Below, one piece after another: positions 1 through 64,000 of a stretch of DNA of 64,000 nt. How positions within the stretch are numbered: position 1 is the first letter of the stretch; each line of letters begins with the position of its first letter. The DNA is taken from assembly GCA_965644315.1 (NCBI GenBank), contig CBFFRQ010000008.1, forward strand, positions 42,927 to 106,926, read 5' to 3'. The position numbers and the translations under genes were made by a program. The DNA is from Caecitellus pseudoparvulus (taxonomy: Eukaryota > Protista > Bigyra: Bicosoecida). Below the pieces are notes generated by a model. It did no database searches. It had not been told where the DNA came from and saw only the letters and a program-made list of their open reading frames with translations.

Positions 1-244
1 TGTACCCGTTGGGCGTGATGGGGGAGTCGTGCGAGAACAGGTTGAAGGCGTACTGGCGCCCCCACATGTCCATGGGCCAGGAATCCACGGCATCACCCCG
101 TGCCCAGGCCTTGGTCTGCTCCTCCAACTCGGCCATGGCTGCCGCGCCGGCGCCAGAAGAGGCCTGGTACGTGGACACGACGGCGCGCTGAATGCCAGCC
201 TCCTTGTGCAAGGGCCACAGCGGCACGGCCATGATGATGGTGGA

Positions 245-275
<31 letters not shown>

Positions 276-801
276 TGCAGGGCGTCGTCGGGGTTCACCT
301 CCGGCACGACAAGGGGCACGTCCGGGTGCAGGCGGAAGGCAGAGGAGTTGTCAATGACCACTGCGCCGGCGTCCACTGCGGCTGGGGCGAACTCCTTGGA
401 ACGCGCACCGCCCGCGCTGAACAGCGCAATGTCCACATCCTTGAAGCTGTCCGCGCCCAGCTCCTCCACAGTGTAGTCTGTGCCCTCGTGGGTGATGGTG
501 CTGCCTGCTGAGCGAGCTGATGCCAGCAGCTTCAGCTGTGCGGCGGCAGGCGTGGTGAAGTGCGGAGGTTCAGGCAGCGAAGGCCGACCAGTTGGGCAGG
601 CGCAGAGGACTGCGGCGCAGGACGCACGTTGCTGAAGGGCACGCCTCGCTGGGACAGCACACGGAGCAGATCCTGCCCCACTGCGCCTGTTGCGCCGGCG
701 ATGGCGATGGAGGGCGCTGCGGCTCCGCCTTTCCAGGCCTTGCCAGACGCAGCAGCTGTGCTGAGGGCACGTCGTGCGCTGGTGGCTGCCGCAGACATCA
801 T
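1..801 (-). CDS. asd: Aspartate-semialdehyde dehydrogenase with mitochondrial-type presequence; exon 1 801-628, intron 627-536, exon 2 535-<1 (3' end outside the window)
   Basis: Spliced translation MMSAAATSARRALS...IAIAGATGAVGQDLLRVL...PFSN|LKLLASARSAG...DIALFSAGG...VIDNSSAFRLHPDVPLVVPEVN...IIANPNCSTII...VSTYQASSGAG...AFNL. Contains the Rossmann GATGAVG and catalytic NPNCST motifs. The 92-nt GTGCGT...CACAG intron restores the frame. Confidence 0.96.
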
Positions 802-934
802 TTTGAAGGCGTGTAGCTTGAAGGGGGAGACGAGGGAGGCGGGGGGCGCTGGCTGCAAAGGTTTAGTTGGTTGAAGGTTGATTGGTATGTGCGGTGGTCA
901 GTGCTCTGCGCGCTGTGTTCTGCCCTGGCATCAG

Positions 935-952
935 AGGAAGTGTGCACTCCCT
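935..952. promoter_or_regulatory. Imperfect palindrome AGGAAGT-GTGC-ACTCCCT in the divergent asd/ectB promoter
   Basis: 12 contiguous bases match the reverse complement of the ectC upstream palindrome; 134 bp from the asd ATG. Confidence 0.6.
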
Positions 953-1185
953 GTGAGCTGGAGGCCCCCCTCGACCACGCCGGAGGCCTGCGCCAAAGCC
1001 CGACCAACTCGCCCACAAACGCCGTCCTGCGTCACTTTCAAACACCCACACGAATCTCCACACCACCCACATTGCTAACCCGAAGTTGCTGCACGCCAGC
1101 AACCCGTACAATCAAAGCATCAGCCCTCTCCCATCACGCTGCCGGCGGGGTGGAACAGTTGAGCAAACTCCGCAGCCACCACACA

Positions 1186-2825
1186 ATGTTGACTTCCGCT
1201 GTCGCCACAGCCGCGCGAAGCGTGCGCCTTTCCACAGCAGCTGCAGCTACCTCTCGAGGTGCTGCAGGCTTGGTGGCGTCCATGAGCACTAACGCCGCAA
1301 ACCTCAAGGTGTGTGCGCCGTCGCCCGGCCGGGCGCCCTCCAGCCAAATTTTGCGCTGCAGGCCACCTGCACCTCGCTCACACCGCCCGCTGGATGCAGA
1401 TGCCTGAGGAGCACGAATCCAACGCACGAGGCTACGTGCGCAAGTTCCCCATGTCCATCGCCAAGGCTTCAGGGGTCACCATCACAGGTGAGGCGGCCGG
1501 CTGCCCAGCACGCGCACGCACTCGCCCCGCCTCACTTCCCCTGCGCCACCCCCACAGATGTCGAGGGCAACGAGTACTTCGACTGCCTGCAGTGCGCTGG
1601 CACTCTGGCCCTGGGGCACAACCACCCCGTGGCAGTGGAGGCCGCCAAGTCCTTCCTGGACAGCGGCTCCCCCATGCAGGTGCTGGACCTGAACTCGCCC
1701 TACAAGAACGCCTTCATGAAGGAGCTGCTGGGGCTGCTGCCTGACAACCTGACCCGCCTGCACTTCGCCTCCCCTGCCGGCACGGACTGCTTGGATGCCG
1801 CCGTGAAGCTGTGCAAGGTGGCCACTGGCCGCCGCGCCGTCGTCTCCTTCCACGGCGGCTACCACGGCATGGGGCAGAGCACCATGGCCATGATGGGCAA
1901 CCTGAACACCAAGTCCAACGTGCCGGGGCTGATGGGGGACACCTACTTCCTGCCCTTCCCCTACCAGTACCGCCAGCCCTTCGGCATCAAGGACCCCGAG
2001 GAGGCTGACGCGGCTGTCATGGCGTACATCGAGACCGCCCTGCGCGATGACGAGTCGGGCATTCCCAAGCCCGCCTGCGTGGTGGTGGAGGCCATCCAGG
2101 GCGAGGGCGGCGTGCAGCCCATGTCCCCGTGGGCTATGCGCGAGCTGCGCCGCATCACCAAGGAGCAAGACATCCCCCTCGTCATCGATGAGGTGCAGGC
2201 GGGCTTCTGCCGCTCCGGCCGTGTCTTCGCCTTCCAGCACTCCGACGAGGGCCCAGAGGTGTCCGCGCCCATCGCCTCTGATGCCAAGTACGGCGGCATC
2301 AAGCCCGACGTCGTGTGCATGAGCAAGGCTGTGGGCGGCGGCATGCCCCAGGCAGTGGTGGCGTTCTCCGAGGAGCTGAACAAGTGGGCGCCCGCTGCCC
2401 ACACCGGCACTTTCCGCGGGAACCAGATCTCCTTCGCCACCGGCACAGCCACCCTGCAGTACATGCAGGAGCACAAGCTGTGGGAGAAGGCGGAGCGCCA
2501 GGGCGAGTGGCTGCAGAAGCGCTTGAACGAGCTGGCAGAGGAGACCGGCATCATCGGCGACGTGCGTGGGCGTGGGCTCATGGTGGGCGCAGAGTTGGTG
2601 CGCAAGGATGCGACGGACCACAACGGCGTGCCCATGCCAGACGGCGAGGCGGCCGCGGCGGTGCAGGCACACGCCTTCAAGGAGAAGAAGCTGATCATCG
2701 AGAAGGGCGGCCGCCACGGCGGCGTGCTGCGTTTCCTGCCCCCCCTCACCGTCACTGACGAGGAGTTGGAGCGCTGCGTGGACATGTTCAGCGACAGCGT
2801 CCGAGCAGTGGCTGCCTCTAGGTAA
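1186..2825 (+). CDS. ectB: Diaminobutyrate--2-oxoglutarate transaminase (EctB/Dat, class-III PLP aminotransferase) with mitochondrial-type presequence; exons 1186-1308, 1400-1487, 1558-2825 (~492 aa)
   Basis: Motifs ESNARGYVRKFP, DCLQCAGTLALGHNHP, FHGGYHGM, VEAIQGEGG, DEVQAGFCRSG, PDVVCMSKAVGGG (PLP Lys), HTGTFRGNQ, GDVRGRGLM. Two GT-AG introns restore the frame. An alternative first intron 1313-1361 is also frame-compatible. Adjacent to ectC. Confidence 0.92.
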
Positions 2826-2874
2826 ATGCATGTTCAACAGGGAGGCAAGCAGACTAGCGCATGCATTGGGGGGC

Positions 2875-3569
2875 CTACTTGCCCTCGAAGCCGACTGGCA
2901 CGCTGCGGGTGCCGTTCACCAGGCTAGCCGGCGGCTTGATGAGCTTCTCAGACACCGTCGCGCCGTCCATGGTGAAGTGCGCCGCGCCCTCGTCGTCCAC
3001 GGCAGGGTACACGCCGTCGGCGTTGTGGTCCTCAGTCCCCGCCACAGGCGGGTTGAAGGCGCACACAACGACGATGTCCCCCTTCGTGGCGCGCAGGTAG
3101 TGCCGCTCCTGGCCGTCCAGCCCGTACATGGTGCCGGGAGCCAGCTTGTGCACGATGCCCTCGCCTTCCTTTTGGTCGGGGCCCACCAGCTCGATTTCGC
3201 CTTCACCGTGCGTGATGAACACGGCCTCTACGTGGTTCTGGTACCAGATGAGGGTGCTGGTGCCTTCCTTCACAATGGTCCTGCACAGCGGGGTGCAAGG
3301 CGTCGGCACAAGGTGACACTACTTGCTCCGACTTTCCTGCCCGAATTCCGCACTCACCTGTGCATGCTGAACCCCATGCCGTCCTTGCGGGTCAAGTACC
3401 GCTGGGACTGCCATGTGCCCGTTGCTGCGTCCTTCACTCCGCCAGCTGCCTGCACGTCCTCAAAGGTGCGGATGATGAAGGTGCGGCTGGCCGCCGGCGT
3501 GGCGGCGCGCACGGCAGCCCTGGCTGCTCCCGCGACTCGGCTGCGCACGGCAGTGGCTGCAGACAACAT
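2875..3569 (-). CDS. ectC: L-ectoine synthase (cupin) with mitochondrial-type presequence; exons 3569-3358, 3280-2875 (~205 aa)
   Basis: FIIRTFEDV...WQSQRYLTRKDGMGFSMHR|TIVKEGT...IWYQNHVEAVFITHGEGEIE...PGTMYGLDGQERHYLRA...VCAFNPPVAGTEDHNADGVYP matches the EctC signatures, with the Glu/Tyr/His iron ligands present. 77-nt GTGAGT...TGCAG intron. Confidence 0.96.
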
Positions 3570-3704
3570 GATGGGCAGAGGGGTGTGTGTATAAAGTCAG
3601 TGGAGAAGGGAGGGTGTGAAAGGTGGGCGGTGGTTTTGCGGTGAAAGTGATGTGGCCGGGGAACACCGACTTGCGACACGCAGAAGCTGTAGACTCCGTC
3701 GGCG

Positions 3705-3726
3705 TGGTGAAGTGCACACTTCACCA
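3705..3726. promoter_or_regulatory. Perfect inverted repeat TGGTGAAGTG-CA-CACTTCACCA upstream of ectC
   Basis: 10-bp arms with a 2-bp spacer, about 138 bp upstream of the ectC ATG. The 18-bp core recurs upstream of ask. Confidence 0.72.
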
Positions 3727-3815
3727 GCGACAGCTGAGCACGCACAGCCGCGGCGACACAATGATTGCATTATCAGGCAGCAGCCGCAATTACACTAGCA
3801 GTCGGAAATGGGGTT

Positions 3816-5590
3816 TCAAGCCACCATCTCATCGTGCAGTGCAGAGAGAGCTGCCTTTGTGTCAGGCGTCGGCACAACGACGCAAAGGTTGTGCTTGGAG
3901 TTGGACACGACGGGGGGCACGTACGCCTTGATGCCCTGGTCGGAGAGGCGAGACAGCACTGCCTCGCGAGTGGTGGCCTCGTCCACCTCGTCGCCCACCA
4001 GCACCAGCATAGCGGCGTCCTCCACTGCGCGCACGCCCGTCTGGCTTGCCAGCTCCGCCTCGTCCAGTCGCATGGAGGACGAGCGCTGCAGCACCGTGGG
4101 CAGGGCGGCCTTGGTGATGCTGGTGACGGGGCCAGAGGTGGTGCCGGCATCCGTGATCAGTGTGCCGGGCAGCTCGGGGCGCAGGGTGTTCTTGACGACA
4201 ACGGGGATGCCGCGCTGCTGCGCGGGCAGCATGGTGGCGGGGTGCAGCACCTTCTTGCCGAACTGCACCAACTCATGGGCTTCGTTGTAAGAGAGGCGGG
4301 GAATGGTGGTGTCCACATCTGCATCGTGCACGACGCCTGTGAACCCGTCCTCCCAGTCCGCCATCATGCCGTCTTCGCCCTTGACGCACTCCACCTTCCA
4401 CACGACAACTGCTGCGTTGCCCTCCGTGCGTGCCAGGAGAGAAGCCAGGGTGCTGGCGGTCAGGTCGCTGCCGCCACGGCCAAAGGTGCACACGCTGCCA
4501 TCTGTGGCCTCAGGGTGGCCCCCGAAGAAGCCAGTGACGCAAGGCACGCCGCGGCCGTCCAGGATGGGGTGCAGCACGTTCTGGGCCATGTCGCGGGACG
4601 CGGCCAGATCGGGCTTGGCATCTGTGTGCACGCCGTCCGTCACGATGACGCGGTCGGCAGGGACGTACTCAGAGGGCACTCCCAGCATGCGCAGCGTGCC
4701 ACTCATCACCTGGTTGCTCATGCGCTCGCCAGCTGTGACGATGCCGTCTGAAACACGCCCCTCCAGCTTGCCGGCTTCGGCGGCTTCCAGGTACAGCCGC
4801 CACGTCGCGCCCATGGTGTCGTGCAAGTGGGTCATGCTGGTCTGCAGCTCAGTGGCAGAGCCAGCCATGAGCTCGCCTGTGGAGGGGGAGGGACAGCGTG
4901 CCGTGCCGCGTGCAAGTGGTACGTGTTTACATGCCGGCGGAAAGGGCGGGTATTGAGGAGCGCGCAGGAAAAAGTTCCGCTCCGCTCAAAGCCCGGCGGG
5001 GGGCAGGGTAGAGCACGCACCGATGACGCCCTCGTGCCAGTGCAGGAGGCGGTCATGAGTCTCTTTCAGCTTCTTCATGTCCCCTGCTTCTGCAGCTTGG
5101 CTGCACTGGATGAGGCGGTCTGTGCAGAGGCAGGCGGAACGAGGCGTGTTGGCAAAGTCGGATCAAGCGTTCGGAACGCTGCCAACCACACACCAGTCAC
5201 ACCGTAGAACGCGGAGAGCACGCCGACAGTCCTGAGAAAACGGATAGGGACAAGCTATGAATAGTTGAGCTTGGTTTGGGCGGATTTGTTTCACAGATCA
5301 GCGCCGCGAAGGCGCCAGCCTGCACGTTCGACTCTGCACACGCACCTTGAGCCGGCATCCCGGTATGCCTTGAGAAGCCGCCCAACGTTGCGCACAGCAG
5401 GCGCGTTGCCCACAGACGAGCCGCCGAACTTCATGACAACTGCGTCCAGCTTGCCCTCTGTTGCAGGCACGGCCGCCTGCTCAGGCGTTGGGGCGGTCCA
5501 TGCTGTTGCAAGGGGTCGTCCGCTGGACACGGCTCGGGAGCCAAATTGGTGTGCCACACGGGCAGCGGTGCGAGATGCGGAGGTCAACAT
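3816..5590 (-). CDS. ask: Aspartate kinase with mitochondrial-type presequence; exons 5590-5346, 5231-5194, 5119-5021, 4876-3816 (~480 aa)
   Basis: VVMKFGGSSVG, VGVLSAFYGVTD, DGIVTAGERMS, VTGFFG...TFGRGGSDLTAS, LSYNEAHELVQFGKKVLHPATMLPA, VKNTLRPELPGTLI. Three canonical introns give a continuous 481-codon frame. Confidence 0.94.
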
Positions 5591-5734
5591 GATGAGAAAA
5601 GGGATCTTTGTAGTAGGAATGAACTTTGGTGGGTGTTCATGGAGAGAAGAGGTGATGCGGGGGTCCTGTAGCGGATGGGGGAAAAGTGACCAACACGGAT
5701 CACTGCAGCAGCCCAGGGCTGCAGCGCCTGACAT

Positions 5735-5752
5735 GTGAAGTCCACACTTCAC
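5735..5752. promoter_or_regulatory. Palindrome GTGAAGT-CCAC-ACTTCAC upstream of ask
   Basis: 17/18 identical to the ectC element at 3707-3724; 145 bp upstream of the ask ATG. Confidence 0.72.
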
Positions 5753-5832
5753 CCCCCCGACACCCCCCCCCACACACACAACCCTCGGCTCAACCCTTCA
5801 CCAGCCTTCTCTTCAAGCACACAAAAGTTCTT

Positions 5833-8800
5833 GATGGGCAGTGCAACCCCTGCACTCGTGGATGTGCTGGCAGGGCGCATTTTGACAGGTGCCTCTGCAG
5901 TCCCACCATTCGCCACCCTGGATTTGAACCAGACGAAGCAGGCACGGCACTGCAGGCAACCTGACGTCCTTGAAGGGGTGAAGTAGCCGCCAGCCTGATA
6001 TGGACTTCTTGCACAATGCGGGGGCTGGGGCACCTGCCTCCGCCACAGCGTTTGCATCGGTGCGGAGGCTTGTGGGCGAAAGAGGCGATTTCCGCAGCGC
6101 ATGCTTTCCCCCGCGCCACCCCACCCTGCCTACAGGACTTTGCCCGCGTAGCCAGTGTGCCTGATGGAGCTGAAGGTCACAAGGCTCCGGAGGCAGCAGT
6201 GCTGCACGCACTGTCTCGGGGCAGCACGGCGGCCAGCACACCCGCGCTGCTCTCCGACAAGGACGCCTGCTCCGCCACCAGCAAGGCTCTAGCAGGCTGC
6301 GTCAAGATGCTGTTCCCCTACTTCGTGGACACAGCCAAGGCCGGCACATTGCAGCTGCTGCAGGCCATCCTTAGCGGCGCAGCGGCTGGTGCAGGCGGCG
6401 TCATTGCCGCACTCCTGCGCCAGCTCCCCGGTGAGTCCACGCCCAGCTCTGGCGCCAGCGTTGACGCACGCCCCCCTCCCTTCCATGACGGCGCCCCTCC
6501 CCTGTGCCACCGCAGTCGGCAGCGCGACCTGTGCCTCCATTCCCTGGTTCCTGCAGCTGACGGACCTGCTCCTGGGACCTGCCGCTGGCTGGCTGGCGGG
6601 CAACGGAAACATGCACGCGCTCTGTGCTGTGGCTGCTCTCGCCATCGCGCGTGTGCTGGGCGAGGCTGGCGTGGCCCTGCCACCACACTCCACGCCCAAG
6701 GCAGACATGGCACCTGCTGCAGCTGCGCTGCGCAACTGCGAGCGCATTGTGGCCGCTGCCGCGGCGGGGCAGGGCGTCGCCCTGCGCAAGGCAGGCGCTG
6801 AGCTGCTGCGCCTGGCGTCAGCGGCTGCACCCCACCTGCCCTCCGCTGCGGCGCTGTGGGACACCCTCAGTGCAGATGGCGTGGCGGGCCATGCCCTGCT
6901 GCCTGTGCGCGTACACCGCACCCTCATGAACTGCCGTGTGCCGCCTGAGGTGGAGCAGGGCACCAATCACTTGCTGGCCAAATGCCCCGCCAAGGCTGGC
7001 TCCACGCAGAGTACCATGCTGGCCGAGTGGCGGGAGACGCTGCGGCGGTGTGCGTGGGGTGGCGCGCCTCTCACGCCCTGCCTCGTGGCGCTGGCGAGGT
7101 ACATCCTGACCGTCATTCGCCCCTCCGCCGCCCAGATCCGCTCTCCCTTCCTGCAGCGCTGGCAGCTCCTGCCAGAGTTGTGGCAAGCAGCGCCATCGCC
7201 GGATGGAGGGCGGGAGGTGCTGCAGGCACTGCTGTGGGACTGGGCCACCTTCAATGACGATGCCAGGATCATGCAGGTGGAGCCCGTGGCACTGGCAGTG
7301 GGGGCGGCATCCGCCAGCTCTGAAGCACCAGCGCCTGGGCCACGAGCTGGCCCAGACGCTGCCACCGCCATCTTGCAGTGCCTTGCGGACATGGTGTCAC
7401 AGCCAGGCTGCTTTCAAGGGGCAGAGCCGGCGGTGGTCGCCTCTGGCGTGGCGTCGGCCCTGGGCTCGTGCGTTTCCCTGCGTGTGCTGCCAGGCCTGCA
7501 GGCTTGGGTACCAGCCCTGGAACAGGCGCCTGAACACGCTGCTCGCTTGCGGGAGGCGCTGCCAGACACGCTGGGTGGAGTTGTGGCAGCCCCTGTGACA
7601 CGGATGAAGCGCACCAGGGACGGCGAACCCGTGACTCCCTCGAGCACTCCCCACTCTTCCGGCACCCCCTCCTCGCCCGATTCAGAGCTGGGACCAGGCT
7701 CTCCACACACCACCGCAACCCCTGTCGCGGACACAGTGGCTTCCTGGGGCTCCAGTGTCTTGAGCACGCTGCAGGGCGCGGCGGTGCTGTCCACGGGGGC
7801 CACCCACACAAGCTCTGAGGAGCTGGTGCTGCCCATGGCCACGGCCTGCTCTGGCCACGTCTTGGTGGAGGCCCTCACACCTGCTCTGACCAGCATTCTT
7901 GAGGGTGGTGGCGATGACGCCCCAGCCACCCTGCCCCAGCGCGTCCGAGCCGTCGCTGAGCCGCTGGCTGAGGCGGTCGGGCCGTGGGTGTGGGACGCGG
8001 TGGGCGTGGGAGCCCTTCTCGCCTCCACCACCACCTCTTCCTCCACCACCCTCACTGCCCTGCACACAGAGACACTGCCCAAGGCTGCCCTCCTCCTCCT
8101 CGCGCTTGTGGACACCCTGCTCCACTCCAAGGCGGGCTCATCTGGGGCCGAGGGAGGGGGCGGGGGGGACACACACCCCCTCGCCCAGACAGCAGCTGCA
8201 CTGCTGCACGCAGTGGACGGCTTGGCAACGCTAGACCAAGTCATGCCGCACTTCCAGGAGGCTGAGGAGGGGGAGCACACGAGCAACGGCGGGGTGGTGG
8301 CCCTGCTATGCCTGGGCGCCGCCACCATCCCTGCCCACAGGCCCGCTGCGCCCACCATGCTGGCCCTGGCTGCTCAGGGCGACCTGGCCGAGTGGCTGGA
8401 GTCTGCTGCAGGGGCTGCCGACGCGCTGGACGTCGTGGGGGAGCTGGGCGGCGGCACCCCCCGCATTGCCGAGTGGTTCACGGAGGTTGCGCTGCCCACT
8501 CTGCTCCCGGCAGACCTGCTGACAGCCGACCCCCCCAGTCCCCTCACCTGCGCCGTCGCTGGGCGTGGTTGGTGGCTCACGCACGTCGCCATGCACACTA
8601 GTGCCTGGCGGCTGCCCCAGCTCACCCACCCATCCGCGCCAGCCCCCGGCAAGTCCACCCCCCTCCCGCTCCTGGCGCTGTCCCTACTGCACTGCCCCGC
8701 CGCCCTAGACACTGCCAGCCTCAGCGCCGCAACAAATGCCCTCGTGGGCGCCTTGAGTCCCTCCAGTGGGCACGCCTTGGGGCAGTTGCCCGGCCCCGCT

Positions 8801-8953
8801 GCCTTCAACCTTCTCCTGCGGTGGTTGCTGCTGCTGAAGGGGCTAGGAGTGCCTGCTGAAGCTTGGGCCGGCATCACGCAGCTGGCACAGGGGTCGGAGG
8901 AGACACCTGCAGCGGTGGCAGCTGCTTCCTTGTCCACCATGGGCCTGCTGTAG
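5833..8953 (+). CDS. INTS3: Integrator complex subunit 3 (SOSS-A)-like protein; intron-containing, start uncertain
   Basis: LMNCRVPPEVE...LARYILTVIRPSAAQIRSPFLQRWQLL...LQALLWDWATFNDDARIMQVEPVAL resembles the INTS3 core (LIRYIC..HPS.E...PRW...LALFYDWLFF...IMNIEP). The upstream exon ends GVIAALLRQLPG at a GTGAGT donor near 6430. Confidence 0.75.
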
Positions 8954-8967
8954 GGCAGCCAATGCAT

Positions 8968-10863
8968 TCATGCCACCTCCACGCCCAGCTCCAGCGCCAG
9001 TGCCTCCGCGTCAACCCTCGCATACCCGTCCTCTGCCGTACCCACCGGCGCCCTGCCCAGCTCCTGCAACACCTCCTGCAGGGCCTGCTTGGCACCTGCA
9101 CGATCAGAAGTCGCAAGGCGGGCCTTCGCCAGCCAGTACCCATTCAGAGGCCACACACGCCGTGTGAGCAGGGCACGGCAGGGCTCCCCTGCGCTTTGCT
9201 CCCACTGCGTATCGCCCAGCACGCGCTGTCCGAAACGCAGCACGCTGCCCAGGTCACGCAGTGGAGGGGGCGCGTCAGCTGCCCGGGACAGCCACCCCAG
9301 TGCCTCGGCGGCGGTGGCTTCAGGCAGGGCGCCGTACAGAGCCGCCGCGCCGCTGCGCTCCACCCAGCTGAGGCTTGCCAGAGCATGAGCCCACCGGCCC
9401 AGCATGTGGTAGGCCTCTGGGTCCCGAGGGGGGGAACTTGGCACCGCCATGCCGGGCGTCCAGACCTCTTCCCCCCCCGCCTGGATGGCATCCACCAGGT
9501 GCTGCTTAAAACGCGGCGCGAACTGCACCACCGCCCCCTGCCCGTCCAACGTCGCCAACTGGTTCCCAATCAGCGCCGCCATCTTGTGCCCCAGCGCATG
9601 GCGCCCCGCAGCACTGGCCAGCGCAGCGTCCGCAGCCACTTGTCCCCGTGTCAGCCACTCAGTCGCCTGCACTGGCCCCAGCTCCACCGCCTCCGCGCCT
9701 GGAACAGGCGGGCACTCGCCCTCAGGCACCGGCCCGATCCAGCTACAAGCCAACAGTGCAGCCACATCTGCATCACCCATGCCTCGAGGTGTGTGCTGTA
9801 GCAGTGGCGTGGCCAGTGCAGCTCCCAGCAGGGCAGGCGGCACCGGCGACGCGACAGAGTCTCGCGGCACGCCCCACTTGGTCAGCTCAGCGCCATCACA
9901 CACCACCCTGCGGAAGCACACGCGCGCCAGTGCTGCATGCAGGTCCGCGATGCCAGGAGCTGCGGGGTCCAGCACACGCAGCGCCACCTCACACGCCTGA
10001 CGTGCCTCGCCTGCGTGGTTGGCCGCCCCCAGCACATCCACCACCTGCACCGCCTCCATCACTCGCACGCTTTGAATCGGGGCCCCTGCAGCTGCCCCAC
10101 CTCCCCCTTCAGCACTCGGCGCCGTCACCCGCGATGCGTCAGGCGAGGGGCTCCGTGGGGGGCTGCTTGTGGTGGTGGCCTGGGCGGCGGGCGCCGCCTC
10201 CACGCCACTCGCTCCAACGCCCGAGAGTGCCTCTTCCGGGGTACTCGGGACAGCGGCAAGGCGGTTCGCGTCAGAGTCTGTACTTTCCACGCAAGGGGTG
10301 CCTCGCGGCCCTGTTGGGCGGTGTGTGAACAGAGCCCTGGCCGCGCTAAGAGCGCCCACGCCGCTCACAGACAGCACGACGGTGGCCAGAACCAGGCAGG
10401 CATTGCGCGGCAGGGCCACAGAGAATTTGACTGTGCCGCCCACTTCTGTGCTCAAGGCTTCGTAGCCCACGAAGGAGCTCATCAACGCCAGCCCTCCGAG
10501 CATGAGCACGGCAAACGCTGCGTCTGGCGCCAGCCCGACGACTTGCTCGCCAGCACCAGCGCCTGGCGTGTGGGGGCCGCTGGATCCCCGGGAGCAGCAG
10601 GACACGCCCGACTGGAAGTGCACATCAGGGCATATGATGCAGCCACTGCGCTTGGAAAAGGTGGGCCCTTGAGGCATGGGCTGCGGAGCGGATGAAGCCT
10701 CGGCAGCTGGCGTGGTGGCAGCAGATTCCGCACTCTCGAAGGCCACAATGCGAGCCTGCAAGGACTGGATGCGCTGCTGCACAGCGGAGTTCAGAGCTTC
10801 CAGCTCGTCAAATGAAGTCTCATCTTCAAAGTCTGCAGTCACCCCTTTTGTTGGGGAAGCCAT
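8968..10863 (-). CDS. Regulator of microtubule dynamics (RMDN/PTPIP51)-like TPR protein with N-terminal coiled coil and hydrophobic segments
   Basis: HALGHKMAALIG...FKQHLVDAI...DPEAYHMLGRWAHALASLSWVERSGAAALYGALPEATAAEALGWLSRA matches the RMD1-family C-terminal region. First ATG at 10863. Confidence 0.72.
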   Translation of the reverse strand: MASPTKGVTADFEDETSFDELEALNSAVQQRIQSLQARIVAFESAESAATTPAAEASSAPQPMPQGPTFSKRSGCIICPDVHFQSGVSCCSRGSSGPHTPGAGAGEQVVGLAPDAAFAVLMLGGLALMSSFVGYEALSTEVGGTVKFSVALPRNACLVLATVVLSVSGVGALSAARALFTHRPTGPRGTPCVESTDSDANRLAAVPSTPEEALSGVGASGVEAAPAAQATTTSSPPRSPSPDASRVTAPSAEGGGGAAAGAPIQSVRVMEAVQVVDVLGAANHAGEARQACEVALRVLDPAAPGIADLHAALARVCFRRVVCDGAELTKWGVPRDSVASPVPPALLGAALATPLLQHTPRGMGDADVAALLACSWIGPVPEGECPPVPGAEAVELGPVQATEWLTRGQVAADAALASAAGRHALGHKMAALIGNQLATLDGQGAVVQFAPRFKQHLVDAIQAGGEEVWTPGMAVPSSPPRDPEAYHMLGRWAHALASLSWVERSGAAALYGALPEATAAEALGWLSRAADAPPPLRDLGSVLRFGQRVLGDTQWEQSAGEPCRALLTRRVWPLNGYWLAKARLATSDRAGAKQALQEVLQELGRAPVGTAEDGYARVDAEALALELGVEVA

Positions 10864-11271
10864 CGCGGGTGCCCCTCGTCGAATGGCGAACGAAGCACCC
10901 TCAGCTCGCAGCAATGCCCCAACTACTGCTCAGCTGATGAAAACTGAGGACAGCAACGACCCTCTCCGAATTGAATATTCCAAAGAATTCCTTCGCGGTG
11001 CACTATGCAAGCACATGTTGATTGTTGCTGCCTCAAGCAGTCTGTGCCGCGGTGGCAAATTCTCCTCATCATCACACGCTGACTTCCTGCCAACCTCCTC
11101 AAATCTAACCAATCTGCTGCAAGCCCATCGATGTGAGTGGACCTCGGCCAACCTAGTTGGCACGTGATGAGCGCCTTGCCCGCCGGCAGCTGCAGCGCAC
11201 CGCCACGTCGCCTCCAACAACGCTCAACGCAGGCTCAAGCTCATCAGAACCCTTTCACTGCGCCTGTCCAC

Positions 11272-12036
11272 ATGGCGACTGCACATACACCGACAGGGAT
11301 CGGCGCGCAGCTGAAGCCTTTTGGCAGCATCATGACAGCGAAGGAGTTTCGAGACCAGCGCAACGCGCGTGCGGCTGCTGCACTGCAGCAGCCGACGAGC
11401 ACGCTGCAAAGCACGACTGGCGCGCACAAAACCAAGCCTCAGACCTCAGGAACAGTAGGAGGAGTGCATCGAGTTGGCGCCAACCTTCCGACCAGCCACT
11501 GTCTTGTAAGCGCCCTGGGTAAAGCCAAGGCTGGCTTTGCAACGCAGCAAGTCAACGCAAACGCCGTTGCCACGCTGCGGATGCAAGACGTGCAACCCGC
11601 TGCGACAGAGGGGCGACAGCACTCCCTCTTGCAAGACATGGACGAAATGTCACCTTCCTCACCGTCAACTCCGTCGGGCAGTCTGGGGACAGAGTCCCAG
11701 CCCACACCCGACACTGTGCTAGCTCACGGCACGCCTCAAACCAACTGCACTGCAGCAAGCGGGGAGGTACCTGCCGCTGAGCTCGCTACCAGTCCCGTGT
11801 CCGTCGCAGCCTCCTCTGCGGACTTGGCCCGCAGCATGGGCCTGGTGTCCCCGATCACCAATCGCCTGCAGTTCAACTCTCCTCGCACGCAGCACGTTGC
11901 CCAAATGCGGCTGGCGCGCGCCCGCACAGCCCCGAACCCAACTCTCAAACACGAGCCCGTGCGAGCACCAGCATCATCCTTCAAGCGCTGGTTCCTGTGG
12001 CTGCCCTGCTGCAGCCGCCGTAGAAAGGAAAACTAA
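11272..12036 (+). CDS. Hypothetical low-complexity protein with C-terminal WFLWLPCC plus basic tail (possible palmitoylation anchor)
   Basis: Open frame from ATG 11272. The stop overlaps the AATGCATT element seen at other gene ends. Confidence 0.5.
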   Translation: MATAHTPTGIGAQLKPFGSIMTAKEFRDQRNARAAAALQQPTSTLQSTTGAHKTKPQTSGTVGGVHRVGANLPTSHCLVSALGKAKAGFATQQVNANAVATLRMQDVQPAATEGRQHSLLQDMDEMSPSSPSTPSGSLGTESQPTPDTVLAHGTPQTNCTAASGEVPAAELATSPVSVAASSADLARSMGLVSPITNRLQFNSPRTQHVAQMRLARARTAPNPTLKHEPVRAPASSFKRWFLWLPCCSRRRKEN

Positions 12037-12081
12037 TGCATTGCAGACTCCAGGCATACGGTGAGCGCAGCGTCACAGCCC

Positions 12082-13074
12082 CTACCTTGCCGCGCCCTTC
12101 CCTCTTGCCACAGGGGCTGTGATGGGCACCACGACGAACTCCTTGCCTGTGGCGCAGCGGTGTGCAGAGGCTATTGGGTGCAGAGCGCAAGGCATGCAGC
12201 GGGCGCACGGCAGCACGCACCGTCTGGGTCCAGCGTGAGCGTGGCGGTGGAGCCGCCTTTGGACCCCGGTGTCACTTCAATGCATGCGTCCACCCCATGC
12301 GGCAGGGTAAACCGATACGCCGCCCCAGGCTTGTCGCCCTCCAGGAAGTCCGCCATCAGCTCGCCGTTCTCCAAGGACAGCATGCGGTCGTCCACCCACA
12401 CCTCTAGGCTGCTGTGGTCAAACTCCACCAGATGCCGCACGGGCGGGCCACTGCCCTCGTCCTTCCCTTCGGACTTGCCTTCGCCGTGGCCAGCAGAGTC
12501 GCGTGCCGCGCTTGCAGGCAACACAGTTGGCGGCAAGTCCCACACCGTCATATCCACAGCCCGGCCTGTCCCCGCCCCGACGCTCTTGTTGTTGATGTAC
12601 AAAGTGTACTTCAGCCCGATCACACCTGAGACGCAGTCGGCCGCGGCAAGCGGTGAGCTGGCTCATGCAACACTCGCCTGCCTGCCAACGCACCATCGGC
12701 CTGGATGACCACCTTGCCCACAGAGCGGGCCGAGTCGCCAAACTCAAAGGACACTTCTCCAATGAGCTCATACTTCCATCCCGAGTGAAAGATCCGCTCT
12801 CCGTCCAGCCAGAGAGTCTGCGGTCCGCAGCAAAGGCGTGGTGGTTCGATTTCCGCACTGCTTCGTGACAAGCAAGCCCTGCTGCTGCCCACGCACCTGC
12901 CGCCCAGTCAGGGAATTGTGATGAAAAGCAACTTCACACCTGTGCAATGGGTTTGAGAAGGGGGGTATATAGAGCGCAAACGGTCCGTCTACCGCGCCAG
13001 GTCACACACTTCTTGCCGCTCACGGGCACCTTCCACACTTGCGTCGCAAGCTGCCCACCGCTTTGGGCCGCCAT
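12082..13074 (-). CDS. FAIM: FAIM1 (Fas apoptotic inhibitory molecule)-like protein, multi-exon
   Basis: Spliced pieces QVWKVPVSGK|KCEVAFHHNSLTGRQ|TLWLDGERIFHSGWKYELIGEVSFEFG...LKYTLYINNKSV...MTVWDL...HLVEFDHSSLEVWVDD are colinear with FAIM (VWDV..HKIEFEHGTTSGKRVVYVDGKE..EWMFKLVGKETF..YEYTLEINGKSL..TWVL..DVWCNG). Confidence 0.75.
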
Positions 13075-13487
13075 GAGCCACACACAAATGACTGACACAG
13101 TAGCACTGCCGTGACCTATAACAAACCTCCATTTGCGGTATCTGAGTTCGATTTTCTACCACGGAACCTCAAGTGTCGGCGCTCAAGCACTGCAACGATG
13201 GAGCCAAAGCGTCACACGCAAAGTGCGAAAAGAGGAGGGGCAGAATCCATTCTCAAACACAGTGAAGGTGCACACCTCGCCTAATATCATGAGCACTCGC
13301 AGGCTGGTGTAGTCCAGAGGGTGCTGTCTTCGTTCCGAAACCCCGTTCGCTAAGCGGTTCAAGTCTACGCGATACAAGCCACGCGCCCCGAAAGGGCACA
13401 GCCCAGGTCGCCACCTCAGCACAACCACAATGAACAAAGTCACACACCCCCATTGATTGTACGTGTGTGTGGCTCACAGTTTGGCCT

Positions 13488-14450
13488 TTACAGGCCCATG
13501 GCAGCCAGCACAGCAGCTGTCGCGATGGGGACTCGCACGTTGTCATCGCGCAGCATGAACAGCAAAAACCCCTGCCACGACCCTGCCCCGCCCTCACATG
13601 CAGTGGTAGGAGACGCCTCCACCTCAATCGCTTCCGCCAGTGCGGCGGCCAGCCCAGCGACAGCGGCGACACCACAGACGCTTGCAGGCGGCCACGCCAA
13701 GCCCCTACCTGCTGCAAGCGCCGCAGCCACGCCCTCCTGCACTGCCACCAGCTCAGAGCCGCTCCAGCCACTGATCCAAGCGTGGCTGCTGGCGGTTTCT
13801 TCGGCTGTCGCGGGCTGCTGGGCGAGCAGGGTCAAGTATGCCGCCAGTGAAGCAGTGACGGCCATCGCACAGGCGGCCGAGCCGATGACACTCTTCTCAC
13901 GCCACAAGCTTACTGCGCCCAGGCCAGGAATGGAGACTTCCATGTGCTTTGACGCCTCGCCTTCCTTTCGGGAACAGTGTGGCTTCAGCAGGATGCCTGC
14001 AGCACTGGCCACCGGGTCCCCAAGGGAAATGGCCAGGATGCTCATGACGGTGACGGGCATCGAAGCCACGCTCGCGACCAGGCCGCACCCGACGAGAAAG
14101 TAAGCGGCACCAGGCAGCTGGTCCTTCTCGTGATCCCGCATGATGCCGGAGAAGGCTTCCAAGAACGCCCGCTGCACCCATGGATACCGCAGGCGAGCGG
14201 CGTGCAGAGCCATGAAGCCAGCGGCCGAGCCCAGCAGCAACAAGCTGGCAAGTCGAAGAGGAAATCCAAGCTCCAACACCGCGACAAAGAGGATTCCTGT
14301 ACCAGCATGTTGGACCTTGCGGTTCAGGTGCAAGCTCGTCCGTGTGTTCTGCTGCTTCGCCGCGCTCTTGGAGGACCCCAGCGCCCACTGTAACGCAATC
14401 GAAACTCCTACTGCGACTGCCACCAAAGCTGCAGACGGCACAGAATCCAT
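13488..14450 (-). CDS. CTP-dependent lipid kinase (DGK1/dolichol/phytol kinase family), multi-pass membrane protein
   Basis: RKVQHAGTG, MRDHEKDQLPGAAYF, LAISLGDPVASAAG, EKSVIGS and DDNVRVP motifs. Confidence 0.85.
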   Translation of the reverse strand: MDSVPSAALVAVAVGVSIALQWALGSSKSAAKQQNTRTSLHLNRKVQHAGTGILFVAVLELGFPLRLASLLLLGSAAGFMALHAARLRYPWVQRAFLEAFSGIMRDHEKDQLPGAAYFLVGCGLVASVASMPVTVMSILAISLGDPVASAAGILLKPHCSRKEGEASKHMEVSIPGLGAVSLWREKSVIGSAACAMAVTASLAAYLTLLAQQPATAEETASSHAWISGWSGSELVAVQEGVAAALAAGRGLAWPPASVCGVAAVAGLAAALAEAIEVEASPTTACEGGAGSWQGFLLFMLRDDNVRVPIATAAVLAAMGL

Positions 14451-14706
14451 GGTGAGCACTGTTTGAAAGTACGCTTGGTATGTTGAACCGTTCAAGTGGA
14501 TTGGGGATGTGGAATGTGTCGCCCTGGCCATCTCAGCAAGGCTGGCCTTGCCTGGGTGTGGCTCGCGCTTGGCAACTCGCACGTTTTCTCAAGCGAAGCG
14601 GGCTGTCGCGAGCTGCAAGCCAAAGGGAACCACCCTACACAGCAAGTTGCCCCCAGGCAGCCGTAAGAGGTGCCAAGTTGGCACGAGATTGACCCCGCAT
14701 GTTGCA

Positions 14707-15565
14707 TCACTGCTGCCCCTGAGCTGACCCAGCTGTGGCAGCCTCAGCTGGCCCAGACTCCTGCGCCGCCTCGTGCACTGAACAATCGCCCAGCATCCCG
14801 GACTCCACCAACTGCCAAGCCTCTAACTCTACGCACTTGAACTGGGCACTGGAGCTCAGCTGGGGACTGTTGAACGTTGCGCACGGCCCCGACGTGCCAC
14901 GCAACAGCTCAGCGTCCAGAGCCCAGGCGAACGAACCACCCGCCCCCATGCCCACTGATGTGAATGACCCGCGGGTGTTCACCGACTGGAAGTACCTGTT
15001 GCCGCCAGACCAGCGGAACACACGAATTGAAGCGCTACCATGCTTGCATGTGAAAACCCGTCGCCCGGAGCCCGTGGAAGCGTCTTGGCCAGACTCTGCA
15101 GTACTTGGCTCGCTCGTTGAATGGAATACGAGACTCTGCGTGTTTCCGTAAAAGTGTGCCGAGTGGCGCCAGGCCTCTCCCGCAACGCCACCAAACACAG
15201 CACCGCCTGAGTCCTTCAGCAAGATAATGGTTCGCTCCGCATCAGAAACCTTGCTCAAGAGGGTCTCCAAATCTGCACCATCTCGTGACAGCCGAAACTT
15301 CAACGCCCAGTCCATCCGCCTGGGCAGGCAGAGCGGCTTGGCCTTCGAGCGTGCCGTGAAACGAGCATGAAACGCCAACGCACCTGCAGGCCTTCGGCAG
15401 CGCACCTTGCAGAGCACAAGCGCCATCTGCATCCAGAATACCACTTTGTTCACTCAAGGTTGGTGCGTACATATTTAACTCCCCTGAGGGTGCCTCAGGA
15501 CCGCACGCATCTGCCTGCAAGGAGCTGTCCTCCTTGCCTGCCAGCCCAGACTGCTCTATGCCCAT
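14707..15565 (-). CDS. TLDc-domain (OXR1-like) protein; one intron near 15382-15322, start uncertain
   Basis: LSEQSGILD...LQGALP|...WALKFRLSRDGADLETL...LLKDSGGAVFGG...HFYGNTQSLVF...FRWSGGNRYF...GMGAGGSFAWALDAELLRGTSGPCATFNSPQL...ELEAW. Confidence 0.88.
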
Positions 15566-16103
15566 GATTGACTGCTGCGCAGCCCAACCAGCGTTGATAC
15601 AGGCAGCAGATGTCGCCTTGCACCTTGTTACCCTGGCTCCAAGCCTTGCCTAGCATGCACCTGCCCGACTGCTGCACTTGGCACAATAGGAGCTCAGCGC
15701 AAGTCTGCAACGTGCCCGGCCAAACCTTGCGATGAGAAGCGTGCAAATAAAAAGAAAGACGGCTATACAGGGTTATCTGGCAGAGCTCTTATACAATTTG
15801 CGCCCGCACCGCCTCGGCACCAAGAGGCCTGCAGTGGCCAATCAAGGTACCTTCACAGCCCCCCTGACAAAGACATCCAGCGCATGATCGCCCACCATGA
15901 ATCTCGAGCAGGCTCAAAACTGCTGGAGACCTCGCATGGCAAAGGCAACAGCTCCCCAAGCACCCTCAAGAGGAGAGGTGGCCGAAACCTGAACGAATCG
16001 CAAAAACCTCCTGCACCTGCCAATGACATCCCTTGCATCATTGCGCTTCACGGCAGCACGCATCAAGGCTGAAACCCGGCCAGGCTACCCTCTCTAGGTC
16101 ACG

Positions 16104-18672
16104 ATGGCTTCCGGTGCAGCGGAAGTGCGGGCCAGGCGCACTCTCCGTGCAGCACTCTCAGCGCCTCAGTCCCCTGAACAGGTGGACCGGGCACTGCACA
16201 CGCTAAGCGAGCTTCCATGTGTTAAAGAAGACACCATGGAAGTGCTCATGCAAGCTGGGAGAAGCGCACACTTGTCTTCTGCCCAGTGTGATGAGGTAGT
16301 GCTCCTGGCAACGCAGCATTGCCCTGCTGCAGTGCAGAACATGCTTGCCGCTGGAGAGACTGATGCAGCCATCCAACTCTTGGAGTAAGTCCACGAACAC
16401 ACCCCAAGCTTGAGCACTGACGAATCAGGAATGCTTGAATGCTTCCTGCAGGCAAGCTTCGCTCTCTGTGGGGTGCGGACAAGCAACAGCGTGGATGGCA
16501 GCCGCCCTCGGAGTTGCCAATTTGCCAGGCGCGTCAACCACAGCAGCTGAGCAAGCCACAGCAAGTTTTATCCAATGCGCTGCAAAAGCAGTCAACGGCG
16601 TCCTTTCGCACCAGCTCATTCCCTCTGCCATTCAAGTTCTGCAGAAAAATGACCTACCAGCCGTGGAGCTGGCGCGGCAGCTTGAAGCGAGAGGCGTGGT
16701 ATCCCTACTCCCCCAGCTGCTCAACGTCCCGCGTGCCATTTCAGCCGTCATAGTGGGAGCCCTCGAGCGCTCTGACGCGGACCTTGTGCAGATCCTTCGC
16801 AGAGCAGCAGCGGTGTGTGGCCATGCACTGCTGCAGGGCTCCGAGCTTGCTGAGGAAGGTGGACACGTGGCTTGGCTTGCCGCAGCAGAGCACACCCTGG
16901 AACACAGGCGAGAGATAGCGGCACCCATTTGGTTGCCAATCCTCATACAGTTATGCAGTCGCGTTGCAGAACCAGTTGCGACTCGCTGCCGTGCATTGAA
17001 GGCTGCTGGGATCTCAGTGCAAATCATGCTACGTGAGCATGGCCGAACTCAGGACGAAGAGCTGTTGGAAGCATGCAACTGCATTGCGCAGCACGCTTGT
17101 GTGGACTTGGCCTCTGGGCCAGCTTCTCTGCAGGCTGCCGCCCGCTGTACCCTCTCGCGGCTTTGCGAGTTCGTACCACCACCGGCTTGTCTTGAGTCAA
17201 CGCTGCTGCGTGTGATGCAGGCACCTGGCCCGGCACCCATGGCGTGCTTGTGCGATGTGCTGGCGAGCAAGCGTATACATGAGTGGATGCGGCCTGCGTT
17301 ACACATGACACTGCAGCAGATGCTGCGGGTGTGGGAGGGAGACGATCACCAATACCCCTGCTTACTCGCGTTGGCAGCAGCGACGTGCGAAATCCCTGGC
17401 ATGGAAGGCGCTACGCGCGCGCTTTTCGAGGTAGCGACTGAGACTTCCAGCTGCATTTCGCCGAGCGATGCGGCTTTGCTGGCGGCAGCCATTGCTAAGG
17501 GCGGCAGCGAAGGAAAAGCTGTGGCGACGCGATGCGGTCAGGGTCGAGAAGGTAAACGTCTTCAGGCCTGGCTCCAAGAACTGCTACAGAAGCCACCGAA
17601 ACATGTCCGGCAAGGGGAAGACTGTGTGTGGGCTGCCCTTGACCTTGCGTTCAACTGCAGTCCGGTGGAAGCTCTCGATAGCGCCACGGTGCAAGCGTGG
17701 GCAGCACGACTGGCCGCAAACTCCAGTCCAGTTGCACTGAGCATGCTCAAACAAGCCTACAGGCACCATGTAGTGGTTGACGGAGAATGGCTCCAATCCT
17801 TCATCGCTGCGGGGTGGGCAAGGTGCTCGGCATCCGACAAGCCAGCATTCGCCAGAGATGCAGCTTTCACCCTCGCCAAGCGGGAACTACCAACATGCGA
17901 TGTCAGCATGGCCATGACCACAGTGGAAGGGTTTCTCAATTCCTTGGTCCAAGTACCTTGCACTTCGTTGGACCCATTCTTCATGGCTTGTGTCGGCGTG
18001 ATCGAAGCCACAGTGCACCATGTGCGGACAGCATCGGACACTGCGTCAACTCACACAGCAGCAGGCAGCTCTCAACAGACCAGGCAGGTGGACCTTGCCA
18101 CTGAAGCAGCGGACGAGCTGCTGTCGAGCACTATGACAACCTTGCTAGGCCGCCCACCCTTTCAGCTGCTGCTGAACGCTCTCCTTGCAGAGCTGCAAGA
18201 GGGCATCAACCGAATCTCCCTGCGCGTTTGTGAAACCCTCGCAACCCACTCACTTCAAGCCGCGAACGCTATCCTCAAAGTGCTACACGCAGAACCACAG
18301 CCAGTATCATTTGTACGGGCACTCAGCAGCGGAGCAGTGGCTGTCGCTGCACAAGGGCACGCCAGCAAGACACAGTCCAATGCTTCCACGCACAAGGCAC
18401 TCGCGACGCTCATTCACAGCGCCAAGGATGCCATTCTCAACAAGAGCCACAAAGCTCACCATGCTGCTTCCGCGCACATACTCTGCTCGGCAGTGCACAG
18501 GCGAGCGCTCCCCGTCCAAGTCTTGGCCAGCATACTCAAAGCAGCCCCCGAGCACAAGCTTCACGGACGGCCCATGGTGCAGCTTGCAACAGCCTGTCTC
18601 CCTCACCGACAGCAAGTCCAGGTGCGCCGCCGCACATCCCGACGCCCACACAGCAAGCGCGCCAAACCTTGA
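16104..18672 (+). CDS. Hypothetical alpha-helical protein (probable intron after ~16385)
   Basis: ATG-initiated first exon ending at a GTAAGT donor, followed by a 745-codon open frame. No recognisable motif. Confidence 0.55.
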
Positions 18673-18677
18673 CGCCT

Positions 18678-19330
18678 TCACCTCCACTTGCGGCGCCGAG
18701 CACTGGCAAGCGCCCGAGCAGCCAACACAGCCCCTTTGCCCACGTCGCCCCCCAGCACCAACATGCCCCGCGGACCCACAGCAGCTGCGATGCAAGAAGG
18801 GAGGCGCCTGCACAACACTCACCGTGCCTGGCACCGCACAGCTCACTCACAAACCACTGCGTTCATGCGGGGACATGGCACCACCCCTCCAGCCTCCCGC
18901 GGCACCATGGCCACACGGCGAGGCGGGGAGCAGTCTGCAGCCTGGTACACACCAGTCCCATGCCTGCGAAAGAGAACCAGCGCAGCCTCAGTGACAGCGT
19001 CGCCCCAGGAGTGTCCTCGTGCCAACACCATGCGCTTCGGCAGTGTGCACGCTCAACAGAGCCAGCCGCTCTCCACCCTGCTCAAGCTCAGCAACCCAGC
19101 ACACGCAGCCCCACGCACCACTCAGGACCCTGCTCCGACATCTGGTACCCAAACACAGACGTGAACCACACCTTCGATGCCGCGCCCTGCACCATGGAGC
19201 AGTTGGCACGGAGGACGGCGCTGGCGCCGAAACGTGCGCGAAACTCCCCACACCCTCGCAGCACCTGAACCTCGCCCGCAGCACAGCAGAGGCTCAAGGT
19301 GACCAATGCCGACAGACACCCACGATGCAT
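18678..19330 (-). pseudogene. Internally deleted copy 1 of the kelch-type membrane protein gene (1494-bp deletion at ~18731)
   Basis: Junction ccaacacagc|ccctttgcccacg joins sequences that lie ~1.49 kb apart in copy 2 (29060 and 30555). Confidence 0.8.
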
Positions 19331-19832
19331 GGCAGGCAATGACGCCGTGATCAAGCTGTCTCGGTGCTGCTCGAGTCAAGCCCCGCCCAATTGACGGATC
19401 GCCACCCAACTCTCCACTCCACAACAATGACTGTCATGCCACATTCAACACTGACACACGACACACAGCGAAGTTCACATTAAGTGTTTACATGCAACAG
19501 CAGCTCAGCGTTTATTCACCTAGATTGAGTAAGTTGACAAGGTGGGCGTTTTGCCGCCAGTACTTTCGACGGCGGTGCCCAAGCAGCCATCCCTGCCCCA
19601 CGCCAGCACACCGTCAACTTCCCCCGCTAGCAGCACTCCTGCAGCCATCGCTGCGCAGAGGACAGACGTGTCGGAGTGGACTGGACGTGGCCACTGCTGC
19701 TCTGACTCGCCACAGCCTGCTTCCCCAGTTTGCCGACCGCACTCGACTGCACAGCTCCTGCCCACAGCCTGCACACCACACACAGCGCTTCTTGCCGTTG
19801 AGGTGCACACAGGGACTCCACTTCTAGCGGTC

Positions 19833-22800
19833 ATGGGTGGCCCCGCTGGTCCCACTGCACTTGTGCCTGCCCAGGCTGCTCGCCAGCCACGTCTGCGGCA
19901 GTGCAGACCGCTGCAACGCCTGGCACTTCCCTGCGTCATTGCACTATGCTTTGCGCTGCTGCCCATCGTCCACTGCATCACTAACGAGACGCTTCCACAG
20001 GCACTGCAACGCCAACTGCGTTTTCAGTCCTATGAGCCGATTCCCGCCTCCGCGTGGAGTGCAGGCGTCGCGGGCGATACGCTGGCCCTGAGCACAAAAG
20101 CACGCATTGGCGCCAGCTCACACAGCACAGAGCACAATGCGACGCTGTTCGTGGAGGCTGCCCACGTGTCTGTGCATGAGGAGCTCCTGAGGTGGGACTT
20201 CAACATCAGCGTCAACGGCAGCCTGCCCCTTGCAGGCAACGCCTCCTCCGCTGCCATGCCACACGTCAGCTTCTGGGCAGTGGGCACGATGGTGGACCTG
20301 TTCGTGCAGGACCACGCGCCCATGCCGTGGGCCAACCGCAGCACCTGGCGCAACGCCTCCGCCACCATCCCGCTCCGTGCCGAGGGCTCCAGCACTGTGC
20401 ACGAGGTGACGCTGCAAGGACCAGCCAACCTCTTCGTCATCTTCAAACTCGTGTGGACGCAGGGCTACCCCGAGCCCCGCGTGGCCTGCCACACAGTGCA
20501 CAGGTGGCATCACTGGGCGTGGCAGCGTGTGGACGGTGCTCGGCTGTGCTCGGGGCTGGTGTGGGGCCACCCAGTCCTGCCCTCACACATCACACCCGCC
20601 CCGACGCCGGCTCACCCTCGCGCCTGGACACCAGGCACACACCACCTGCGTGCCGTGCTGCACGCTCCAGTGCAGGATGCATTGCTGCCCTTCCACATGG
20701 CTGCCGCTCTGCAACACCCACAAGATGGCCCGGTGCTCTTGGAGATCCGAGGCCTCCAGCTGCATTCCCTGCGAGCACTGCCTGAGGGCCCAGCAGCAGT
20801 CAGCTGGTCAGTGCAAGCGTGGACTGCGGGGCAGCGTGTGCATGACCCTGGCAGTGGGCCACCTCACCCCCCTCGTGTGGAGCTCGTGCCAGTGACACTG
20901 AGCACCAAAATGGTCAGCATCGGAGACACGCACGCATGTGCCATCACCGGTCCACATGCTGGGGTCAAGTGCTTCGGGGCAGGCGGCAACAAGCTCAACT
21001 TCTTCGCTGGCAAGGGCCGCCTGGGCTACGGCGGCATCGACAACGTCGGCGTGGAGAAGACCCTGAAAGACGTCCCCTTCGTGCAGCTGCCCCGCCCAGC
21101 CAGGCACATCCGAGCGGGGCAGCTGGCGACGTGTGCCACCCTCAACAACGGCACGCTGTACTGCTGGGGTGAGGGCGGCACGGGCATCTTGGGCCACGGC
21201 GGTGGGCATGATGTCGGGGATGACCCGGGTGAGACACCCCTGTCCTCCGGCCCCGTGCCCGTCGTGGGACGCGTCACCATGACAGCCATCGGCGAGCAGC
21301 ACGCCTGTGCTCTGCTGGACACAGGGCATGTGCGCTGCTGGGGCAGTGGCCTCGGAGGACGCACTGGGTACGCGTCACAGAGCCCAATCCTGGACGCGTC
21401 CACAGCCGGCATCGTGCGCCTGTCTGACCTGGCCGTGTCCATTGACTCCATGTGGGGCTTCACATGTGCTCTGCTGGTGAGTGCCGATGTGCAGTGCTGG
21501 GGCACAGGGTCCTTTGAGCCGCTCGCAGGCGGCGCTGGGTGGCTGGGCCTGGGGTACCTCACTGATGTGGGGGACAATGAGCACCCTGCTGACGTCGGGC
21601 CCGTGCCGTTGGGCGGCAAGGTGCTGGACATGTCAGTGGGCATGTTCCACGCCTGTGCGTTGATGCTGTCTGGGGGTGTGCGGTGCTGGGGTGCCAACGA
21701 TGAGTCCATTCCATTTAGTGGAGGCAATACTTTTCCACTCTCTGGACGTCTGGGCATCGGCAGCACCGCCAGCATGGGTGACAATGAGCCTGCCTCCGCC
21801 TCCCCCATCATCCAGCTGCCGTGGGAGGTGACCAGCATCTGTTCGTCATTCTGGAACAACTGTGTCACGACCGTGAGCGGGCAGTCCATGTGCTGGGGTG
21901 GCGAGGACTATGGTGAGGCGGGCGTGGGGCGTCAAAAGTACCCATACAGTGTGATGGCGAAGCGGTCCATCGGGGACGATGAAGTGCCGTGGATGCAAGG
22001 GTGGATGCAGAATGGCGCCCCCGTCAGCTTCATGAGCTGCGGCACCGCCAGTCAGTTCATCGGCCTGCAGGGCGGCGGCATCCGCTACATCGGCGCGCTG
22101 GGAGAGGGGCGCTCAGCAACAGGCAAGCTGCGCATCGCAGACGCACGACGATATGAGGCACACCAGGTCGTCCTCACGCCACAAGTATTGCATGCAAAGC
22201 TTGCAGCAGTGAGTGTGCTGCGCCTGGCCGCTCCTGAGTTCACAGACACAGCCAGTATTCACGCAGGATACAACTTCGCATGCGCGTTGACGCGGTGGAA
22301 GGGTGTCAGGTGTTGGGGCCAAAGTTTTAATCTCAAGCTGGGGAGAGAAGAGCCTTCCACGCATGTCGGCCGTGTCAACCTGGGACAACGTTCCACCGCA
22401 CTGCTGCTGCCTGGCCCGGTAGAGGAGCTGTCTATTCAAGCGCGTCACGCTTGTGCTCGACTGCAAGATGCTAGCGTGCGCTGCTGGGGGAACAACGGGG
22501 ACTCTCAGGCTGGTGCTGGCGACTGGTTCGAGTCAGCAGCATCTTCTACCCCGATTGCACTTGGTGGGACGCCTGTGACCATCGAGGCCGGCCGCTCCCA
22601 CTCCTGCGCTGTGCTATCGTCAGGACAGGTGCAGTGCTGGGGAGTCAATGTGTATGGTGAGAGATTCCACCCGAACTCGTATGAATCTTCATCAGGTCAG
22701 CCTGCCAATGCCATCGCTCCTGCCAGGCAGGTGTGCGCTGGTTTTCACCTGACATGCCTGCTGCTCGATGACGGCCGTGTCCAGTGTGTTGGCAACACGC

Positions 22801-25800
22801 ACTGGGGCATCCAGGGAACAGGGAGCACTTTCTACACGTCAGAGACGACCCCTCTGACCACGTTGAATGCTGTAGGCACCGTGCAGCTGTCTGAGCCTGC
22901 CAGCTCCATTGTCTGCGGTGTTCACCACGCTTGTGCAGTGCTGGCCAGTGGGTCTGTGCAATGCTGGGGCAGGGGGGGCGATCCTCGAATCTGGCGAGCC
23001 AGGCTCGGACAGCCGGGCTTGACCAGCAGTCACATTGGAGACGACGAGACACCAGCCTCCCTCGGCCCTGTGCAGCTGTCTGGACCTGCTGTCGCGGTGG
23101 AAGCGGGGCCATACCAGTCCTGTGCAGTGCTCGCTACAGGCCACTTGCAGTGCTGGGGCTGGAACTTCAAGGGAGAGCTCTTCTACGGCCACACCGACAC
23201 CGTCGGCGCCACCAACACACCGCACCAGGCTGGGCTCTCCCCACTGCCCCCCACAGTGCAACAGGTGGCCGCTGGCTACGAGGCCACCTGCGTCCTGCTG
23301 CATGGCGGGCACATTCGGTGTGTCGGCGACAATGCTCAGGGCCTGCTGGGCTCGGGCTTCCCGGGCATTGTGGGCCAGCACGGGCTGCCTCGCTACATGC
23401 TCAACCCATCCCCACAAGTGCTGGACCTGGGGCAGCATGTGGCCATTTCCTCCCTGCTGCCTGGTCTCCGCGCCCTGGGCAGTGTCATGCAGTGGGCCAG
23501 CATTGCCCAGGTGCGCTCGTGCCCCTCCTGCCCCATGAAGGACGTGGAGTCCCTCCCACCCTGGCTCATGAGCGTCATGCGCGGGGCCGAGTTCATCGAC
23601 ATGCTGCCCCCTGCCGCCTCCACCGGCATTCTGTGCCGGCAGCGCGGCATGCCGACGCGCTCTGGAGTGGACCTGTGTGCACCTTACCAAGCCTGCAGTC
23701 GTAACCTGGATGCATCTGCTGAGCTGCAGCCCTTCGCTGAGACGTGTGTGTGGCCCGAAGACTGGTCCATGGCCACCATCCTCCAAGTGACTGCTGTGAC
23801 TGACCAGGCTGCACAAGGCAAGCCTGCAGTGTCGCCTGCCGCGGGGGGACTGCAGGTGAAACTGGTGGGGCGCTTCTGGCCCCTCACCATTCTCCGTCGC
23901 GAAGCCGTGCCGTTTACTGTCTTGATAGGTGCCGCGCCCTGCACAGCCCCTCAGCTGGCGTCCGTGTCAGAGCTGACGTGCATCACGCCTCCACTGCCGA
24001 GCACAAACCTCACCTCAGGCGCTGCCATCCGCATCGAGCACAGCGTCCCCAATGTCCCCAGCCCTGTGCGGAGTCCGCCTGATGTGGTGGTGCAGTATGC
24101 GCCGCCACTGCTGAGCTTCGTGCAGCCAGCCCAGGATCTCCCCGTCACGGGCGCAGACGTGACTGTGCGTGGCGCGCACCTCGGCCAGACGCTGTCCAGC
24201 ACGGCCAGTGTGCCGTGGCTCTTGCCGCTGGCTGCTGTGCACATTGCTGTGCTGGAGCACCCCCTCGAAGCGGCTCCAGCGTCCCGCTGCAACGTAACGT
24301 CAGTGTCAGTGGCGTCCATTCAGTGCACCATGCCGCCTGGCCTGGGCACGGTGTGGCTGCGTGTCACTGTGGCTGGGCAAACCGCCCTAGACATGCTACA
24401 GGTGTCATATGCGGCGCCACTCGTCACTTCAGTCGTGCCTGCCACTCTCCTGTGGTCCCCGCCTGCCAACGCCAGCCAGGCATCGCTCCACATCCACGGG
24501 TCAGCTCTGGGACTGCGAGCCCAGGACTTGGACGTGACTGTCGCTGGCGCACCCTGTGGACAGATCCTGTGGCATGACAGCACCCATATCGAGTGTGCTG
24601 CCGTGAACACCAGTGCCGTGGACACATCGGCATCATCGGGAGATGTCATGCTTCGTGTGCTGCCCACTGGCCACGAGACAAGCCTGTCGGCAGCAGTGCG
24701 TGTCTTCGGACCCATGCGCGTCACAGGCGCAGTTCCACTGACTGTCCCATGGGGAGGCGGCACTATGACTGTGTTTGGGCTGGAGTTCGGCCTGCTGGGA
24801 GTTGGGGGGAGCATCGACGCAGTGACCATGAACGGCGTGCCCTGCACCGGAGTTGTGGTGTCGGCATCTTCCCTCTCGTGCTCCCTGCCGCCCGGAGTCG
24901 GTGGGCTGTCCCCCATCGTTGTGCGGCGTGCCGCCGGCGCCGAGGCCCAGTTTGTCAGTGCGTCCTTGGCGTATGACCCGCCCCGTCTCAGCCACACACA
25001 GCCCAGCGTCTTGTCTGCAGCGTTGCCTGGAGCTCAAGGCACCACCACTCTGACTGTGTATGGCCAAGGCTTCGGCCGGCCGGGTGCTTCCCAGGTGCAG
25101 GCAACGGTTGGATCACAGACGTGCGTCGTACAGCACGTGTCCAACACCACGCTCCTGTGCACGGGCCTGAATGCGACGGCACTGCTGGCCGTAGCAAGTG
25201 CAACAGTGCAAGTGACAGTGGCTGGGCGCCCCTGTCCGTCGCCGTTAAACCTGCGCGTGCTGCAGAAGCCATCAGTGGCGGCCATGCAACCGTCGGTCGT
25301 GACGGCTGCGGGAGGCACAGAGGTGACGCTGCTGGGTGTGGACTTCGGGGGGGGGGCTCTTTCCGATGTGCAGGAGGTGCTGATTGGCGCCGCCACCTGT
25401 GCCATCCTGACGGTGAGCTCCACCAGCATTCGCTGCAGGACACCTTCCAAGCAAGCCGCTGGCGGGAGCCCTGTGGCGGCCACCGTGCGCCTTGCCTCTG
25501 GCTTCCAGGACACTCTGCCCAATGCCCTGATCTACACTGAAGCAGAGATCTTCCGCGTCGAAGGGGGCACCCTCATGCCTGCCGCTCGCCTGGGGGTCGC
25601 CACAGCGACACTGAGCGCTTTTGGCCTGGCCTTGGGTGCACCGGGCATGGCCAGTCCTGGCAATGTGTCCATCGCGGGTGTCGACTGTGCTGCGGCAGGT
25701 GGTGTTGTCAGCCTTGCTGCCAATGCCCGCAGTGTGACGTGTGACGGACTCGACCCTGGCGTCCTGCCACAGCAACAGGCTGGCTCAGCCACGACTGTGC

Positions 25801-28376
25801 AGCTGGTCGTAACGACCAATGAAGGCCTGCAGCTGACTGCACCTGCTGGCACTGTGCAGCTCCTGGGGCCACCACAAGTGGAAGCGCTCGTCCCGCCGCA
25901 GGTGCGTGCAGGGGAAGCCGTCGCTGTGCTCGGGCGCAACTTCGGCCTGCAACGTGGCGACGTTCAAGAGGTGCTGGTCGGCAGCGTACCCGTGCCAGAC
26001 GAGGCGTGGGAGTGGAACAGCCAGGGCAGCATCAGCATCACGGCTGTGCCCGAACCCGCCACCTTGGTCCTGTCCAGCCTCGCAGATTTGCCAGTGGTGC
26101 TGCGCCTGGCCAACGGCCACAGTGCAGTGTCCACCTCCCCGGCTGTCTTGACGTACGACGTGCCGCCCTCTGCCCCCCGCAACGCACCAGGCGAGCCCTG
26201 CCTGTACCGCGAGGGGCCAGGCGGCAACATCAGGGCAAGCTTCCTGTGGGAAGATGACACTGCCACTCGACTTTCGCCTGTTGCGGCATGGATCGTGCAT
26301 GTGTCTGTGCAACCCTGGATGCAGGGCGGACGGTACACACAGCGAGTCGTGCCGACATCAGGCGAGTCGGTGGGCGACGTGCTGGTGTCGGACGCAGGGA
26401 TTGGGCCGTGCAGTCACTTGCGAGTGAATGGGAGGAGCGCATCCACTCGTGTCATTGACCTGCGCATTCTGGAGTCGCCTCAACGCCCCGTGTGGGTGCG
26501 TGTCAGTGCGGCAACAGGCGTGGCCGACCCTGCCCTGCGCGGCCCGCCCAGTGCTGTGGGTGGGCCAGTCTTCCCCCAGTGCCTGCCAGCGCAGTACATT
26601 GCCACTCAGCACGCGAGGCAGGGGCGGTGGCGTGGCGCGGTGTGTCTTGCCTGTCCCGATGGCGCCGTGTGTGGGGGCTTGCCGTGGGAAGGCATGCGGG
26701 CGGCTGCAGGCTACTACAGGGTGCCCTGGAGCGAGCATGGCCTGACGTTCCAGCGGTGCGCAGACCCGACACTGTGCCCGCCAGCGGTCAATGTGCGCTT
26801 GACTGCGCAGCAGCTGGCGTATGTGCGCCCCCAGTGGAACGTGACACGCCCCAACTCCACGTCAGAAGGGCAGCACCCTGGTCTGCCGGCAGCTTTCCAA
26901 GCCCAGCAGCTGGACATCCAAGCACCTGCCGAGGACGGCTTCACTGTGCAGCAGGGCGACGCATCGAACTCCTCCGCTGCAGATCTGGTCGTGGCCTCGA
27001 ACTGTGTTGCTGGGCACACTGGCCTCATGATGTCCTTTGACCTGGAGTGGCCAGACCCCTTCAAGACTCTGCTTGCTGTGTCTGACACAGCTGCTGCCAG
27101 CAGCGCACAAATCGCATCCCTGGACTGCGTGCGCTCCAAGGAGGTGCCCAACGCCCCCAGCTCCTCCTTCCGCATGCAGGTTCTCCTCACGGTGGCCGCT
27201 CCTGCCATCATCCTCTCCGTGTGCCTCCTGGGTGCCTTCGGGCTGGCTGCGCTGAAGTCTCGCCCCGACTGGGCTGAGGCTCGCCGCCGCGTCATTGTCG
27301 CCGTCCTGGTCGTGGCGTTCTTGTTTTACGCGCCCCTCACTCGCACAGTCATGCAGCTGTTTACATGTGTGAGTGTGGGCGGGGAGCAGCGCCTGCTGAA
27401 TGACTTGGAGGTGCTGTGTGACTCGCCTGGAAACTTGGCGTGGGTGTATGGCTTGGGCGTGCCGCTGCTCGTGGTGTTCGTCGCTGGCATGCCAGCGGCC
27501 ATTGCCCACACCCTGTACAGTCGACGCACTCGTCTGCAAGACTCATCATGGCATCGCCGCACATTCGGATTCTTGTATGTCGACTACAAGCCGCAGTACT
27601 ACTGGTACGAGGTGGTCATCATGACCCGCAAGGCCCTGTTTGCCACGGTGCTCGTAGCACTGCGCCCCATCGGGCTGCTGTGGCAGATTGCATTCGGCAT
27701 GCTCGTGCTGTCTGCAGCCTGCATCGCCTCTGCCACCTGGGCGCCCTTCATCAACCCCACCTTCAACTCCCTCGACTTGGCATCCTTGGCGCTGTCTATG
27801 ACCACACTGGCAGGCGGCGCCATTCTGTACCAGGGCGCAGTGGAGCAGCGCAGAGCAGACGCAGTCGGTGGCTCGCCGCCGTGGCCTCACTACAGTGCTG
27901 CAGGCCAGACTGTCACAGTGCTGCTCACCTTGGCCAACATCATCTTCGTCGTGGGCATGGTGGCTTGGATGGCACGCTCCTTCTACAACGAGGAGATCTC
28001 CCCTCGCCTCAGCGTCGCCAAAGCCAAGCACAAAGACGGCATCTTGAAGGCGTCTCGGCTGCACCACAAGCTTGCCAAGGCCGGCAAGCTCTCGGACAAG
28101 CCCAAGAGCTCCGTGCTGGAGAAGGCTGGAGATCTACCTTCTCCAGCTGCTGTGCCGGTGGGGCAGGATGCCAAGCATGCACCTGCCAGTGCTCCGGACA
28201 CGCCAGGCGCTGAATCATCACAAACAGGCATGGCCCAATCCCCGGTGGTTGCTCGTGGACGTGCACCCCAGGAGAAGGCAGCCGTTGCAGCCGTTGCGGG
28301 AAGGTCAGTGTTGACGCCTGGCAGCCGTGCTGCACGTGTGCGAGCGAACTTGGCTGTGGCGAAATCGAAGAAGTGA
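19833..28376 (+). CDS. Giant putative surface receptor, copy 1: signal peptide, 14 RCC1/BLIP-II-like blades, IPT/TIG repeats, Cys-rich region, multi-TM; lacks a 76-aa Cys-rich + TM segment
   Basis: Repeated HACA..V.CWG..G.LG units, TIG-like P.V.S..P...GG..VT..G..FG..V.IG..C units, CLACPDGAVC, and FGFLYVDYKPQYYWYEVVIMTRK. First ATG at 19833. Possible in-frame intron 20536-20634. Confidence 0.88.
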   Translation: MGGPAGPTALVPAQAARQPRLRQCRPLQRLALPCVIALCFALLPIVHCITNETLPQALQRQLRFQSYEPIPASAWSAGVAGDTLALSTKARIGASSHSTEHNATLFVEAAHVSVHEELLRWDFNISVNGSLPLAGNASSAAMPHVSFWAVGTMVDLFVQDHAPMPWANRSTWRNASATIPLRAEGSSTVHEVTLQGPANLFVIFKLVWTQGYPEPRVACHTVHRWHHWAWQRVDGARLCSGLVWGHPVLPSHITPAPTPAHPRAWTPGTHHLRAVLHAPVQDALLPFHMAAALQHPQDGPVLLEIRGLQLHSLRALPEGPAAVSWSVQAWTAGQRVHDPGSGPPHPPRVELVPVTLSTKMVSIGDTHACAITGPHAGVKCFGAGGNKLNFFAGKGRLGYGGIDNVGVEKTLKDVPFVQLPRPARHIRAGQLATCATLNNGTLYCWGEGGTGILGHGGGHDVGDDPGETPLSSGPVPVVGRVTMTAIGEQHACALLDTGHVRCWGSGLGGRTGYASQSPILDASTAGIVRLSDLAVSIDSMWGFTCALLVSADVQCWGTGSFEPLAGGAGWLGLGYLTDVGDNEHPADVGPVPLGGKVLDMSVGMFHACALMLSGGVRCWGANDESIPFSGGNTFPLSGRLGIGSTASMGDNEPASASPIIQLPWEVTSICSSFWNNCVTTVSGQSMCWGGEDYGEAGVGRQKYPYSVMAKRSIGDDEVPWMQGWMQNGAPVSFMSCGTASQFIGLQGGGIRYIGALGEGRSATGKLRIADARRYEAHQVVLTPQVLHAKLAAVSVLRLAAPEFTDTASIHAGYNFACALTRWKGVRCWGQSFNLKLGREEPSTHVGRVNLGQRSTALLLPGPVEELSIQARHACARLQDASVRCWGNNGDSQAGAGDWFESAASSTPIALGGTPVTIEAGRSHSCAVLSSGQVQCWGVNVYGERFHPNSYESSSGQPANAIAPARQVCAGFHLTCLLLDDGRVQCVGNTHWGIQGTGSTFYTSETTPLTTLNAVGTVQLSEPASSIVCGVHHACAVLASGSVQCWGRGGDPRIWRARLGQPGLTSSHIGDDETPASLGPVQLSGPAVAVEAGPYQSCAVLATGHLQCWGWNFKGELFYGHTDTVGATNTPHQAGLSPLPPTVQQVAAGYEATCVLLHGGHIRCVGDNAQGLLGSGFPGIVGQHGLPRYMLNPSPQVLDLGQHVAISSLLPGLRALGSVMQWASIAQVRSCPSCPMKDVESLPPWLMSVMRGAEFIDMLPPAASTGILCRQRGMPTRSGVDLCAPYQACSRNLDASAELQPFAETCVWPEDWSMATILQVTAVTDQAAQGKPAVSPAAGGLQVKLVGRFWPLTILRREAVPFTVLIGAAPCTAPQLASVSELTCITPPLPSTNLTSGAAIRIEHSVPNVPSPVRSPPDVVVQYAPPLLSFVQPAQDLPVTGADVTVRGAHLGQTLSSTASVPWLLPLAAVHIAVLEHPLEAAPASRCNVTSVSVASIQCTMPPGLGTVWLRVTVAGQTALDMLQVSYAAPLVTSVVPATLLWSPPANASQASLHIHGSALGLRAQDLDVTVAGAPCGQILWHDSTHIECAAVNTSAVDTSASSGDVMLRVLPTGHETSLSAAVRVFGPMRVTGAVPLTVPWGGGTMTVFGLEFGLLGVGGSIDAVTMNGVPCTGVVVSASSLSCSLPPGVGGLSPIVVRRAAGAEAQFVSASLAYDPPRLSHTQPSVLSAALPGAQGTTTLTVYGQGFGRPGASQVQATVGSQTCVVQHVSNTTLLCTGLNATALLAVASATVQVTVAGRPCPSPLNLRVLQKPSVAAMQPSVVTAAGGTEVTLLGVDFGGGALSDVQEVLIGAATCAILTVSSTSIRCRTPSKQAAGGSPVAATVRLASGFQDTLPNALIYTEAEIFRVEGGTLMPAARLGVATATLSAFGLALGAPGMASPGNVSIAGVDCAAAGGVVSLAANARSVTCDGLDPGVLPQQQAGSATTVQLVVTTNEGLQLTAPAGTVQLLGPPQVEALVPPQVRAGEAVAVLGRNFGLQRGDVQEVLVGSVPVPDEAWEWNSQGSISITAVPEPATLVLSSLADLPVVLRLANGHSAVSTSPAVLTYDVPPSAPRNAPGEPCLYREGPGGNIRASFLWEDDTATRLSPVAAWIVHVSVQPWMQGGRYTQRVVPTSGESVGDVLVSDAGIGPCSHLRVNGRSASTRVIDLRILESPQRPVWVRVSAATGVADPALRGPPSAVGGPVFPQCLPAQYIATQHARQGRWRGAVCLACPDGAVCGGLPWEGMRAAAGYYRVPWSEHGLTFQRCADPTLCPPAVNVRLTAQQLAYVRPQWNVTRPNSTSEGQHPGLPAAFQAQQLDIQAPAEDGFTVQQGDASNSSAADLVVASNCVAGHTGLMMSFDLEWPDPFKTLLAVSDTAAASSAQIASLDCVRSKEVPNAPSSSFRMQVLLTVAAPAIILSVCLLGAFGLAALKSRPDWAEARRRVIVAVLVVAFLFYAPLTRTVMQLFTCVSVGGEQRLLNDLEVLCDSPGNLAWVYGLGVPLLVVFVAGMPAAIAHTLYSRRTRLQDSSWHRRTFGFLYVDYKPQYYWYEVVIMTRKALFATVLVALRPIGLLWQIAFGMLVLSAACIASATWAPFINPTFNSLDLASLALSMTTLAGGAILYQGAVEQRRADAVGGSPPWPHYSAAGQTVTVLLTLANIIFVVGMVAWMARSFYNEEISPRLSVAKAKHKDGILKASRLHHKLAKAGKLSDKPKSSVLEKAGDLPSPAAVPVGQDAKHAPASAPDTPGAESSQTGMAQSPVVARGRAPQEKAAVAAVAGRSVLTPGSRAARVRANLAVAKSKK

Positions 28377-29006
28377 GCCATCCTTCACCTTATCCAAATG
28401 CATGGTTTGTTATTTTACTCACAAAAGTAAGGTATCAAGCATTCCCAACCCATTTAGCTGACGCAGGTGAGCGTATCATGCTTGAAGCATGCTCTCCCAT
28501 ACAAAAATCTCCAGGTCGCTGCATGCCCAAGGCTGTGTCCGCCGCGGTCACCCAGAAAACAGACCTTTCCGATTCCCAGAGCGAAATTCAAACAGCAAAT
28601 ACAAGCTCTGCTAACACTTCGTTTCCAGCAGTGTCTGAAAACAAGTGCTGCGCGGTGGCTCAATCAAATCTGCACCATCAGAAAGCCACGCCAGCAAGAC
28701 ACACTCAAACACCTCCACGCACAAGGCGCTTGCGACACTCATTCACAGCGCCAAGGATGCCATTCTCAACAAGAGCCACAAAGCTCACCATGCTGCTTCC
28801 GCGCACATACTCTGCTCGGCAGTGCACAGGCGAGCGCTCCCCGTCCAAGTCTTGGCCAGCATACTCAAAGCAGCCACCGAGCACAAGCTTCACGGACGGT
28901 CCATGGTGCAGCTTGCAACAGCCTGTCTCCCCCACCGACAGCAGGCCCAGGTGCGCCGCCGCACATCCCGACGCCCACACAGCAAGCGCACCAAACCTTG
29001 ACGCCT

Positions 29007-31150
29007 TCACCTCCACTTGCGGCGCCGAGCACTGGCAAGCGCCCGAGCAGCCAACACAGCCGCGCCACACACACAACAGCCAAAGCCCACAGCCAGCCCC
29101 AACCTCCAAACATCCCACGAGCAAGGCTGCAGCCATGGCAACCCTGACCCAAGCCCCACCCACAGCGTCTGATTCATCGTCACGTACGGTGCGAATGACT
29201 CCCCCCCCACCACAGCCACGCCTCGAGATGCTTGCAAAAGACACACCTCAGCGCCAGACGCTGGTGGACTTGCCCACTCATGACCCGCCAACGGATGAGC
29301 TGCCAGCGACCCCTGATGCCGTCCAAGCGCCACACGCCCACCATCCAACCTGCACACTGACCGGCGCAACCAAGACTGAACCGCCAATCGCTCCCTGCAC
29401 ACTGGTGTGAGGCAGTGCCACTTTCGCTGAACCCTCCCTTCCCGCAGCGCTGCCGCTGCACAAGCCACGGCGTGCTCACCGAAACCCCCCACATCAAACG
29501 AATCAGACGACACTGCTCCCAGCACACGCTGAACCTCCCTGCACTCGGCACACGCAGCGCCACCACAAGCGGCAGCGTCAATCATGGCACACTGTCCTGG
29601 CGTCAAGCTGCGCTCTTGACTCCAAACCACCCCATCACCAGTCACCTCAGCTGCCCACACGTCGTCCAGGTCCACACAGCCAGGAGCACACTGCGCACCC
29701 GACACAAGCACCAGCCTGCTGCGCGATGTAGCCACCTGCATGCCCATGCTGCGAGGTGCCGGCCATGCTGCCGAAGCCCGCACTGCCCGCAACAAGGCCC
29801 ACGTCACTGGGCGCCCCTGCTCCACGCTGCCACGCCACAGATCCCCAAGCACCAACCCCGCGCTGCTGCCCCGCGTGCGGAACTGGTGCCGCTCCAGCCC
29901 ACCCTGCAAAGCAGCCTGGACTGAGCACTGCGAACACGCCCCTCCGAACAAGAACAACGCCCCGCCACCGCCGTCGCGTGTGCTTGCATGGAACGTCATG
30001 TGCCCAGAGTGCCGACTGAGCGGCCACCGCCCAGTGACACTGTCAGCAACACACCCTGCAGAGCTCGAGTGCTCCAGCACAGACACACTGCCTGTCGCCT
30101 GCACTGACAAGCTCCACAGCTCGCATGAGTCCGCCAAGGGCGACGCAGATCCGCCCAACCGCCCCGCAAGAACACGACCCACGCCAGTGTCCCCAAGGCT
30201 CTTCAACTCCCCCTCCATCGCCTCCACCGAGCCGGTGACCTGAGACAGCAGCCCCCCAAACACCCACACCGCACGAAGAGCGTACTGCCCATCACCTCCC
30301 CCCACCTCGTAACTCGCAGTGGAAGCAGCTGAGGCACGGGCCAGCAACGCCTCAGCCAGCGACGCGGACAACCGAGACTGCTGCACAGAGGCACCCACGT
30401 GCCCCCAAAAGTACTCCTCCACTCGGGACCACCGGATGACCTGCTGGCCAGCGACATCTGCCTCCTCCCCCATCCACACCCTGCCATGGCTCGTACCGGG
30501 TGCATAGTGAAAGGCCGCCGCATCGAGCCCGGGGGCAGCACAGGCGTCTGACCCCCCTTTGCCCACGTCGCCCCCCAGCACCAACATGCCCCGCGGACCC
30601 ACAGCAGCTGTGAGACAGGAAGGGGGGCGCTTGCACAACACTCACCGTGGCTGGCACCGCACAGCTCACTCACAAACCACTGCGTTCATGCGGGGACATG
30701 GCACCACCCCTCCAGCCTCCCGTGGCACCATGGCCACCCGGCGAGGCGGGGAGCAGTCTGCAGCCTGGTGCACACCGGTTCCATGCCTGCGAAAGAGAAC
30801 CAGCGCAGCCTCAGTGACAGCGTCGCCCCAGGAGCGTCCCCGTGCCAACACCATGCGCTTCGGCAGTGTGCACGCTCAACAGAGCCAGCCGCTCTCCCTG
30901 GCCGCGCTCAGCAACCCAGCACACGCAGCCCCACGCACCACTCAGGACCCTGCTCCGACATCTGGTACCCAAACACAGACGTGAACCACACCTTCGATGC
31001 CGCGCCCTGCACCGTGGAGCAGTTGGCACGGAGGACGGCGCTGGCGCCGAAACGTGCGCGAAACTCCCCACACCCTCGCAGCACCTGAACCTCGCCCGCA
31101 GCACAGCAGAGGCTCAAGGTGACCAATGCCGATAGACACCCACGATGCAT
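29007..31150 (-). CDS. Kelch-repeat-like protein with signal peptide and C-terminal TM plus basic tail, copy 2; 5' introns not resolved
   Basis: N-terminus MHRGCLSALVTLSLCCAAG; kelch-like WPLSRHSGH...LFLFGG...LGDLW and WPAPRSMG...LVLVSG...LDDVW; ends LGLAVGFGCCVCGAAVLAARALASARRRKWR. Confidence 0.65.
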
Positions 31151-31652
31151 GGCAGGCGATGACGCCGTGACCAAGCTGTCTCGGTGCTGCTCGAGTCAAG
31201 CCCCGCCCAATTGACGGATCGCCACCCAACTCTCCACTCCACAACAATGACTGTCATGCCACATTCAACACTGACACACGACACACAGCGAGGTTCACTT
31301 TTAGTGTTTACGTGCAACAGCAGCTCAGCGTTTTTCCACCTAGATTGAGTAAGTTGACAAGGTGGGAGTTTTGCCGCCAGTACTTTCGACGGCGGTGCGC
31401 AAGCAGCCATCCCTGCTCCACGCCAGCACACCGTCGGGTTCCCCCACAACAAGCCCTCCTGCAGCCATCGCTGTATAGATCACAGACGTGTCGGGGTGGA
31501 CTGGACGTGGCCATTGCTGCTCTGACTCGCCACGGCCTGCTTCCCCAGTTTGCCGGCCGCACTCGACTGCACAGCTCTTGCCCACAGCCTGCACACCCCA
31601 CACAGCGCTTCTTGCCGTTGACGTGCACACAGGGACTCCACTTCTTTCAGCC

Positions 31653-34600
31653 ATGAGTGGTCCCACTGGTCACCCTGCACTTGTGCCTGCCCAGGCTGCT
31701 CGCCAGCCACGTCTGCGGCAGTGCAGACCGCTGCAACGCCTGGCACTTCCCTGCGTCATTGCACTATGCCTTGCGCTGCTGCCCATCGGCCGCGGTGTCA
31801 TAAACGAGACGTTTCCACAGGCACTGCAACGCCAACTGCGTTTTCAGTCCTATGAGCCGATTCCCGCCTCCGCGTGGAGTGCAGGCGTCGCAGGCGACAC
31901 GCTGGCCCTGAGCACAAAAGCACGCATTGGCGCCAGCTCACACGGCACAGAGCACAATGCGACGCTGTTCGTGGAAGCCGCCCACGTGTCTGTGCATGAG
32001 GAGCTCCTGAGGTGGGACTTCAACATCAGCGTCAACGGCAGCCTGCCCCTTGCAGGCAACGCCTCCTCCGCTGCCATGCCACACGTCAGCTTCTGGGCAG
32101 TGGGCACGATGGTGGACCTGTTCGTGCAGGACCACGCGCCCATGCCGTGGGCCAACCGCAGCACCTGGCGCAACGCCTCCGCCACCATCCCGCTCCGTGC
32201 CGAGGGCTCCAGCACTGTGCACGAGGTGACGCTGCAAGGACCAGCCAACCTCTTCGTCATCTTCAAACTCGTGTGGACGCAGGGCTACCCCGAGCCCCGC
32301 GTGGCCTGCCACACAGTGCACAGGTGGCATCACTGGGCGTGGCAGCGTGTGGACGGTGCTCGGCTGTGCTCGGGGCTGGTGTGGGGCCACCCAGTCCTGC
32401 CCTCACAGATCACACCTGCCCCGACGCCGGCTCACCCTCGCGCCTGGACACCAGGCACACACCACCTGCGTGCCGTGCTGCACGCCCCAGTGCAGGATGC
32501 ATTGCTGCCCTTCCACATGGCTGCCGCTCTGCAGCACCCACAAGATGACCCGGTGCTCTTGGAGATCCGAGGCCTCCAGCTGCATTCCCTGCGAGCACTG
32601 CCTGAGGGCCCAGCAGCAGTCAGCTGGTCAGTGCAAGCGTGGACTGCGGGGCAGCGTGTGCATGACCCTGGCAGTGGGCCACCTCATCCCCCTCGTGTGG
32701 AGCTCGTGCCAGTGACACTGAGCACCAAAATGGTCAGCATTGGATACACGCACGCATGTGCCATCACCGGTCCACATGCTGGGGTCAAGTGCTTCGGGGC
32801 AGGCGGCAACCAGCTCAACTTCTTCGCTGGCAAGGGCCGCCTGGGCTACGGCGGCATCGACAACGTCGGCGTGGAGAAGACGCTGAAAGACGTCCCCTTC
32901 GTGCAGCTGCCCCGCCCAGCCAGGCACATCCGAGCGGGGCAGCTGGCGACGTGTGCCACTCTCAACAACGGCACGCTGTACTGCTGGGGTGAGGGCGGCA
33001 CGGGCATCTTGGGCCACGGCGGCGGGCATGATGTCGGGGATGACCCGGGTGAGACACCCCTGTCCTCCGGCCCCGTGCCCGTCGTGGGACGCGTCACCAT
33101 GACAGCCATCGGCGAGCAGCACGCCTGTGCTCTGCTGGACACAGGGCATGTGCGCTGCTGGGGCAGTGGCCTCGGAGGACGCACTGGGTACGCGTCGCAG
33201 AGCCCAATCCTGGACGCGTCCACAGCCGGCATCGTGCGCCTGTCTGACCTGGCCGTGTCCATTGACTCCATGTGGGGCTTCACATGTGCTCTGCTGGTGA
33301 GTGCTGATGTGCAGTGCTGGGGCACAGGGTCCTTTGAGCCGCTCGCAGGCGGCGCTGGGTGGCTGGGCCTGGGGTACCTCACCGATGTGGGGGACAATGA
33401 GCACCCTGCTGACGTCGGGCCCGTGCCGTTGGGCGGCAAGGTGCTGGACATGTCAGTGGGCATGTTCCACGCCTGTGCGTTGATGCTGTCTGGGGGTGTG
33501 CGGTGTTGGGGTGCCAACGATGAGTCCTTTCAGTTCAGTGGAGGTCTCTCATTTCCACTTTCTGGACGTCTGGGCATCGGCAGCACAGCCAGCATGGGTG
33601 ACGATGAGCCTGCCTCCGCCTCCCCCATCATCCAGCTGCCGTGGGAGGTGACCAGCATCTGCTCGTCATTCTGGAACAACTGTGTCACGACCGTGAGCGG
33701 GCAGTCCATGTGCTGGGGTGGCGAGGACTATGGTGAGGCGGGCGTCGGGCGTCAGAAGTACCCCTACAGTGTGACGGAGAAGCGGTCCATCGGAGACGAT
33801 GAAGTGCCGTGGATGCAAGGGTGGATGCAGAATGGCGCCCCCGTCAGCTTCATGAGCTGTGGCACTTCCAGTCAGTTCATTGGCCTGCAGGGCGGCGGCA
33901 TCCGCTACATCGGCGCGCTGGGAGAGGGGCGCTCAGCAACAGGCAAGCTGCGCATCGCGGATACACGACGATATGAAGCACACCAGGTCATCCTCACACC
34001 ACAAGCACTGCATGCAAAGCTTGCAGCAGTGAGTGTGCTGCGCCTGGCCGCTCCTGAGTTCACAGACACAGCCAGTATTCACATCGGGGACACCGTCGCA
34101 TGCGCGCTGACGCGGTGGAAGGGTGTCAGGTGTTGGGGCCAGAACGTTTGGTTGAGGCTGGGAAGGGAAGAGCCTTCCACACATGTCGGGCGTGTCAACT
34201 TGGGACAGCGCTCCACCGCACTGCTGCTGCCTGGCCCGGTGGAGGAGCTGTCTGTTGGCTCACATCACTCTTGCGCTCGACTGCAAGATGCTAGCGTGCG
34301 CTGCTGGGGGTACAACTGGGGTTCTCGGGCCGGTTCAGGCCTGTGGTACCTGTCAGCGGCATCCTCCACCCCGATTGCACTTGGTGGGACGCCTGTAGCC
34401 ATATCGGCCGGCGATGATCACTCCTGCGCCGTGCTATCGTCGGGGCAAGTGCAGTGCTGGGGAGTCAATGTGTATGGTGAGAGATTCCACCCAAACTCGT
34501 ACGTCTCTTCGTCAGGTCAACCTGCGAATGCCATCGCTCCTGCCAGGCAGGTGTGCGCTGGCTCTCGCATGACATGCCTGCTGCTTGATGACGGTCGTGT

Positions 34601-37600
34601 CCAGTGTGTTGGCAACACGCACGGTGGCATCCAGGGAACAGGGAGCACTTTCTACACGTCAGAGACGACCCCTCTGACCACGTTGAACTCGGTAGGCACC
34701 GTGCAGCTGTCTGAGCTTGCCAGCTCTATTTCATGTGGCGCCCATCACGCTTGTGCAGTGCTGGCCAGTGGGGCTGTGCAATGTTGGGGCGCAGGCGGGT
34801 ACTTGGCGACCTCACGGGCCAGGCTTGGACACCCAGGCTTGACTAGCTTCGACATTGGAGACAATGAAACGCCAGCCTCCCTCGGCCCTGTGCAGCTGTC
34901 TGGACCTGCTGTCGCGGTGGAAGCGGGCCCCATCCAATCCTGTGCAGTGCTCGCTACAGGCCACTTGCAGTGCTGGGGCCGGAACTTCAAGGGAGAGCTC
35001 TTCTACGGCCACACCGACACCGTCGGCGCCACCATCACACCGCATCAGGCTGGGCTCTCCCCACTGCCCCCCACAGTGCAGCAGGTGGCCGCTGGTTACG
35101 AAGCCACCTGCGTCCTGCTGCATGGCGGGCACATTCGGTGTGTCGGTGACAATTCTCAGGGCCTGCTGGGCTCGGGCTTCCCGGGCATCGTGGGCCAACA
35201 CGGACTGCCTCGCTACATGCTCAACCCATCCCCACAGGTGCTGGACCTGGGGCAGCATGTGGCCATTTCCTCCCTGCTTCCCGGTCTCCGCGCCCTGGGC
35301 AGTGTCATGCAGTGGGCCAGCATCGCCCAGGTGCGCTCGTGCCCCTCCTGCCCCATGAAGGACGTGGAGTCCCTCCCACCCTGGCTCATGAGCGTCATGC
35401 GTGGGGCCGAGTTCATCGACATGCTGCCCCCTGCCGCCTCCACCGGCATTCTGTGCCGGCAGCGCGGCATGCCGACGCGCTCTGGAGTGGACCTGTGTGC
35501 ACCCTACCAAGCCTGCAGTCGTGACCTGGATGCATCTGCTGAGCTGCAGCCCTTCGCTGAGACGTGTGTGTGGCCCGAGGACTGGTCCATGGACACCATC
35601 CTCCAAGTGACTGCCGTGACTGACCAGGCGGCACAAGGCAAGCCTGCAGTGTCGCCTGCCGCGGGGGGCCTGCAGGTGAAGCTGGTGGGGCGCTTCTGGC
35701 CCCTCACCATTCTCCGTCGCGAAGCCGTGCCGTTCACTGTCTTGATAGGTGCCGCGCCCTGCACAGCCCCTCAGCTGGCGTCCGTGTCAGAGCTGACGTG
35801 CATCACGCCTCCACTGCCGGACACAAACCTCACCTCAGGCGCTGCCATCCGCATCGAGCACAGCGTCCCCAATGTCCCCAGCCCTGTGCGGAGTCCGCCT
35901 GATGTGGTGGTGCAGTATGCGCCGCCACTGCTGAGCTTCGTGCAGCCAGCCCAGGATCTCCCCGTCGCAGGCGCGGACGTGACTGTGCGTGGCGCGCACC
36001 TCGGCCAGACGCTGTCCAGTACGGCCAGTGTGCCGTGGCTCCTGCCGCTGACTGCTGTGCACGTTGCTGTGCTGGAGCACCCCCTCGAAGCGGCTCCAGC
36101 ATCCCGCTGCAACGTGACGTCAGTGTCAGTGGCGTCCATTCAGTGCACCATGCCGCCTGGCCTGGGCACGGTGTGGCTGCGTGTCACTGTGGCTGGGCAG
36201 ACTGCCCTTGACATGCTGGAGGTGTCATACGCGGCGCCCCTCGTCACTTCAGTGGCGCCTGCCACTCTCCTGTGGTCCCCGCCCGCCAACGCCAGCCAGG
36301 CGTCGCTCCACATCCACGGGTCAGCTCTGGGACTGCGAGCCCAGGACTTGGACGTGACTGTCGCTGGCGCACCCTGTGGACAGATCCTGTGGCATGACAG
36401 CACCCACATCGAGTGCGCTGCCGTGAACACCAGTGCCGTGGACACATCGGCATCATCGGGAGATGTCATGCTTCGTGTGCTGCCCACTGGCCACGAGACA
36501 AGCCTGTCGGCAGCAGTGCGTGTCTTCGGACCCATGCGCGTCACAGGCGCAGCTCCACTGACTGTCCCATGGGGAGGCGGCACTATGACTGTGTTTGGGC
36601 TGGAGTTCGGCCTGCTGGGAGTTGGGGGGAGCATCGACGCAGTGACCATGAACGGCGTGCCCTGCACCGGAGTTGTGGTGTCGGCTTCTTCCCTCTCGTG
36701 CTCCCTGCCACCCGGAGTCGGTGGGCTGTCCCCCATCGTTGTGCGGCGTGCCGCCGGCGCCGAGGCCCAGTTTGTCAGTGCGTCCTTGGCTTATGACCCG
36801 CCCCGTCTCAGCCACACACAGCCCAGCGTCTTGTCCGCAGCGTTGCCTGGGGCTCAGGGCACCACCACTCTGACTGTGCACGGCCAAGGCTTCGGCCAGC
36901 CGGGTGCTTGCCCGGTGCATGCAACGGTTGGATCACAGACGTGCATCGTGCAGCACGTGTCCAACACCACGCTCCTGTGCACGGGCCTGAACGCGACGGC
37001 ACTGCTGGCCGTAGCAAGTGCGACGGTGCAAGTGACAGTGGCTGGGCGCCCCTGCCCGTCGCCGCTAAACCTGCGCGTGCTGCAGAAGCCATCTGTGGCG
37101 GCCATGCAACCGTCGGTCGTGACGGCTGCAGGGGGCACGGAGGTGACGCTGCTGGGTGTGGACTTCGGGGGGGGGGCTCTTTCCGATGTGCAGGAGGTGC
37201 TGATTGGCGCCGCCACCTGTGCCATCTTGACGGTGAGCTCCACCAGCATCCGCTGCAGGACACCTTCCAAGCAAGTCGCTGGCGGGAGCCCTGTGGCGGC
37301 CACTGTGCGCCTTGCCTCTGGCTTCCAGGACACTCTGCCCAATGCCCTGATCTACACTGAAGCAGAGATCTTCCGCGTCGAAGGGGGCACCCTCATGCCT
37401 GCCGCTCGCCTTGGGGTCGCCACAGCGACACTCAGCGCCTTTGGCCTGGCCTTGGGTGCACCGGGCATGGCCAGTCCTGGCAATGTGTCCATCGCGGGTG
37501 TCGACTGTGCTGCAGCAGGTGGTGTTGTCAGCCTTGCTGCCAATGCCCGCAGTGTGACGTGTGATGGGCTCGACCCTGGCGTCCTGCCACAGCAACAGGC

Positions 37601-40424
37601 TGGCTCAGCCACGACTGTGCAGCTGGTCGTGACGACCAATGAAGGCCTGCAGCTGACTGCACCTGCTGGCACTGTGCAGCTCCTGGGGCCACCACAAGTG
37701 GAAACGCTCGTCCCGCCGCAGGTGCGTGCAGGGGAAGCCGTCGCTGTGCTCGGGCGCAACTTCGGCCTGCAACGTGGCGACGTTCAAGAGGTGCTGGTCG
37801 GCAGCGTTCCCGTGCCAGACGAGGCGTGGGAGTGGAACAGCCAGGGCAGCATCAGCATCACGGCTGTGCCCGAGCCCGCCACCTTGGTCCTGTCCAGCCT
37901 CGTAGATCTGCCAGTGGTGCTGCGCCTGGCCAACGGCCACAGTGCAGTGTCCACCCCCCCGGCTGTCTTAACGTACGACGTGCCGCCCTCTGCCCCCCGC
38001 AACGCACCAGGCGAGCCCTGCCTGTACCGCGAGGGGCCAGGCGGCAACATCAGGGCAAGCTTCCTGTGGGAAGACGACACTGCCACTCGCCTTTCGCCTG
38101 TTGCGGCATGGATCGTGCATGTGTCTGTGCAACCCTGGATGGAGGGCGGACGGTACACCCAGCGAGTCGTGCCGACATCAGGCGAGTCGGTGGGCGACGT
38201 GCTGGTGTCGGACGCAGGGATTGGGCCGTGCAGTCACTTGCGAGTGGATGGGAGGAGCGCATCCACTCGCGTCATTGACCTGCGCATTCTGGAGTCGCCT
38301 CAACGCCCCGTGTGGGTGCGTGTCAGTGCGGCAACAGGCGTGGCCGACCCTGCCCTGCGCGGCCCGCCCAGTTCTGTGGGTGGGCCAGTCTTCCCCCAGT
38401 GCTTGCCAGCGCAGTACATTGCCACTCAGCACGCGAGGCAGGGGCGGTGGGGTGGCGCAGTGTGCCTTGCCTGTCCCGACGGCGCCGTGTGTGGGGGCTT
38501 GCCATGGGAAGGCATGCGGGCGGCTGCAGGCTACTACAGGGTGCCCTGGAGCGAGCATGGCCTGACGTTCCAGCGGTGCACAGACCCGACGCTGTGCCCG
38601 CCAGCGGTCAATGTGCGCTTGACTGCGCAGCAGCTGGCGTATGTGCGCCCCCAGTGGAACGTGACACGCCCCAACTCCACGTCAGAAGGGCAGCACCCCG
38701 GTCTGCCGGCAGCTTTCCAGGCCCAGCAGCTGGACATCCAAGCACCTGCCGAGGACGGCTTCACTGTGCAGCAGGGCGACGCATCGAACTCCTCCGCTAC
38801 AGATCTGGCCGTGGCCTCGAACTGTGTTGCTGGGCACACTGGCCCCATGTGCAGCAAGTGTGCTGTGGGGTATGGGCGCCTGGGCACGCCTCAGTGTGCG
38901 CCGTGTGAGGGCGGGTCCAGTCGCTCCATCGGGTTGATTTTCGTCTTCTTCGTACTCATGGTGGCGGTGGTGGTGTGGCTGGTGCGGGGTCAAGTGCAAC
39001 TTTCAAAGGCGGACAAGAAAGACCACAGTGTTGCCAAGAAAGTCCTCGTCACGCACATACAGCAGACTGCCCTCATGATGTCCTTTGACCTGGAGTGGCC
39101 AGACCCCTTCAAGACTCTGCTTGCTGTGTCTGACACAGCTGCTGCCAGCAGCGCACAAATCGCATCCCTGGACTGCGTGCGCTCCAAGGAGGTGCCCAAC
39201 GCGCCCAGCTCCTCCTTCCGCATGCAGGTTCTCCTCACGGTGGCCGCCCCTGCCATCATCCTCTCCGTATGCCTTCTGGGTGCCTTCGGGCTGGCTGCGC
39301 TGAAGTCTCGCCCCGACTGGGCTGAGGCTCGCCGCCGCGTCATTGTCGCCGTCCTGGTCGTGGCATTCTTGTTCTACGCGCCCCTCACTCGCACAGTCAT
39401 GCAGCTGTTTACATGTGTGAGTGTGGGCGGAGAGCAGCGCCTGCTGAATGACTTGGAGGTGCTGTGTGACTCGTCTGGAAACTTGGCGTGGGTGTATGGC
39501 TTGGGCGTGCCGCTGCTCGTGGTGTTCGTCGCTGGCATGCCAGCGGCCATTGCCCACACCCTGTACAGTCGACGCACTCGTCTGCAAGACTCATCATGGC
39601 ACCGCCGCACGTTTGGATTCTTGTATGTCGACTACAAGCCGCAGTACTACTGGTACGAGGTGGTCATCATGGCCCGCAAGGCCCTGTTTGCCACGGTGCT
39701 CGTGGCGCTGCGCCCCATCGGGCTGCTGTGGCAGATTGCATTCGGCATGCTCGTGCTGTCTGCAGCCTGCATCGCCTCTGCCACCTGGGCGCCCTTCATC
39801 AACCCCACCTTCAACTCCCTCGACTTGGCATCCTTGGCGCTGTCCATGACCACACTTGCAGGCGGCGCCATTCTGTACCAGGGCGCAGTGGAGCAGCGCA
39901 GAGCAGACGCAGTCGGTGGCTCGCCGCCGTGGCCTCACTACAGTGCTGCAGGCCAGACTGTCACAGTGCTGCTCACCTTGGCCAACATCATCTTCGTCGT
40001 GGGCATGGTGGCTTGGATGGCGCGCTCCTTCTACAACGAGGAGATCTCCCCCCGCCTCAGCGTCGCCAAAGCCAAGCACAAAGAGGGCATCTTGAAGGCG
40101 TCTCGGCTGCACCACAAGCTTGCCAAGGTCAACAAGGTCTCTGACAAGCCCAAGAGCTCCGTGCTGGGGAAGACTGGAGCTCTGCCTTCTCCAGCTGCTC
40201 TGCCGGTGGGGCATGATGCCAAGCATGCACCTGCCAGCGCTCCGGACACGCCAGGCGCTGAATCATCACAAACAGGCATGGCCCAATCCCCGGTGGTTGC
40301 TCGTGGACGTGCACCCCAGGAGAAGACAGCCGTTGCAGCCATTGCGGGAAGGTCAGTGTTGACGCCTGGCAGCCGTGCTGCGCGTGTGCGAACAAGCTTG
40401 GCTATGGCAGAATCGAAGAAGTGA
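31653..40424 (+). CDS. Giant RCC1-TIG-multiTM putative receptor, copy 2 (full length)
   Basis: Same architecture as copy 1, with GHTGPMCSKC...TM intact. Uninterrupted frame. Confidence 0.9.
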   Translation: MSGPTGHPALVPAQAARQPRLRQCRPLQRLALPCVIALCLALLPIGRGVINETFPQALQRQLRFQSYEPIPASAWSAGVAGDTLALSTKARIGASSHGTEHNATLFVEAAHVSVHEELLRWDFNISVNGSLPLAGNASSAAMPHVSFWAVGTMVDLFVQDHAPMPWANRSTWRNASATIPLRAEGSSTVHEVTLQGPANLFVIFKLVWTQGYPEPRVACHTVHRWHHWAWQRVDGARLCSGLVWGHPVLPSQITPAPTPAHPRAWTPGTHHLRAVLHAPVQDALLPFHMAAALQHPQDDPVLLEIRGLQLHSLRALPEGPAAVSWSVQAWTAGQRVHDPGSGPPHPPRVELVPVTLSTKMVSIGYTHACAITGPHAGVKCFGAGGNQLNFFAGKGRLGYGGIDNVGVEKTLKDVPFVQLPRPARHIRAGQLATCATLNNGTLYCWGEGGTGILGHGGGHDVGDDPGETPLSSGPVPVVGRVTMTAIGEQHACALLDTGHVRCWGSGLGGRTGYASQSPILDASTAGIVRLSDLAVSIDSMWGFTCALLVSADVQCWGTGSFEPLAGGAGWLGLGYLTDVGDNEHPADVGPVPLGGKVLDMSVGMFHACALMLSGGVRCWGANDESFQFSGGLSFPLSGRLGIGSTASMGDDEPASASPIIQLPWEVTSICSSFWNNCVTTVSGQSMCWGGEDYGEAGVGRQKYPYSVTEKRSIGDDEVPWMQGWMQNGAPVSFMSCGTSSQFIGLQGGGIRYIGALGEGRSATGKLRIADTRRYEAHQVILTPQALHAKLAAVSVLRLAAPEFTDTASIHIGDTVACALTRWKGVRCWGQNVWLRLGREEPSTHVGRVNLGQRSTALLLPGPVEELSVGSHHSCARLQDASVRCWGYNWGSRAGSGLWYLSAASSTPIALGGTPVAISAGDDHSCAVLSSGQVQCWGVNVYGERFHPNSYVSSSGQPANAIAPARQVCAGSRMTCLLLDDGRVQCVGNTHGGIQGTGSTFYTSETTPLTTLNSVGTVQLSELASSISCGAHHACAVLASGAVQCWGAGGYLATSRARLGHPGLTSFDIGDNETPASLGPVQLSGPAVAVEAGPIQSCAVLATGHLQCWGRNFKGELFYGHTDTVGATITPHQAGLSPLPPTVQQVAAGYEATCVLLHGGHIRCVGDNSQGLLGSGFPGIVGQHGLPRYMLNPSPQVLDLGQHVAISSLLPGLRALGSVMQWASIAQVRSCPSCPMKDVESLPPWLMSVMRGAEFIDMLPPAASTGILCRQRGMPTRSGVDLCAPYQACSRDLDASAELQPFAETCVWPEDWSMDTILQVTAVTDQAAQGKPAVSPAAGGLQVKLVGRFWPLTILRREAVPFTVLIGAAPCTAPQLASVSELTCITPPLPDTNLTSGAAIRIEHSVPNVPSPVRSPPDVVVQYAPPLLSFVQPAQDLPVAGADVTVRGAHLGQTLSSTASVPWLLPLTAVHVAVLEHPLEAAPASRCNVTSVSVASIQCTMPPGLGTVWLRVTVAGQTALDMLEVSYAAPLVTSVAPATLLWSPPANASQASLHIHGSALGLRAQDLDVTVAGAPCGQILWHDSTHIECAAVNTSAVDTSASSGDVMLRVLPTGHETSLSAAVRVFGPMRVTGAAPLTVPWGGGTMTVFGLEFGLLGVGGSIDAVTMNGVPCTGVVVSASSLSCSLPPGVGGLSPIVVRRAAGAEAQFVSASLAYDPPRLSHTQPSVLSAALPGAQGTTTLTVHGQGFGQPGACPVHATVGSQTCIVQHVSNTTLLCTGLNATALLAVASATVQVTVAGRPCPSPLNLRVLQKPSVAAMQPSVVTAAGGTEVTLLGVDFGGGALSDVQEVLIGAATCAILTVSSTSIRCRTPSKQVAGGSPVAATVRLASGFQDTLPNALIYTEAEIFRVEGGTLMPAARLGVATATLSAFGLALGAPGMASPGNVSIAGVDCAAAGGVVSLAANARSVTCDGLDPGVLPQQQAGSATTVQLVVTTNEGLQLTAPAGTVQLLGPPQVETLVPPQVRAGEAVAVLGRNFGLQRGDVQEVLVGSVPVPDEAWEWNSQGSISITAVPEPATLVLSSLVDLPVVLRLANGHSAVSTPPAVLTYDVPPSAPRNAPGEPCLYREGPGGNIRASFLWEDDTATRLSPVAAWIVHVSVQPWMEGGRYTQRVVPTSGESVGDVLVSDAGIGPCSHLRVDGRSASTRVIDLRILESPQRPVWVRVSAATGVADPALRGPPSSVGGPVFPQCLPAQYIATQHARQGRWGGAVCLACPDGAVCGGLPWEGMRAAAGYYRVPWSEHGLTFQRCTDPTLCPPAVNVRLTAQQLAYVRPQWNVTRPNSTSEGQHPGLPAAFQAQQLDIQAPAEDGFTVQQGDASNSSATDLAVASNCVAGHTGPMCSKCAVGYGRLGTPQCAPCEGGSSRSIGLIFVFFVLMVAVVVWLVRGQVQLSKADKKDHSVAKKVLVTHIQQTALMMSFDLEWPDPFKTLLAVSDTAAASSAQIASLDCVRSKEVPNAPSSSFRMQVLLTVAAPAIILSVCLLGAFGLAALKSRPDWAEARRRVIVAVLVVAFLFYAPLTRTVMQLFTCVSVGGEQRLLNDLEVLCDSSGNLAWVYGLGVPLLVVFVAGMPAAIAHTLYSRRTRLQDSSWHRRTFGFLYVDYKPQYYWYEVVIMARKALFATVLVALRPIGLLWQIAFGMLVLSAACIASATWAPFINPTFNSLDLASLALSMTTLAGGAILYQGAVEQRRADAVGGSPPWPHYSAAGQTVTVLLTLANIIFVVGMVAWMARSFYNEEISPRLSVAKAKHKEGILKASRLHHKLAKVNKVSDKPKSSVLGKTGALPSPAALPVGHDAKHAPASAPDTPGAESSQTGMAQSPVVARGRAPQEKTAVAAIAGRSVLTPGSRAARVRTSLAMAESKK

Positions 40425-41055
40425 GCCACCTTTCAAACAATCACGTTTTCAAAATGCATGATCTGCAGGTTTATTCGCGGCGGTAAGGTGCCAGGCATTC
40501 CCAAACCCATCCAGCAGACGCTGGGGAGCGTATCTTGACTCTCTCCCGCGCACAAACACCTCAACTTGCTGCCAGCCCAAGGCCATACCCGCCGCAGCCG
40601 TTCGAAAGAAAAACCGTTCCGATCCACAAAAGCAGGACCTAATCGGCAAACTAGGCTCTGAAGTTTTGCGATTGCCTGCAAAACAATAACCAAATGCTTC
40701 CCTGCGGAACAATCAGCCTTGCAGTATCGTAAAGCCACCCCAGCAAGACACAGTCCAACGCCTCCACGCATAAGGCGCTCGCGACACTCATTCACAGCGC
40801 CAAGGATGCCATTCTCAACAAGAGCCACAAAGCTCACCATGCTGCTTCCGCGCACGTCCTCTGCTCGGCAGTGCATAGGCGAGCGCTCCCCGTCCAAGTC
40901 TTGGCCAGCATACTCAAAGCAGCCACCGAGCACAAGTTTCACGGACAGCCCATGGTGCAGCTTGCAACAGCCTGTCTCCCCCACCGACAGCAAGTCCAGG
41001 TGCGCCGCCGCACATCCCGACGCCCACACAGCAAGCGCACCAAGCCTTGACGCCT

Positions 41056-43202
41056 TCACCTCCACTTCCGGCGCCGAGCACTGGCAAGCGCCCGAGCAGC
41101 CAACACAGCCGCGCCACACACACAACAGCCAAAGCCCACAGCCAGCCCCAACCTCCAAACATCCCACGAGCAAGGCTGCAGCCATGGCAGCCCTGACCCA
41201 AGCCCCACCCACAGCGTCTGATTCATCGTCACGTACGGTGCGAATGACTCCCCCCCCACCACACCCACGCCTCGAGATGCGTGCAAAAGACACACCTCAG
41301 CACCAGACGCTGGTGGACTTGCCCACTCATGACCCGCCAGCGGATGAGCTGCCAACGACCCTTGGTGCCGTCCAAGCGCCACACGTCCACCATCCAACCT
41401 GCACACTGACCGGCGCAACCAAGACTGAACCGCCAATCGCTCCCTGCACACTGGTGTGAGGCAGTGCCACTTTCGCTGAACCCTCCCTTCCCGCAGCGCT
41501 GCCGCTGCACAAGCCACGGCGTGCTCACCGAAACCCCCCACATCAAACGATTCAGACGACACTGCTCCCAGCACACGCTGAACCTCCCTGCACTCGGCAC
41601 ACGCAGCGCCAGCACAAGCGGCAGCATCAATCATGGCACACTGTCCTGGCGTCAAGCTGCGCTCTTGACTCCAAACCACCCCATCGCCAGTCACCTCAGC
41701 TGCCCACACGTCGTCCAGGTCCACACAGCCAGGAGCACACTGCGCACCCGACACAAGCAGCAGCCTGCTGTGCGATGTAGCCACCTGCATGCCCATGCTG
41801 CGAGGTGCCGGCCATGCTGCCGAAGCTCCCACTGCCCGCAACAAGGCCCACGTCACTGGGCGCCCCTGCTCCACGCTGCCACGCCACAGATCCCCAAGCA
41901 CCAACCCCGCGCTGCTGCCCCGCGTGCGGAACTGGTGCCGCTCCAGCCCACCCTGCAAAGCAGCCTGGACTGTGCACTGCGAACACGCCCCTCCGAACAA
42001 GAACAACGCCCCGCCACCGCCGTCGCGTGTGCTTGCATGGAAAGTCATGTGCCCAGAGTGCCGACTGAGCGGCCACCGCCCAGTGACACTGTCAGCAACA
42101 CACCCTGCAGAGCTCGAGTGCTCCAGCACAGACACACTGCCTGGCGCCTGCACTGACAAGCTCCACAGCTCGCATGAGTCCGCCAAGGGCGACGCAGATC
42201 CGCCCAACCGCCGCGCAAGAACACGACCCACGCCAGTGTCCCCAAGGCTCTCCAACTCCCCCTTCATCGCCTCCACCGAGCCAGTGACCTGAGACAGCAG
42301 CCCCCCAAACACCCACACTGCACGAAGAGCGTACTGCCCATCACCTCCCCCCACCTCGTAACTCGCAGTGGAAGCAGCTGAGGCACGGGCCAACAACGCC
42401 TCAGCCAGCGACGCGGACAACCGAGACTGCTGCACAGAGGCACCCACGTGCCCCCAAAAGTGCTCCTCCACTCGGGACCACCGAATGAGCACCTGGCCAG
42501 CGACATCTGCCTCCTCCCCCATCCACACCCTGCCATGGCTCGTACCGGGTGCGTAGTGAAAGGCCGCCGCATCGAGCCCGGGGGCAGCACAGGCGTCTGA
42601 CCCCCCTTTGCCCACGTCGCCCCCCAGCACCAACATGCCCCGCGGACCCACGGCAGCTGCGAGACAGGAAGGGGGGCGCCTACACAACACTCACCGTGCC
42701 TGGCACCGCACAGCTCACTCACAAACCACTGCGTTCATGCGGGGACATGGCACCACCCCTCCAGCCTCCCGCGGCACCATGGCCACACGGCGAGGCGGGG
42801 AGCAGTCTGCAGCCTGGTACACACCAGTCCCATGCCTGCGAAAGAGAACCAGCGCAGCCTCAGTGACAGCGTTGCCCCAGGAGCGTCCCCGTGCCAACAC
42901 CATGCGCTTCGGCAGTGTGCACGCTCAACCGAGCCAGCCGCTCTCCACCCTGGCCGCGCTCAGCAACCCAGCACACGCAGCCCCACGCACCACTCAGGAC
43001 CCTGCTCCGACATCTGGTACCCAAACACAGACGTGAACCACACCTTCGATGCCGCGCCCTGCACCGTGGAGCAGTTGGCACGGAGGACGGCGCTGGCGCC
43101 GAAACGTGCGCGAAACTCTCCACACCCTCGCAGCACCTGAACCTCGCCCGCAGCACAGCAGAGGCTCAAGGTGACCAATGCCGACAGACACACACGATGC
43201 AT
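41056..43202 (-). CDS. Kelch-repeat-like membrane protein, copy 3
   Basis: Near-identical to 29007-31150; the 544-codon frame is intact. Confidence 0.65.
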
Positions 43203-43706
43203 GGCAGGCAATGACGCCGCGATCAAGCTGTCTCGGTGCTGCTCGAGTCAAGCCCCGCCCAATTGACGGATCGCCACCCAACTCTCCACTCCACAACAAT
43301 GACTGTCATGCCACATTCAACACTGACACCCGACACGCAGTAAAGCATACATGAGCGTATTTACTTTCAGCTTCACCTTAGGAATTGAGCTGCAGGACTT
43401 GGAAAGTGGCCGGCGTGGTACCTCTGCTATCAGCACTTTTTGCAGGAGGCTTGCAGGCAACCAACCCTGCTCCACGCCAGCACACCGTCGGGTTCCCCCA
43501 CAACAAGCCCTCCTGCAGCATTCACTGTGCAGAGGACAGACGTGTCGGGGTGGGCCGGACGTGGCCACTGCTGCTCTGACTCGCCACGGCCTGCATCCCC
43601 AGTTTGCCGGCCGCACTCGACTGCACAGCTCCTGCCCACAGCCTGCACACCACACACAGCGCTTCCTGCCGTTGAAGTGCACACAAGGACTCCACTTCTA
43701 GCGGTC

Positions 43707-46700
43707 ATGGGTGGTCCCACTGGTCACCCTGCACTTGTGCCTGCCCAGGCTGCTCGCCAGCCACGTCTGCGGCAGTGCAGACCGCTGCAACGCCTGGCAC
43801 TTCCCTGCGTCATTGCACTATGCTTTGCGCTGCTGCCCATCGGCCGCGGTGTCATAAACGAGACGTTTCCACAGGCACTACAACGTCAACTGCGTTTTCA
43901 GTCCTATGAGCCGATTCCCGCCTCCGCGTGGAGTGCAGGCGTCGCAGGCGACACGCTGGCCCTGAGCACAAAAGCACGCATTGGCGCCAGCTCACACAGC
44001 ACAGAGCACGATGCGACGCTGCTCGTGGAGGCCGCCCACGTGTCTGTGCATGAGGAGCTCCTGAGGTGGGACTTCAACATCAGCGTCAACGGCAGCCTGC
44101 CCCTTGCAGGCAACGCCTCCTCCGCTGCCATGCCACACGTCAGCTTCTGGGCAGTGGGCACGATGGTGGACCTGTTCGTGCAGGACCACGCGCCCATGCC
44201 GTGGGCCAACCGCAGCACCTGGCGCAACGCCTCCGCCACCATCCCGCTCCGTGCCGAGGGCTCCAGCACTGTGCACGAGGTGACGCTGCAAGGACCAGCC
44301 AACCTCTTCGTCATCTTCAAACTCGTGTGGACGCAGGGCTACCCCGAGCCCCGCGTGGCCTGCCACACAGTGCACAGGTGGCACCACTGGGCGTGGCAGC
44401 GTGTGGACGGTGCTCGGCTGTGCTCGGGGCTGGTGTGGGGCCACCCAGTCCTGCCCTCACACATCACACCCGCCCCGACGCCGGCTCACCCTCGCGCCTG
44501 GACACCAGGCACACACCACCTGCGTGCCGTGCTGCACGCTCCAGTGCAGGATGCATTGCTGCCCTTCCACATGGCTGCCGCTCTGCAACACCCACAAGAT
44601 GACCCTGTGCACTTGGAGATCCGAGGCCTCCAGATGCATTCCCTGCGAGCACTGCCTGAGGGCCCAGCAGCAGTCAGCTGGTCAGTGCAAGCGTGGAGTG
44701 CGGGGCAGCGTGTGCATGACCCTGGCAGTGGGCCACCTCACCCCCCTCGTGTCGAGCTCGTGCCAGTGACACTGAGCACCAAAATGGTCAGCATCGGAGA
44801 TACGCACGCATGTGCCATCACCGGTCCACATGCTGGGGTCAAGTGCTTCGGGGCAGGCGGCAACAAGCTCAACTTCTTCGCTGGCAAGGGCCGCCTGGGC
44901 TACGGCGGCATCGACAACGTCGGCGTGGAGAAGACGCTGAAAGACGTCCCCTTCGTGCAGCTGCCCCGCCCAGCCAGGCACATCCGAGCGGGGCAGCTGG
45001 CGACGTGTGCCACCCTCAACAACGGCACGCTGTACTGCTGGGGTGAGGGCGGCACGGGCATCTTGGGCCACGGCGGCGGGCATGATGTCGGGGACGACCC
45101 GGGTGAGACACCCCTGTCCTCCGGCCCCGTGCCCGTCGTGGGGCGCGTCACCATGACAGCCATCGGCGAGCAGCACGCCTGTGCTCTGCTGGACACAGGG
45201 CATGTGCGCTGCTGGGGCAGTGGCCTCGGAGGACGCACTGGGTACGCGTCGCAGAGCCCAATCCTGGACGCATCCACGGCCGGCATCGTGCGCCTGTCTG
45301 ACCTGGCCGTTTCCATTGACTCCATGTGGGGCTTCACATGTGCTCTGCTGGTGAGTGCCGATGTGCAGTGCTGGGGCACAGGGTCCTTTGAGCCGCTCGC
45401 AGGCGGCGCTGGGTGGCTGGGCCTGGGGTACCTCACCGATGTGGGGGACAATGAGCACCCTGCTGACGTCGGGCCCGTGCCGTTGGGCGGCAAGGTGCTG
45501 GACATGTCAGTGGGCATGTTCCACGCCTGTGCGTTGATGCTGTCTGGGGGTGTGCGGTGCTGGGGTGCCAACGATGAGTCCTTTCAGTTTAGTGGAGGTC
45601 TCTCATTTCCACTTTCTGGGCGCTTGGGCATCGGCAGCACAGCAAGCATGGGTGACGATGAGCCTGCCTCCGCCTCCCCCATCATCCAGCTGCCGTGGGA
45701 GGTGACCAGCATCTGTTCGTCATTCTGGAACAACTGTGTCACCACCGTGAGCGGGCAGTCCATGTGCTGGGGTGGCGAGGACTATGGTGAGGCGGGCGTG
45801 GGGCGTCAGAAGTACCCAGAAAGTGTGACGGAGAAGCGGTCCATCGGGGACGATGAAGTGCCGTGGATGCAGGGGTGGATGCAGAATGGCGCCCCCGTCA
45901 GCTTCATGAGCTGCGGCACCGCCAGTCAGTTCATTGGCCTGCAAGGCGGCGGCATCCGCTACATCGGCGCGCTGGGAGAGGGGCGCTCAGCAACAGGCAA
46001 GCTGCGCATCGCGGATACACGACGATATGAAGCACACCAGGTCATCCTCACACCACAAGCACTGCATGCAAAGCTTGCAGCAGTGAGTGTGCTGCGCCTG
46101 GCCGCTCCTGAGTTCACAGACACAGCCAGTATTCACATCGGGGACACCGTCGCATGCGCGCTGACGCGGTGGAAGGGTGTCAGGTGCTGGGGCCAGAACG
46201 TTTGGTTGAGGCTGGGAAGGGAAGAGCCTTCCACACATGTCGGGCGTGTCAGCCTGGGACAACGTTCCACGGCACTGCTGCTGCCTGGCCCGGTGGAGGA
46301 GCTGTCTGTTGGCTCAGATCACTCTTGTGCTCGACTGCAAGATACTACCGTGCGCTGCTGGGGGAACAACTGGGATTACCAAGGCGGAACTGGCCACTGG
46401 TACCTCTCAGCGGCATCCTCCACCCCAATTGCACTTGGTGGGACGCCAGTGGCCATCGCGGCCGGCCGCTCCCACTCCTGCGCTGTGCTATCGTCAGGAC
46501 AGGTGCAGTGCTGGGGACGTAATCTGTACGGTGAGAGATTCCACCCAAACTCGTACGTCTCATCGTCAGGTCAGCCTGCCAATGCCATCGCTCCTGCCAG
46601 GCAGGTGTGCGCTGGTTTTCACCTGACATGCCTGCTGCTCGATGACGGCCGCGTTCAGTGCGTTGGGTACACCTACTGGGGCATCCAGGGAACTGGAAGC

Positions 46701-49700
46701 ACCTTCTACACGACGGATACAACCTCTTTGTCCACGCTGAACTCGGTAGGCACCGTGCAGCTGTCTGAGCCTGCCAGCTCCATATCATGTGGCGACCATC
46801 ACGCTTGTGCAGTGCTGGCCAGCGGGTCTGTGCAATGCTGGGGCGCTGGCGGGTATTCGACGACCTTGCGGGCCAGGCTTGGACAGCCGGGCTTGACCAG
46901 CAGTCACATTGGAGACAACGAGACACCAGCCTCCCTCGGCCCTGTGCAGCTGTCTGGACCTGCTGTCGCGGTGGAAGCGGGCCCCATCCAATCCTGTGCA
47001 GTGCTCGCTACAGGCCATTTGCAGTGCTGGGGCCGGAACTTCAAGGGAGAGCTCTTCTACGGCCACACCGACACCGTCGGCGCCACCATCACACCGCATC
47101 AGGCTGGGCTCTCCCCACTGCCCCCCACAGTGCAGCAGGTGGCCGCTGGCTACGAGGCCACCTGCGTCCTGCTGCATGGCGGGCACATTCGGTGTGTCGG
47201 TGACAATTCTCAGGGCCTGCTGGGCTCGGGCTTCCCGGGCATCGTGGGCCAACATGGACTGCCTCGCTACATGCTCAACCCATCCCCACAAGTGCTAGAC
47301 CTGGGGCAGCATGTGGCCATTTCCTCCCTGCTGCCTGGTCTCCGCGCCCTGGGCAGTGTCATGCAGTGGGCCAGCATTGCCCAGGTACGCTCATGCCCCT
47401 CCTGCCCCATGAAGGACGTGGAGTCCCTCCCACCCTGGCTCATGAGCGTCATGCGTGGGGCCGAGTTCATCGACATGCTGCCCCCTGCCGCCTCCACCGG
47501 CATTCTGTGCCGGCAGCGCGGCATGCCGACGCGCTCTGGAGTGGACCTGTGTGCACCTTACCAAGCCTGCAGTCGTGACTTGGATGCATCTGCTGAGCTG
47601 CAGCCCTTCGCTGAGACGTGTGTGTGGCCCGAAGACTGGTCCATGGCCACCATCCTCCAAGTGACTGCCGTGACTGACCAGGCTGCACAAGGCAAGCCTG
47701 CAGTGTCGCCTGCCGCGGGGGGCCTGCAGGTGAAGCTGGTGGGGCGCTTCTGGCCCCTCACCATTCTCCGTCGCGAAGCCGTGCCGTTCACTGTCTTGAT
47801 AGGTGCCGCGCCCTGCACAGCCCCTCAGCTGGCGTCCGTGTCAGAGCTGACGTGCATCACGCCTCCACTGCCGAGCACAAACCTCACCTCCGGCGCTGCC
47901 ATCCGCATCGAGCACAGCGTCCCCAATGTCCCCAGCCCTGTGCGGAGTCCGCCTGATGTGGTGGTGCAGTATGCGCCGCCGCTGCTGAGCTTCGTGCAGC
48001 CAGCCCAGGATCTCCCCGTCACGGGCGCAGACGTGACTGTGCGTGGCGCGCACCTCGGCCAGACGCTGTCCAGCACGGCCAGTGTGCCTTGGCTCTTGCC
48101 GCTGGCTGCTGTGCACGTTGCTGTGCTGGAGCACCCCCTCGATGCGGCTCCAGCATCCCGCTGCAACGTGACGTCAGTGTCAGTGGCGTCCATTCAGTGC
48201 ACCATGCCGCCTGGCCTGGGCACGGTGTGGCTGCGTGTCACTGTGGCTGGGCAAACTGCCCTAGACATGCTACAGGTGTCATACGCGGCGCCCCTCGTCA
48301 CTTCAGTGGCGCCTGCCACTCTCCTGTGGTCCCCACCTGCCAACGCCAGCCAGGCGTCGCTCCACATCCACGGGTCAGCTCTGGGACTGCGAGCCCAGGA
48401 CTTGGACGTGACTGTCGCTGGCGCACCCTGTGGACAGATCTTGTGGCATGACAGCACCCACATCGAGTGTGCTGCCGTGAACACCAGTGCCGTGGACACA
48501 TCGGCTTCATCGGGAGATGTCATGCTTCGTGTGCTGTCCACTGGCCACGAGACAAGCCTGTCGGCAGCAGTGCGTGTCTTCGGACCCATGCGCGTCACAG
48601 GCGCAGCTCCATTGACTGTCCCATGGGGAGGCGGCGCCATGACTGTGTTTGGGCTGGAGTTTGGCCTGCTGGGAGTTGGGGGAAGCATCGACGCAGTGAC
48701 CATGAACGGCGTGCCCTGCACCGGAGTTGTGGTGTCGGCATCTTCTCTCTCGTGCTCCCTGCCGCCAGGAGTCGGTGGACTGTCCCCCATCGTTGTGCGG
48801 CGTGCCGCCGGCGCCGAGGCCCAGTTTGTCAGTGCGTCCTTGGCGTATGACACGCCCCGTCTCAGCCACACACAGCCCAGCGTCTTGTCTGCAGCGTTGC
48901 CTGGAGCTCAAGGCACCACCACTCTGACTGTGCACGGCCAAGGCTTCGGCCAGCCGGGTGCTTGCCCGGTGCAAGCAACGGTTGGATCACAGACGTGCGT
49001 CGTGCAGCATGTGTCCAACACCACGCTCCTGTGCACGGGCCTGAATGCGACGGCACTGCTCGCCGTAGCAAGTGCAACGGTGCAAGTAACTGTGGCTGGG
49101 CGCCCCTGCCCGTCGCCGTTAAACCTGCGCGTGCTGCAGAAGCCATCTGTGGCGGCCATGCAACCGTCGGTCGTGACGGCTGCGGGAGGCACGGAGGTGA
49201 CGCTGCTGGGTGTGGACTTCGGGGGGGGGGCTCTTTCCGATGTGCAGGAGGTGCTGATTGGTGCCGCCACCTGTGCCATCCTGCAGGTGAGCTCCACCAG
49301 CATCCGTTGCAGGACACCTTCCAAGCAAGTCGCTGGCGGGAGCCCTGTGGCGGCCACTGTGCGCCTTGCCTCTGGCTTCCAGGACACTCTGCCCAATGCC
49401 CTGATCTACACTGAAGCAGAGATCTTCCGCGTCGAAGGGGGCACCCTCATGCCTGCCGCTCGCCTGGGGGTCGCCACAGCGACACTCAGCGCTTTTGGCC
49501 TGGCCTTGGGTGCACCGGGCATGGCCAGTCCTGGCAATGTGTCCATCGCGGGTGTCGACTGTGCTGCGGCAGGTGGTGTTGCCAGCCTTGCTGCCAATGC
49601 CCGCAGTGTGACGTGTGACGGACTCGACCCTGGCTTCCTGCCACAGCAACAGGCTGGCTCAGCCACGACTGTGCAGCTGGTCGTAACGACCAATGAAGGC

Positions 49701-52478
49701 CTGCAGCTGACTGCACCTGCTGGCACGGTGCAGCTCCTGGGGCCACCACAAGTGGAAGCGCTGGTCCCGCCGCAGGTGCGTGCAGGGGAAGCCGTCGCTG
49801 TGCTCGGGCGCAACTTCGGCCTGCACCGTGGCGACGTTCAGGAGGTGCTGGTCGGCAGCATACCCGTGCCAGACGAGGCGTGGGAGTGGAACAGCCAGGG
49901 CAGCATCAGCATCACGGCTGTGCCCGAACCTGCCACCTTGGTCCTGTCCAGCCTCGTAGATCTGCCAGTGGTGCTGCGCCTGGCCAACGGCCACAGTGCA
50001 GTGTCCACCTCCCCAGCTGTCTTGACGTACGACGTGCCGCCCTCTGCCCCCCGCAACGCACCAGGCGAGCCCTGCCTGTACCGCGAGGGGCCAGGCGGCA
50101 ACATCAGGGCAAGCTTCCTGTGGGAAGATGACACTGCCACTCGACTTTCGCCTGTTGCGGCATGGATCGTGCATGTGTCTGTGCAGCCCTGGATGGAGGG
50201 CGGGCGGTACACCCAGCGAGTCGTGCCGACATCAGGCGAGTCGGTGGGCGACGTGCTGGTGTCGGACGCAGGGATTGGGCCGTGCAGTCACTTGCGAGTG
50301 GATGGGAGGAGCTCATCCACTCGTGTCATTGACTTGCGCATTCTGGAGTCGCCTCAACGCCCCGTGTGGGTGCGTGTCAGTGCGGCAACAGGCGTGGCAG
50401 ACCCTGCCCTGCGCGGCCCGCCCAGTGCTGTGGGTGGGCCAGTCTTCCCCCAGTGCCTGCCAGCGCAGTACATTGCCACTCAGCACGCGAGGCAGGGGCG
50501 GTGGGGTGGCGCCGTGTGCCTTGCCTGTCCCGATGGCGCCGTGTGTGGGGGCCTGCCGTGGGAAGGCATGCGGGCGGCTGCAGGCTACTACAGGGTGCCC
50601 TGGAGCGAGCATGGCCTGACGTTCCAGCGGTGCACAGACCCGACACTGTGCCCGCCAGCGGTCAATGTGCGCTTGACTGCGCAGCAGCTGGCGTATGTGC
50701 GCCCCCAATGGAACGTGACACGCCCCAACTCCACGTCAGAAGGGCAGCACCCCGGTCTGCCGGCAGCTTTCCAGGCCCAGCAGCTGGACATCCAAGCACC
50801 TGCCGAGGACGGCTTCACTGTGCAGCAGGGCGACGCATCGAACTCCTCCGCTGCAGAGCTGGCCGTGGCCTCGAACTGTGTTGCTGGGCACACTGGCCCC
50901 ATGTGCAGCAAGTGCGCTGTGGGGTATGGGCGCCTGGGCACGCCCCAGTGTGCGCCGTGTGAGGGTGGGTCCAGTCGCTCCATCGGGCTGATTTTCGTCT
51001 TCTTCGTACTCATGGTGGCGGTGGTGGTGTGGCTGGTGCGGGGTCAAGTGCGGACTCGTGGCTTGAGCAAAAAAGCGCACAGTGTTGCCAAGAAAGTCCT
51101 CGTCACGCACATACAGCAGACTGCCCTCATGATGTCCTTTGACCTGGAGTGGCCAGACCCCTTCAAGACTCTGCTTGCTGTGTCTGACACAGCTGCTGCC
51201 AGCAGCGCACAAATCGCATCCCTGGACTGCGTGCGCTCCAAGGAGGTGCCCAACGCGCCCAGCTCCTCCTTCCGCATGCAGGTTCTCCTCACAGTGGCCG
51301 CCCCTGCCATCATCCTCTCCGTATGCCTCCTGGGTGCTTTCGGGCTGGCTGCGCTGAAGTCTCGCCCCGACTGGGCTGAGGCTCGCCGCCGCGTCATTGT
51401 CGCCGTCCTGGTCGTGGCGTTCTTGTTTTACACGCCTCTCACTCGCACAGTCATGCAGCTGTTTACATGTGTGAGTGTGGGCGGGGAGCAGCGCCTGCTG
51501 AATGACTTGGAGGTGCTGTGTGACTCGTCTGGAAACTTGGCGTGGGTGTATGGCTTGGGCGTGCCGCTGCTCGTGGTGTTCGTCGCTGGCATGCCAGCGG
51601 CCATTGCCCACACCCTGTACAGTCGACGCACTCGTCTGCAAGACTCATCATGGCACCGCCGCACATTCGGCCTCATGTACTTGGGCTACAAGCCGCAGTA
51701 CTACTGGTACGAGGTGGTCATCATGGCCCGCAAGGCCCTGTTCGCCATGGTGCTCGTGGCGCTGCGCCCCATCGGGCTCCTGTGGCAAATGGCATTCGGC
51801 ATGCTCGTGCTGTCTGCAGCCTGCATCGCCTCTGCCACCTGGGCGCCCTTCATCAACCCCACCTTCAACTCCCTCGACTTGGCATCCTTGGCGCTGTCCA
51901 TGACCACACTGGCAGGCGGCGCCATTCTGTACCAGGGCGCAGTGGAGCAGCGCAGAGCAGACGCAGTCGGTGGCTCGCCGCCGTGGCCTCACTACAGTGT
52001 TGCAGGCCAGACTGTGACTGTGCTGCTCACCTTGGCCAATATCATCTTCGTCGTGGGCATGGTGGCTTGGATGGTGCGCTCCTTCTACAACGAGGAGATC
52101 TCCCCCCGCCTCAGCGTCGCCAAAGCCAAGCACAAAGAGGGCATCTTGAAGGCGTCTCGGCTGCATCAAAAGCTTGCCAAGGTCAGCAAGCTCTCTGACA
52201 AGCCCAAGAGCTCCGTGCTGGGGAAGGCTGGAGCTGTGCAGTCCCCAGATGCTGCGACTGTTGGGCAGGGTGCCAAGCATGCACCTGTCAGCGCTCCGGA
52301 CACGCCAGTTGCTGAATCATCACAAACAGGCATGGCCCAATCCCCTGTGGTTGCTCGTGGACGCGCACCCCAGGAGAAGACAGCCGTTGCAGCCGTTGCA
52401 GGAAGGTCAGTGTTGACGCCTGGCAGCCGTGCTGCACGTGTGCGAGCGAACTTGGCTGGGCCGCAATCGAGAAAGTAA
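43707..52478 (+). CDS. Giant RCC1-TIG-multiTM putative receptor, copy 3 (full length)
   Basis: Same length as copy 2 (offset 12054). Uninterrupted frame. Confidence 0.9.
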   Translation: MGGPTGHPALVPAQAARQPRLRQCRPLQRLALPCVIALCFALLPIGRGVINETFPQALQRQLRFQSYEPIPASAWSAGVAGDTLALSTKARIGASSHSTEHDATLLVEAAHVSVHEELLRWDFNISVNGSLPLAGNASSAAMPHVSFWAVGTMVDLFVQDHAPMPWANRSTWRNASATIPLRAEGSSTVHEVTLQGPANLFVIFKLVWTQGYPEPRVACHTVHRWHHWAWQRVDGARLCSGLVWGHPVLPSHITPAPTPAHPRAWTPGTHHLRAVLHAPVQDALLPFHMAAALQHPQDDPVHLEIRGLQMHSLRALPEGPAAVSWSVQAWSAGQRVHDPGSGPPHPPRVELVPVTLSTKMVSIGDTHACAITGPHAGVKCFGAGGNKLNFFAGKGRLGYGGIDNVGVEKTLKDVPFVQLPRPARHIRAGQLATCATLNNGTLYCWGEGGTGILGHGGGHDVGDDPGETPLSSGPVPVVGRVTMTAIGEQHACALLDTGHVRCWGSGLGGRTGYASQSPILDASTAGIVRLSDLAVSIDSMWGFTCALLVSADVQCWGTGSFEPLAGGAGWLGLGYLTDVGDNEHPADVGPVPLGGKVLDMSVGMFHACALMLSGGVRCWGANDESFQFSGGLSFPLSGRLGIGSTASMGDDEPASASPIIQLPWEVTSICSSFWNNCVTTVSGQSMCWGGEDYGEAGVGRQKYPESVTEKRSIGDDEVPWMQGWMQNGAPVSFMSCGTASQFIGLQGGGIRYIGALGEGRSATGKLRIADTRRYEAHQVILTPQALHAKLAAVSVLRLAAPEFTDTASIHIGDTVACALTRWKGVRCWGQNVWLRLGREEPSTHVGRVSLGQRSTALLLPGPVEELSVGSDHSCARLQDTTVRCWGNNWDYQGGTGHWYLSAASSTPIALGGTPVAIAAGRSHSCAVLSSGQVQCWGRNLYGERFHPNSYVSSSGQPANAIAPARQVCAGFHLTCLLLDDGRVQCVGYTYWGIQGTGSTFYTTDTTSLSTLNSVGTVQLSEPASSISCGDHHACAVLASGSVQCWGAGGYSTTLRARLGQPGLTSSHIGDNETPASLGPVQLSGPAVAVEAGPIQSCAVLATGHLQCWGRNFKGELFYGHTDTVGATITPHQAGLSPLPPTVQQVAAGYEATCVLLHGGHIRCVGDNSQGLLGSGFPGIVGQHGLPRYMLNPSPQVLDLGQHVAISSLLPGLRALGSVMQWASIAQVRSCPSCPMKDVESLPPWLMSVMRGAEFIDMLPPAASTGILCRQRGMPTRSGVDLCAPYQACSRDLDASAELQPFAETCVWPEDWSMATILQVTAVTDQAAQGKPAVSPAAGGLQVKLVGRFWPLTILRREAVPFTVLIGAAPCTAPQLASVSELTCITPPLPSTNLTSGAAIRIEHSVPNVPSPVRSPPDVVVQYAPPLLSFVQPAQDLPVTGADVTVRGAHLGQTLSSTASVPWLLPLAAVHVAVLEHPLDAAPASRCNVTSVSVASIQCTMPPGLGTVWLRVTVAGQTALDMLQVSYAAPLVTSVAPATLLWSPPANASQASLHIHGSALGLRAQDLDVTVAGAPCGQILWHDSTHIECAAVNTSAVDTSASSGDVMLRVLSTGHETSLSAAVRVFGPMRVTGAAPLTVPWGGGAMTVFGLEFGLLGVGGSIDAVTMNGVPCTGVVVSASSLSCSLPPGVGGLSPIVVRRAAGAEAQFVSASLAYDTPRLSHTQPSVLSAALPGAQGTTTLTVHGQGFGQPGACPVQATVGSQTCVVQHVSNTTLLCTGLNATALLAVASATVQVTVAGRPCPSPLNLRVLQKPSVAAMQPSVVTAAGGTEVTLLGVDFGGGALSDVQEVLIGAATCAILQVSSTSIRCRTPSKQVAGGSPVAATVRLASGFQDTLPNALIYTEAEIFRVEGGTLMPAARLGVATATLSAFGLALGAPGMASPGNVSIAGVDCAAAGGVASLAANARSVTCDGLDPGFLPQQQAGSATTVQLVVTTNEGLQLTAPAGTVQLLGPPQVEALVPPQVRAGEAVAVLGRNFGLHRGDVQEVLVGSIPVPDEAWEWNSQGSISITAVPEPATLVLSSLVDLPVVLRLANGHSAVSTSPAVLTYDVPPSAPRNAPGEPCLYREGPGGNIRASFLWEDDTATRLSPVAAWIVHVSVQPWMEGGRYTQRVVPTSGESVGDVLVSDAGIGPCSHLRVDGRSSSTRVIDLRILESPQRPVWVRVSAATGVADPALRGPPSAVGGPVFPQCLPAQYIATQHARQGRWGGAVCLACPDGAVCGGLPWEGMRAAAGYYRVPWSEHGLTFQRCTDPTLCPPAVNVRLTAQQLAYVRPQWNVTRPNSTSEGQHPGLPAAFQAQQLDIQAPAEDGFTVQQGDASNSSAAELAVASNCVAGHTGPMCSKCAVGYGRLGTPQCAPCEGGSSRSIGLIFVFFVLMVAVVVWLVRGQVRTRGLSKKAHSVAKKVLVTHIQQTALMMSFDLEWPDPFKTLLAVSDTAAASSAQIASLDCVRSKEVPNAPSSSFRMQVLLTVAAPAIILSVCLLGAFGLAALKSRPDWAEARRRVIVAVLVVAFLFYTPLTRTVMQLFTCVSVGGEQRLLNDLEVLCDSSGNLAWVYGLGVPLLVVFVAGMPAAIAHTLYSRRTRLQDSSWHRRTFGLMYLGYKPQYYWYEVVIMARKALFAMVLVALRPIGLLWQMAFGMLVLSAACIASATWAPFINPTFNSLDLASLALSMTTLAGGAILYQGAVEQRRADAVGGSPPWPHYSVAGQTVTVLLTLANIIFVVGMVAWMVRSFYNEEISPRLSVAKAKHKEGILKASRLHQKLAKVSKLSDKPKSSVLGKAGAVQSPDAATVGQGAKHAPVSAPDTPVAESSQTGMAQSPVVARGRAPQEKTAVAAVAGRSVLTPGSRAARVRANLAGPQSRK

Positions 52479-52631
52479 ACCGCCTTTCAACCAATCACGT
52501 TTACAAAATGCATGATCTGTAGCTTAACTCACGGCGGCAAAGTGTCAAGCATTCGCACAATCCCGACGGCCGGCAAAATTCCCAACCCAGCTTTTCAATG
52601 AAGTGTTCCAGCGACCCGATTAGATGTCAGA

Positions 52632-54737
52632 ATGTCGGGGCTAGGGGTACAGGTGTCTTCAGCCCGGGCATCGGCGCCCAGCTTCTCATTTGGCAGCCGG
52701 ACGAGTGGGCCTCGTTCCAACGCGGAGCTTGGACCTGGGCCGGGGAATTATGAGGTGCGGGGAGACCCAGGCAGCGCAGTAGTCAGCCACCAGCATGCCA
52801 TGCCCAAGGTACGTGTGCAGCCTGCTTCTGAGCTGTGCTTGCCTGCTCCTTCACTCGCGGGCTCCTGTCGGCCTTCTCAGCTCTCGTTTGGCAAGGCCAG
52901 TCGGCTGCCAAGTGATGCTGGAGCCCGAGGCACCCCGGGCCCTGCAGAGTATGCTGGCTCAACGAGTGGACTTGGAAAGCAAGCGAATTCTCGTCATGCA
53001 TCCAGTGCGGCGTTCTCGCTGTCTGGGAGGCCAAGGGTGGGTAGGGGCGTCAAATGGTGAAACCGCAGCGACCGTCGCATGCAACAGGATTGTCGTGTCT
53101 TCTCACAGGGCTTTCACGGCGATGGTGTGACCAGGAGCTCAGCAGGACGTGCCAGCGCAGACGAAGCACCGGGTCCTGGCGCATATTCCCAAGATGGTGC
53201 TGCAGTCATTGGTGCTCGGCGAGTGACGGGGCTGATCCCGTCTGCTCCAGCCTATGGCTTCTCACAGTCGGCACGATTCAAGGACTCTACATCACGCGGA
53301 CCTAAAGTGAAGGCAGGCATGGACAGTGGCGGAGCTCCGTCGCCGGTGCAGTACGATGCAGCGGCTGGTCTCGCCCTGACACGGCCGACCGCACCAGGCT
53401 TTAGCTTTGGGCGCAAGTCACCGTCGCTGCCTGCCGCTGCGACGGTGCGGGCGGCAGAGCGCGCAGCTGAGGAAGAGGCAGCACGTAGGGCGGTGCTGCC
53501 CCTTGAAGGGGATGTGTCGTTGGCACCCTTCCAGTCCCTGGGCAGGCAGCTCACGTCAGGCCGTCGAACGGCGCCAGGGTTCAGTTTTGGTGGCGGGCGG
53601 CGGGGAGGCTCTGCAGGCTCCACCGCTTTCCACACGCCAAGCCCCTTGGACTACCAAGGCGAGAGAGGCGGCATTTCGGGGCCAAGATCAGCTCGAGCTC
53701 GCACGGCAGTGTCTCAGGCCCGGAACCCGCCAGGCACAAGCTTCGGCAAACCTGCCAAGTCACAATCACGAGCAGCCCTGTCCCGCTCAGACCCGAAAGC
53801 CGCGCTGCAGGCCGAAGAAAGCATTAAGAACAAGCTGCAGGCTGCAGAGGCACGCAGGGATGCGCTGAAGAAGGGCGGGGGCCGTTCCGGTGCTGCGGTG
53901 GGGCGGGCGGCGCCTGCGTATTCGTTTGGCACAAAACCGGCCACAGCGCGAACTGCTCGCAGCGACAGCCCTGGTCCCGCCGCGTACACGCCAACACCAA
54001 GCACTCTGGGTGGGGGCGGCGGCCCAGTGCTGCGCAGTCGCACAGCGTTCACTGGCGTGCGCAACCAACGCCTCGCGAGAGACGTGCTGGACACTCCGGC
54101 GCCAGGCGCATACGGGATTCCTGATCCAGTCGCAGCACGGCGGCGGAATGTGCCTTCGGCTCGTTTCGGTCTCTCGCCCAGCACCACGAGTCGGGGGCGT
54201 ACGCAGGACAAGCAACGCTCAACACGCGCACGAGCCCCTCGCAAACTCAACGGCGCGGCAGGGGCCCAGCAGAAACGTGCGGCAGCACTGTCCACATGGA
54301 AAGCACGCCCTTCAGAAGAGTCCCCTGGGCCGGGCACATACCAGCCTGACATGTCGCCTGTGAAGCCCGCTGCCCCAGCGTTCTCCCTTGGTGGCAAGGC
54401 ACGGGAAACGCTGGCAAAGCCGGCTACCGCTGACGAAGAGGCACAGGTGGCCGCCCTCCGAGAGCGCAGCCAAGGATCCAGCACTCAGTCCATGTTTGGT
54501 CGCCAAGTTACACATCGCAGCGCGCCAGCGTATGGCTTCGGCAGCGCACCTGCGCGAAGCGGGTTGACTCGTGAGCAGCGCGAAGCAGCCGAAACGCCAG
54601 GCCCTGGTGCATTTGCAGGCGACATGAGCATCCACTCGTTCCGTGAAGCACCCTCCACGCTGGCCAAGGCGCGAGCCAAGGCCGCCATGCAGTCCCGTGA
54701 TAATGTGAAGAAACGCAGCAGCAAGTCCCGCGCCTGA
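52632..54737 (+). CDS. SHIPPO-1/ODF3/STPG-like PGP-repeat flagellar protein, with 5' introns
   Basis: Repeated (T/S)PGPG.Y motifs (PGPGNY, PGPAEY, PGPGAY, PGPAAY, PGPGTY) alternating with AP.(F/Y)(S/G)FG. Confidence 0.85.
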
Positions 54738-55183
54738 GTGGATCTTTTCGTTTTGCTGGAGCGCAATGCACGGTGCTCGGCTGCCAGTCCAACCGTAGTG
54801 GCAAATGAGCTTGTGGCACCGGCGTAAATTCGGCCAGACAGACAGTGTAATCTGTACTCACAAACCGATACAAGCTGAGGTGGGTGGCACAGCGATACAA
54901 CAGTTGTATGTGGACGTCAAGCCTTATACCCGTCGTGTGAGCTCTTATTCAAGCATGTTGGACCGTGAAATCAAATGTTAACCCCAACAATCAGCTAGGC
55001 ACAGTGGACATACCATGCCTGCACCTCTGACACGTATGTTTACGGACAAAGGCTTGGTTGCAGTGTCCAAGCAGTGCTTGGCTGAGAGGGCGTGGCAAAC
55101 TCCGCAGCAAACCCAGTTGGGCTTGACCGCGTGCAGCGGCGCTGAAGGCCACAGAAACCCCGACTTGCACACGTGTGGGCGTG

Positions 55184-56815
55184 ATGGCAGACGAAGATGG
55201 CCCCCCAGGGGACACTGTCGTCCCTGAGCCAGCACCTGTGTCAGCGCAGCCGTCTTCCCCGACTGCAGAGGCAGTGGTGCCTGATGCTGCAGTGGCGCCG
55301 TCGGCACCCCCAGCTCACTGGGACCACAGCCAGGCAAGCCACGGCGATAGTGTGCAGGCCCCTCAGCCCTCAGGCATGCCAGCGCCCAAGCTGTTCGTTG
55401 GACAGCTGCCCAAGGAGGCTGGCGAGGCAGAGGTGAGTGGCAGGCGCGGGAGCGGAGTTTCATGTGCGGAACGTGAAACGCTGGCTGCCCTCGCCCCCGT
55501 CGCAGTTGTGTGCTGTGTTCGAGCCGTATGGGCGGATTGTGGAGTTCAAGATCCTCAAGTTTCGTGACACGGGCGATTCGAGGGGGTGTGGCTTCATCAC
55601 CTTCGCAGACAAGGCCTCTGCCGATGCCGCCATGGCAGCTCTGGACAAACAGCACACTTGGCCTGGCATGCGGAACCCGATGACGGTGGCGCCGGCACAC
55701 ACGGACAGGGAGCGCCAGTCTCGCGCACCCCAGCCCCCACCTGCCCAGGCATACCACCACCATGGCCCGGGTGGCTTCATGGGCGGCCCCCCTCCAATGG
55801 ACGGTGGCCCAGCCAAGCTGTTCGTGGGCATGATGCCCTTCAGCACGACGGAGCAGGAGATGCAGGGCGTGTTCGGCGTGTTCGGGCAGATCCAGAACGC
55901 AGTCGTGCTGACGAAGCCAGACGGCAGCAGCAAGGGTTGTGGCTTCATCACATTTGCAACGCAGCAGGCAGCAATGGCAGCCATCTCAGCGATGAACGGC
56001 TCACAGACGGCGTTTTCGCCGGCAGGCCACCGCGCCCTCACAGTCAAATTCGCCGACTCGCCCCGGGACAGGGATGCCCGGAGGGGGGGTGCAGGGGGAC
56101 AGGGACCCCCCCCCCCTGCGTGGGGACAGGGACCCCCCCCTCACCCTGGCTGGGGACCCCCCCCCGCTGGTTGGGGGGCAGCACCTCACCCGGCCGCCCC
56201 CCCCTCACCCTGGGGCATGTCCCCTGCAGGGGGGCAGTGGCCAGGTGCGGCAGCCCCCCTCACACCCCTCAGCCCAGCCATGGGGACCCCCCCAGCCCAA
56301 GGCGGAGGACAGTGGCCAGCCCATCCTACAGCACCCCCCCCAAGCGGGGTGGGGAGGGGGGCCTACCCCCCTACGCCCCCCTCCCCAGCCCATGCACGCG
56401 GCGGGCTGGGGCCAGGGGGGGCATGGGGGGTCATGCACCCCCCTGGCCAACCCCCAGCGGGGGGGCTGGAGCCTACGCGCCGCCCCCCGCCAGCGGGCCG
56501 CCCCCCGTCCAGCCAGCGCAGTGGCCCCCTGGCTGCAACTTGTTTGTGTACAACATTCCAGCCATGTTCAGTGACTCCGACTTGGGCAGCACCTTCGCCC
56601 CATTCGGCAACGTGGTGTCCACCAAGGTGTTTGTGGACAAGGCCACTGGGCGCTCCAAGGGCTTCGGCTTTGTGTCGTACGACAACCCCGAGGCCGCCTC
56701 TGCCGCCATCGCCGCAATGGACGGCGCCAGTCTCGAGCCAGGGCGCACTCTGAAGGTGAGTCTGAAGACCGCAAAGGGGGTGGGGGGGGGCGGCCGAGGC
56801 AACAGGCCCTTCTGA
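55184..56815 (+). CDS. CELF/Bruno/FCA-like RNA-binding protein with three RRMs; intron 55433-55505; apparent frameshift in the G/C-homopolymer linker
   Basis: RRM1 KLFVGQLPK...SRGCGFITF; RRM2 KLFVGMMP...SKGCGFITF...LTVKFAD; RRM3 GCNLFVYNIP...FGNVVSTKVFVDKATGRSKGFGFVSYDN lies in a different frame. Confidence 0.85.
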
Positions 56816-57007
56816 TGGCGAGAGGCTTCCGTTCGTGCGGAGCAGGTCTGTGCCACAGGCAATTCACGCATTCAGCACTGATTTGACGCCCTTGTCTCGG
56901 GGCGGTGCGGGCACCTGCCCTCCTGTTGTGACGTGCAAACGCCTCACGCCACCAGCATGCCATCCCTCGCCCACACTTTGGCAGTGCGTGCAGCACAGGG
57001 CACAGCC

Positions 57008-58468
57008 ATGCGCTATGGCAGTGTGCACGCAGCTTCTGGCAATGCAAGACGGTATGCGAAACCCGACTCACGGGCCGCTTCGTCTGCTCTGGACGGCGTG
57101 GCGGCGGCAGCTGCCTGCAGCGCAGGAAACGCCAGCCAGCGTCGCCGCGACACGGCCATGCCTGCCCTACCGTCTGCAGCGAGTGGGCGAAGCAGACAGC
57201 AGGACAAGAGACGACGGAAACATGAAAGATCTTCACTGCATTTCTCCGGCACCACTCCATCCAGCGCCGTGCACGCCAAGCGCCGTGGGCACTTGGCTCG
57301 AGCTGCTGAGACTGCGGCAAACTCGGCTGAAGCGGTGGCCGCGCGACAGCTAGCAGCGGAGGAGGAGGCTGACAAGGCAGCCACCCGTGCCAAAGTGCAG
57401 GCAGCTGCCGCAGCCCGCAACGCCGCCATGCGGAAGTCCCTGGCCCTTCAGCGGCGTGGCGCGCAGCTCGTGCTGCAGGCTGAGGCAGCCGAAGCGGCCG
57501 CTGTGACTCGCGCAGTGGCCGAGGCAGAGGCAGCAGCAGCGGAGCGCGCAGCAGCACAGCGGCGCCAGCGCAAGCAGGCCCAGCGAGAAGCCACCGCCGC
57601 CCTGCAGGCGAAAAATGCGGAGCGCGCGGCAGCCCAGGCAGCCGAGGCGGCGCAGGCGGCGGCAGACCAGCGCAGAGCCCAGGCAGCTGCCAAGGCTGCG
57701 GCGGCGGAGGAGGCAGCGCGGCGGCGCGAGAGGCGGCGGGAGCACATGGCCACTGTGGCCAGCAATGAGGGCTCCATTGCCGCCCACCGCGCAGCCGTGG
57801 CTGCGGAAGCGGCACGTGAAGAGGCTGCAGCTGTACAGGCGCAAGCGGTGGCTGAGCGGCGGGCGGCGCAACGCGAAGAGGAGGTACGGCGGACGACAGC
57901 GTTCAAGGTGCGGCGCGTGAACCACAGTGCCTTCATCACACGCACGCTGGAGGAAGACGAGGCACGCGCACAGGCTGTGCAGACGCAAGCCATGGCGAAA
58001 CGCTTCGCGGCCGAGGCAGCAGCTGAGCGTGAGGCAGCAGCACGACGCAAGGCTGCAGCCAAGGCGGTGCAGCGGGAGAACGCCCGTTTGCTGAGAGGAA
58101 AATTGCGTGCAGAGGCAGCTGAGGCCACTGCGGCGTATGAGGAGGGCGTGGCTGCCAATCGCGCCGCCAACGCAGCCACCCACCGCAGGCGTGCAGAGGG
58201 ACGGGCGGCACATTTGCGCGCGCAGAAACGCACTGCGGCGTTGCTGCGGGACGCAGCGGCGCAGCACGCCGAGGCAAAAGCAGCCCAAGACACGGCCCTG
58301 GCTGCCCAGGAAAGTGCTTTGAACCGGCGGCGGTTCACAAACACCCGTGTGGCGTCTGGTCTGGGCCTGGACACGGATGCCGTCCGGGCACAGCAGCAGG
58401 AGAAGGGCAAGGCAGGTGCACGGCGCATCGCCAACGCCCAGCTGCACAGCCACGTCCGGCTGTGGTGA
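57008..58468 (+). CDS. Ala/Arg/Glu-rich coiled-coil protein (possibly trichoplein/TPH-like ciliary protein); start uncertain
   Basis: Long open frame with heptad-like AEAAAERAAAQRR composition. Confidence 0.55.
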   Translation: MRYGSVHAASGNARRYAKPDSRAASSALDGVAAAAACSAGNASQRRRDTAMPALPSAASGRSRQQDKRRRKHERSSLHFSGTTPSSAVHAKRRGHLARAAETAANSAEAVAARQLAAEEEADKAATRAKVQAAAAARNAAMRKSLALQRRGAQLVLQAEAAEAAAVTRAVAEAEAAAAERAAAQRRQRKQAQREATAALQAKNAERAAAQAAEAAQAAADQRRAQAAAKAAAAEEAARRRERRREHMATVASNEGSIAAHRAAVAAEAAREEAAAVQAQAVAERRAAQREEEVRRTTAFKVRRVNHSAFITRTLEEDEARAQAVQTQAMAKRFAAEAAAEREAAARRKAAAKAVQRENARLLRGKLRAEAAEATAAYEEGVAANRAANAATHRRRAEGRAAHLRAQKRTAALLRDAAAQHAEAKAAQDTALAAQESALNRRRFTNTRVASGLGLDTDAVRAQQQEKGKAGARRIANAQLHSHVRLW

Positions 58469-58480
58469 ATGCACTGGCGC

Positions 58481-59030
58481 TCAAGGGTCGCTGCTAGCGG
58501 CGGCGTGCGTGAGCTTGTTGCGAAGAGCTGCCGCGAGGCCGGGCTCTGGGCGGCTCAGCGTGAACACGATGGTGCCGTGGGATTTCTGGGCACCGAGGGC
58601 TGGCCAGGACAGGCATGGGAGTGCCGTGAACTATGAGCTATCTGAAGTACCAAGCCTGGCGCGGGCGAGGCGGCACGCACTGCTGAACGGGACCGGTGTG
58701 CCTTGCTGCAAGGCTGCCGTGGCCACTGCCTGGTCGTCTGACCTGTCCAGCAGCAGCGTATCGCCAAGGTCCTCCACAAAAGTGCCATGCAGCACATATG
58801 CGCCCAGGTGCATGACAGGGGCCTCGGTGTCCAAGCCCTGTGCAGGGGCCCAGCCGGGGCCTCGGAGTGCTTTGGGCTGTCACCATCTCGGCACGCTACT
58901 TGCTCACCTGGATTGTCATGCCTGTGTCAGCAGTGACGTGGGACAGCAAAGGTTCCTGTGCCAGCTCTGGGATCTGAATGACGAACTGCCGCTCCTCCAC
59001 CTCTGCGCCTGCCTGGGCAGGTGCAGCCAT
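58481..59030 (-). CDS. TFIIIC subunit 6 (triple-barrel domain)-like small protein; intron 58907-58838, 3' exon inferred
   Basis: EERQFVIQIPEL...MTIQ|GLDTEAPVMHLGAYVLHGTFVEDLGDTLLL resembles the GTF3C6 core G.DTE.P.L......F.G.Y....GT... Confidence 0.65.
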
Positions 59031-59249
59031 GCGAGGTTGTTGGGTGTGCTGGCAACCCTGCTCAAATTCCGCGCTCAATCAAAGCCCGTGGCTGCACTCG
59101 CGACAGGCCCGCAAAATGAACACCTCACAAATTAAAATTTCTGCCATTGAATGCATGGGCAAGTTTTGATTTGCCCCTGCCCCTTTTCTGCCGTGTGCAG
59201 ACTTGTGAGCGTGCAGCATCACCTTTGCATTGCGGCGCCTTCCGTTGCA

Positions 59250-62200
59250 ATGCGTTTCGGCGGGTTGACAAGCGTGGCAGCAGCCCTCTGGGCGTGTGCT
59301 GCCCTGGGCCTGGCAGCAGGGTCCATCCATGACATGTACGACGCACATAGTGCAGAGGAAGTCTCGTTCACATCCACTGAAGACCTAGGGCACGCTGTGG
59401 ACGCGGGGCTGCGTGCCTTTGTGGACAGCGCCGTGGCAGCAGGCAACGGAGACAAGCTGACGGAGCGATGCCAGCGCTTCCCGTTCATCTGCACTATTGA
59501 ACCCGAGAGCAAGGAGCTGATTCGGGAGTTTGCCATGAGCATTGCGAAGGAGCGCCTGCTGGAGCGCGACGTTGACGACTACGTAGACACGGTGCAAACG
59601 ATCTTGCCACGCCTGACTGCGGAAGACATTGCGATGCTTCCAGCGCCGGGTGCACAGGGGGCCGTCGATAGCGACGGCTCAGTGGTGCCCCTGGAACAGG
59701 AGAATGCCGTCATGGCCTACACAAAGTCCATGAAGGTTATGGAGGACGTCGTGAACGGCGCCATTTCGCTGTCGGGCGCCTTCCCTGCTCAAACCGATGT
59801 GCAGGAGTGGGTGGGTGAGGCCAAGCGGCACCGCGTGGACAAGCGCAAGCACACATACCGCACTCTTTTCATTGGCATTGAGGAGGGGTTGGACCCCAAG
59901 TACCTCATTGCCCTGCACCACCGCGAAGGCGAAGTGGCCGCGCACAACACCAGCTCCCTCATCCAGGATGGCGCCAAGCAGGAAGAAATGGAGGACTGGT
60001 TCGTGGCTGGCGGCGGCAAGATGAACTTTGCAGAGCCTGCCCACACCGACTCCATGAACAGCAGCACGCGCTTCACGGGGCTAGAGACGTTGGAGGCGGT
60101 GGGGGACCAGGATGAGGTGCTGAAGGTACCCGTGGAGCTGACCATGTCGCAGCACACGCTGAAGATGGTCAAGTACAGGGACACCCGCAAGCTATCCGAC
60201 AAGATGAAGCCCGTCTTCCAGAGGAACCAAGTGTGGGGCCTCACCGCCTTCTTTCTCTACGAACACGCCAAAGGCAAGGACTCCAAGTGGTGGCCGTTCC
60301 TGCAGAACCTGCGCATGAAGCTGCTGCGGAAGGAGGTGGTGGCAGAGCTGCGTGGCACCAGCGCGGAGGGCCTGCTGAAGGCCTGGGACCAAGACGCCGA
60401 ACACATGATGTCCTTCCTGCGCAAGCACGACTCTCTCGGCTGCGGGCACGACTTCGACAACGTCTGCGGCAACATGGACTCGCTGGCCAAGATCCGGTGG
60501 GGCCTCGCCATCGTCCGCGCCAACGCGGTGTGGATCAACAGGCCGACGACCACTGGCAGGTTCCTGGCTCTGGTGCCGTACGCCCACCTGCTGAAGCACG
60601 CCCCTGGCTCCACCTCCCGCATGGTCCTGCACTTTGACAACCACATCCGCCTTCACGCGGGGGAGCACCCTGCTGGGGTTATGCTGGGCATGGATAAGGG
60701 GCCGGTGAGCAACTGTGAGAGCCTGCTGCTGTTCCATGAAGTGCCCAAGGATAACCCTGAAGATGGCGTGCGCCTCTTTCTCCCTGGAGTGCCCGTGGAC
60801 AACCACGACTTGTACCTGTTCCTGGACACCCTCATTGAATGGCGGCGCCTGCTGCGGTACCCGCCCAAGAGCGGCGACCTGTGGGATGCCTCCCGCAAGC
60901 TGCACTTGTACGGGGACGAGTTTGACGAAGACGAGGAGAAAGCCATGGAGGCAGCCAACAAGCTGCTTGCTGGCCAGCGTGTGCAGGTGGAGAACTCCGA
61001 GCAGCACCTGTTGCTGCTGGGCGCCGCTGACTCGAAAGCTGAGGCCCAGGCGTTGATCCTGGCGGAAACCAACCCCCTTGCCGCAAAGTACGCCCCCTCC
61101 CATGCACAGCTGTACGCTGCAGCGAAGCCCGAGAGCGACGATGATGACGTCGCCAAGGCCCAGCGAGCCATGTCAAACGCGGCGCTGGAGTTGCAGGATG
61201 CCATCGCCGCGGACCACGACGAGCCCAGCGTGCTGAAGACCCTGAACCGCACGACTGCGTTCTACAATGACGGCGTGCGGCCCAGGCCAGGCATGGATGA
61301 GGTGGACAAGCTGATGAAGCGGAAGAAGGAGCTGCTGTCTGACTGCGGCAATGGCGCGGACCACAAAGTCAAGTACGGCAACATCACCAGCCAGCTGCTG
61401 TGTGCCATCCGCACGCACATCATCCACGAGACGGAGCTGGACTTCCTGTGCCCGCCTGGCCCCCACCCATTCCACGATCACGAGTGCAACTGCGACGACT
61501 TCCCCCCCGCTGGCGGCTGTGAAGGCAGCCACAAGAGCTTCAACACGAGCCAGGCCATCACAGTTGCGAACGAGGAGAAGACACTGGAGGCACTGCTGAA
61601 CGTTATCCAGGACATGCGGGAAAGCTCCCCCGGGACGATTGAGAGTGACCAGGCCGCTCTGGCGGCTGCCCGGCGATCCAAGGCAGGGCCACTTCGCACG
61701 GCAGCCATTGCCATCCGCCTGCGTGAGAAGGAGATCCTGGAAGAGGCAGTGAGGGTGGTGAAGGGGCTGCAGGCCAACATGAACAGCAGCGACTTCCAGG
61801 TGGAAGCCATCATGCAGGAGCAGGCTGCGGCAGAGGCCCTGCGCTTGCAGCGCCTGGAGTCGTTGAAGGAATACGCTGCGCGAGGCAAGGCGGACCGCAT
61901 CGCGTACTCCATCAACGTGACTCTGGATGACGCGCAGACAGGCGCCCTGAAGGAGGTCCCGCTGCGGGTGCGCAAGGGGAAGGACCTGGATGAATTGGTG
62001 CGGAAGTTTGCCATGAAGTATGCCCTCACAGAAGCCGGTGCGCAAAGCCTGAAGGCGTCCCTCATTGAGCGTGCGCCCACTGTGGAGCCGTACCAGGCAA
62101 CCGCCACGACGGTGGTGCCTGGTGGCTTCCGCAAGACGCTCGTCATTGCCCAAGGCGCCAACACGACGGAGGCCGTGTACGAATTCGCCGCTGTGAACAA

Positions 62201-62690
62201 CATCACCCAGGGCGAACCCCTTGAGACGCACGCCGGCGTGCAGCACCTGCTGAGCGTCATGGAGGCCAAGGTGGCCGCTCGGGCCAAGCGCCAGCCGCTG
62301 CTTGTGGTGCCGGTGGACGGCCCCGACGGGCGCAAACTGCACTTCGAAGTGCGGCAGGGCGAGCAGCACGACATCTATGACACAGCCCTGCAGTTCGTCA
62401 ATGCGTACGGCATCCACAACTCTTTCGCAGAGACCATCGCCAACGCCGCGCACCAGCGCATGCCCCAGCAGCTGGCCGAGTTCCCCGTGAACATGGGCAG
62501 CATGTCGCCCCCCTTCCGCGTGCGAGCAGGGGATGACCTGACTGTCACCATCCAAGGCTTCATCGACATGTACGGCCTGGCTGACAACGCCATGGTAGCC
62601 ATTCGCACGCAGGCGGCTTCCATGCTGCCGCCTGGTTCGCCTGTTCGGGGATTGGAGGGCGCCGACGACGACGAGGAGGAGGACTTCTAG
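59250..62690 (+). CDS. Signal-peptide-bearing Rubisco-LSMT/SETD3-type SET-fold protein with four C-terminal repeats and acidic tail
   Basis: MRFGGLTSVAAALWACAALGLAAG; WFVAGGG...VLKVPVELTMS...FFLYEHAKGKDSKWWPFLQNL...RWGLAIVRANAV...ALVPYAHLLKH; ANEEKTLEALL...TIESDQAAL...AIAIRLREKEIL resembles the LSMT substrate-binding domain. Confidence 0.78.
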   Translation: MRFGGLTSVAAALWACAALGLAAGSIHDMYDAHSAEEVSFTSTEDLGHAVDAGLRAFVDSAVAAGNGDKLTERCQRFPFICTIEPESKELIREFAMSIAKERLLERDVDDYVDTVQTILPRLTAEDIAMLPAPGAQGAVDSDGSVVPLEQENAVMAYTKSMKVMEDVVNGAISLSGAFPAQTDVQEWVGEAKRHRVDKRKHTYRTLFIGIEEGLDPKYLIALHHREGEVAAHNTSSLIQDGAKQEEMEDWFVAGGGKMNFAEPAHTDSMNSSTRFTGLETLEAVGDQDEVLKVPVELTMSQHTLKMVKYRDTRKLSDKMKPVFQRNQVWGLTAFFLYEHAKGKDSKWWPFLQNLRMKLLRKEVVAELRGTSAEGLLKAWDQDAEHMMSFLRKHDSLGCGHDFDNVCGNMDSLAKIRWGLAIVRANAVWINRPTTTGRFLALVPYAHLLKHAPGSTSRMVLHFDNHIRLHAGEHPAGVMLGMDKGPVSNCESLLLFHEVPKDNPEDGVRLFLPGVPVDNHDLYLFLDTLIEWRRLLRYPPKSGDLWDASRKLHLYGDEFDEDEEKAMEAANKLLAGQRVQVENSEQHLLLLGAADSKAEAQALILAETNPLAAKYAPSHAQLYAAAKPESDDDDVAKAQRAMSNAALELQDAIAADHDEPSVLKTLNRTTAFYNDGVRPRPGMDEVDKLMKRKKELLSDCGNGADHKVKYGNITSQLLCAIRTHIIHETELDFLCPPGPHPFHDHECNCDDFPPAGGCEGSHKSFNTSQAITVANEEKTLEALLNVIQDMRESSPGTIESDQAALAAARRSKAGPLRTAAIAIRLREKEILEEAVRVVKGLQANMNSSDFQVEAIMQEQAAAEALRLQRLESLKEYAARGKADRIAYSINVTLDDAQTGALKEVPLRVRKGKDLDELVRKFAMKYALTEAGAQSLKASLIERAPTVEPYQATATTVVPGGFRKTLVIAQGANTTEAVYEFAAVNNITQGEPLETHAGVQHLLSVMEAKVAARAKRQPLLVVPVDGPDGRKLHFEVRQGEQHDIYDTALQFVNAYGIHNSFAETIANAAHQRMPQQLAEFPVNMGSMSPPFRVRAGDDLTVTIQGFIDMYGLADNAMVAIRTQAASMLPPGSPVRGLEGADDDEEEDF

Positions 62691-62723
62691 AGCCCCCCCC
62701 CCTTCTCAGCAGAATGCATGGGC

Positions 62724-64000
62724 CTACACACGGTGCATGGCCCGCCTTGGTGGAGAGGCAAAGCGGGGCACCCGTTCAGGCTGCGCACGCGCCGTGGTGG
62801 AAGGCATGTCCAGCCGCAGCATGCCGGCCCCGGCAGTGTGGGGTGACGGCAGGGCTTCGCTGCGCTGCCGCCTTCCCTGCATGTTGAGCCACGCCACAAA
62901 GACGACAGACCCTGCTGCGAACTCCCCTGCGCTGTACACGACCAGCACGGTGCCCAGCACAAACTGCGTGCTTTCGCACGTCTGCGGGGACTCCCTCAAG
63001 AAGCACTCAAAGCGCGTGCCATTCAGCAGGGCCGTCCCAACCAAGATAGAGTACATGCCAGCTAAGCCTTCATAGATGTAGAATGCTTGCAGGGGCCGGC
63101 GATCGCTGCGCTCAGCTCCATTGAAGGCTTCCAAGCTCGCCACTGTGACGGAGGCAGTCGGCATGCTGCGGCAGAGGAGGAGCGTGGGCAGGGGCAGCAC
63201 TCACAAATGCCCAGACCAGAGTGAATGGCTTCAACGTAGGAGCGCCCAAACACCAACAGCGCCAAGTATGCCAGCTGTCAGGGCGCATGGAAGGACGTGG
63301 CACGGTGTGGCACCGTTTCACAGGCGTTTCACTCACCGCTGAGAGTGCTGCAACGGACTTTGCCACCCGCTCTGTGATGGCGTCACTGGAGAGCTCCCGA
63401 CCACAGACGTAGCACTGCAGGTGGGCTCCACGTTCGCACCCGGCACAGCGAAAGAAGCTGCACCGGCGCTGCTGAGGCGCACAAGGGCAGCACTGGCTGA
63501 CCCGGCAGCAGGACTGTTGGGTGGCTGGCAGGGCCGGTGCCATGCCTGAGGCTGAGCGTCTGGAGAGGCGCCACGGCCGCCAGGCCTGGAAGGGGTGGGA
63601 ATGGAGGGGCTACGTTCCAGCAAAAGGTATGCCCACTCCTCCTGGTGGGATGCCGGGGTCGGTGATTTGGGGGTCTCGGTGTTTAGTCCGTGCGTGCCCA
63701 GGCGACCGCGACAGCACGTTGCCCGCCGCGAAGAAGCTGATGACTGCCACGCCAGCCTCAGCAAAAGTGAACACTGTCATGATGCCAGCCCTGCAAGGGG
63801 GGCTTGGGAGTGCTACACTGCTCTGTTGTGCTGAGTGGCAGGCGAAAGGGCGGCATGGCTACAATTTGCACACGCACCAAACGCTCTGCACAGAGTGGCA
63901 GGTCGCCGGGCTGCTGGCCATGTAGCACTCAAAGTGCGTCCCTGAAAATATGAAAATGCTCCAGGTTGCGCTGTGGGGGGCGGGGCCGGCACTGTGCGGC
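62724..64000 (-). CDS. 3' part of an intron-containing multi-pass membrane protein of unknown function
   Basis: Hydrophobic segments AFYIYEGLAGMYSILVGTALL and FVLGTVLVVYSAGEFAAGSVVFVAWL. Upstream exons not resolved. Confidence 0.4.

Follow-up and report, generated by a model that had tools for sequence, protein, structure and literature searches.

An intron-containing ectoine gene cluster with its own aspartate kinase and aspartate-semialdehyde dehydrogenase paralogues in the nuclear genome of Caecitellus pseudoparvulus

The closest described protist system is that of the halophilic flagellate Halocafeteria seosinensis, whose ectB-ask-ectA-ectC cluster is followed by asd three genes further on (Harding et al. 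2016; PMC4987115). Introns occur in every gene of that system, mitochondrial signals are predicted, the cluster gives four distinct mRNAs, and a bifunctional Ask/DAP-decarboxylase is encoded elsewhere in the genome (PMC4987115). The same study reported that the Halocafeteria asd was not closely related to bacterial sequences and that ectA and ectC were not salt-induced, and it listed ectABC transcripts of Cafeteria (PMC4987115). In reviews, the kinase goes by the name ask_ect and the cluster is described as an operon acquired by transfer (PMC5924519; PMC5796728). The bacterial ectABC(D)-ask_ect operon (e.g. Sphingobium sp. TKS) shares the chemistry, homologous EctA and EctC, and a linked dedicated kinase with the protist cluster. 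In contrast, the protist cluster is not polycistronic: its genes lie on mixed strands, contain introns, encode presequence-like N-termini and include asd. Moreover, it carries no MarR/EctR gene among the cluster genes, its transaminase fails the EctB model TIGR02407, and its kinase is not Ask_Ect.

The window, that is, the whole stretch of DNA that was analysed (C8:42927-106926; 64,000 nt), belongs to a 30.6-Mb eukaryotic assembly (GC approximately 65%). In exon-by-exon scans of the window, the pathway genes were found to adjoin in the order asd(-) ectB(+) ectC(-) ask(-). The features are as follows, in window positions unless C8 is given:

1..801, minus strand: asd, aspartate-semialdehyde dehydrogenase (exon 1 801-628, intron 627-536, exon 2 from 535)
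1186..2825, plus strand: ectB-like DABA transaminase, Dat type, 492 aa (exons 1186-1308, 1400-1487, 1558-2825)
2875..3569, minus strand: ectC, ectoine synthase, 205 aa (exons 3569-3358, 3280-2875)
3816..5590, minus strand: ask, class I aspartate kinase without ACT1, 480 aa (exons 5590-5346, 5231-5194, 5119-5021, 4876-3816)
6389..8953, plus strand: INTS3 main exon, right flank, outside the pathway (Ints3_N PF10189, E 3.9e-12)
C8:35714-36601, plus strand: ectA, 249 aa, two introns, outside the window

The asd gene continues past the left window edge, with a second intron and the last exon at C8:42467-42790. Seven introns lie inside the window, all GT..AG and 70-144 nt long (one in asd, two in ectB, one in ectC and three in ask), and every spliced model read through without interruption to a terminal stop codon (Asd 364 aa, EctB 492 aa, EctC 205 aa, Ask 480 aa). 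The exons were joined for this reading-frame check only, and family and protein searches of the spliced models were done exon by exon. The intergenic spacing was 384 bp between the divergent asd and ectB, 49 bp between the convergent ectB and ectC, and 246 bp from the ask stop to the ectC start, leaving no space for a further gene between the four. Thus, the initial annotation was correct in describing four neighbouring genes with no gene between them and spliceosomal introns in each. Its account of the surroundings held in part: INTS3 does flank the right side, but the left side consists of a kinesin gene, an HSF-type gene and then ectA, so that the cluster is larger than the four genes first described. 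The full order is ectA+ HSF- kinesin- asd- ectB+ ectC- ask- INTS3+; ectA lies 5.9 kb left of asd, and the five pathway genes span approximately 12.8 kb of one contig.

As in Halocafeteria, ectA, ectB, ectC and ask are linked on one nuclear contig with asd nearby, introns and presequence-like N-termini; clustering, introns, presequences and a nearby asd are thus already published (PMC4987115). In contrast to Halocafeteria, asd is adjacent here, two unrelated genes separate ectA from the rest of the cluster, no ectD was found, and GC content is approximately 65% compared to 46.8% (bioRxiv 10.64898/2026.06.25.734631). The searches for ectD here, by family and by protein, are weak negatives, as neither had a positive control. 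A second aspartate kinase, a bifunctional Ask/DAP-decarboxylase on contig C67, and a second Asd of the asd_EA type on contig C64 are present in the genome, indicating that Ask and Asd of the cluster are additional paralogues, in agreement with the proposal that the cluster carries its own precursor-supply enzymes. The second Asd apparently has a presequence-like start as well; therefore, the paralogues are not simply split by compartment. The view that the locus is not a transcribed operon is also upheld. These findings support a true ectoine gene cluster that is nuclear, contains introns and carries Ask and Asd paralogues of its own.

That the locus is an artefact, through misassembly or through contaminant bacterial DNA fused to a eukaryotic contig, has negligible probability, and nothing was found in favour of it. 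Scaffold L013, from a separate metagenome, matched window positions -7331 to 12000 at 98.5% in one block spanning the ask/INTS3 and asd/kinesin joins. The whole layout was thus repeated, which refutes the artefact and removes the concern, raised at the outset, of a chimeric ask/INTS3 join. Spliceosomal introns in every gene, and a sister species with the same asd-ectB-ectC-ask-INTS3 order, also speak against it. Splicing was seen for ectB, the only cluster gene for which a transcript-like contig was found: Logan contig L008 (SRR18354362) was 99-100% identical to the transaminase exons and lacked both ectB introns, the pattern expected of spliced mRNA.

All five N-termini were rich in Ala, Ser, Thr and Arg, were free of acidic residues over the first 36-60 positions, and were able to form an amphipathic helix (helical hydrophobic moment 0.53-0.75). 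Those of the four genes in the window carried 3-5 R/K in the first 30 residues and no D/E in the first 36-43. Such Ala/Ser/Thr/Arg-rich, acid-free, amphipathic N-termini fit mitochondrial presequences, and the enzymes are probably imported into the mitochondrion.

EctC was found to keep the iron ligands E57, Y84 and H92, both altered cupin motifs, and the substrate and product residues W21, S23, R25, T40, Y52 and F106 of Paenibacillus lautus EctC, the protein for which the substrate residues and iron ligands have been defined (PMC6344544). N38 is replaced by H, a replacement that was frequent in bacterial EctC. EctC would cyclise N-gamma-acetyl-DABA to ectoine. The EctA exons matched only TIGR02406 and EctA structures, scoring 79 and 27 bits when taken separately on TIGR02406 (cut-off 120.6). 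Asd was of the asd_B/PRK14874 type, with the GATGAVG and NPNCST motifs present.

The transaminase was annotated as ectB, and this assignment stood at the level of an aminotransferase III but not as a canonical EctB. In full-length tests, for which the transcript-derived database protein P0122 (460 aa) was used, the transaminase passed TIGR00709 (473.8 bits, cut-off 401.6) and failed TIGR02407, the EctB model (318 bits, cut-off 552.2), on which control EctB proteins encoded in the same operons as the closest bacterial EctC scored 677-704 bits. The families of Dat/PvdH/RhbA-type DABA transaminases (TIGR00709, PRK06938 and PRK06931) were the best-scoring ones, the cluster transaminase being below the cut-offs of PRK06938 and PRK06931. 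Identity was 46-49% to Dat-type enzymes compared to 31-33% to EctB, including the EctB beside the closest bacterial EctC. The PLP lysine lies in SKAVGGG, with K295 invariant. In maximum likelihood trees, the eukaryotic transaminase clade fell among Dat-type enzymes, and nesting in Firmicute or alphaproteobacterial EctB was rejected (AU p 0.0003 and 0.0001, respectively). A position of the eukaryotes as sister to all bacterial EctB was not rejected (AU p 0.155 and 0.457); these were quick trees that took in only four EctB sequences. The transaminase is of the Dat type and does not nest within bacterial EctB. It differs from the Dat/PvdH/RhbA types in being linked (or, in relatives, fused) to EctA and EctC and in its presequence-like N-terminus. 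Transaminases of the same clade were fused to true EctA (TIGR02406 128.3 and 121.0 bits, cut-off 120.6), which supports a role in ectoine synthesis.

The gene annotated as ask does encode an aspartate kinase; it is not Ask_Ect, since its exon 4 scored 40.9 bits on PRK09181, the model giving 702 bits to Sphingobium Ask_Ect, and it fell in a separate clade of the tree. This clade was well supported, and all its members lack approximately 55-60 aa of ACT1, the regulatory region. In the AlphaFold model (pLDDT 94.4), a kinase domain was followed by a single split ACT matching ACT2; class I kinases have two ACT domains per monomer, and the Ask clade does not. The fold was that of class I aspartate kinases (Methanocaldococcus jannaschii AK 3C1M and Escherichia coli AKIII 2J0W; Foldseek E 4e-24), with the class I motifs KFGG, GER and GRGGSD shared (equivalents of K8, E119, R198 and D202), so that the kinase fold and the catalytic K, E, R and D residues are present and the difference lies in the deleted ACT1. 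In addition, the nucleotide-site motif is changed in the Ask clade, WKVE...GVVHDAD replacing TDVDGV..ADP (clade pattern KVE..W..G[FW].GVVHDAD in place of class I TDV..ADP), and Ask activity is for that reason not certain. The lysine-binding site of class I kinases lies at the ACT1 dimer interface (PMC4142519). With ACT1 lost, it is reasonable to suppose that the cluster Ask is feedback-resistant, and judging from sequence and model it probably escapes end-product inhibition.

Linkage of the pathway genes was maintained in six lineages with five gene orders, comprising the present cluster, Cafeteria and four metagenomic eukaryote lineages. In the sister lineage (L009 and L041), the order was asd- ectB+ (RCC1-like) ectC- ask- P450 INTS3+, and no ectA was found within 7.4 kb left of asd. 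In Cafeteria, it was asd+ amino-acid transporter- ectC- ectA- ectB+, and no ask gene lay closer than 10 kb to ectB. The closest named relatives of EctB and EctC were those of Cafeteria and Bicosoecida sp. ms1, which points to a bicosoecid-like heterotrophic stramenopile as the host; C. burkhardae showed 56-69% protein identity and a different gene order. The order in L043 was ectB- ectA+ ectC+ asd-, and in L012 ectD- was followed by ectB+ ask- and an in-frame ectC-ectA fusion. L136 (44% GC) had ectB- ask+ ectA- ectC+, as has been published for Halocafeteria; its transaminase is of the same Dat type, its kinase belongs to the same Ask clade, and its EctC was 78-94% identical to a eukaryotic TSA protein with the prefix GECG, which we take to be Halocafeteria. 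In L010, the transaminase was found alone and unlinked. Two metagenome scans gave no further eukaryotic loci. Cafeteria, L043 and L136 have one ectC intron position in common, which is suggestive of a single ancient acquisition. In the comparison of synteny among related protists, which had been suggested as a check, linkage is retained and the order is shuffled.

A 14-bp near-palindrome, GAAGTGTG(C/G)ACT(T/C)C, was tested as a shared promoter motif, and three copies were found near the cluster genes:

937..950, plus strand: GAAGTGTGCACTCC, in the shared asd/ectB intergenic region, 136 bp upstream of the asd ATG
3709-3722, unstranded: GAAGTGCACACTTC, 140 bp upstream of the ectC ATG
5737..5750, unstranded: GAAGTCCACACTTC, in the ask/INTS3 intergenic region, 147 bp upstream of the ask ATG

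The second copy is surrounded by a near-perfect palindrome at 3706..3725 (10-bp arms, 2-bp spacer). Exact matches numbered four genome-wide, three in the asd, ectC and ask promoters and the fourth inside an ORF. In a null test allowing for post-hoc choice of the motif, none of 1000 null sets was as good. The motif was absent upstream of ectA, and it was not conserved in the sister species L009, in Cafeteria or in L012. A wider regulon was not found, as each of the 16 remaining GAAGT-N4-ACTTC sites overlaps an open frame of at least 150 codons. The motif is probably a species-level cis-element co-regulating asd, ectC and ask; no shared promoter palindrome is reported for the Halocafeteria cluster. 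The HSF-type gene was considered as a cluster regulator, a role that is unsupported: the genome has approximately five HSF loci, and the sister species has no HSF gene in the 7.4 kb to the left of its asd.

The locus as a whole is likely to be best explained as a nuclear ectoine cluster of mixed-origin parts, linked but shuffled, whose enzymes are probably mitochondrial. The five genes would be separately transcribed and spliced, giving presequence-bearing enzymes probably destined for the mitochondrion. There, Ask would phosphorylate aspartate, Asd would reduce the product to the semialdehyde, the Dat-type PLP transaminase would form 2,4-diaminobutyrate, EctA would acetylate it, and the iron cupin EctC would cyclise it to ectoine. 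The ACT1-less Ask would do the job of bacterial Ask_Ect by convergence, and the palindrome that the asd, ectC and ask promoters share, approximately 140 bp from the start codons, would probably co-regulate these three genes. The cluster would have been assembled in an ancestor from parts of different origin, with linkage then kept while order and orientation were shuffled.

The published reading, that such a locus is the relic of one transferred bacterial ectABC-ask operon (PMC4987115; PMC5796728), which was rearranged and later gained introns and presequences, is in our view unlikely here. It accommodates the close bacterial relatives of EctA and EctC, and the single clades of the eukaryotic genes and the common ectC intron position would fit one early acquisition; the AU tests, too, did not reject the transaminase clade as sister of EctB. 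However, the greater similarity of the transaminase to Dat types than to operon EctB, a kinase that is not Ask_Ect, the Halocafeteria asd not close to bacterial sequences (PMC4987115), and the lack of any common gene order retained all count against it. The clustering had been proposed to be either rebuilt or kept after rearrangement; because of the synteny and the enzyme types, rebuilding followed by shuffling is favoured over an operon relic.

A still less probable alternative is that the genes are real but that their main product is not osmolyte ectoine, being instead DABA, N-acetyl-DABA, or ectoine for nitrogen storage or stress protection. Bacterial Dat-type transaminases serve diaminopropane and siderophore pathways, and one Dat-type gene adjoins a second PLP-enzyme gene rather than ect genes. 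The missing salt induction of Halocafeteria ectA and ectC (PMC4987115) and the ectD searches here, weak negatives as they are, would agree with such a product. In contrast, the intact catalytic core of EctC, the presence of EctA, and the EctA-transaminase and EctC-EctA fusions in relatives argue against it. Ectoine is the product predicted for the mixed-origin cluster.

Within the searchable literature, which takes in only a minority of subscription journals, neither the occurrence of the cluster in further protist genomes nor the Dat-type transaminase, the ACT1 loss or the motif was found described. What would be new, as read from the sequences, is the shuffled yet conserved clustering, the mixed origins of its components, a kinase that has probably been deregulated, and a possible cis-element. 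It is conceivable, though doubtful, that bicosoecid-type protists combined EctA and EctC of bacterial origin with a Dat-type transaminase, a feedback-resistant kinase lacking ACT1 and an Asd in a mitochondrial pathway and kept it clustered and co-regulated through repeated reshuffling, under control of the palindrome in the present species and possibly via the HSF-type factor of the cluster. If this is true, such a cluster would be a protist counterpart of the metabolic gene clusters of fungi and plants and would correct the 'stolen operon' account. Transfer of an operon and rebuilding from parts can now be tested against each other, as can the question of whether loss of ACT1 has produced an aspartate kinase that is feedback-resistant by nature. 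Only one protist ectoine cluster had been published; such clusters are now seen in several lineages, among them Cafeteria, a common grazer in the sea, suggesting that ectoine synthesis may be widespread among small flagellates that feed on bacteria.

Aspartate kinases of the clade that includes the cluster ask (class I enzymes lacking ACT1) were found to have KVE..W..G[FW].GVVHDAD in place of the usual TDVDGV..ADP (ask exon 4, window 4300-4420), and this motif is kept in at least 18 sequences. The 10-mer GTGGTCAGTG was common to the asd/ectB intergenic regions of C. pseudoparvulus (window 888-900) and the sister lineage (L009:9020-9036), and possibly represents a conserved element of older date.

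An HSF-type DNA-binding gene is located on the minus strand between ectA and asd (G000:C8:36636-39200 in the genome assembly of this species; L002:3136-5700), and the genome contains approximately five HSF loci including this one. No HSF gene was seen adjoining asd in the sister species, where 7.4 kb to the left of asd was examined. The genome also has a second Asd, of the asd_EA type (G000:C64, about 49190-50710; L135:404-1929), whose likely start seems presequence-like, as do the N-termini of the cluster proteins.

Further into the window, a unit of approximately 12 kb is present in three head-to-tail copies (17500-53000), with a likeness of 85-98% among them in sampled blocks. Each copy contains one plus-strand ORF of 2944-3012 aa, which in the first copy carries RCC1 repeats and TIG domains. 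Ordinary neighbours in the window are:

8968-10914, RMD1-3-like gene
53079-54737, SHIPPO-repeat gene
59151-62690, gene with a Rubisco-LSMT substrate-binding domain

Enzyme fusions were observed in relatives. The cluster of a metagenomic eukaryote contains an in-frame EctC-EctA fusion (L012:10640-12055), and also ectD, with its full signature, approximately 3.7 kb from ectB. In proteins P0020, P0032 and P0034, a Dat-type transaminase, the enzyme class of the cluster EctB, carries EctA fused at its N-terminus; PMC4987115 does not list this arrangement. Within the Cafeteria cluster, an amino-acid transporter gene (PF01490; L005-L007:5200-7114) lies with asd on one side and ectC on the other, and its product is a candidate carrier of ectoine or a precursor.

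Follow-up and report, generated by a model that had tools for sequence, protein, structure and literature searches.

The 64,000-nucleotide window of Caecitellus pseudoparvulus DNA carries three short palindromes, with the core GAAGT-N4-ACTYC at 937-950, 3709-3722 and 5737-5750, that are probably copies of a cluster-specific cis-regulatory DNA element: putative sites for an oligomeric transcription factor that would give the ectoine pathway genes a shared input. A cluster-specific factor site is the most likely reading because no other promoter copy is found, the sites lie just upstream of transcript starts, and their arms recur in Cafeteria. Protein binding and co-regulation are what we infer from these observations. 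The genes, sites and apparent starts are collected in Table 1.

Table 1. Ectoine-cluster genes, palindromes and initiator-like words in the window
Feature	Position	Strand	Remarks
asd (aspartate-semialdehyde dehydrogenase), 5' part	1..801	-	Semialdhyde_dh matches on the same DNA in L029; spliced RNA contigs
asd intron	536-627	-	RNA joint 535>628
Site 1	935..952	.	AGGAAGTG-TG-CACTCCCT; divergent asd/ectB promoter
TCACTTTC, initiator-like word	1032..1039	+	apparent ectB start (putative role); earliest RNA contig from 1046
ectB-type diaminobutyrate aminotransferase	1186..2825	+	Aminotran_3 1.3e-72; RNA joints; homologues named diaminobutyrate-2-oxoglutarate transaminase
ectB introns, two	about 1307-1397, 1483-1552	+	RNA joints
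ectC (ectoine synthase)	2875..3569	-	PF06339 2.8e-28; intron 3280-3356 (RNA joint 3279>3357)
TCACTTTC	3643..3650	-	apparent ectC start (putative role); three assemblies end at 3640-3641
Site 2	3705..3726	.	22-bp perfect palindrome, 10-bp arms around CA; core 18-mer 3707-3724
ask (aspartate kinase)	3816..5590	-	AA_kinase; three introns, RNA joints 4875>5020, 5119>5194, 5230>5345
TCACTTTTC	5681..5689	-	apparent ask start (putative role); contigs end at 5671/5660/5651
Site 3	5735..5752	.	GTGAAGTCCACACTTCAC; upstream of ask, divergent from the Integrator-subunit-3-like gene
Integrator-subunit-3-like gene	Ints3_N domain 6389-8953		divergent from ask

The three 18-mers lie exactly where a sequence-only reading had placed them: AGGAAGTGTGCACTCCCT at 935-952, GTGAAGTGCACACTTCAC at 3707-3724 and GTGAAGTCCACACTTCAC at 5735-5752. 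Distances to the start codons are 134 bp (asd, ATG at 801-799) and 234 bp (ectB, ATG at 1186) for the first, 138 bp (ectC, ATG at 3569-3567, minus strand) for the second, which lies past the 3' end of ask and ahead of the 5' end of ectC, and 145 bp (ask, ATG at 5590-5588) for the third. Read in the ectB/ectC/ask sense, all three have GAAGTGTG-[C/G]ACT[T/C]C in common; the distal arm of site 1 is perfect and its proximal arm degenerate (CACTCC), and the 12-mer AGTGCACACTTC is common to sites 1 and 2 on opposite strands. The same reading had assigned the element to all three promoter regions of the cluster, which holds for asd/ectB, ectC and ask but is incomplete, as ectA, 6.9 kb to the left of the window, is a fourth pathway gene. 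No inverted copy was found in the ectA promoter, where only an everted ACTTCA-N41-TGAAGT pair is present. Just three TGAAGT/ACTTCA pairs with members no more than 60 bp apart occur in the 79 kb surrounding the cluster, all in ect promoters: sites 2 and 3 and this everted pair. Most cluster promoters carry the motif, with asd/ectB, ectC and ask having it in their promoter cores and ectA having the everted hexamer pair only.

Outside the cluster the motif is rare, as is the case for fungal cluster-type factor sites. In the window, the pattern GAAGTNNNNACTYC has 5 strand-matches (3 sites) against 0.09 expected, a count reached by none of 100 shuffles, and no further full copy appears even when up to 3 mismatches to the 18-mer are allowed, in agreement with the initial impression. 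Across the 30.6-Mb genome, the loose pattern gives 60 strand-matches at 42 distinct sites, fewer than the 183 of the reversed control, and this density corresponds to a Poisson mean of about 0.007 for three sites in 4.8 kb. The strict 18-mer pattern is matched without mismatch only by sites 2 (ectC) and 3 (ask); its sole 1-mismatch match genome-wide falls within an 860-aa open frame, and of the 19 other loose matches that were extracted as loci, 12 fall in open frames at least about 1 kb long. In non-coding DNA, the full palindrome is essentially unique to the ectoine cluster genome-wide.

A 15-mer, GGCGTGGTGAAGTGC, occurs in the asd intron at 549-563, as had been noted, with a second window copy at 3701-3715. 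Genome-wide its exact copies number 9 (7 independent), and 5 of the 7 immediately precede likely 3' splice sites; the word is therefore not cluster-specific. Its earlier interpretation as a half-site is thus not retained: it is a recurrent intronic word rather than part of the palindrome element.

Transcript 5' ends, taken as the ends of assembled, spliced RNA contigs in three assemblies, stop 36-94 bp short of the palindromes. The outermost are at 899 (asd), 1046 (ectB), 3641 (ectC) and 5671 (ask), with ectC contigs from the three independent assemblies ending at 3641/3641/3640 and ask contigs at 5671/5660/5651. Site 1 is flanked by the asd RNA, whose 5' end reaches 899, and the ectB RNA, which starts from 1046, while the ask contigs have their 3' ends at 3754 or later, leaving site 2 in a 112-bp untranscribed gap before ectC. 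No palindrome is covered by any RNA contig from four runs. A regulatory RNA hairpin of the 5' UTR (IRE-like) would have to be present in the mature transcript; since the palindromes lie outside the transcripts, a DNA promoter element is the better fit.

Conservation in orthologous promoters, which the sequence-only reading had proposed as a check, is found in part. In Cafeteria roenbergensis (L033), GTGAAGTG-N16-CACTTCAC lies at 8784-8815, and its centre precedes the probable ectC ATG by 142.5 bp; the centres of the window sites are 142.5-153.5 bp upstream of their own ATGs. The 8-bp arms are the same in the window and in Cafeteria, where they stand 16 bp apart, and the chance of such an arm pair is about 1e-4 per locus. 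Five other related ect loci showed no such arms: L034 (same synteny), L035, L197, L198 and L200. A 1.2%-diverged strain (L029) retains all three sites, with a SNP at 5734 that abuts the 18-mer of site 3 and leaves it intact. Arm spacing is not conserved (2 bp in the window, 16 bp in Cafeteria and 41 bp, everted, at ectA), which fits poorly with a rigid dimer. The proposal of a binding site for a dimeric factor co-regulating the cluster therefore stands as to a cis-acting DNA element common to the cluster promoters, given the untranscribed cores, the genome-wide rarity and the Cafeteria arms, and is weakened as to the rigid dimer by the variable spacing and the degenerate arm of site 1.

Other explanations have to account for the same observations. 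It is unlikely that the palindromes act as structure, either as a DNA cruciform or as a hairpin in nascent or rare upstream-initiated RNA, serving as an insulator, a terminator or a translational control hairpin. Single-strand folding is strong for site 2 (z = -3.3), site 3 (z = -4.1) and the Cafeteria copy (z = -5.7), the last with a self-complementary spacer that makes a 16-bp stem; the outer arm positions, although different in site 1 from those in the other two sites, keep their complementarity; and in the case of site 2, as of the Cafeteria copy, the preceding same-strand gene has its stop codon about 90 bp upstream. Site 1, however, shows no folding advantage over shuffled sequence (z = -1.1), a terminator would serve no purpose at sites 1 and 3, which have divergent 5' ends on either side, and 7-10 bp is little arm length for extruding a cruciform, while the lack of palindromes in the RNA contigs of the four runs places them outside mature 5' UTRs. 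Nor do we think it at all likely that the palindrome consists of back-to-back initiator-like core-promoter words, marking an alternative or bidirectional start region rather than an upstream factor site. The arm CACTTCACC is indeed close to the word TCACTTTCACC, which lies exactly at the ectC contig 5' end, and TCACTTT(T)C occurs also at the ectB and ask contig ends, but the contig ends in three independent assemblies fall well short of the palindromes, near-identically so for ectC, and the absence of the full palindrome from other promoters genome-wide would be unexpected for a general core element.

The possibility that the sites are functionless, whether as chance matches or as degraded remains of a mobile element or duplicated promoter, appears very remote. 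The chance expectations for the window, the genome and the Cafeteria locus are very low, and the same arms recur at the same place in another genus, even though the motif is missing from most relatives. The 12-mer AGTCCACACTTC does occur in a dispersed repeat family near contig ends; that family has the 12-mer alone in common with the window sites, and its flanks are unrelated. The flanks of the three window sites likewise lack the similarity past the motif that a mobile-element remnant would show, and the unrelated flanks of sites 2 and 3 argue against a duplicated promoter. We attach least credence to a genome-wide osmotic-stress element that would also control ectA, ectD, osmolyte transporters and other salt-induced genes. 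Ectoine is an osmolyte and ectA has the everted hexamer pair upstream, yet the genome holds only the 42 loose and 2 strict sites, below the reversed control. The 4 PhyH (ectD-like) and 14 Aa_trans matches all lack a site within about 10 kb, and the few non-coding matches examined adjoin a generic methyltransferase, kinases, an ankyrin protein and a hydrolase; no regulon outside the cluster came to light. In Halocafeteria at high salt, ectA is unchanged, ectC is down, and ectB and ask are only slightly up (PMC4987115). The suggestion of a candidate osmotic-response element accordingly finds no support, either in the distribution of the motif or in these weak and inconsistent salt responses.

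If the palindromes are cluster-specific factor sites, a candidate for the factor lies close by. An HSF-type DNA-binding gene is located inside the cluster between ectA and asd (C8:38506-39181; HSF_DNA-bind domain at L024:507-1182, minus strand), 4.7 kb from site 1. The genome has only 6 HSF_DNA-bind matches at 5 loci, and the chance of one such locus falling inside the 13-kb cluster is about 0.002. HSF domains read GAA/TTC repeats, which makes this gene a candidate regulator, and its predicted recognition helix retains SFxRQL, the motif that reads GAA in HSF proteins. No HSF homologue adjoins the cluster in the related loci examined. The link is weak because the spacing of the window sites does not match the register of the canonical heat-shock element (HSE), so that identifying the palindrome-binding factor with this protein is speculative.

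The mechanism we envisage for a shared factor site is simple. Each element would be an inverted pair of GAAGT(G) half-sites that precedes the starts of asd/ectB, ectC or ask by about 40-90 bp, and a sequence-specific oligomeric factor binding these pairs would provide a common input to separately transcribed pathway genes, the shared element replacing the co-transcription that these genes have in bacterial ect operons. It is conceivable, though doubtful, that after an acquired bacterial ect operon was split into intron-bearing, separately transcribed nuclear genes, the bicosoecid lineage rebuilt coordinate control through paired GAAGT half-sites and a recruited HSF-type factor whose gene now lies in the cluster. 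Such a cluster would amount to an "operon substitute" of eukaryotic style, complete in itself, whose HSF target site is non-canonical. A cluster-restricted, promoter-proximal element with arms common to Cafeteria and a candidate DNA-binding gene nearby offers an experimental handle on how monocistronic ectoine genes are coordinated, with a wider bearing on the re-wiring of horizontally acquired operons for eukaryotic transcription.

Several known systems can be compared with the proposed element. A canonical HSE has at least 3 contiguous nGAAn units in alternating orientation and a 5-bp register (GAA-N2-TTC); such inverted units are bound by HSF trimers, gapped and step variants exist, and HSF oligomers tolerate variable half-site arrangements. 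The window half-sites likewise hold inverted GAA/TTC, but sites 2 and 3 have two units only (GAA at positions 3-5 and TTC at 14-16 of the 18-mer), with extra conserved bases (GAAGTG), and their GAA-N8-TTC falls outside the 5-bp register, where N2, N12 or N22 is required; at GAA-N22-TTC the Cafeteria copy would fit it. Fungal cluster-specific factors provide a second comparison, with AflR reading TCG-N5-CGA in the aflatoxin cluster and Gal4 reading CGG-N11-CCG in the yeast GAL cluster. As there, a short palindrome that is rare elsewhere is repeated in separate promoters of clustered pathway genes, and the cluster includes a gene for a DNA-binding protein, here HSF-type. The sequence is different, however, the candidate factor is not Zn2Cys6, the host is a stramenopile protist with a pathway of bacterial origin, ectA is without the inverted form, and the site is putative here. 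In bacteria, EctR/CosR proteins of the MarR family control ect operons through pseudo-palindromic operators (PMC5924519; bioRxiv 10.1101/845297). The window resembles these in having a palindromic site in front of ectoine biosynthesis genes, but its genes are monocistronic, intron-bearing and nuclear, and instead of overlying a -10 box the site precedes eukaryotic-type starts by about 40-90 bp. PF01047 has no match in the 30.6-Mb genome, although all 14 control genomes have one, and no MarR/EctR regulator was found in Halocafeteria (PMC4987115). Bicosoecid ectoine clusters of bacterial origin were already known from Halocafeteria seosinensis and Cafeteria, with no cis-element or regulator described for the eukaryotic cluster (Harding et al. 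2016, PMC4987115). The window shares the organization of those clusters: ectA, ectB, ectC and ask are clustered with asd nearby, and the genes have spliceosomal introns and separate mRNAs.

The left 6 kb of the window (C8:42927-106926) holds four intron-bearing genes of the ectoine pathway, recognized by domain matches and homologues, in a host genome of 30.6 Mb (215 contigs, 64% GC). Spliced genes were searched one exon at a time, without a joined model, and all seven introns of asd, ectB, ectC and ask are borne out by spliced RNA contigs, which also establishes the runs X10-X12 as RNA. As the closest named EctB relatives come from Cafeteria roenbergensis and an MMETSP transcriptome, and similar clusters occur at related loci, we take the organism to be a bicosoecid-like stramenopile; marine metagenomes and metatranscriptomes also contain DNA and RNA of it. 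That bicosoecids possess a clustered ectoine pathway with introns in its genes has been published before (Harding et al. 2016, PMC4987115).

Several further features of this stretch were observed. Next to ask, and divergent from it, stands an Integrator-subunit-3-like gene (Ints3_N, window 6002 onward), a neighbour also present at the related locus L034, and none of four runs has an RNA contig over window 5801-6000. The second intron of ask (window 5119-5196) is joined as 5119>5194 (CT..AC) in two runs and as 5121>5196, with non-canonical ends, in two other runs, which derive from a 2-3%-diverged strain; the differing joints are a strain difference or an alignment shift. Farther along lie three tandem units of ~12 kb each with open frames of ~2950-3010 aa (window 19542-28376, 31488-40424 and 43440-52478), the first of which contains RCC1-repeat or RCC1-like domains.

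Features of the ectoine cluster and its promoter regions (window positions unless a contig or locus is named)
Feature	Position	Strand	Basis
asd	ATG 801-799	minus	domain match
ectB-type aminotransferase	1186-2825	plus	domain match + homologues
ectC	2875-3569	minus	domain match
ask	3816-5590	minus	domain match
ectA	C8:35716-36600 (ATG at L023:7717)
HSF-type gene	L024:507-1182 = C8:38506-39181	minus
Palindrome site 1 (asd/ectB)	935-952
Palindrome site 2 (ectC)	3705-3726
Palindrome site 3 (ask)	5735-5752
asd RNA contigs	reach 899, 873, 854		RNA assemblies
ectB RNA contigs	start 1046, 1061, 1068, 1085		RNA assemblies
ectC RNA contigs	end 3641, 3641, 3640		RNA assemblies
ask RNA contigs	5' side end 5671, 5660, 5651; 3' side 3754-3844		RNA assemblies
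TCACTTT(T)C, ectB contig end	1032-1039	plus
TCACTTT(T)C, ectC contig end	3643-3650	minus
TCACTTT(T)C, ask contig end	5681-5689	minus

The palindrome that the sequence-only reading had reported in the promoter regions of this cluster is real and statistically robust. Its three sequences sit exactly at the reported positions, and the accompanying statement that the window holds no other full copy was borne out, the 18-mer having no further copy at up to three mismatches. Three sites in the window fit GAAGTNNNNACTYC, against 0.09 strand-matches expected. Genome-wide, the loose pattern GAAGT-N4-ACTYC has 42 distinct sites, fewer than the reversed control, so three sites within 4.8 kb are far beyond chance, and the strict form GTGAAGT-N4-ACTTCAC occurs with 0 mismatches nowhere but at the ectC and ask sites. 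Since the sequences flanking the three sites bear no relation to one another, duplication of a single promoter does not account for them. Site 2 is a perfect 22-bp palindrome. Along the sense strands of ectB, ectC and ask, each site starts with the 8-mer GAAGTGTG and continues with CACTCC, CACTTC or GACTTC; thus the distal half-site is invariant and the proximal one variable.

The 15-mer GGCGTGGTGAAGTGC does lie at 549-563 in the asd intron, as had been reported, but it gives no evidence of an intronic half-site for the cluster element. It has nine exact genome copies (seven independent), including a second window copy at 3701-3715 that overlaps site 2, and for 5/7 independent copies, namely the one in the asd intron and those at four other loci, the reverse complement falls on the sense strand 6-33 nt ahead of a probable 3' splice site. 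Because copies occur genome-wide at such branch-site-like positions, we regard it as a recurrent intronic word. The 12-mer AGTNCACACTTC was also rejected as a half-site, most of its copies falling in an unrelated repeat dispersed close to the ends of contigs. Such a repeat family (L041:1361-1512 and ~25 further copies, for the most part 4-25 kb from the end of a contig) carries GGCGTGGTGCAGTGC and, 125 bp beyond it, GAAGTGTGGACT. The two resemble the two halves of the extended site-2/site-3 sequence, but the family lacks the palindrome.

Conservation in orthologous promoters holds for part of the relatives compared. All three sites are kept in L029, a metagenome scaffold from a strain that, at 1.2% divergence, is too close for real footprinting and is informative only in a SNP at 5734 directly abutting site 3. 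The Cafeteria roenbergensis locus has GTGAAGTG-N16-CACTTCAC (L033:8784-8815) in the interval that separates the ectA stop from ectC, and its centre is 142.5 bp upstream of the ATG at 8657, the probable start of ectC. The corresponding upstream distances for the window sites are 142.5 (asd), 146.5 (ectC) and 153.5 bp (ask) from their ATGs. Such a pair is expected 1e-4 times in the 22-kb locus under a first-order background. The arms are absent at five other related loci (L034, L035, L197, L198 and L200), among them L034, which shares the order asd/ectB/ectC/ask/Ints3. A 1-mismatch look-alike at L035:5241, ~1 kb from ectB and overlapping a possible start codon, was judged to be chance. The element is therefore common to at least two genera and not universal. 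About 280 bp downstream of Cafeteria ectB (L033:12533-12561) there is also a half-site-like triple TGAAG run, GGTGAAGTGTGAAGCTGAAGT, followed by 4.5 kb without an annotated gene.

The position of the sites relative to transcripts bears on whether they act as structure, as core promoter or as binding sites. No RNA contig covers a palindrome in X10-X12 or in the metatranscriptome X15, which agrees with those runs. Measured upstream from the outermost contig end, the palindrome centre is at about 44 bp for asd, 102 bp for ectB, 74 bp for ectC and 72 bp for ask, with site 2 midway in a 112-bp untranscribed gap between the ask end and the ectC start. To the extent that assembled contigs approximate 5' ends, their stopping short of the palindromes argues for a promoter element at the DNA level and against a hairpin in the 5' UTRs, a reading rejected for the lack of RNA coverage over the sites. 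The Cafeteria spacer is itself self-complementary, extending that pair to a 36-bp palindrome; a structure-based function is, on the whole, unlikely. We infer start sites from initiator-like TCACTTT(T)C words at the ectB, ectC and ask contig ends and from GCACTGAC at the asd contig end. The TCACTTT(T)C words are similar to the palindrome arm CACTTCAC. An initiator-like core role for the palindromes themselves, which stand upstream of these ends, is slightly less probable again. In addition, the 13-mer TTGCGACACGCAG (window 3671-3683) lies 30-42 bp upstream of the ectC RNA 5' end and recurs in the same orientation upstream of ectC on a Cafeteria-like metagenome contig (L200:7607-7619); sharing by chance is estimated at roughly 1e-3 to 5e-3 per comparison.

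A relic or chance occurrence would fit the five loci that lack the arms; set beside the clustering of the sites and the Cafeteria pair, it is very improbable. Least probable of all is that the palindrome belongs to a genome-wide osmotic regulon. The suggested enrichment did not materialize over reversed controls, whether for the loose pattern, the strict form at <=2 mismatches or spacings of 0-30 bp. The sole 1-mismatch match to the strict form (C13:233602) is inside an 860-aa open frame, matches at C31:548081 and C94:171853 and 171970 are also coding, and 12/19 of the other loose matches cut out as loci fall in open frames of ~1 kb or more; the few outside long frames adjoin unrelated genes (a generic methyltransferase, kinases, an ankyrin protein and a hydrolase). 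One match, at L004, sits 100 bp ahead of a gene for a generic SAM methyltransferase, for which an osmolyte link was sought and not found. The motif is absent at four PhyH-matching loci (possible ectD) and within ~10 kb of fourteen Aa_trans matches (amino-acid transporter genes); the ectD profile TIGR02408 gave no match, nor did its control. A metagenome-wide scan with the 18-mer pattern returned only unrelated, mostly bacterial contigs. In Halocafeteria the response of ect genes to salt is weak and inconsistent, with ectA unchanged, ectC down, and ectB and ask slightly up (PMC4987115), and the proposed label of osmotic-response element is thus without present support. A bacterial-type regulator was rejected, as no MarR/EctR domain was found in the genome; none was found in Halocafeteria either (PMC4987115). 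Over all these readings we favor a cluster-specific promoter element of paired GAAGT half-sites, probably bound by an oligomeric factor.

One tentative candidate for the factor binding such an element is encoded in the cluster itself. HSF domains recognize GAA/TTC, and oligomers of HSF accommodate gaps between these units, so an HSF-type factor would suit half-sites of varying spacing. A gene encoding an HSF-type DNA-binding domain is situated between ectA and asd, ~3.7-4.4 kb to the left of the window. Its exon 1 (L024:1066-1182) aligns with positions 1-29 of the profile. The frame L024:507-1121, in which the recognition helix SFARQLSFYG is found, aligns with positions 31-100 and also with the DNA-binding domains in solved structures of HSF1, HSF2 and HSF4. 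With only six HSF-type matches genome-wide, at five loci, the chance of one such locus falling in the 13-kb cluster is ~0.002. Two observations speak against the link: GAA-N8-TTC does not keep to the 5-bp register of the heat-shock element, and no HSF homologue was found beside related clusters. A 2-mismatch palindrome inside the gene (C8:38492-38509) may be fortuitous, the expectation for such sites being about 0.02 in 13 kb.

At ectA, outside the window, no inverted copy of the palindrome was found. Its 466-bp upstream intergenic region contains an everted pair, ACTTCA-N41-TGAAGT (L023:7332-7384; expectation for this region 7e-4), and in the 79 kb examined the only TGAAGT/ACTTCA pairs <=60 bp apart are this one and sites 2 and 3, which we take as no more than suggestive.

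The setting is unusual, a pathway of bacterial origin in a heterotrophic protist. Eukaryotic metabolic gene clusters whose promoters share a factor site are a familiar arrangement, of which the ectoine cluster would be a further instance.

What the first reader, a model, noticed from the sequence alone, without database searches (positions are those of the whole stretch)
19833..52478. Tandem array of giant double-propeller receptors with hypervariable loops
Seen: three ~2900-aa paralogues, nearly identical over the first propeller, TIG stalk and TM region. Replacements cluster in blades 8-12 (copy 1 ~22255-23060; copy 2 ~34075-34880; copy 3 ~46130-46935). Examples: WGQSFNLKLG / WGQNVWLRLG; WGNNGDSQAGAGDWFES / WGYNWGSRAGSGLWYLS / WGNNWDYQGGTGHWYLS; GNTHWG / GNTHGG / GYTYWG; WGRGGDPRIWR / WGAGGYLATSR / WGAGGYSTTLR. 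The changes fall at equivalent loop positions and often involve aromatic residues, while the Cys/Trp/Gly scaffold is fixed. Inference: a diversifying ligand-binding face on a long stalk, as expected for prey-recognition, anti-viral or self/non-self receptors.
Basis: partly seen in the sequence, partly recalled or inferred. Interest (0 to 1): 0.8.

Follow-up and report, generated by a model that had tools for sequence, protein, structure and literature searches.

The report
Triplicated propeller receptors with divergent tips
A marine single-celled eukaryote carries three neighbouring, about 95% identical genes for a giant surface receptor that differ mainly on one face of one propeller-shaped domain; most likely DNA copying keeps the rest alike while selection keeps different binding tips, a known process seen here in a poorly known receptor family whose targets are unknown.

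Summary
Observation confirmed; interpretation partly supported. Three ~12-kb tandem units (95-96% nt) each encode signal peptide, N-domain, two seven-bladed RCC1/BLIP-II/CRINKLY4-type propellers, IPT/TIG stalk, Cys module and a nine-helix TRP_C-like membrane part. Replacements cluster in blades 8-12: 32/63 apical-loop sites vary versus 30/325 other propeller-2 sites and 4/63 apical sites of propeller 1. But silent divergence rises there too (four-fold sites 18-19% versus 5%), and apical dN/dS is about 1.0-1.1, not above 1. This is a divergence island in converted duplicates, not shown positive selection. Against a self/non-self barcode: another sample carries a copy-1-type head 1% different, and a single-copy paralogue's apical sites are unchanged between samples. 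No DGR or silent donor cassette. Three other paralogue pairs have 97-99.6% identical bodies with saturated heads; one pair shares heads on unrelated bodies. Copy 1 lacks helices 1-2 (228-bp in-frame deletion). Ligand, expression and localisation untested. The scan had already noted this architecture and constant/variable patchworks elsewhere in this genome. New variant of a known kind; interest 0.5.

The parts
18358..52554 (.). Three tandem ~12-kb units (repeat starts 18358, 28687, 40736), 95-96% nt identical including spacers
   Evidence: self-BLASTN
19833..28376 (+). Receptor copy 1, 2847 aa, single open frame; lacks Cys module, helix 1 and most of helix 2
31653..40424 (+). Receptor copy 2, 2923 aa, intact open frame
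43707..52478 (+). Receptor copy 3, 2923 aa, intact open frame
43707..43847 (+). Predicted signal peptide (hydrophobic stretch aa 32-50; copy 1 19833-19973, copy 2 31653-31793)
   Evidence: hydropathy scan; inference
43848..44780 (+). N-terminal domain of unknown family, shared with at least five paralogues; only a weak Ig-like hint (PF24499 below cut-off)
44781..46124 (+). Propeller 1 (blades 1-7), conserved between copies (copy 1 20907-22250, copy 2 32727-34070); apical omega 0.22
46125..47288 (+). Propeller 2 (blades 8-14; copy 1 22251-23414, copy 2 34071-35234); RCC1/UVR8 fold Z 46, BLIP-II Z 25, CR4/ACR4 ectodomain Z 25
22251..23090 (+). Divergence island, blades 8-12, copy 1
34071..34910 (+). 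Divergence island, blades 8-12, copy 2
46125..46964 (+). Divergence island, blades 8-12, copy 3
47682..50036 (+). IPT/TIG stalk, about 785 aa (three stretches pass Pfam PF01833; about eight domains by length, inferred); copy 1 23808-26162, copy 2 35628-37982
50037..50966 (+). Membrane-proximal region with Cys-rich modules (weak DUF7630/DUF7631 hits)
50967..52127 (+). Nine-helix membrane module, TRP_C (PF06011)/DUF7630 class, no solved structural match (copy 2 38913-40073; copy 1 remainder about 27024-28025)
27022..27024 (+). Junction of the 228-bp in-frame deletion in copy 1, between imperfect direct repeats
   Evidence: contig branch at 27023 in run X1 only
29007..30641 (-). 544-codon ORF head-to-head with copy 2; five spaced hydrophobic-GG motifs (Kelch-like, not confirmed by Pfam) and a hydrophobic C-terminus; 18 silent versus 17 replacement codon differences to its twin
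41056..42690 (-). Second copy of the 544-codon ORF, head-to-head with copy 3
18678..18818 (-). 46-codon remnant of the same ORF upstream of copy 1 (1494 bp missing, in frame)

Best explanation
An old local triplication of one surface-receptor gene, kept alike over most of its length by interlocus gene conversion, except across blades 8-12 of the membrane-proximal propeller. There each copy has a different apical binding face, selection rejects conversion tracts that would erase the difference, and so both replacement and silent changes have piled up. The cell thereby holds two or three stable specificities on one chassis; the stalk presents the heads and the nine-helix module relays binding inward. 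Occasional exchange between copies makes blade-level mosaics. Shown: architecture, fold, location of changes, silent island, mosaic site patterns, same layout in other pairs. Inferred: conversion as the cause, selection as the barrier, ligand binding, signalling. Most likely ligands are non-self surfaces met by a marine phagotroph (bacterial prey or substrate first, virus second); this last step is the weakest.
For: Four-fold sites differ at 18-19.5% in blades 8-12 versus 5.2% elsewhere, p<=2e-7 for each pair; per blade 0.15-0.23 in blades 8-12 versus 0.02-0.11 in the other nine, and the same five blades carry the apical replacements. No indel in the island that could block pairing. Apical 32/63 versus 30/325, p 4e-13; propeller 1 apical 4/63; omega 1.0-1.1 versus 0.16-0.19, and 0.22 for propeller-1 apical sites. 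Site patterns come in runs (p<3e-4) and all three 2:2 patterns occur among four sequences; the KB8 copy is copy-2-like in blades 8-11 turns and copy-3-like in blade 11-12 loops. A divergence peak in converting duplicates is the published signature of selection maintaining differences (PMC3924837). Three more RCC1-head pairs show it at full depth: L032/L033 98.2% nt over 5168 bp and 98.3% over the N-domain but four-fold divergence 0.77-0.82 in the heads; L038/L039 99.6% over 3075 bp; L040/L045 97.4% over 3228 bp. BLIP-II binds through apical turns and interblade loops; CR4/ACR4 is an extracellular, disulfide-per-blade propeller receptor (10.1101/2020.08.10.245050). A related species has one copy at the syntenic site (L053).
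Against: Omega above 1 is not shown. Silent divergence falls off with distance from non-apical replacements about as much as from apical ones, so the fine-scale pattern is not specific. Promoter and 3' flank are islands too. In the older pairs the unconverted part runs past the heads into the first stalk domains. Only 3-4 sequences; the KB8 contig is a short-read assembly and could be chimeric. I fixed the apical site set after seeing the alignment, so the p value is partly circular (the same rule applied to propeller 1 is the control). No expression, localisation or ligand data. Copy 1 may be decaying.
Confidence: 0.55

Rival explanations
1. Neutral patchwork: conversion in this genome is patchy, once a tract has diverged it stops converting, and apical loops of propeller 2 simply tolerate change (omega about 1). 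The copies would be functionally equivalent and kept for dosage or not kept at all.
For: Apical omega indistinguishable from 1; non-coding islands in the same units; decay curve not specific to apical sites; copy 1 and its partner ORF both carry deletions; earlier scan notes report patchworks here in which other parts than heads stay different (s1-641860, s1-661143; not checked by me).
Against: Equivalent apical sites of propeller 1 are constrained (omega 0.22, p 4e-4 against 1); in the single-copy paralogue L031 no apical site differs from its allele P0028; the island has no indel and its edges match the blades with apical change; heads are the spared part in three further RCC1 pairs.
Confidence: 0.22
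2. Arms-race or evasion surface: the face is bound by a virus, parasite or toxin, or detects fast-changing pathogen molecules, and is under ongoing diversifying selection with new alleles made by inter-copy recombination.
For: Radical, often multi-nucleotide apical changes (32 of 92 differing apical codons differ at 2-3 bases); the KB8 copy has its own residues at apical sites; whole-propeller-2 mixture test p 0.009, omega2 about 2.
Against: That test loses significance on the island alone, so it reflects uneven divergence time; a copy-1-type head in run X5 differs at only 6 of 570 bases versus 72-80 to copies 2 and 3, so types persist across samples.
Confidence: 0.13
3. Self/non-self or mating-type recognition like Dictyostelium TgrB1/TgrC1: strain-specific heads on TIG stalks read by a partner, perhaps the head-to-head membrane ORF.
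For: [quoted passage not shown]
Against: Variation is between paralogues within one genome, not shown between strains; head types are shared; tgrB1 has local dN/dS above 7 versus about 1 here; in Tgr the Ig-like domains are the ectodomain, here the TIG part is the constant one; the partner ORF has no counterpart at the syntenic locus or other family loci.
Confidence: 0.06
4. Assembly artefact: haplotypes or strains joined in tandem.
For: Copies are 95-96% alike, a level that haplotypes can reach.
Against: Run X1 holds a copy-1-specific contig with 0 differences at depth 27, alternatives at about 58 and shared stretches at 68-103, in line with about three copies; runs X5, X6 and X7 each show several head types; the two internal junction spacers are collinear and differ from each other.
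Confidence: 0.04

Closest known systems
BLIP-II (Streptomyces exfoliatus, PDB 1JTD) and RCC1-like propellers (UVR8, HERC RLD)
   Same: Seven blades with a three-strand meander; structural match Z 46 (UVR8) and 25 (BLIP-II); variable sites align to UVR8's GWRH turn and post-strand loop and correspond to the apical turns and interblade loops with which BLIP-II binds.
   Different: Two propellers in tandem, an invariant Cys pair in each blade, carried on a long stalk and a membrane module; BLIP-II is a small secreted inhibitor, UVR8 and HERC domains are intracellular.
Plant CRINKLY4/ACR4 receptor kinases
   Same: Extracellular seven-bladed propeller with one disulfide per blade and a poorly conserved putative ligand groove, followed by a Cys-rich domain (10.1101/2020.08.10.245050; Z 25).
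   Different: No kinase domain; nine helices instead of one; double propeller and about 800-aa TIG stalk; multigene repertoire.
Eukaryotic Cys-rich plus TRP_C (PF06011)/DUF7630 multi-pass surface proteins
   Same: ESM Atlas first hits at 0.95 are DUF7630 and TRP C-terminal clusters; 22 of 28 aligned relatives hit DUF7630 and 7 hit PF06011; about 60 ORFs in this genome share the module.
   Different: RCC1-type double-propeller head; no paper in the library held RCC1, TIG domain, transmembrane, protist and extracellular together. The query itself passes no Pfam cut-off in this region.
Divergence peaks in gene-converting duplicates (human red/green opsin exon 5; Teshima and Innan model)
   Same: Silent and replacement divergence peak over a functional site with homogenised flanks (PMC3924837).
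   Different: Repeated across a protist receptor family; functional difference between copies not shown here.
Dictyostelium TgrB1/TgrC1 allorecognition proteins
   Same: IPT/TIG domains, tandem duplication, head-to-head neighbour, recombination between paralogues.
   Different: TIG part constant here; no evidence of allelic hyper-polymorphism; local dN/dS about 1 versus above 7; nine-helix base.

Membership tests
RCC1/BLIP-II-type beta-propeller | Seven repeats per domain matching RCC1-like profiles | tested here: met
   PF25390 211-277 bits over cut-off 150, PF13540; 14 repeats
RCC1/BLIP-II-type beta-propeller | Closed seven-bladed fold superposing on solved members | tested here: met
   Model pLDDT 82; propeller 2 on UVR8 Z 46.3, rmsd 2.0 A over 351 residues; BLIP-II Z 25.3. 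Propeller 1 was barely tested on its own.
CRINKLY4/ACR4 receptor kinases | Extracellular propeller with a Cys pair per blade | tested here: met
   Cys pair in 13 of 14 blades; signal peptide by hydropathy; disulfides themselves inferred
CRINKLY4/ACR4 receptor kinases | Single TM helix and cytoplasmic kinase | tested here: not met
   No kinase in Pfam; nine helices
TRP_C (PF06011)/DUF7630 multi-pass proteins | Cys module followed by multi-helix membrane domain matching the family | tested here: inconclusive
   Query below Pfam cut-offs, but relatives hit PF06011 at up to 6.5e-9 and Atlas score 0.95
TRP_C (PF06011)/DUF7630 multi-pass proteins | Channel or signalling activity | not testable with these tools
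   No solved match (best Z 7.1)
Gene-conversion divergence peak (selection-maintained duplicates) | Local peak of silent plus replacement divergence between duplicates | tested here: met
Gene-conversion divergence peak (selection-maintained duplicates) | Paralogues closer than orthologues in flanks, reversed in the peak | tested here: inconclusive
   Only one outside copy (KB8, mosaic) and short contigs of X5-X7; X5's copy-1-type head fits the reversal
Gene-conversion divergence peak (selection-maintained duplicates) | Functional difference between copies | not testable with these tools
   needs binding assays
TgrB1/TgrC1-type allorecognition | Extreme allelic polymorphism with local dN/dS far above 1 | tested here: not met
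   omega about 1; shared head types; paralogue allele 98.5% identical with no apical change. Sample is small.
Diversity-generating retroelement | Template repeat, adenine-specific changes, linked reverse transcriptase | tested here: not met
   Only the three copies match the island; no adenine bias; no RVT_1 match on contig C8
Silent-cassette antigenic variation (VSG, vlsE, pilS type) | Archive of silent donor cassettes for the variable segment | tested here: not met
   (DNA search gives a lower bound only)

The most novel reading that the evidence does not exclude
A free-living protist keeps a germline constant/variable receptor repertoire built on RCC1-type propellers, in which recombination actively makes new specificities at two levels: blade-sized tracts exchanged between tandem copies (KB8 mosaic) and whole heads moved between unrelated stalk and membrane bodies (L037/L043: heads 92.6% nt alike, bodies about 30% aa and on opposite sides of a 98/99-supported split), serving prey or virus recognition.
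Probability: 0.2. Interest if true: 0.8.

Novelty: new variant of a known kind. Interest (0 to 1): 0.5.

Why it matters
How bacterivorous flagellates recognise prey and viruses at the molecular level is largely open (my knowledge; the literature search gave no receptor gene). Here are three natural near-isogenic receptor variants that differ at about 30 residues on one face of a well-modelled 390-aa domain, so a difference in binding can be tested directly. The locus also catches at an early, unsaturated stage the constant-body/variable-head layout that is saturated in older pairs of the family. The evolutionary process itself is known, and function is untested.

Tried and rejected
Positive selection: partition and mixture codon models gave omega about 1 at apical sites; the one significant test vanished on the island alone. 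DGR and cassette systems rejected. More alleles: the JGI metagenome scan and the domain-sized protein search gave only distant, 28-38% relatives; by the operators' note such blanks say nothing about longer or shorter kin. N-domain: no family by Pfam or Atlas. Membrane module: no solved match. Partner ORF: no Pfam, PDB or syntenic counterpart. tblastx of the window against outside loci was mostly noise. PMC8557840 was a false lead (strain names). The big representative-protein search was not used. Organism identity was not tested by me.

Full report
1. Observation. The window lies on contig C8 of a 30.6-Mb, 215-contig eukaryote genome. Neighbours are eukaryotic (Integrator subunit, SHIPPO repeat, RRM, SET/Rubisco-LSMT). 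The DNA occurs in marine samples and the nearest protein, 95% identical, is filed under Symbiodinium sp. KB8, probably from a co-cultured organism (inference). An earlier scan note calls the organism bicosoecid-like; I did not test this. Three units of about 12 kb repeat head-to-tail at 95-96% nt identity, spacers included. Each has a single-frame gene of 2847-2923 aa. Of 128 variable residues in aa 1-2300, 58 fall in one 270-residue window; permutations reach at most 32. The copies look real: the likely source run has a copy-1-specific contig at depth 27, alternatives near 58 and shared stretches at 68-103, and three other studies show several head types (contig depth is a rough guide only).

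2. Anatomy. Signal peptide; a 310-aa N-domain without a family; 14 RCC1-type repeats; an IPT/TIG stalk; Cys modules; a membrane part; a variable tail. The AlphaFold2 model of the repeats (pLDDT 82) has 14 three-stranded blades. Propeller 2 superposes on UVR8 (Z 46, rmsd 2.0 A, 351 residues), BLIP-II (Z 25) and the CR4/ACR4 receptor ectodomains (Z 25). CR4 has a disulfide in every blade (10.1101/2020.08.10.245050), which fits the invariant Cys pairs here and an extracellular place. The membrane part models as nine long helices (pLDDT 81), resembles DUF7630 and TRP_C clusters and has no solved match. About 60 ORFs of this genome share it; at least 15 fetched paralogues join it to 11-15 RCC1 blades.

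3. Where the changes are. I defined apical sites as the three residues of the strand 1-2 turn and the six after the Gly that ends strand 3. In an antiparallel three-strand meander both lie on one face; they align to UVR8's GWRH turn and following loop, and BLIP-II binds through apical turns and interblade loops (10.1101/2024.08.26.609822). In propeller 2, 32 of 63 apical sites vary against 30 of 325 others (p 4e-13); in propeller 1, 4 of 63. The set was fixed after I had seen the alignment, so propeller 1 is the fair control. Apical changes are radical (63% negative BLOSUM62 versus 30% outside) and often multi-base. I had no coordinates, so exposure in the full head is inferred.

4. Selection. 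Silent sites rise with the replacements: four-fold sites differ at 18-19.5% in blades 8-12 and 5.2% elsewhere, with sharp edges at blades 8 and 12 and no indel. Pairwise apical dN/dS is 0.35-0.79. With one silent rate for the segment, apical omega is 1.0-1.1 against 0.16-0.19 for the rest and 0.22 for propeller-1 apical sites; it does not differ from 1. A mixture test over all of propeller 2 gave p 0.009, but on the island alone p is 0.15-0.30, so I do not claim positive selection. The pattern is a peak of divergence in otherwise homogenised duplicates, which is the published mark of selection resisting gene conversion (PMC3924837). Exchange between copies is indicated by runs of shared variants (p<3e-4) and by all three incompatible 2:2 patterns among four sequences; the KB8 copy mixes copy-2 and copy-3 blades with residues of its own, though a chimeric short-read contig cannot be excluded. 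No template repeat, adenine bias, linked reverse transcriptase or donor cassette was found.

5. The family shows the same layout. L032/L033 share 5168 bp at 98.2% (stalk, membrane part, tail) and 666 bp at 98.3% (N-domain), with the break just before blade 1, while their heads are 28-43% identical and saturated at silent sites. L038/L039 share 3075 bp at 99.6%; L040/L045 3228 bp at 97.4%. L037/L043 are the reverse: 92.6% nt over N-domain and heads, about 30% aa in the body, and their membrane parts lie on opposite sides of a 98/99 split while their heads are sisters; this suggests a head moved between bodies (direction not tested; test_one_clade not run; L033, L041, L042, L049, L050, copy 1, P0122 and P0123 dropped out of the trees). 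In these older pairs the unconverted part extends into the first stalk domains, and apical enrichment is significant in only some propellers. Earlier scan notes had already reported such constant/variable pairs and the nine-helix module in this genome; they are leads, not support.

6. Between samples. A related species has one copy (P0121, 38% aa) at the syntenic site beside the SET, SHIPPO, TLD and coiled-coil genes, so the triplication is lineage-specific, unless that assembly collapsed copies. The single-copy paralogue L031 and its allele from an independent metagenome are 98.5% identical with no apical change. Run X5 has a copy-1-type head with 6 differences in 570 bases, where copies 2 and 3 differ at 80 and 72. 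Heads thus look like stable types, which argues against a strain barcode of the TgrB1/TgrC1 kind (local dN/dS above 7 there; PMC13648343). The sample is small.

7. Copy 1 and the spacer. Copy 1 lacks 228 bp between imperfect direct repeats. On the model this removes the last Cys module, helix 1 and most of helix 2, leaving seven helices with parity kept (inference). Only run X1 has a contig branch at this junction; X7 has a contig with the intact form. Each spacer holds a minus-strand 544-codon ORF head-to-head with the next receptor, with 18 silent and 17 replacement codon differences between its two copies and Kelch-like motifs that Pfam does not confirm. Upstream of copy 1 it lacks 1494 bp in frame. 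Unit 1 may be decaying in this strain. Promoter (13-22%) and 3' flank (about 30%) are also divergent, which shows that islands need not be binding sites.

8. Mechanism and verdict. Best reading (0.55): conversion keeps the chassis alike, selection keeps different apical faces on propeller 2, giving a few stable specificities, most likely for non-self surfaces such as prey. Rivals: neutral patchwork with tolerant loops (0.22), virus or parasite arms race (0.13), self/non-self (0.06), assembly artefact (0.04). It works like opsin-type selection-maintained duplicates on a CR4/BLIP-II-like head; it is not a CR4 kinase, a Tgr protein, a DGR target or a cassette system. I found no paper describing this head-stalk-base combination, within the limits of the library. 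Expression, localisation and ligand are untested. New variant of a known kind; interest 0.5.

9. Limits and conduct. Read laying was used once on 5701 letters, on DNA-type contigs.

Noticed in passing
window 27022-27024: 228-bp in-frame deletion in copy 1 removes the last Cys module, helix 1 and most of helix 2; seen as a contig branch only in the likely source run.
   Followed up: yes
window 29007-30641 and 41056-42690 (-); remnant 18678-18818: Co-duplicated 544-codon ORF head-to-head with the receptor; Kelch-like motifs and hydrophobic C-terminus; no family, no other copy in the genome, none at the syntenic locus.
   Followed up: partly
window 28376-28766 and 31134-31500: 3' flank and promoter region of the units diverge 13-30% while the rest of the spacer differs by 1-4%.
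   Followed up: partly
copy 2 versus copy 3, loop after helix 1 (alignment columns 2546-2554) and cytoplasmic tail: Small divergent patches on the cytoplasmic side could mean different downstream partners.
   Followed up: no
L037 (G000:C18:22500-32400) and L043 (G000:C53:13000-22900): Same N-domain and double propeller (92.6% nt over about 3 kb) on unrelated stalk and membrane bodies; both lie near contig ends.
   Followed up: partly
L032/L033 (C50), L038/L039 (C89), L040/L045 (C88, C20): Constant body with saturated heads; L038/L039 show a gradient from near-identical N-domain through propeller 1 (four-fold 0.37) to propeller 2 (0.71).
   Followed up: yes
   Followed up: no
L051 (KB8 contig CAJNDU010011851.1): A protein annotated as HERC2 of Symbiodinium sp. 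KB8 is a near-identical copy of this receptor; the name reflects only the RCC1-like repeats and the contig probably comes from a co-cultured organism.
   Followed up: partly
L053 versus window 14707-62690: Synteny with a related species: TLD, SHIPPO, coiled-coil and SET genes flank a single receptor copy, in rearranged order.
   Followed up: partly
P0127: A 2831-aa EukProt protein joins RCC1-like repeats, a related membrane module and EF-hands, a hint of calcium-linked output in relatives.
   Followed up: no
window 59151-62690 (+): 1179-aa SET/Rubisco-LSMT-type protein, about 50% identical in the related species.
   Followed up: no
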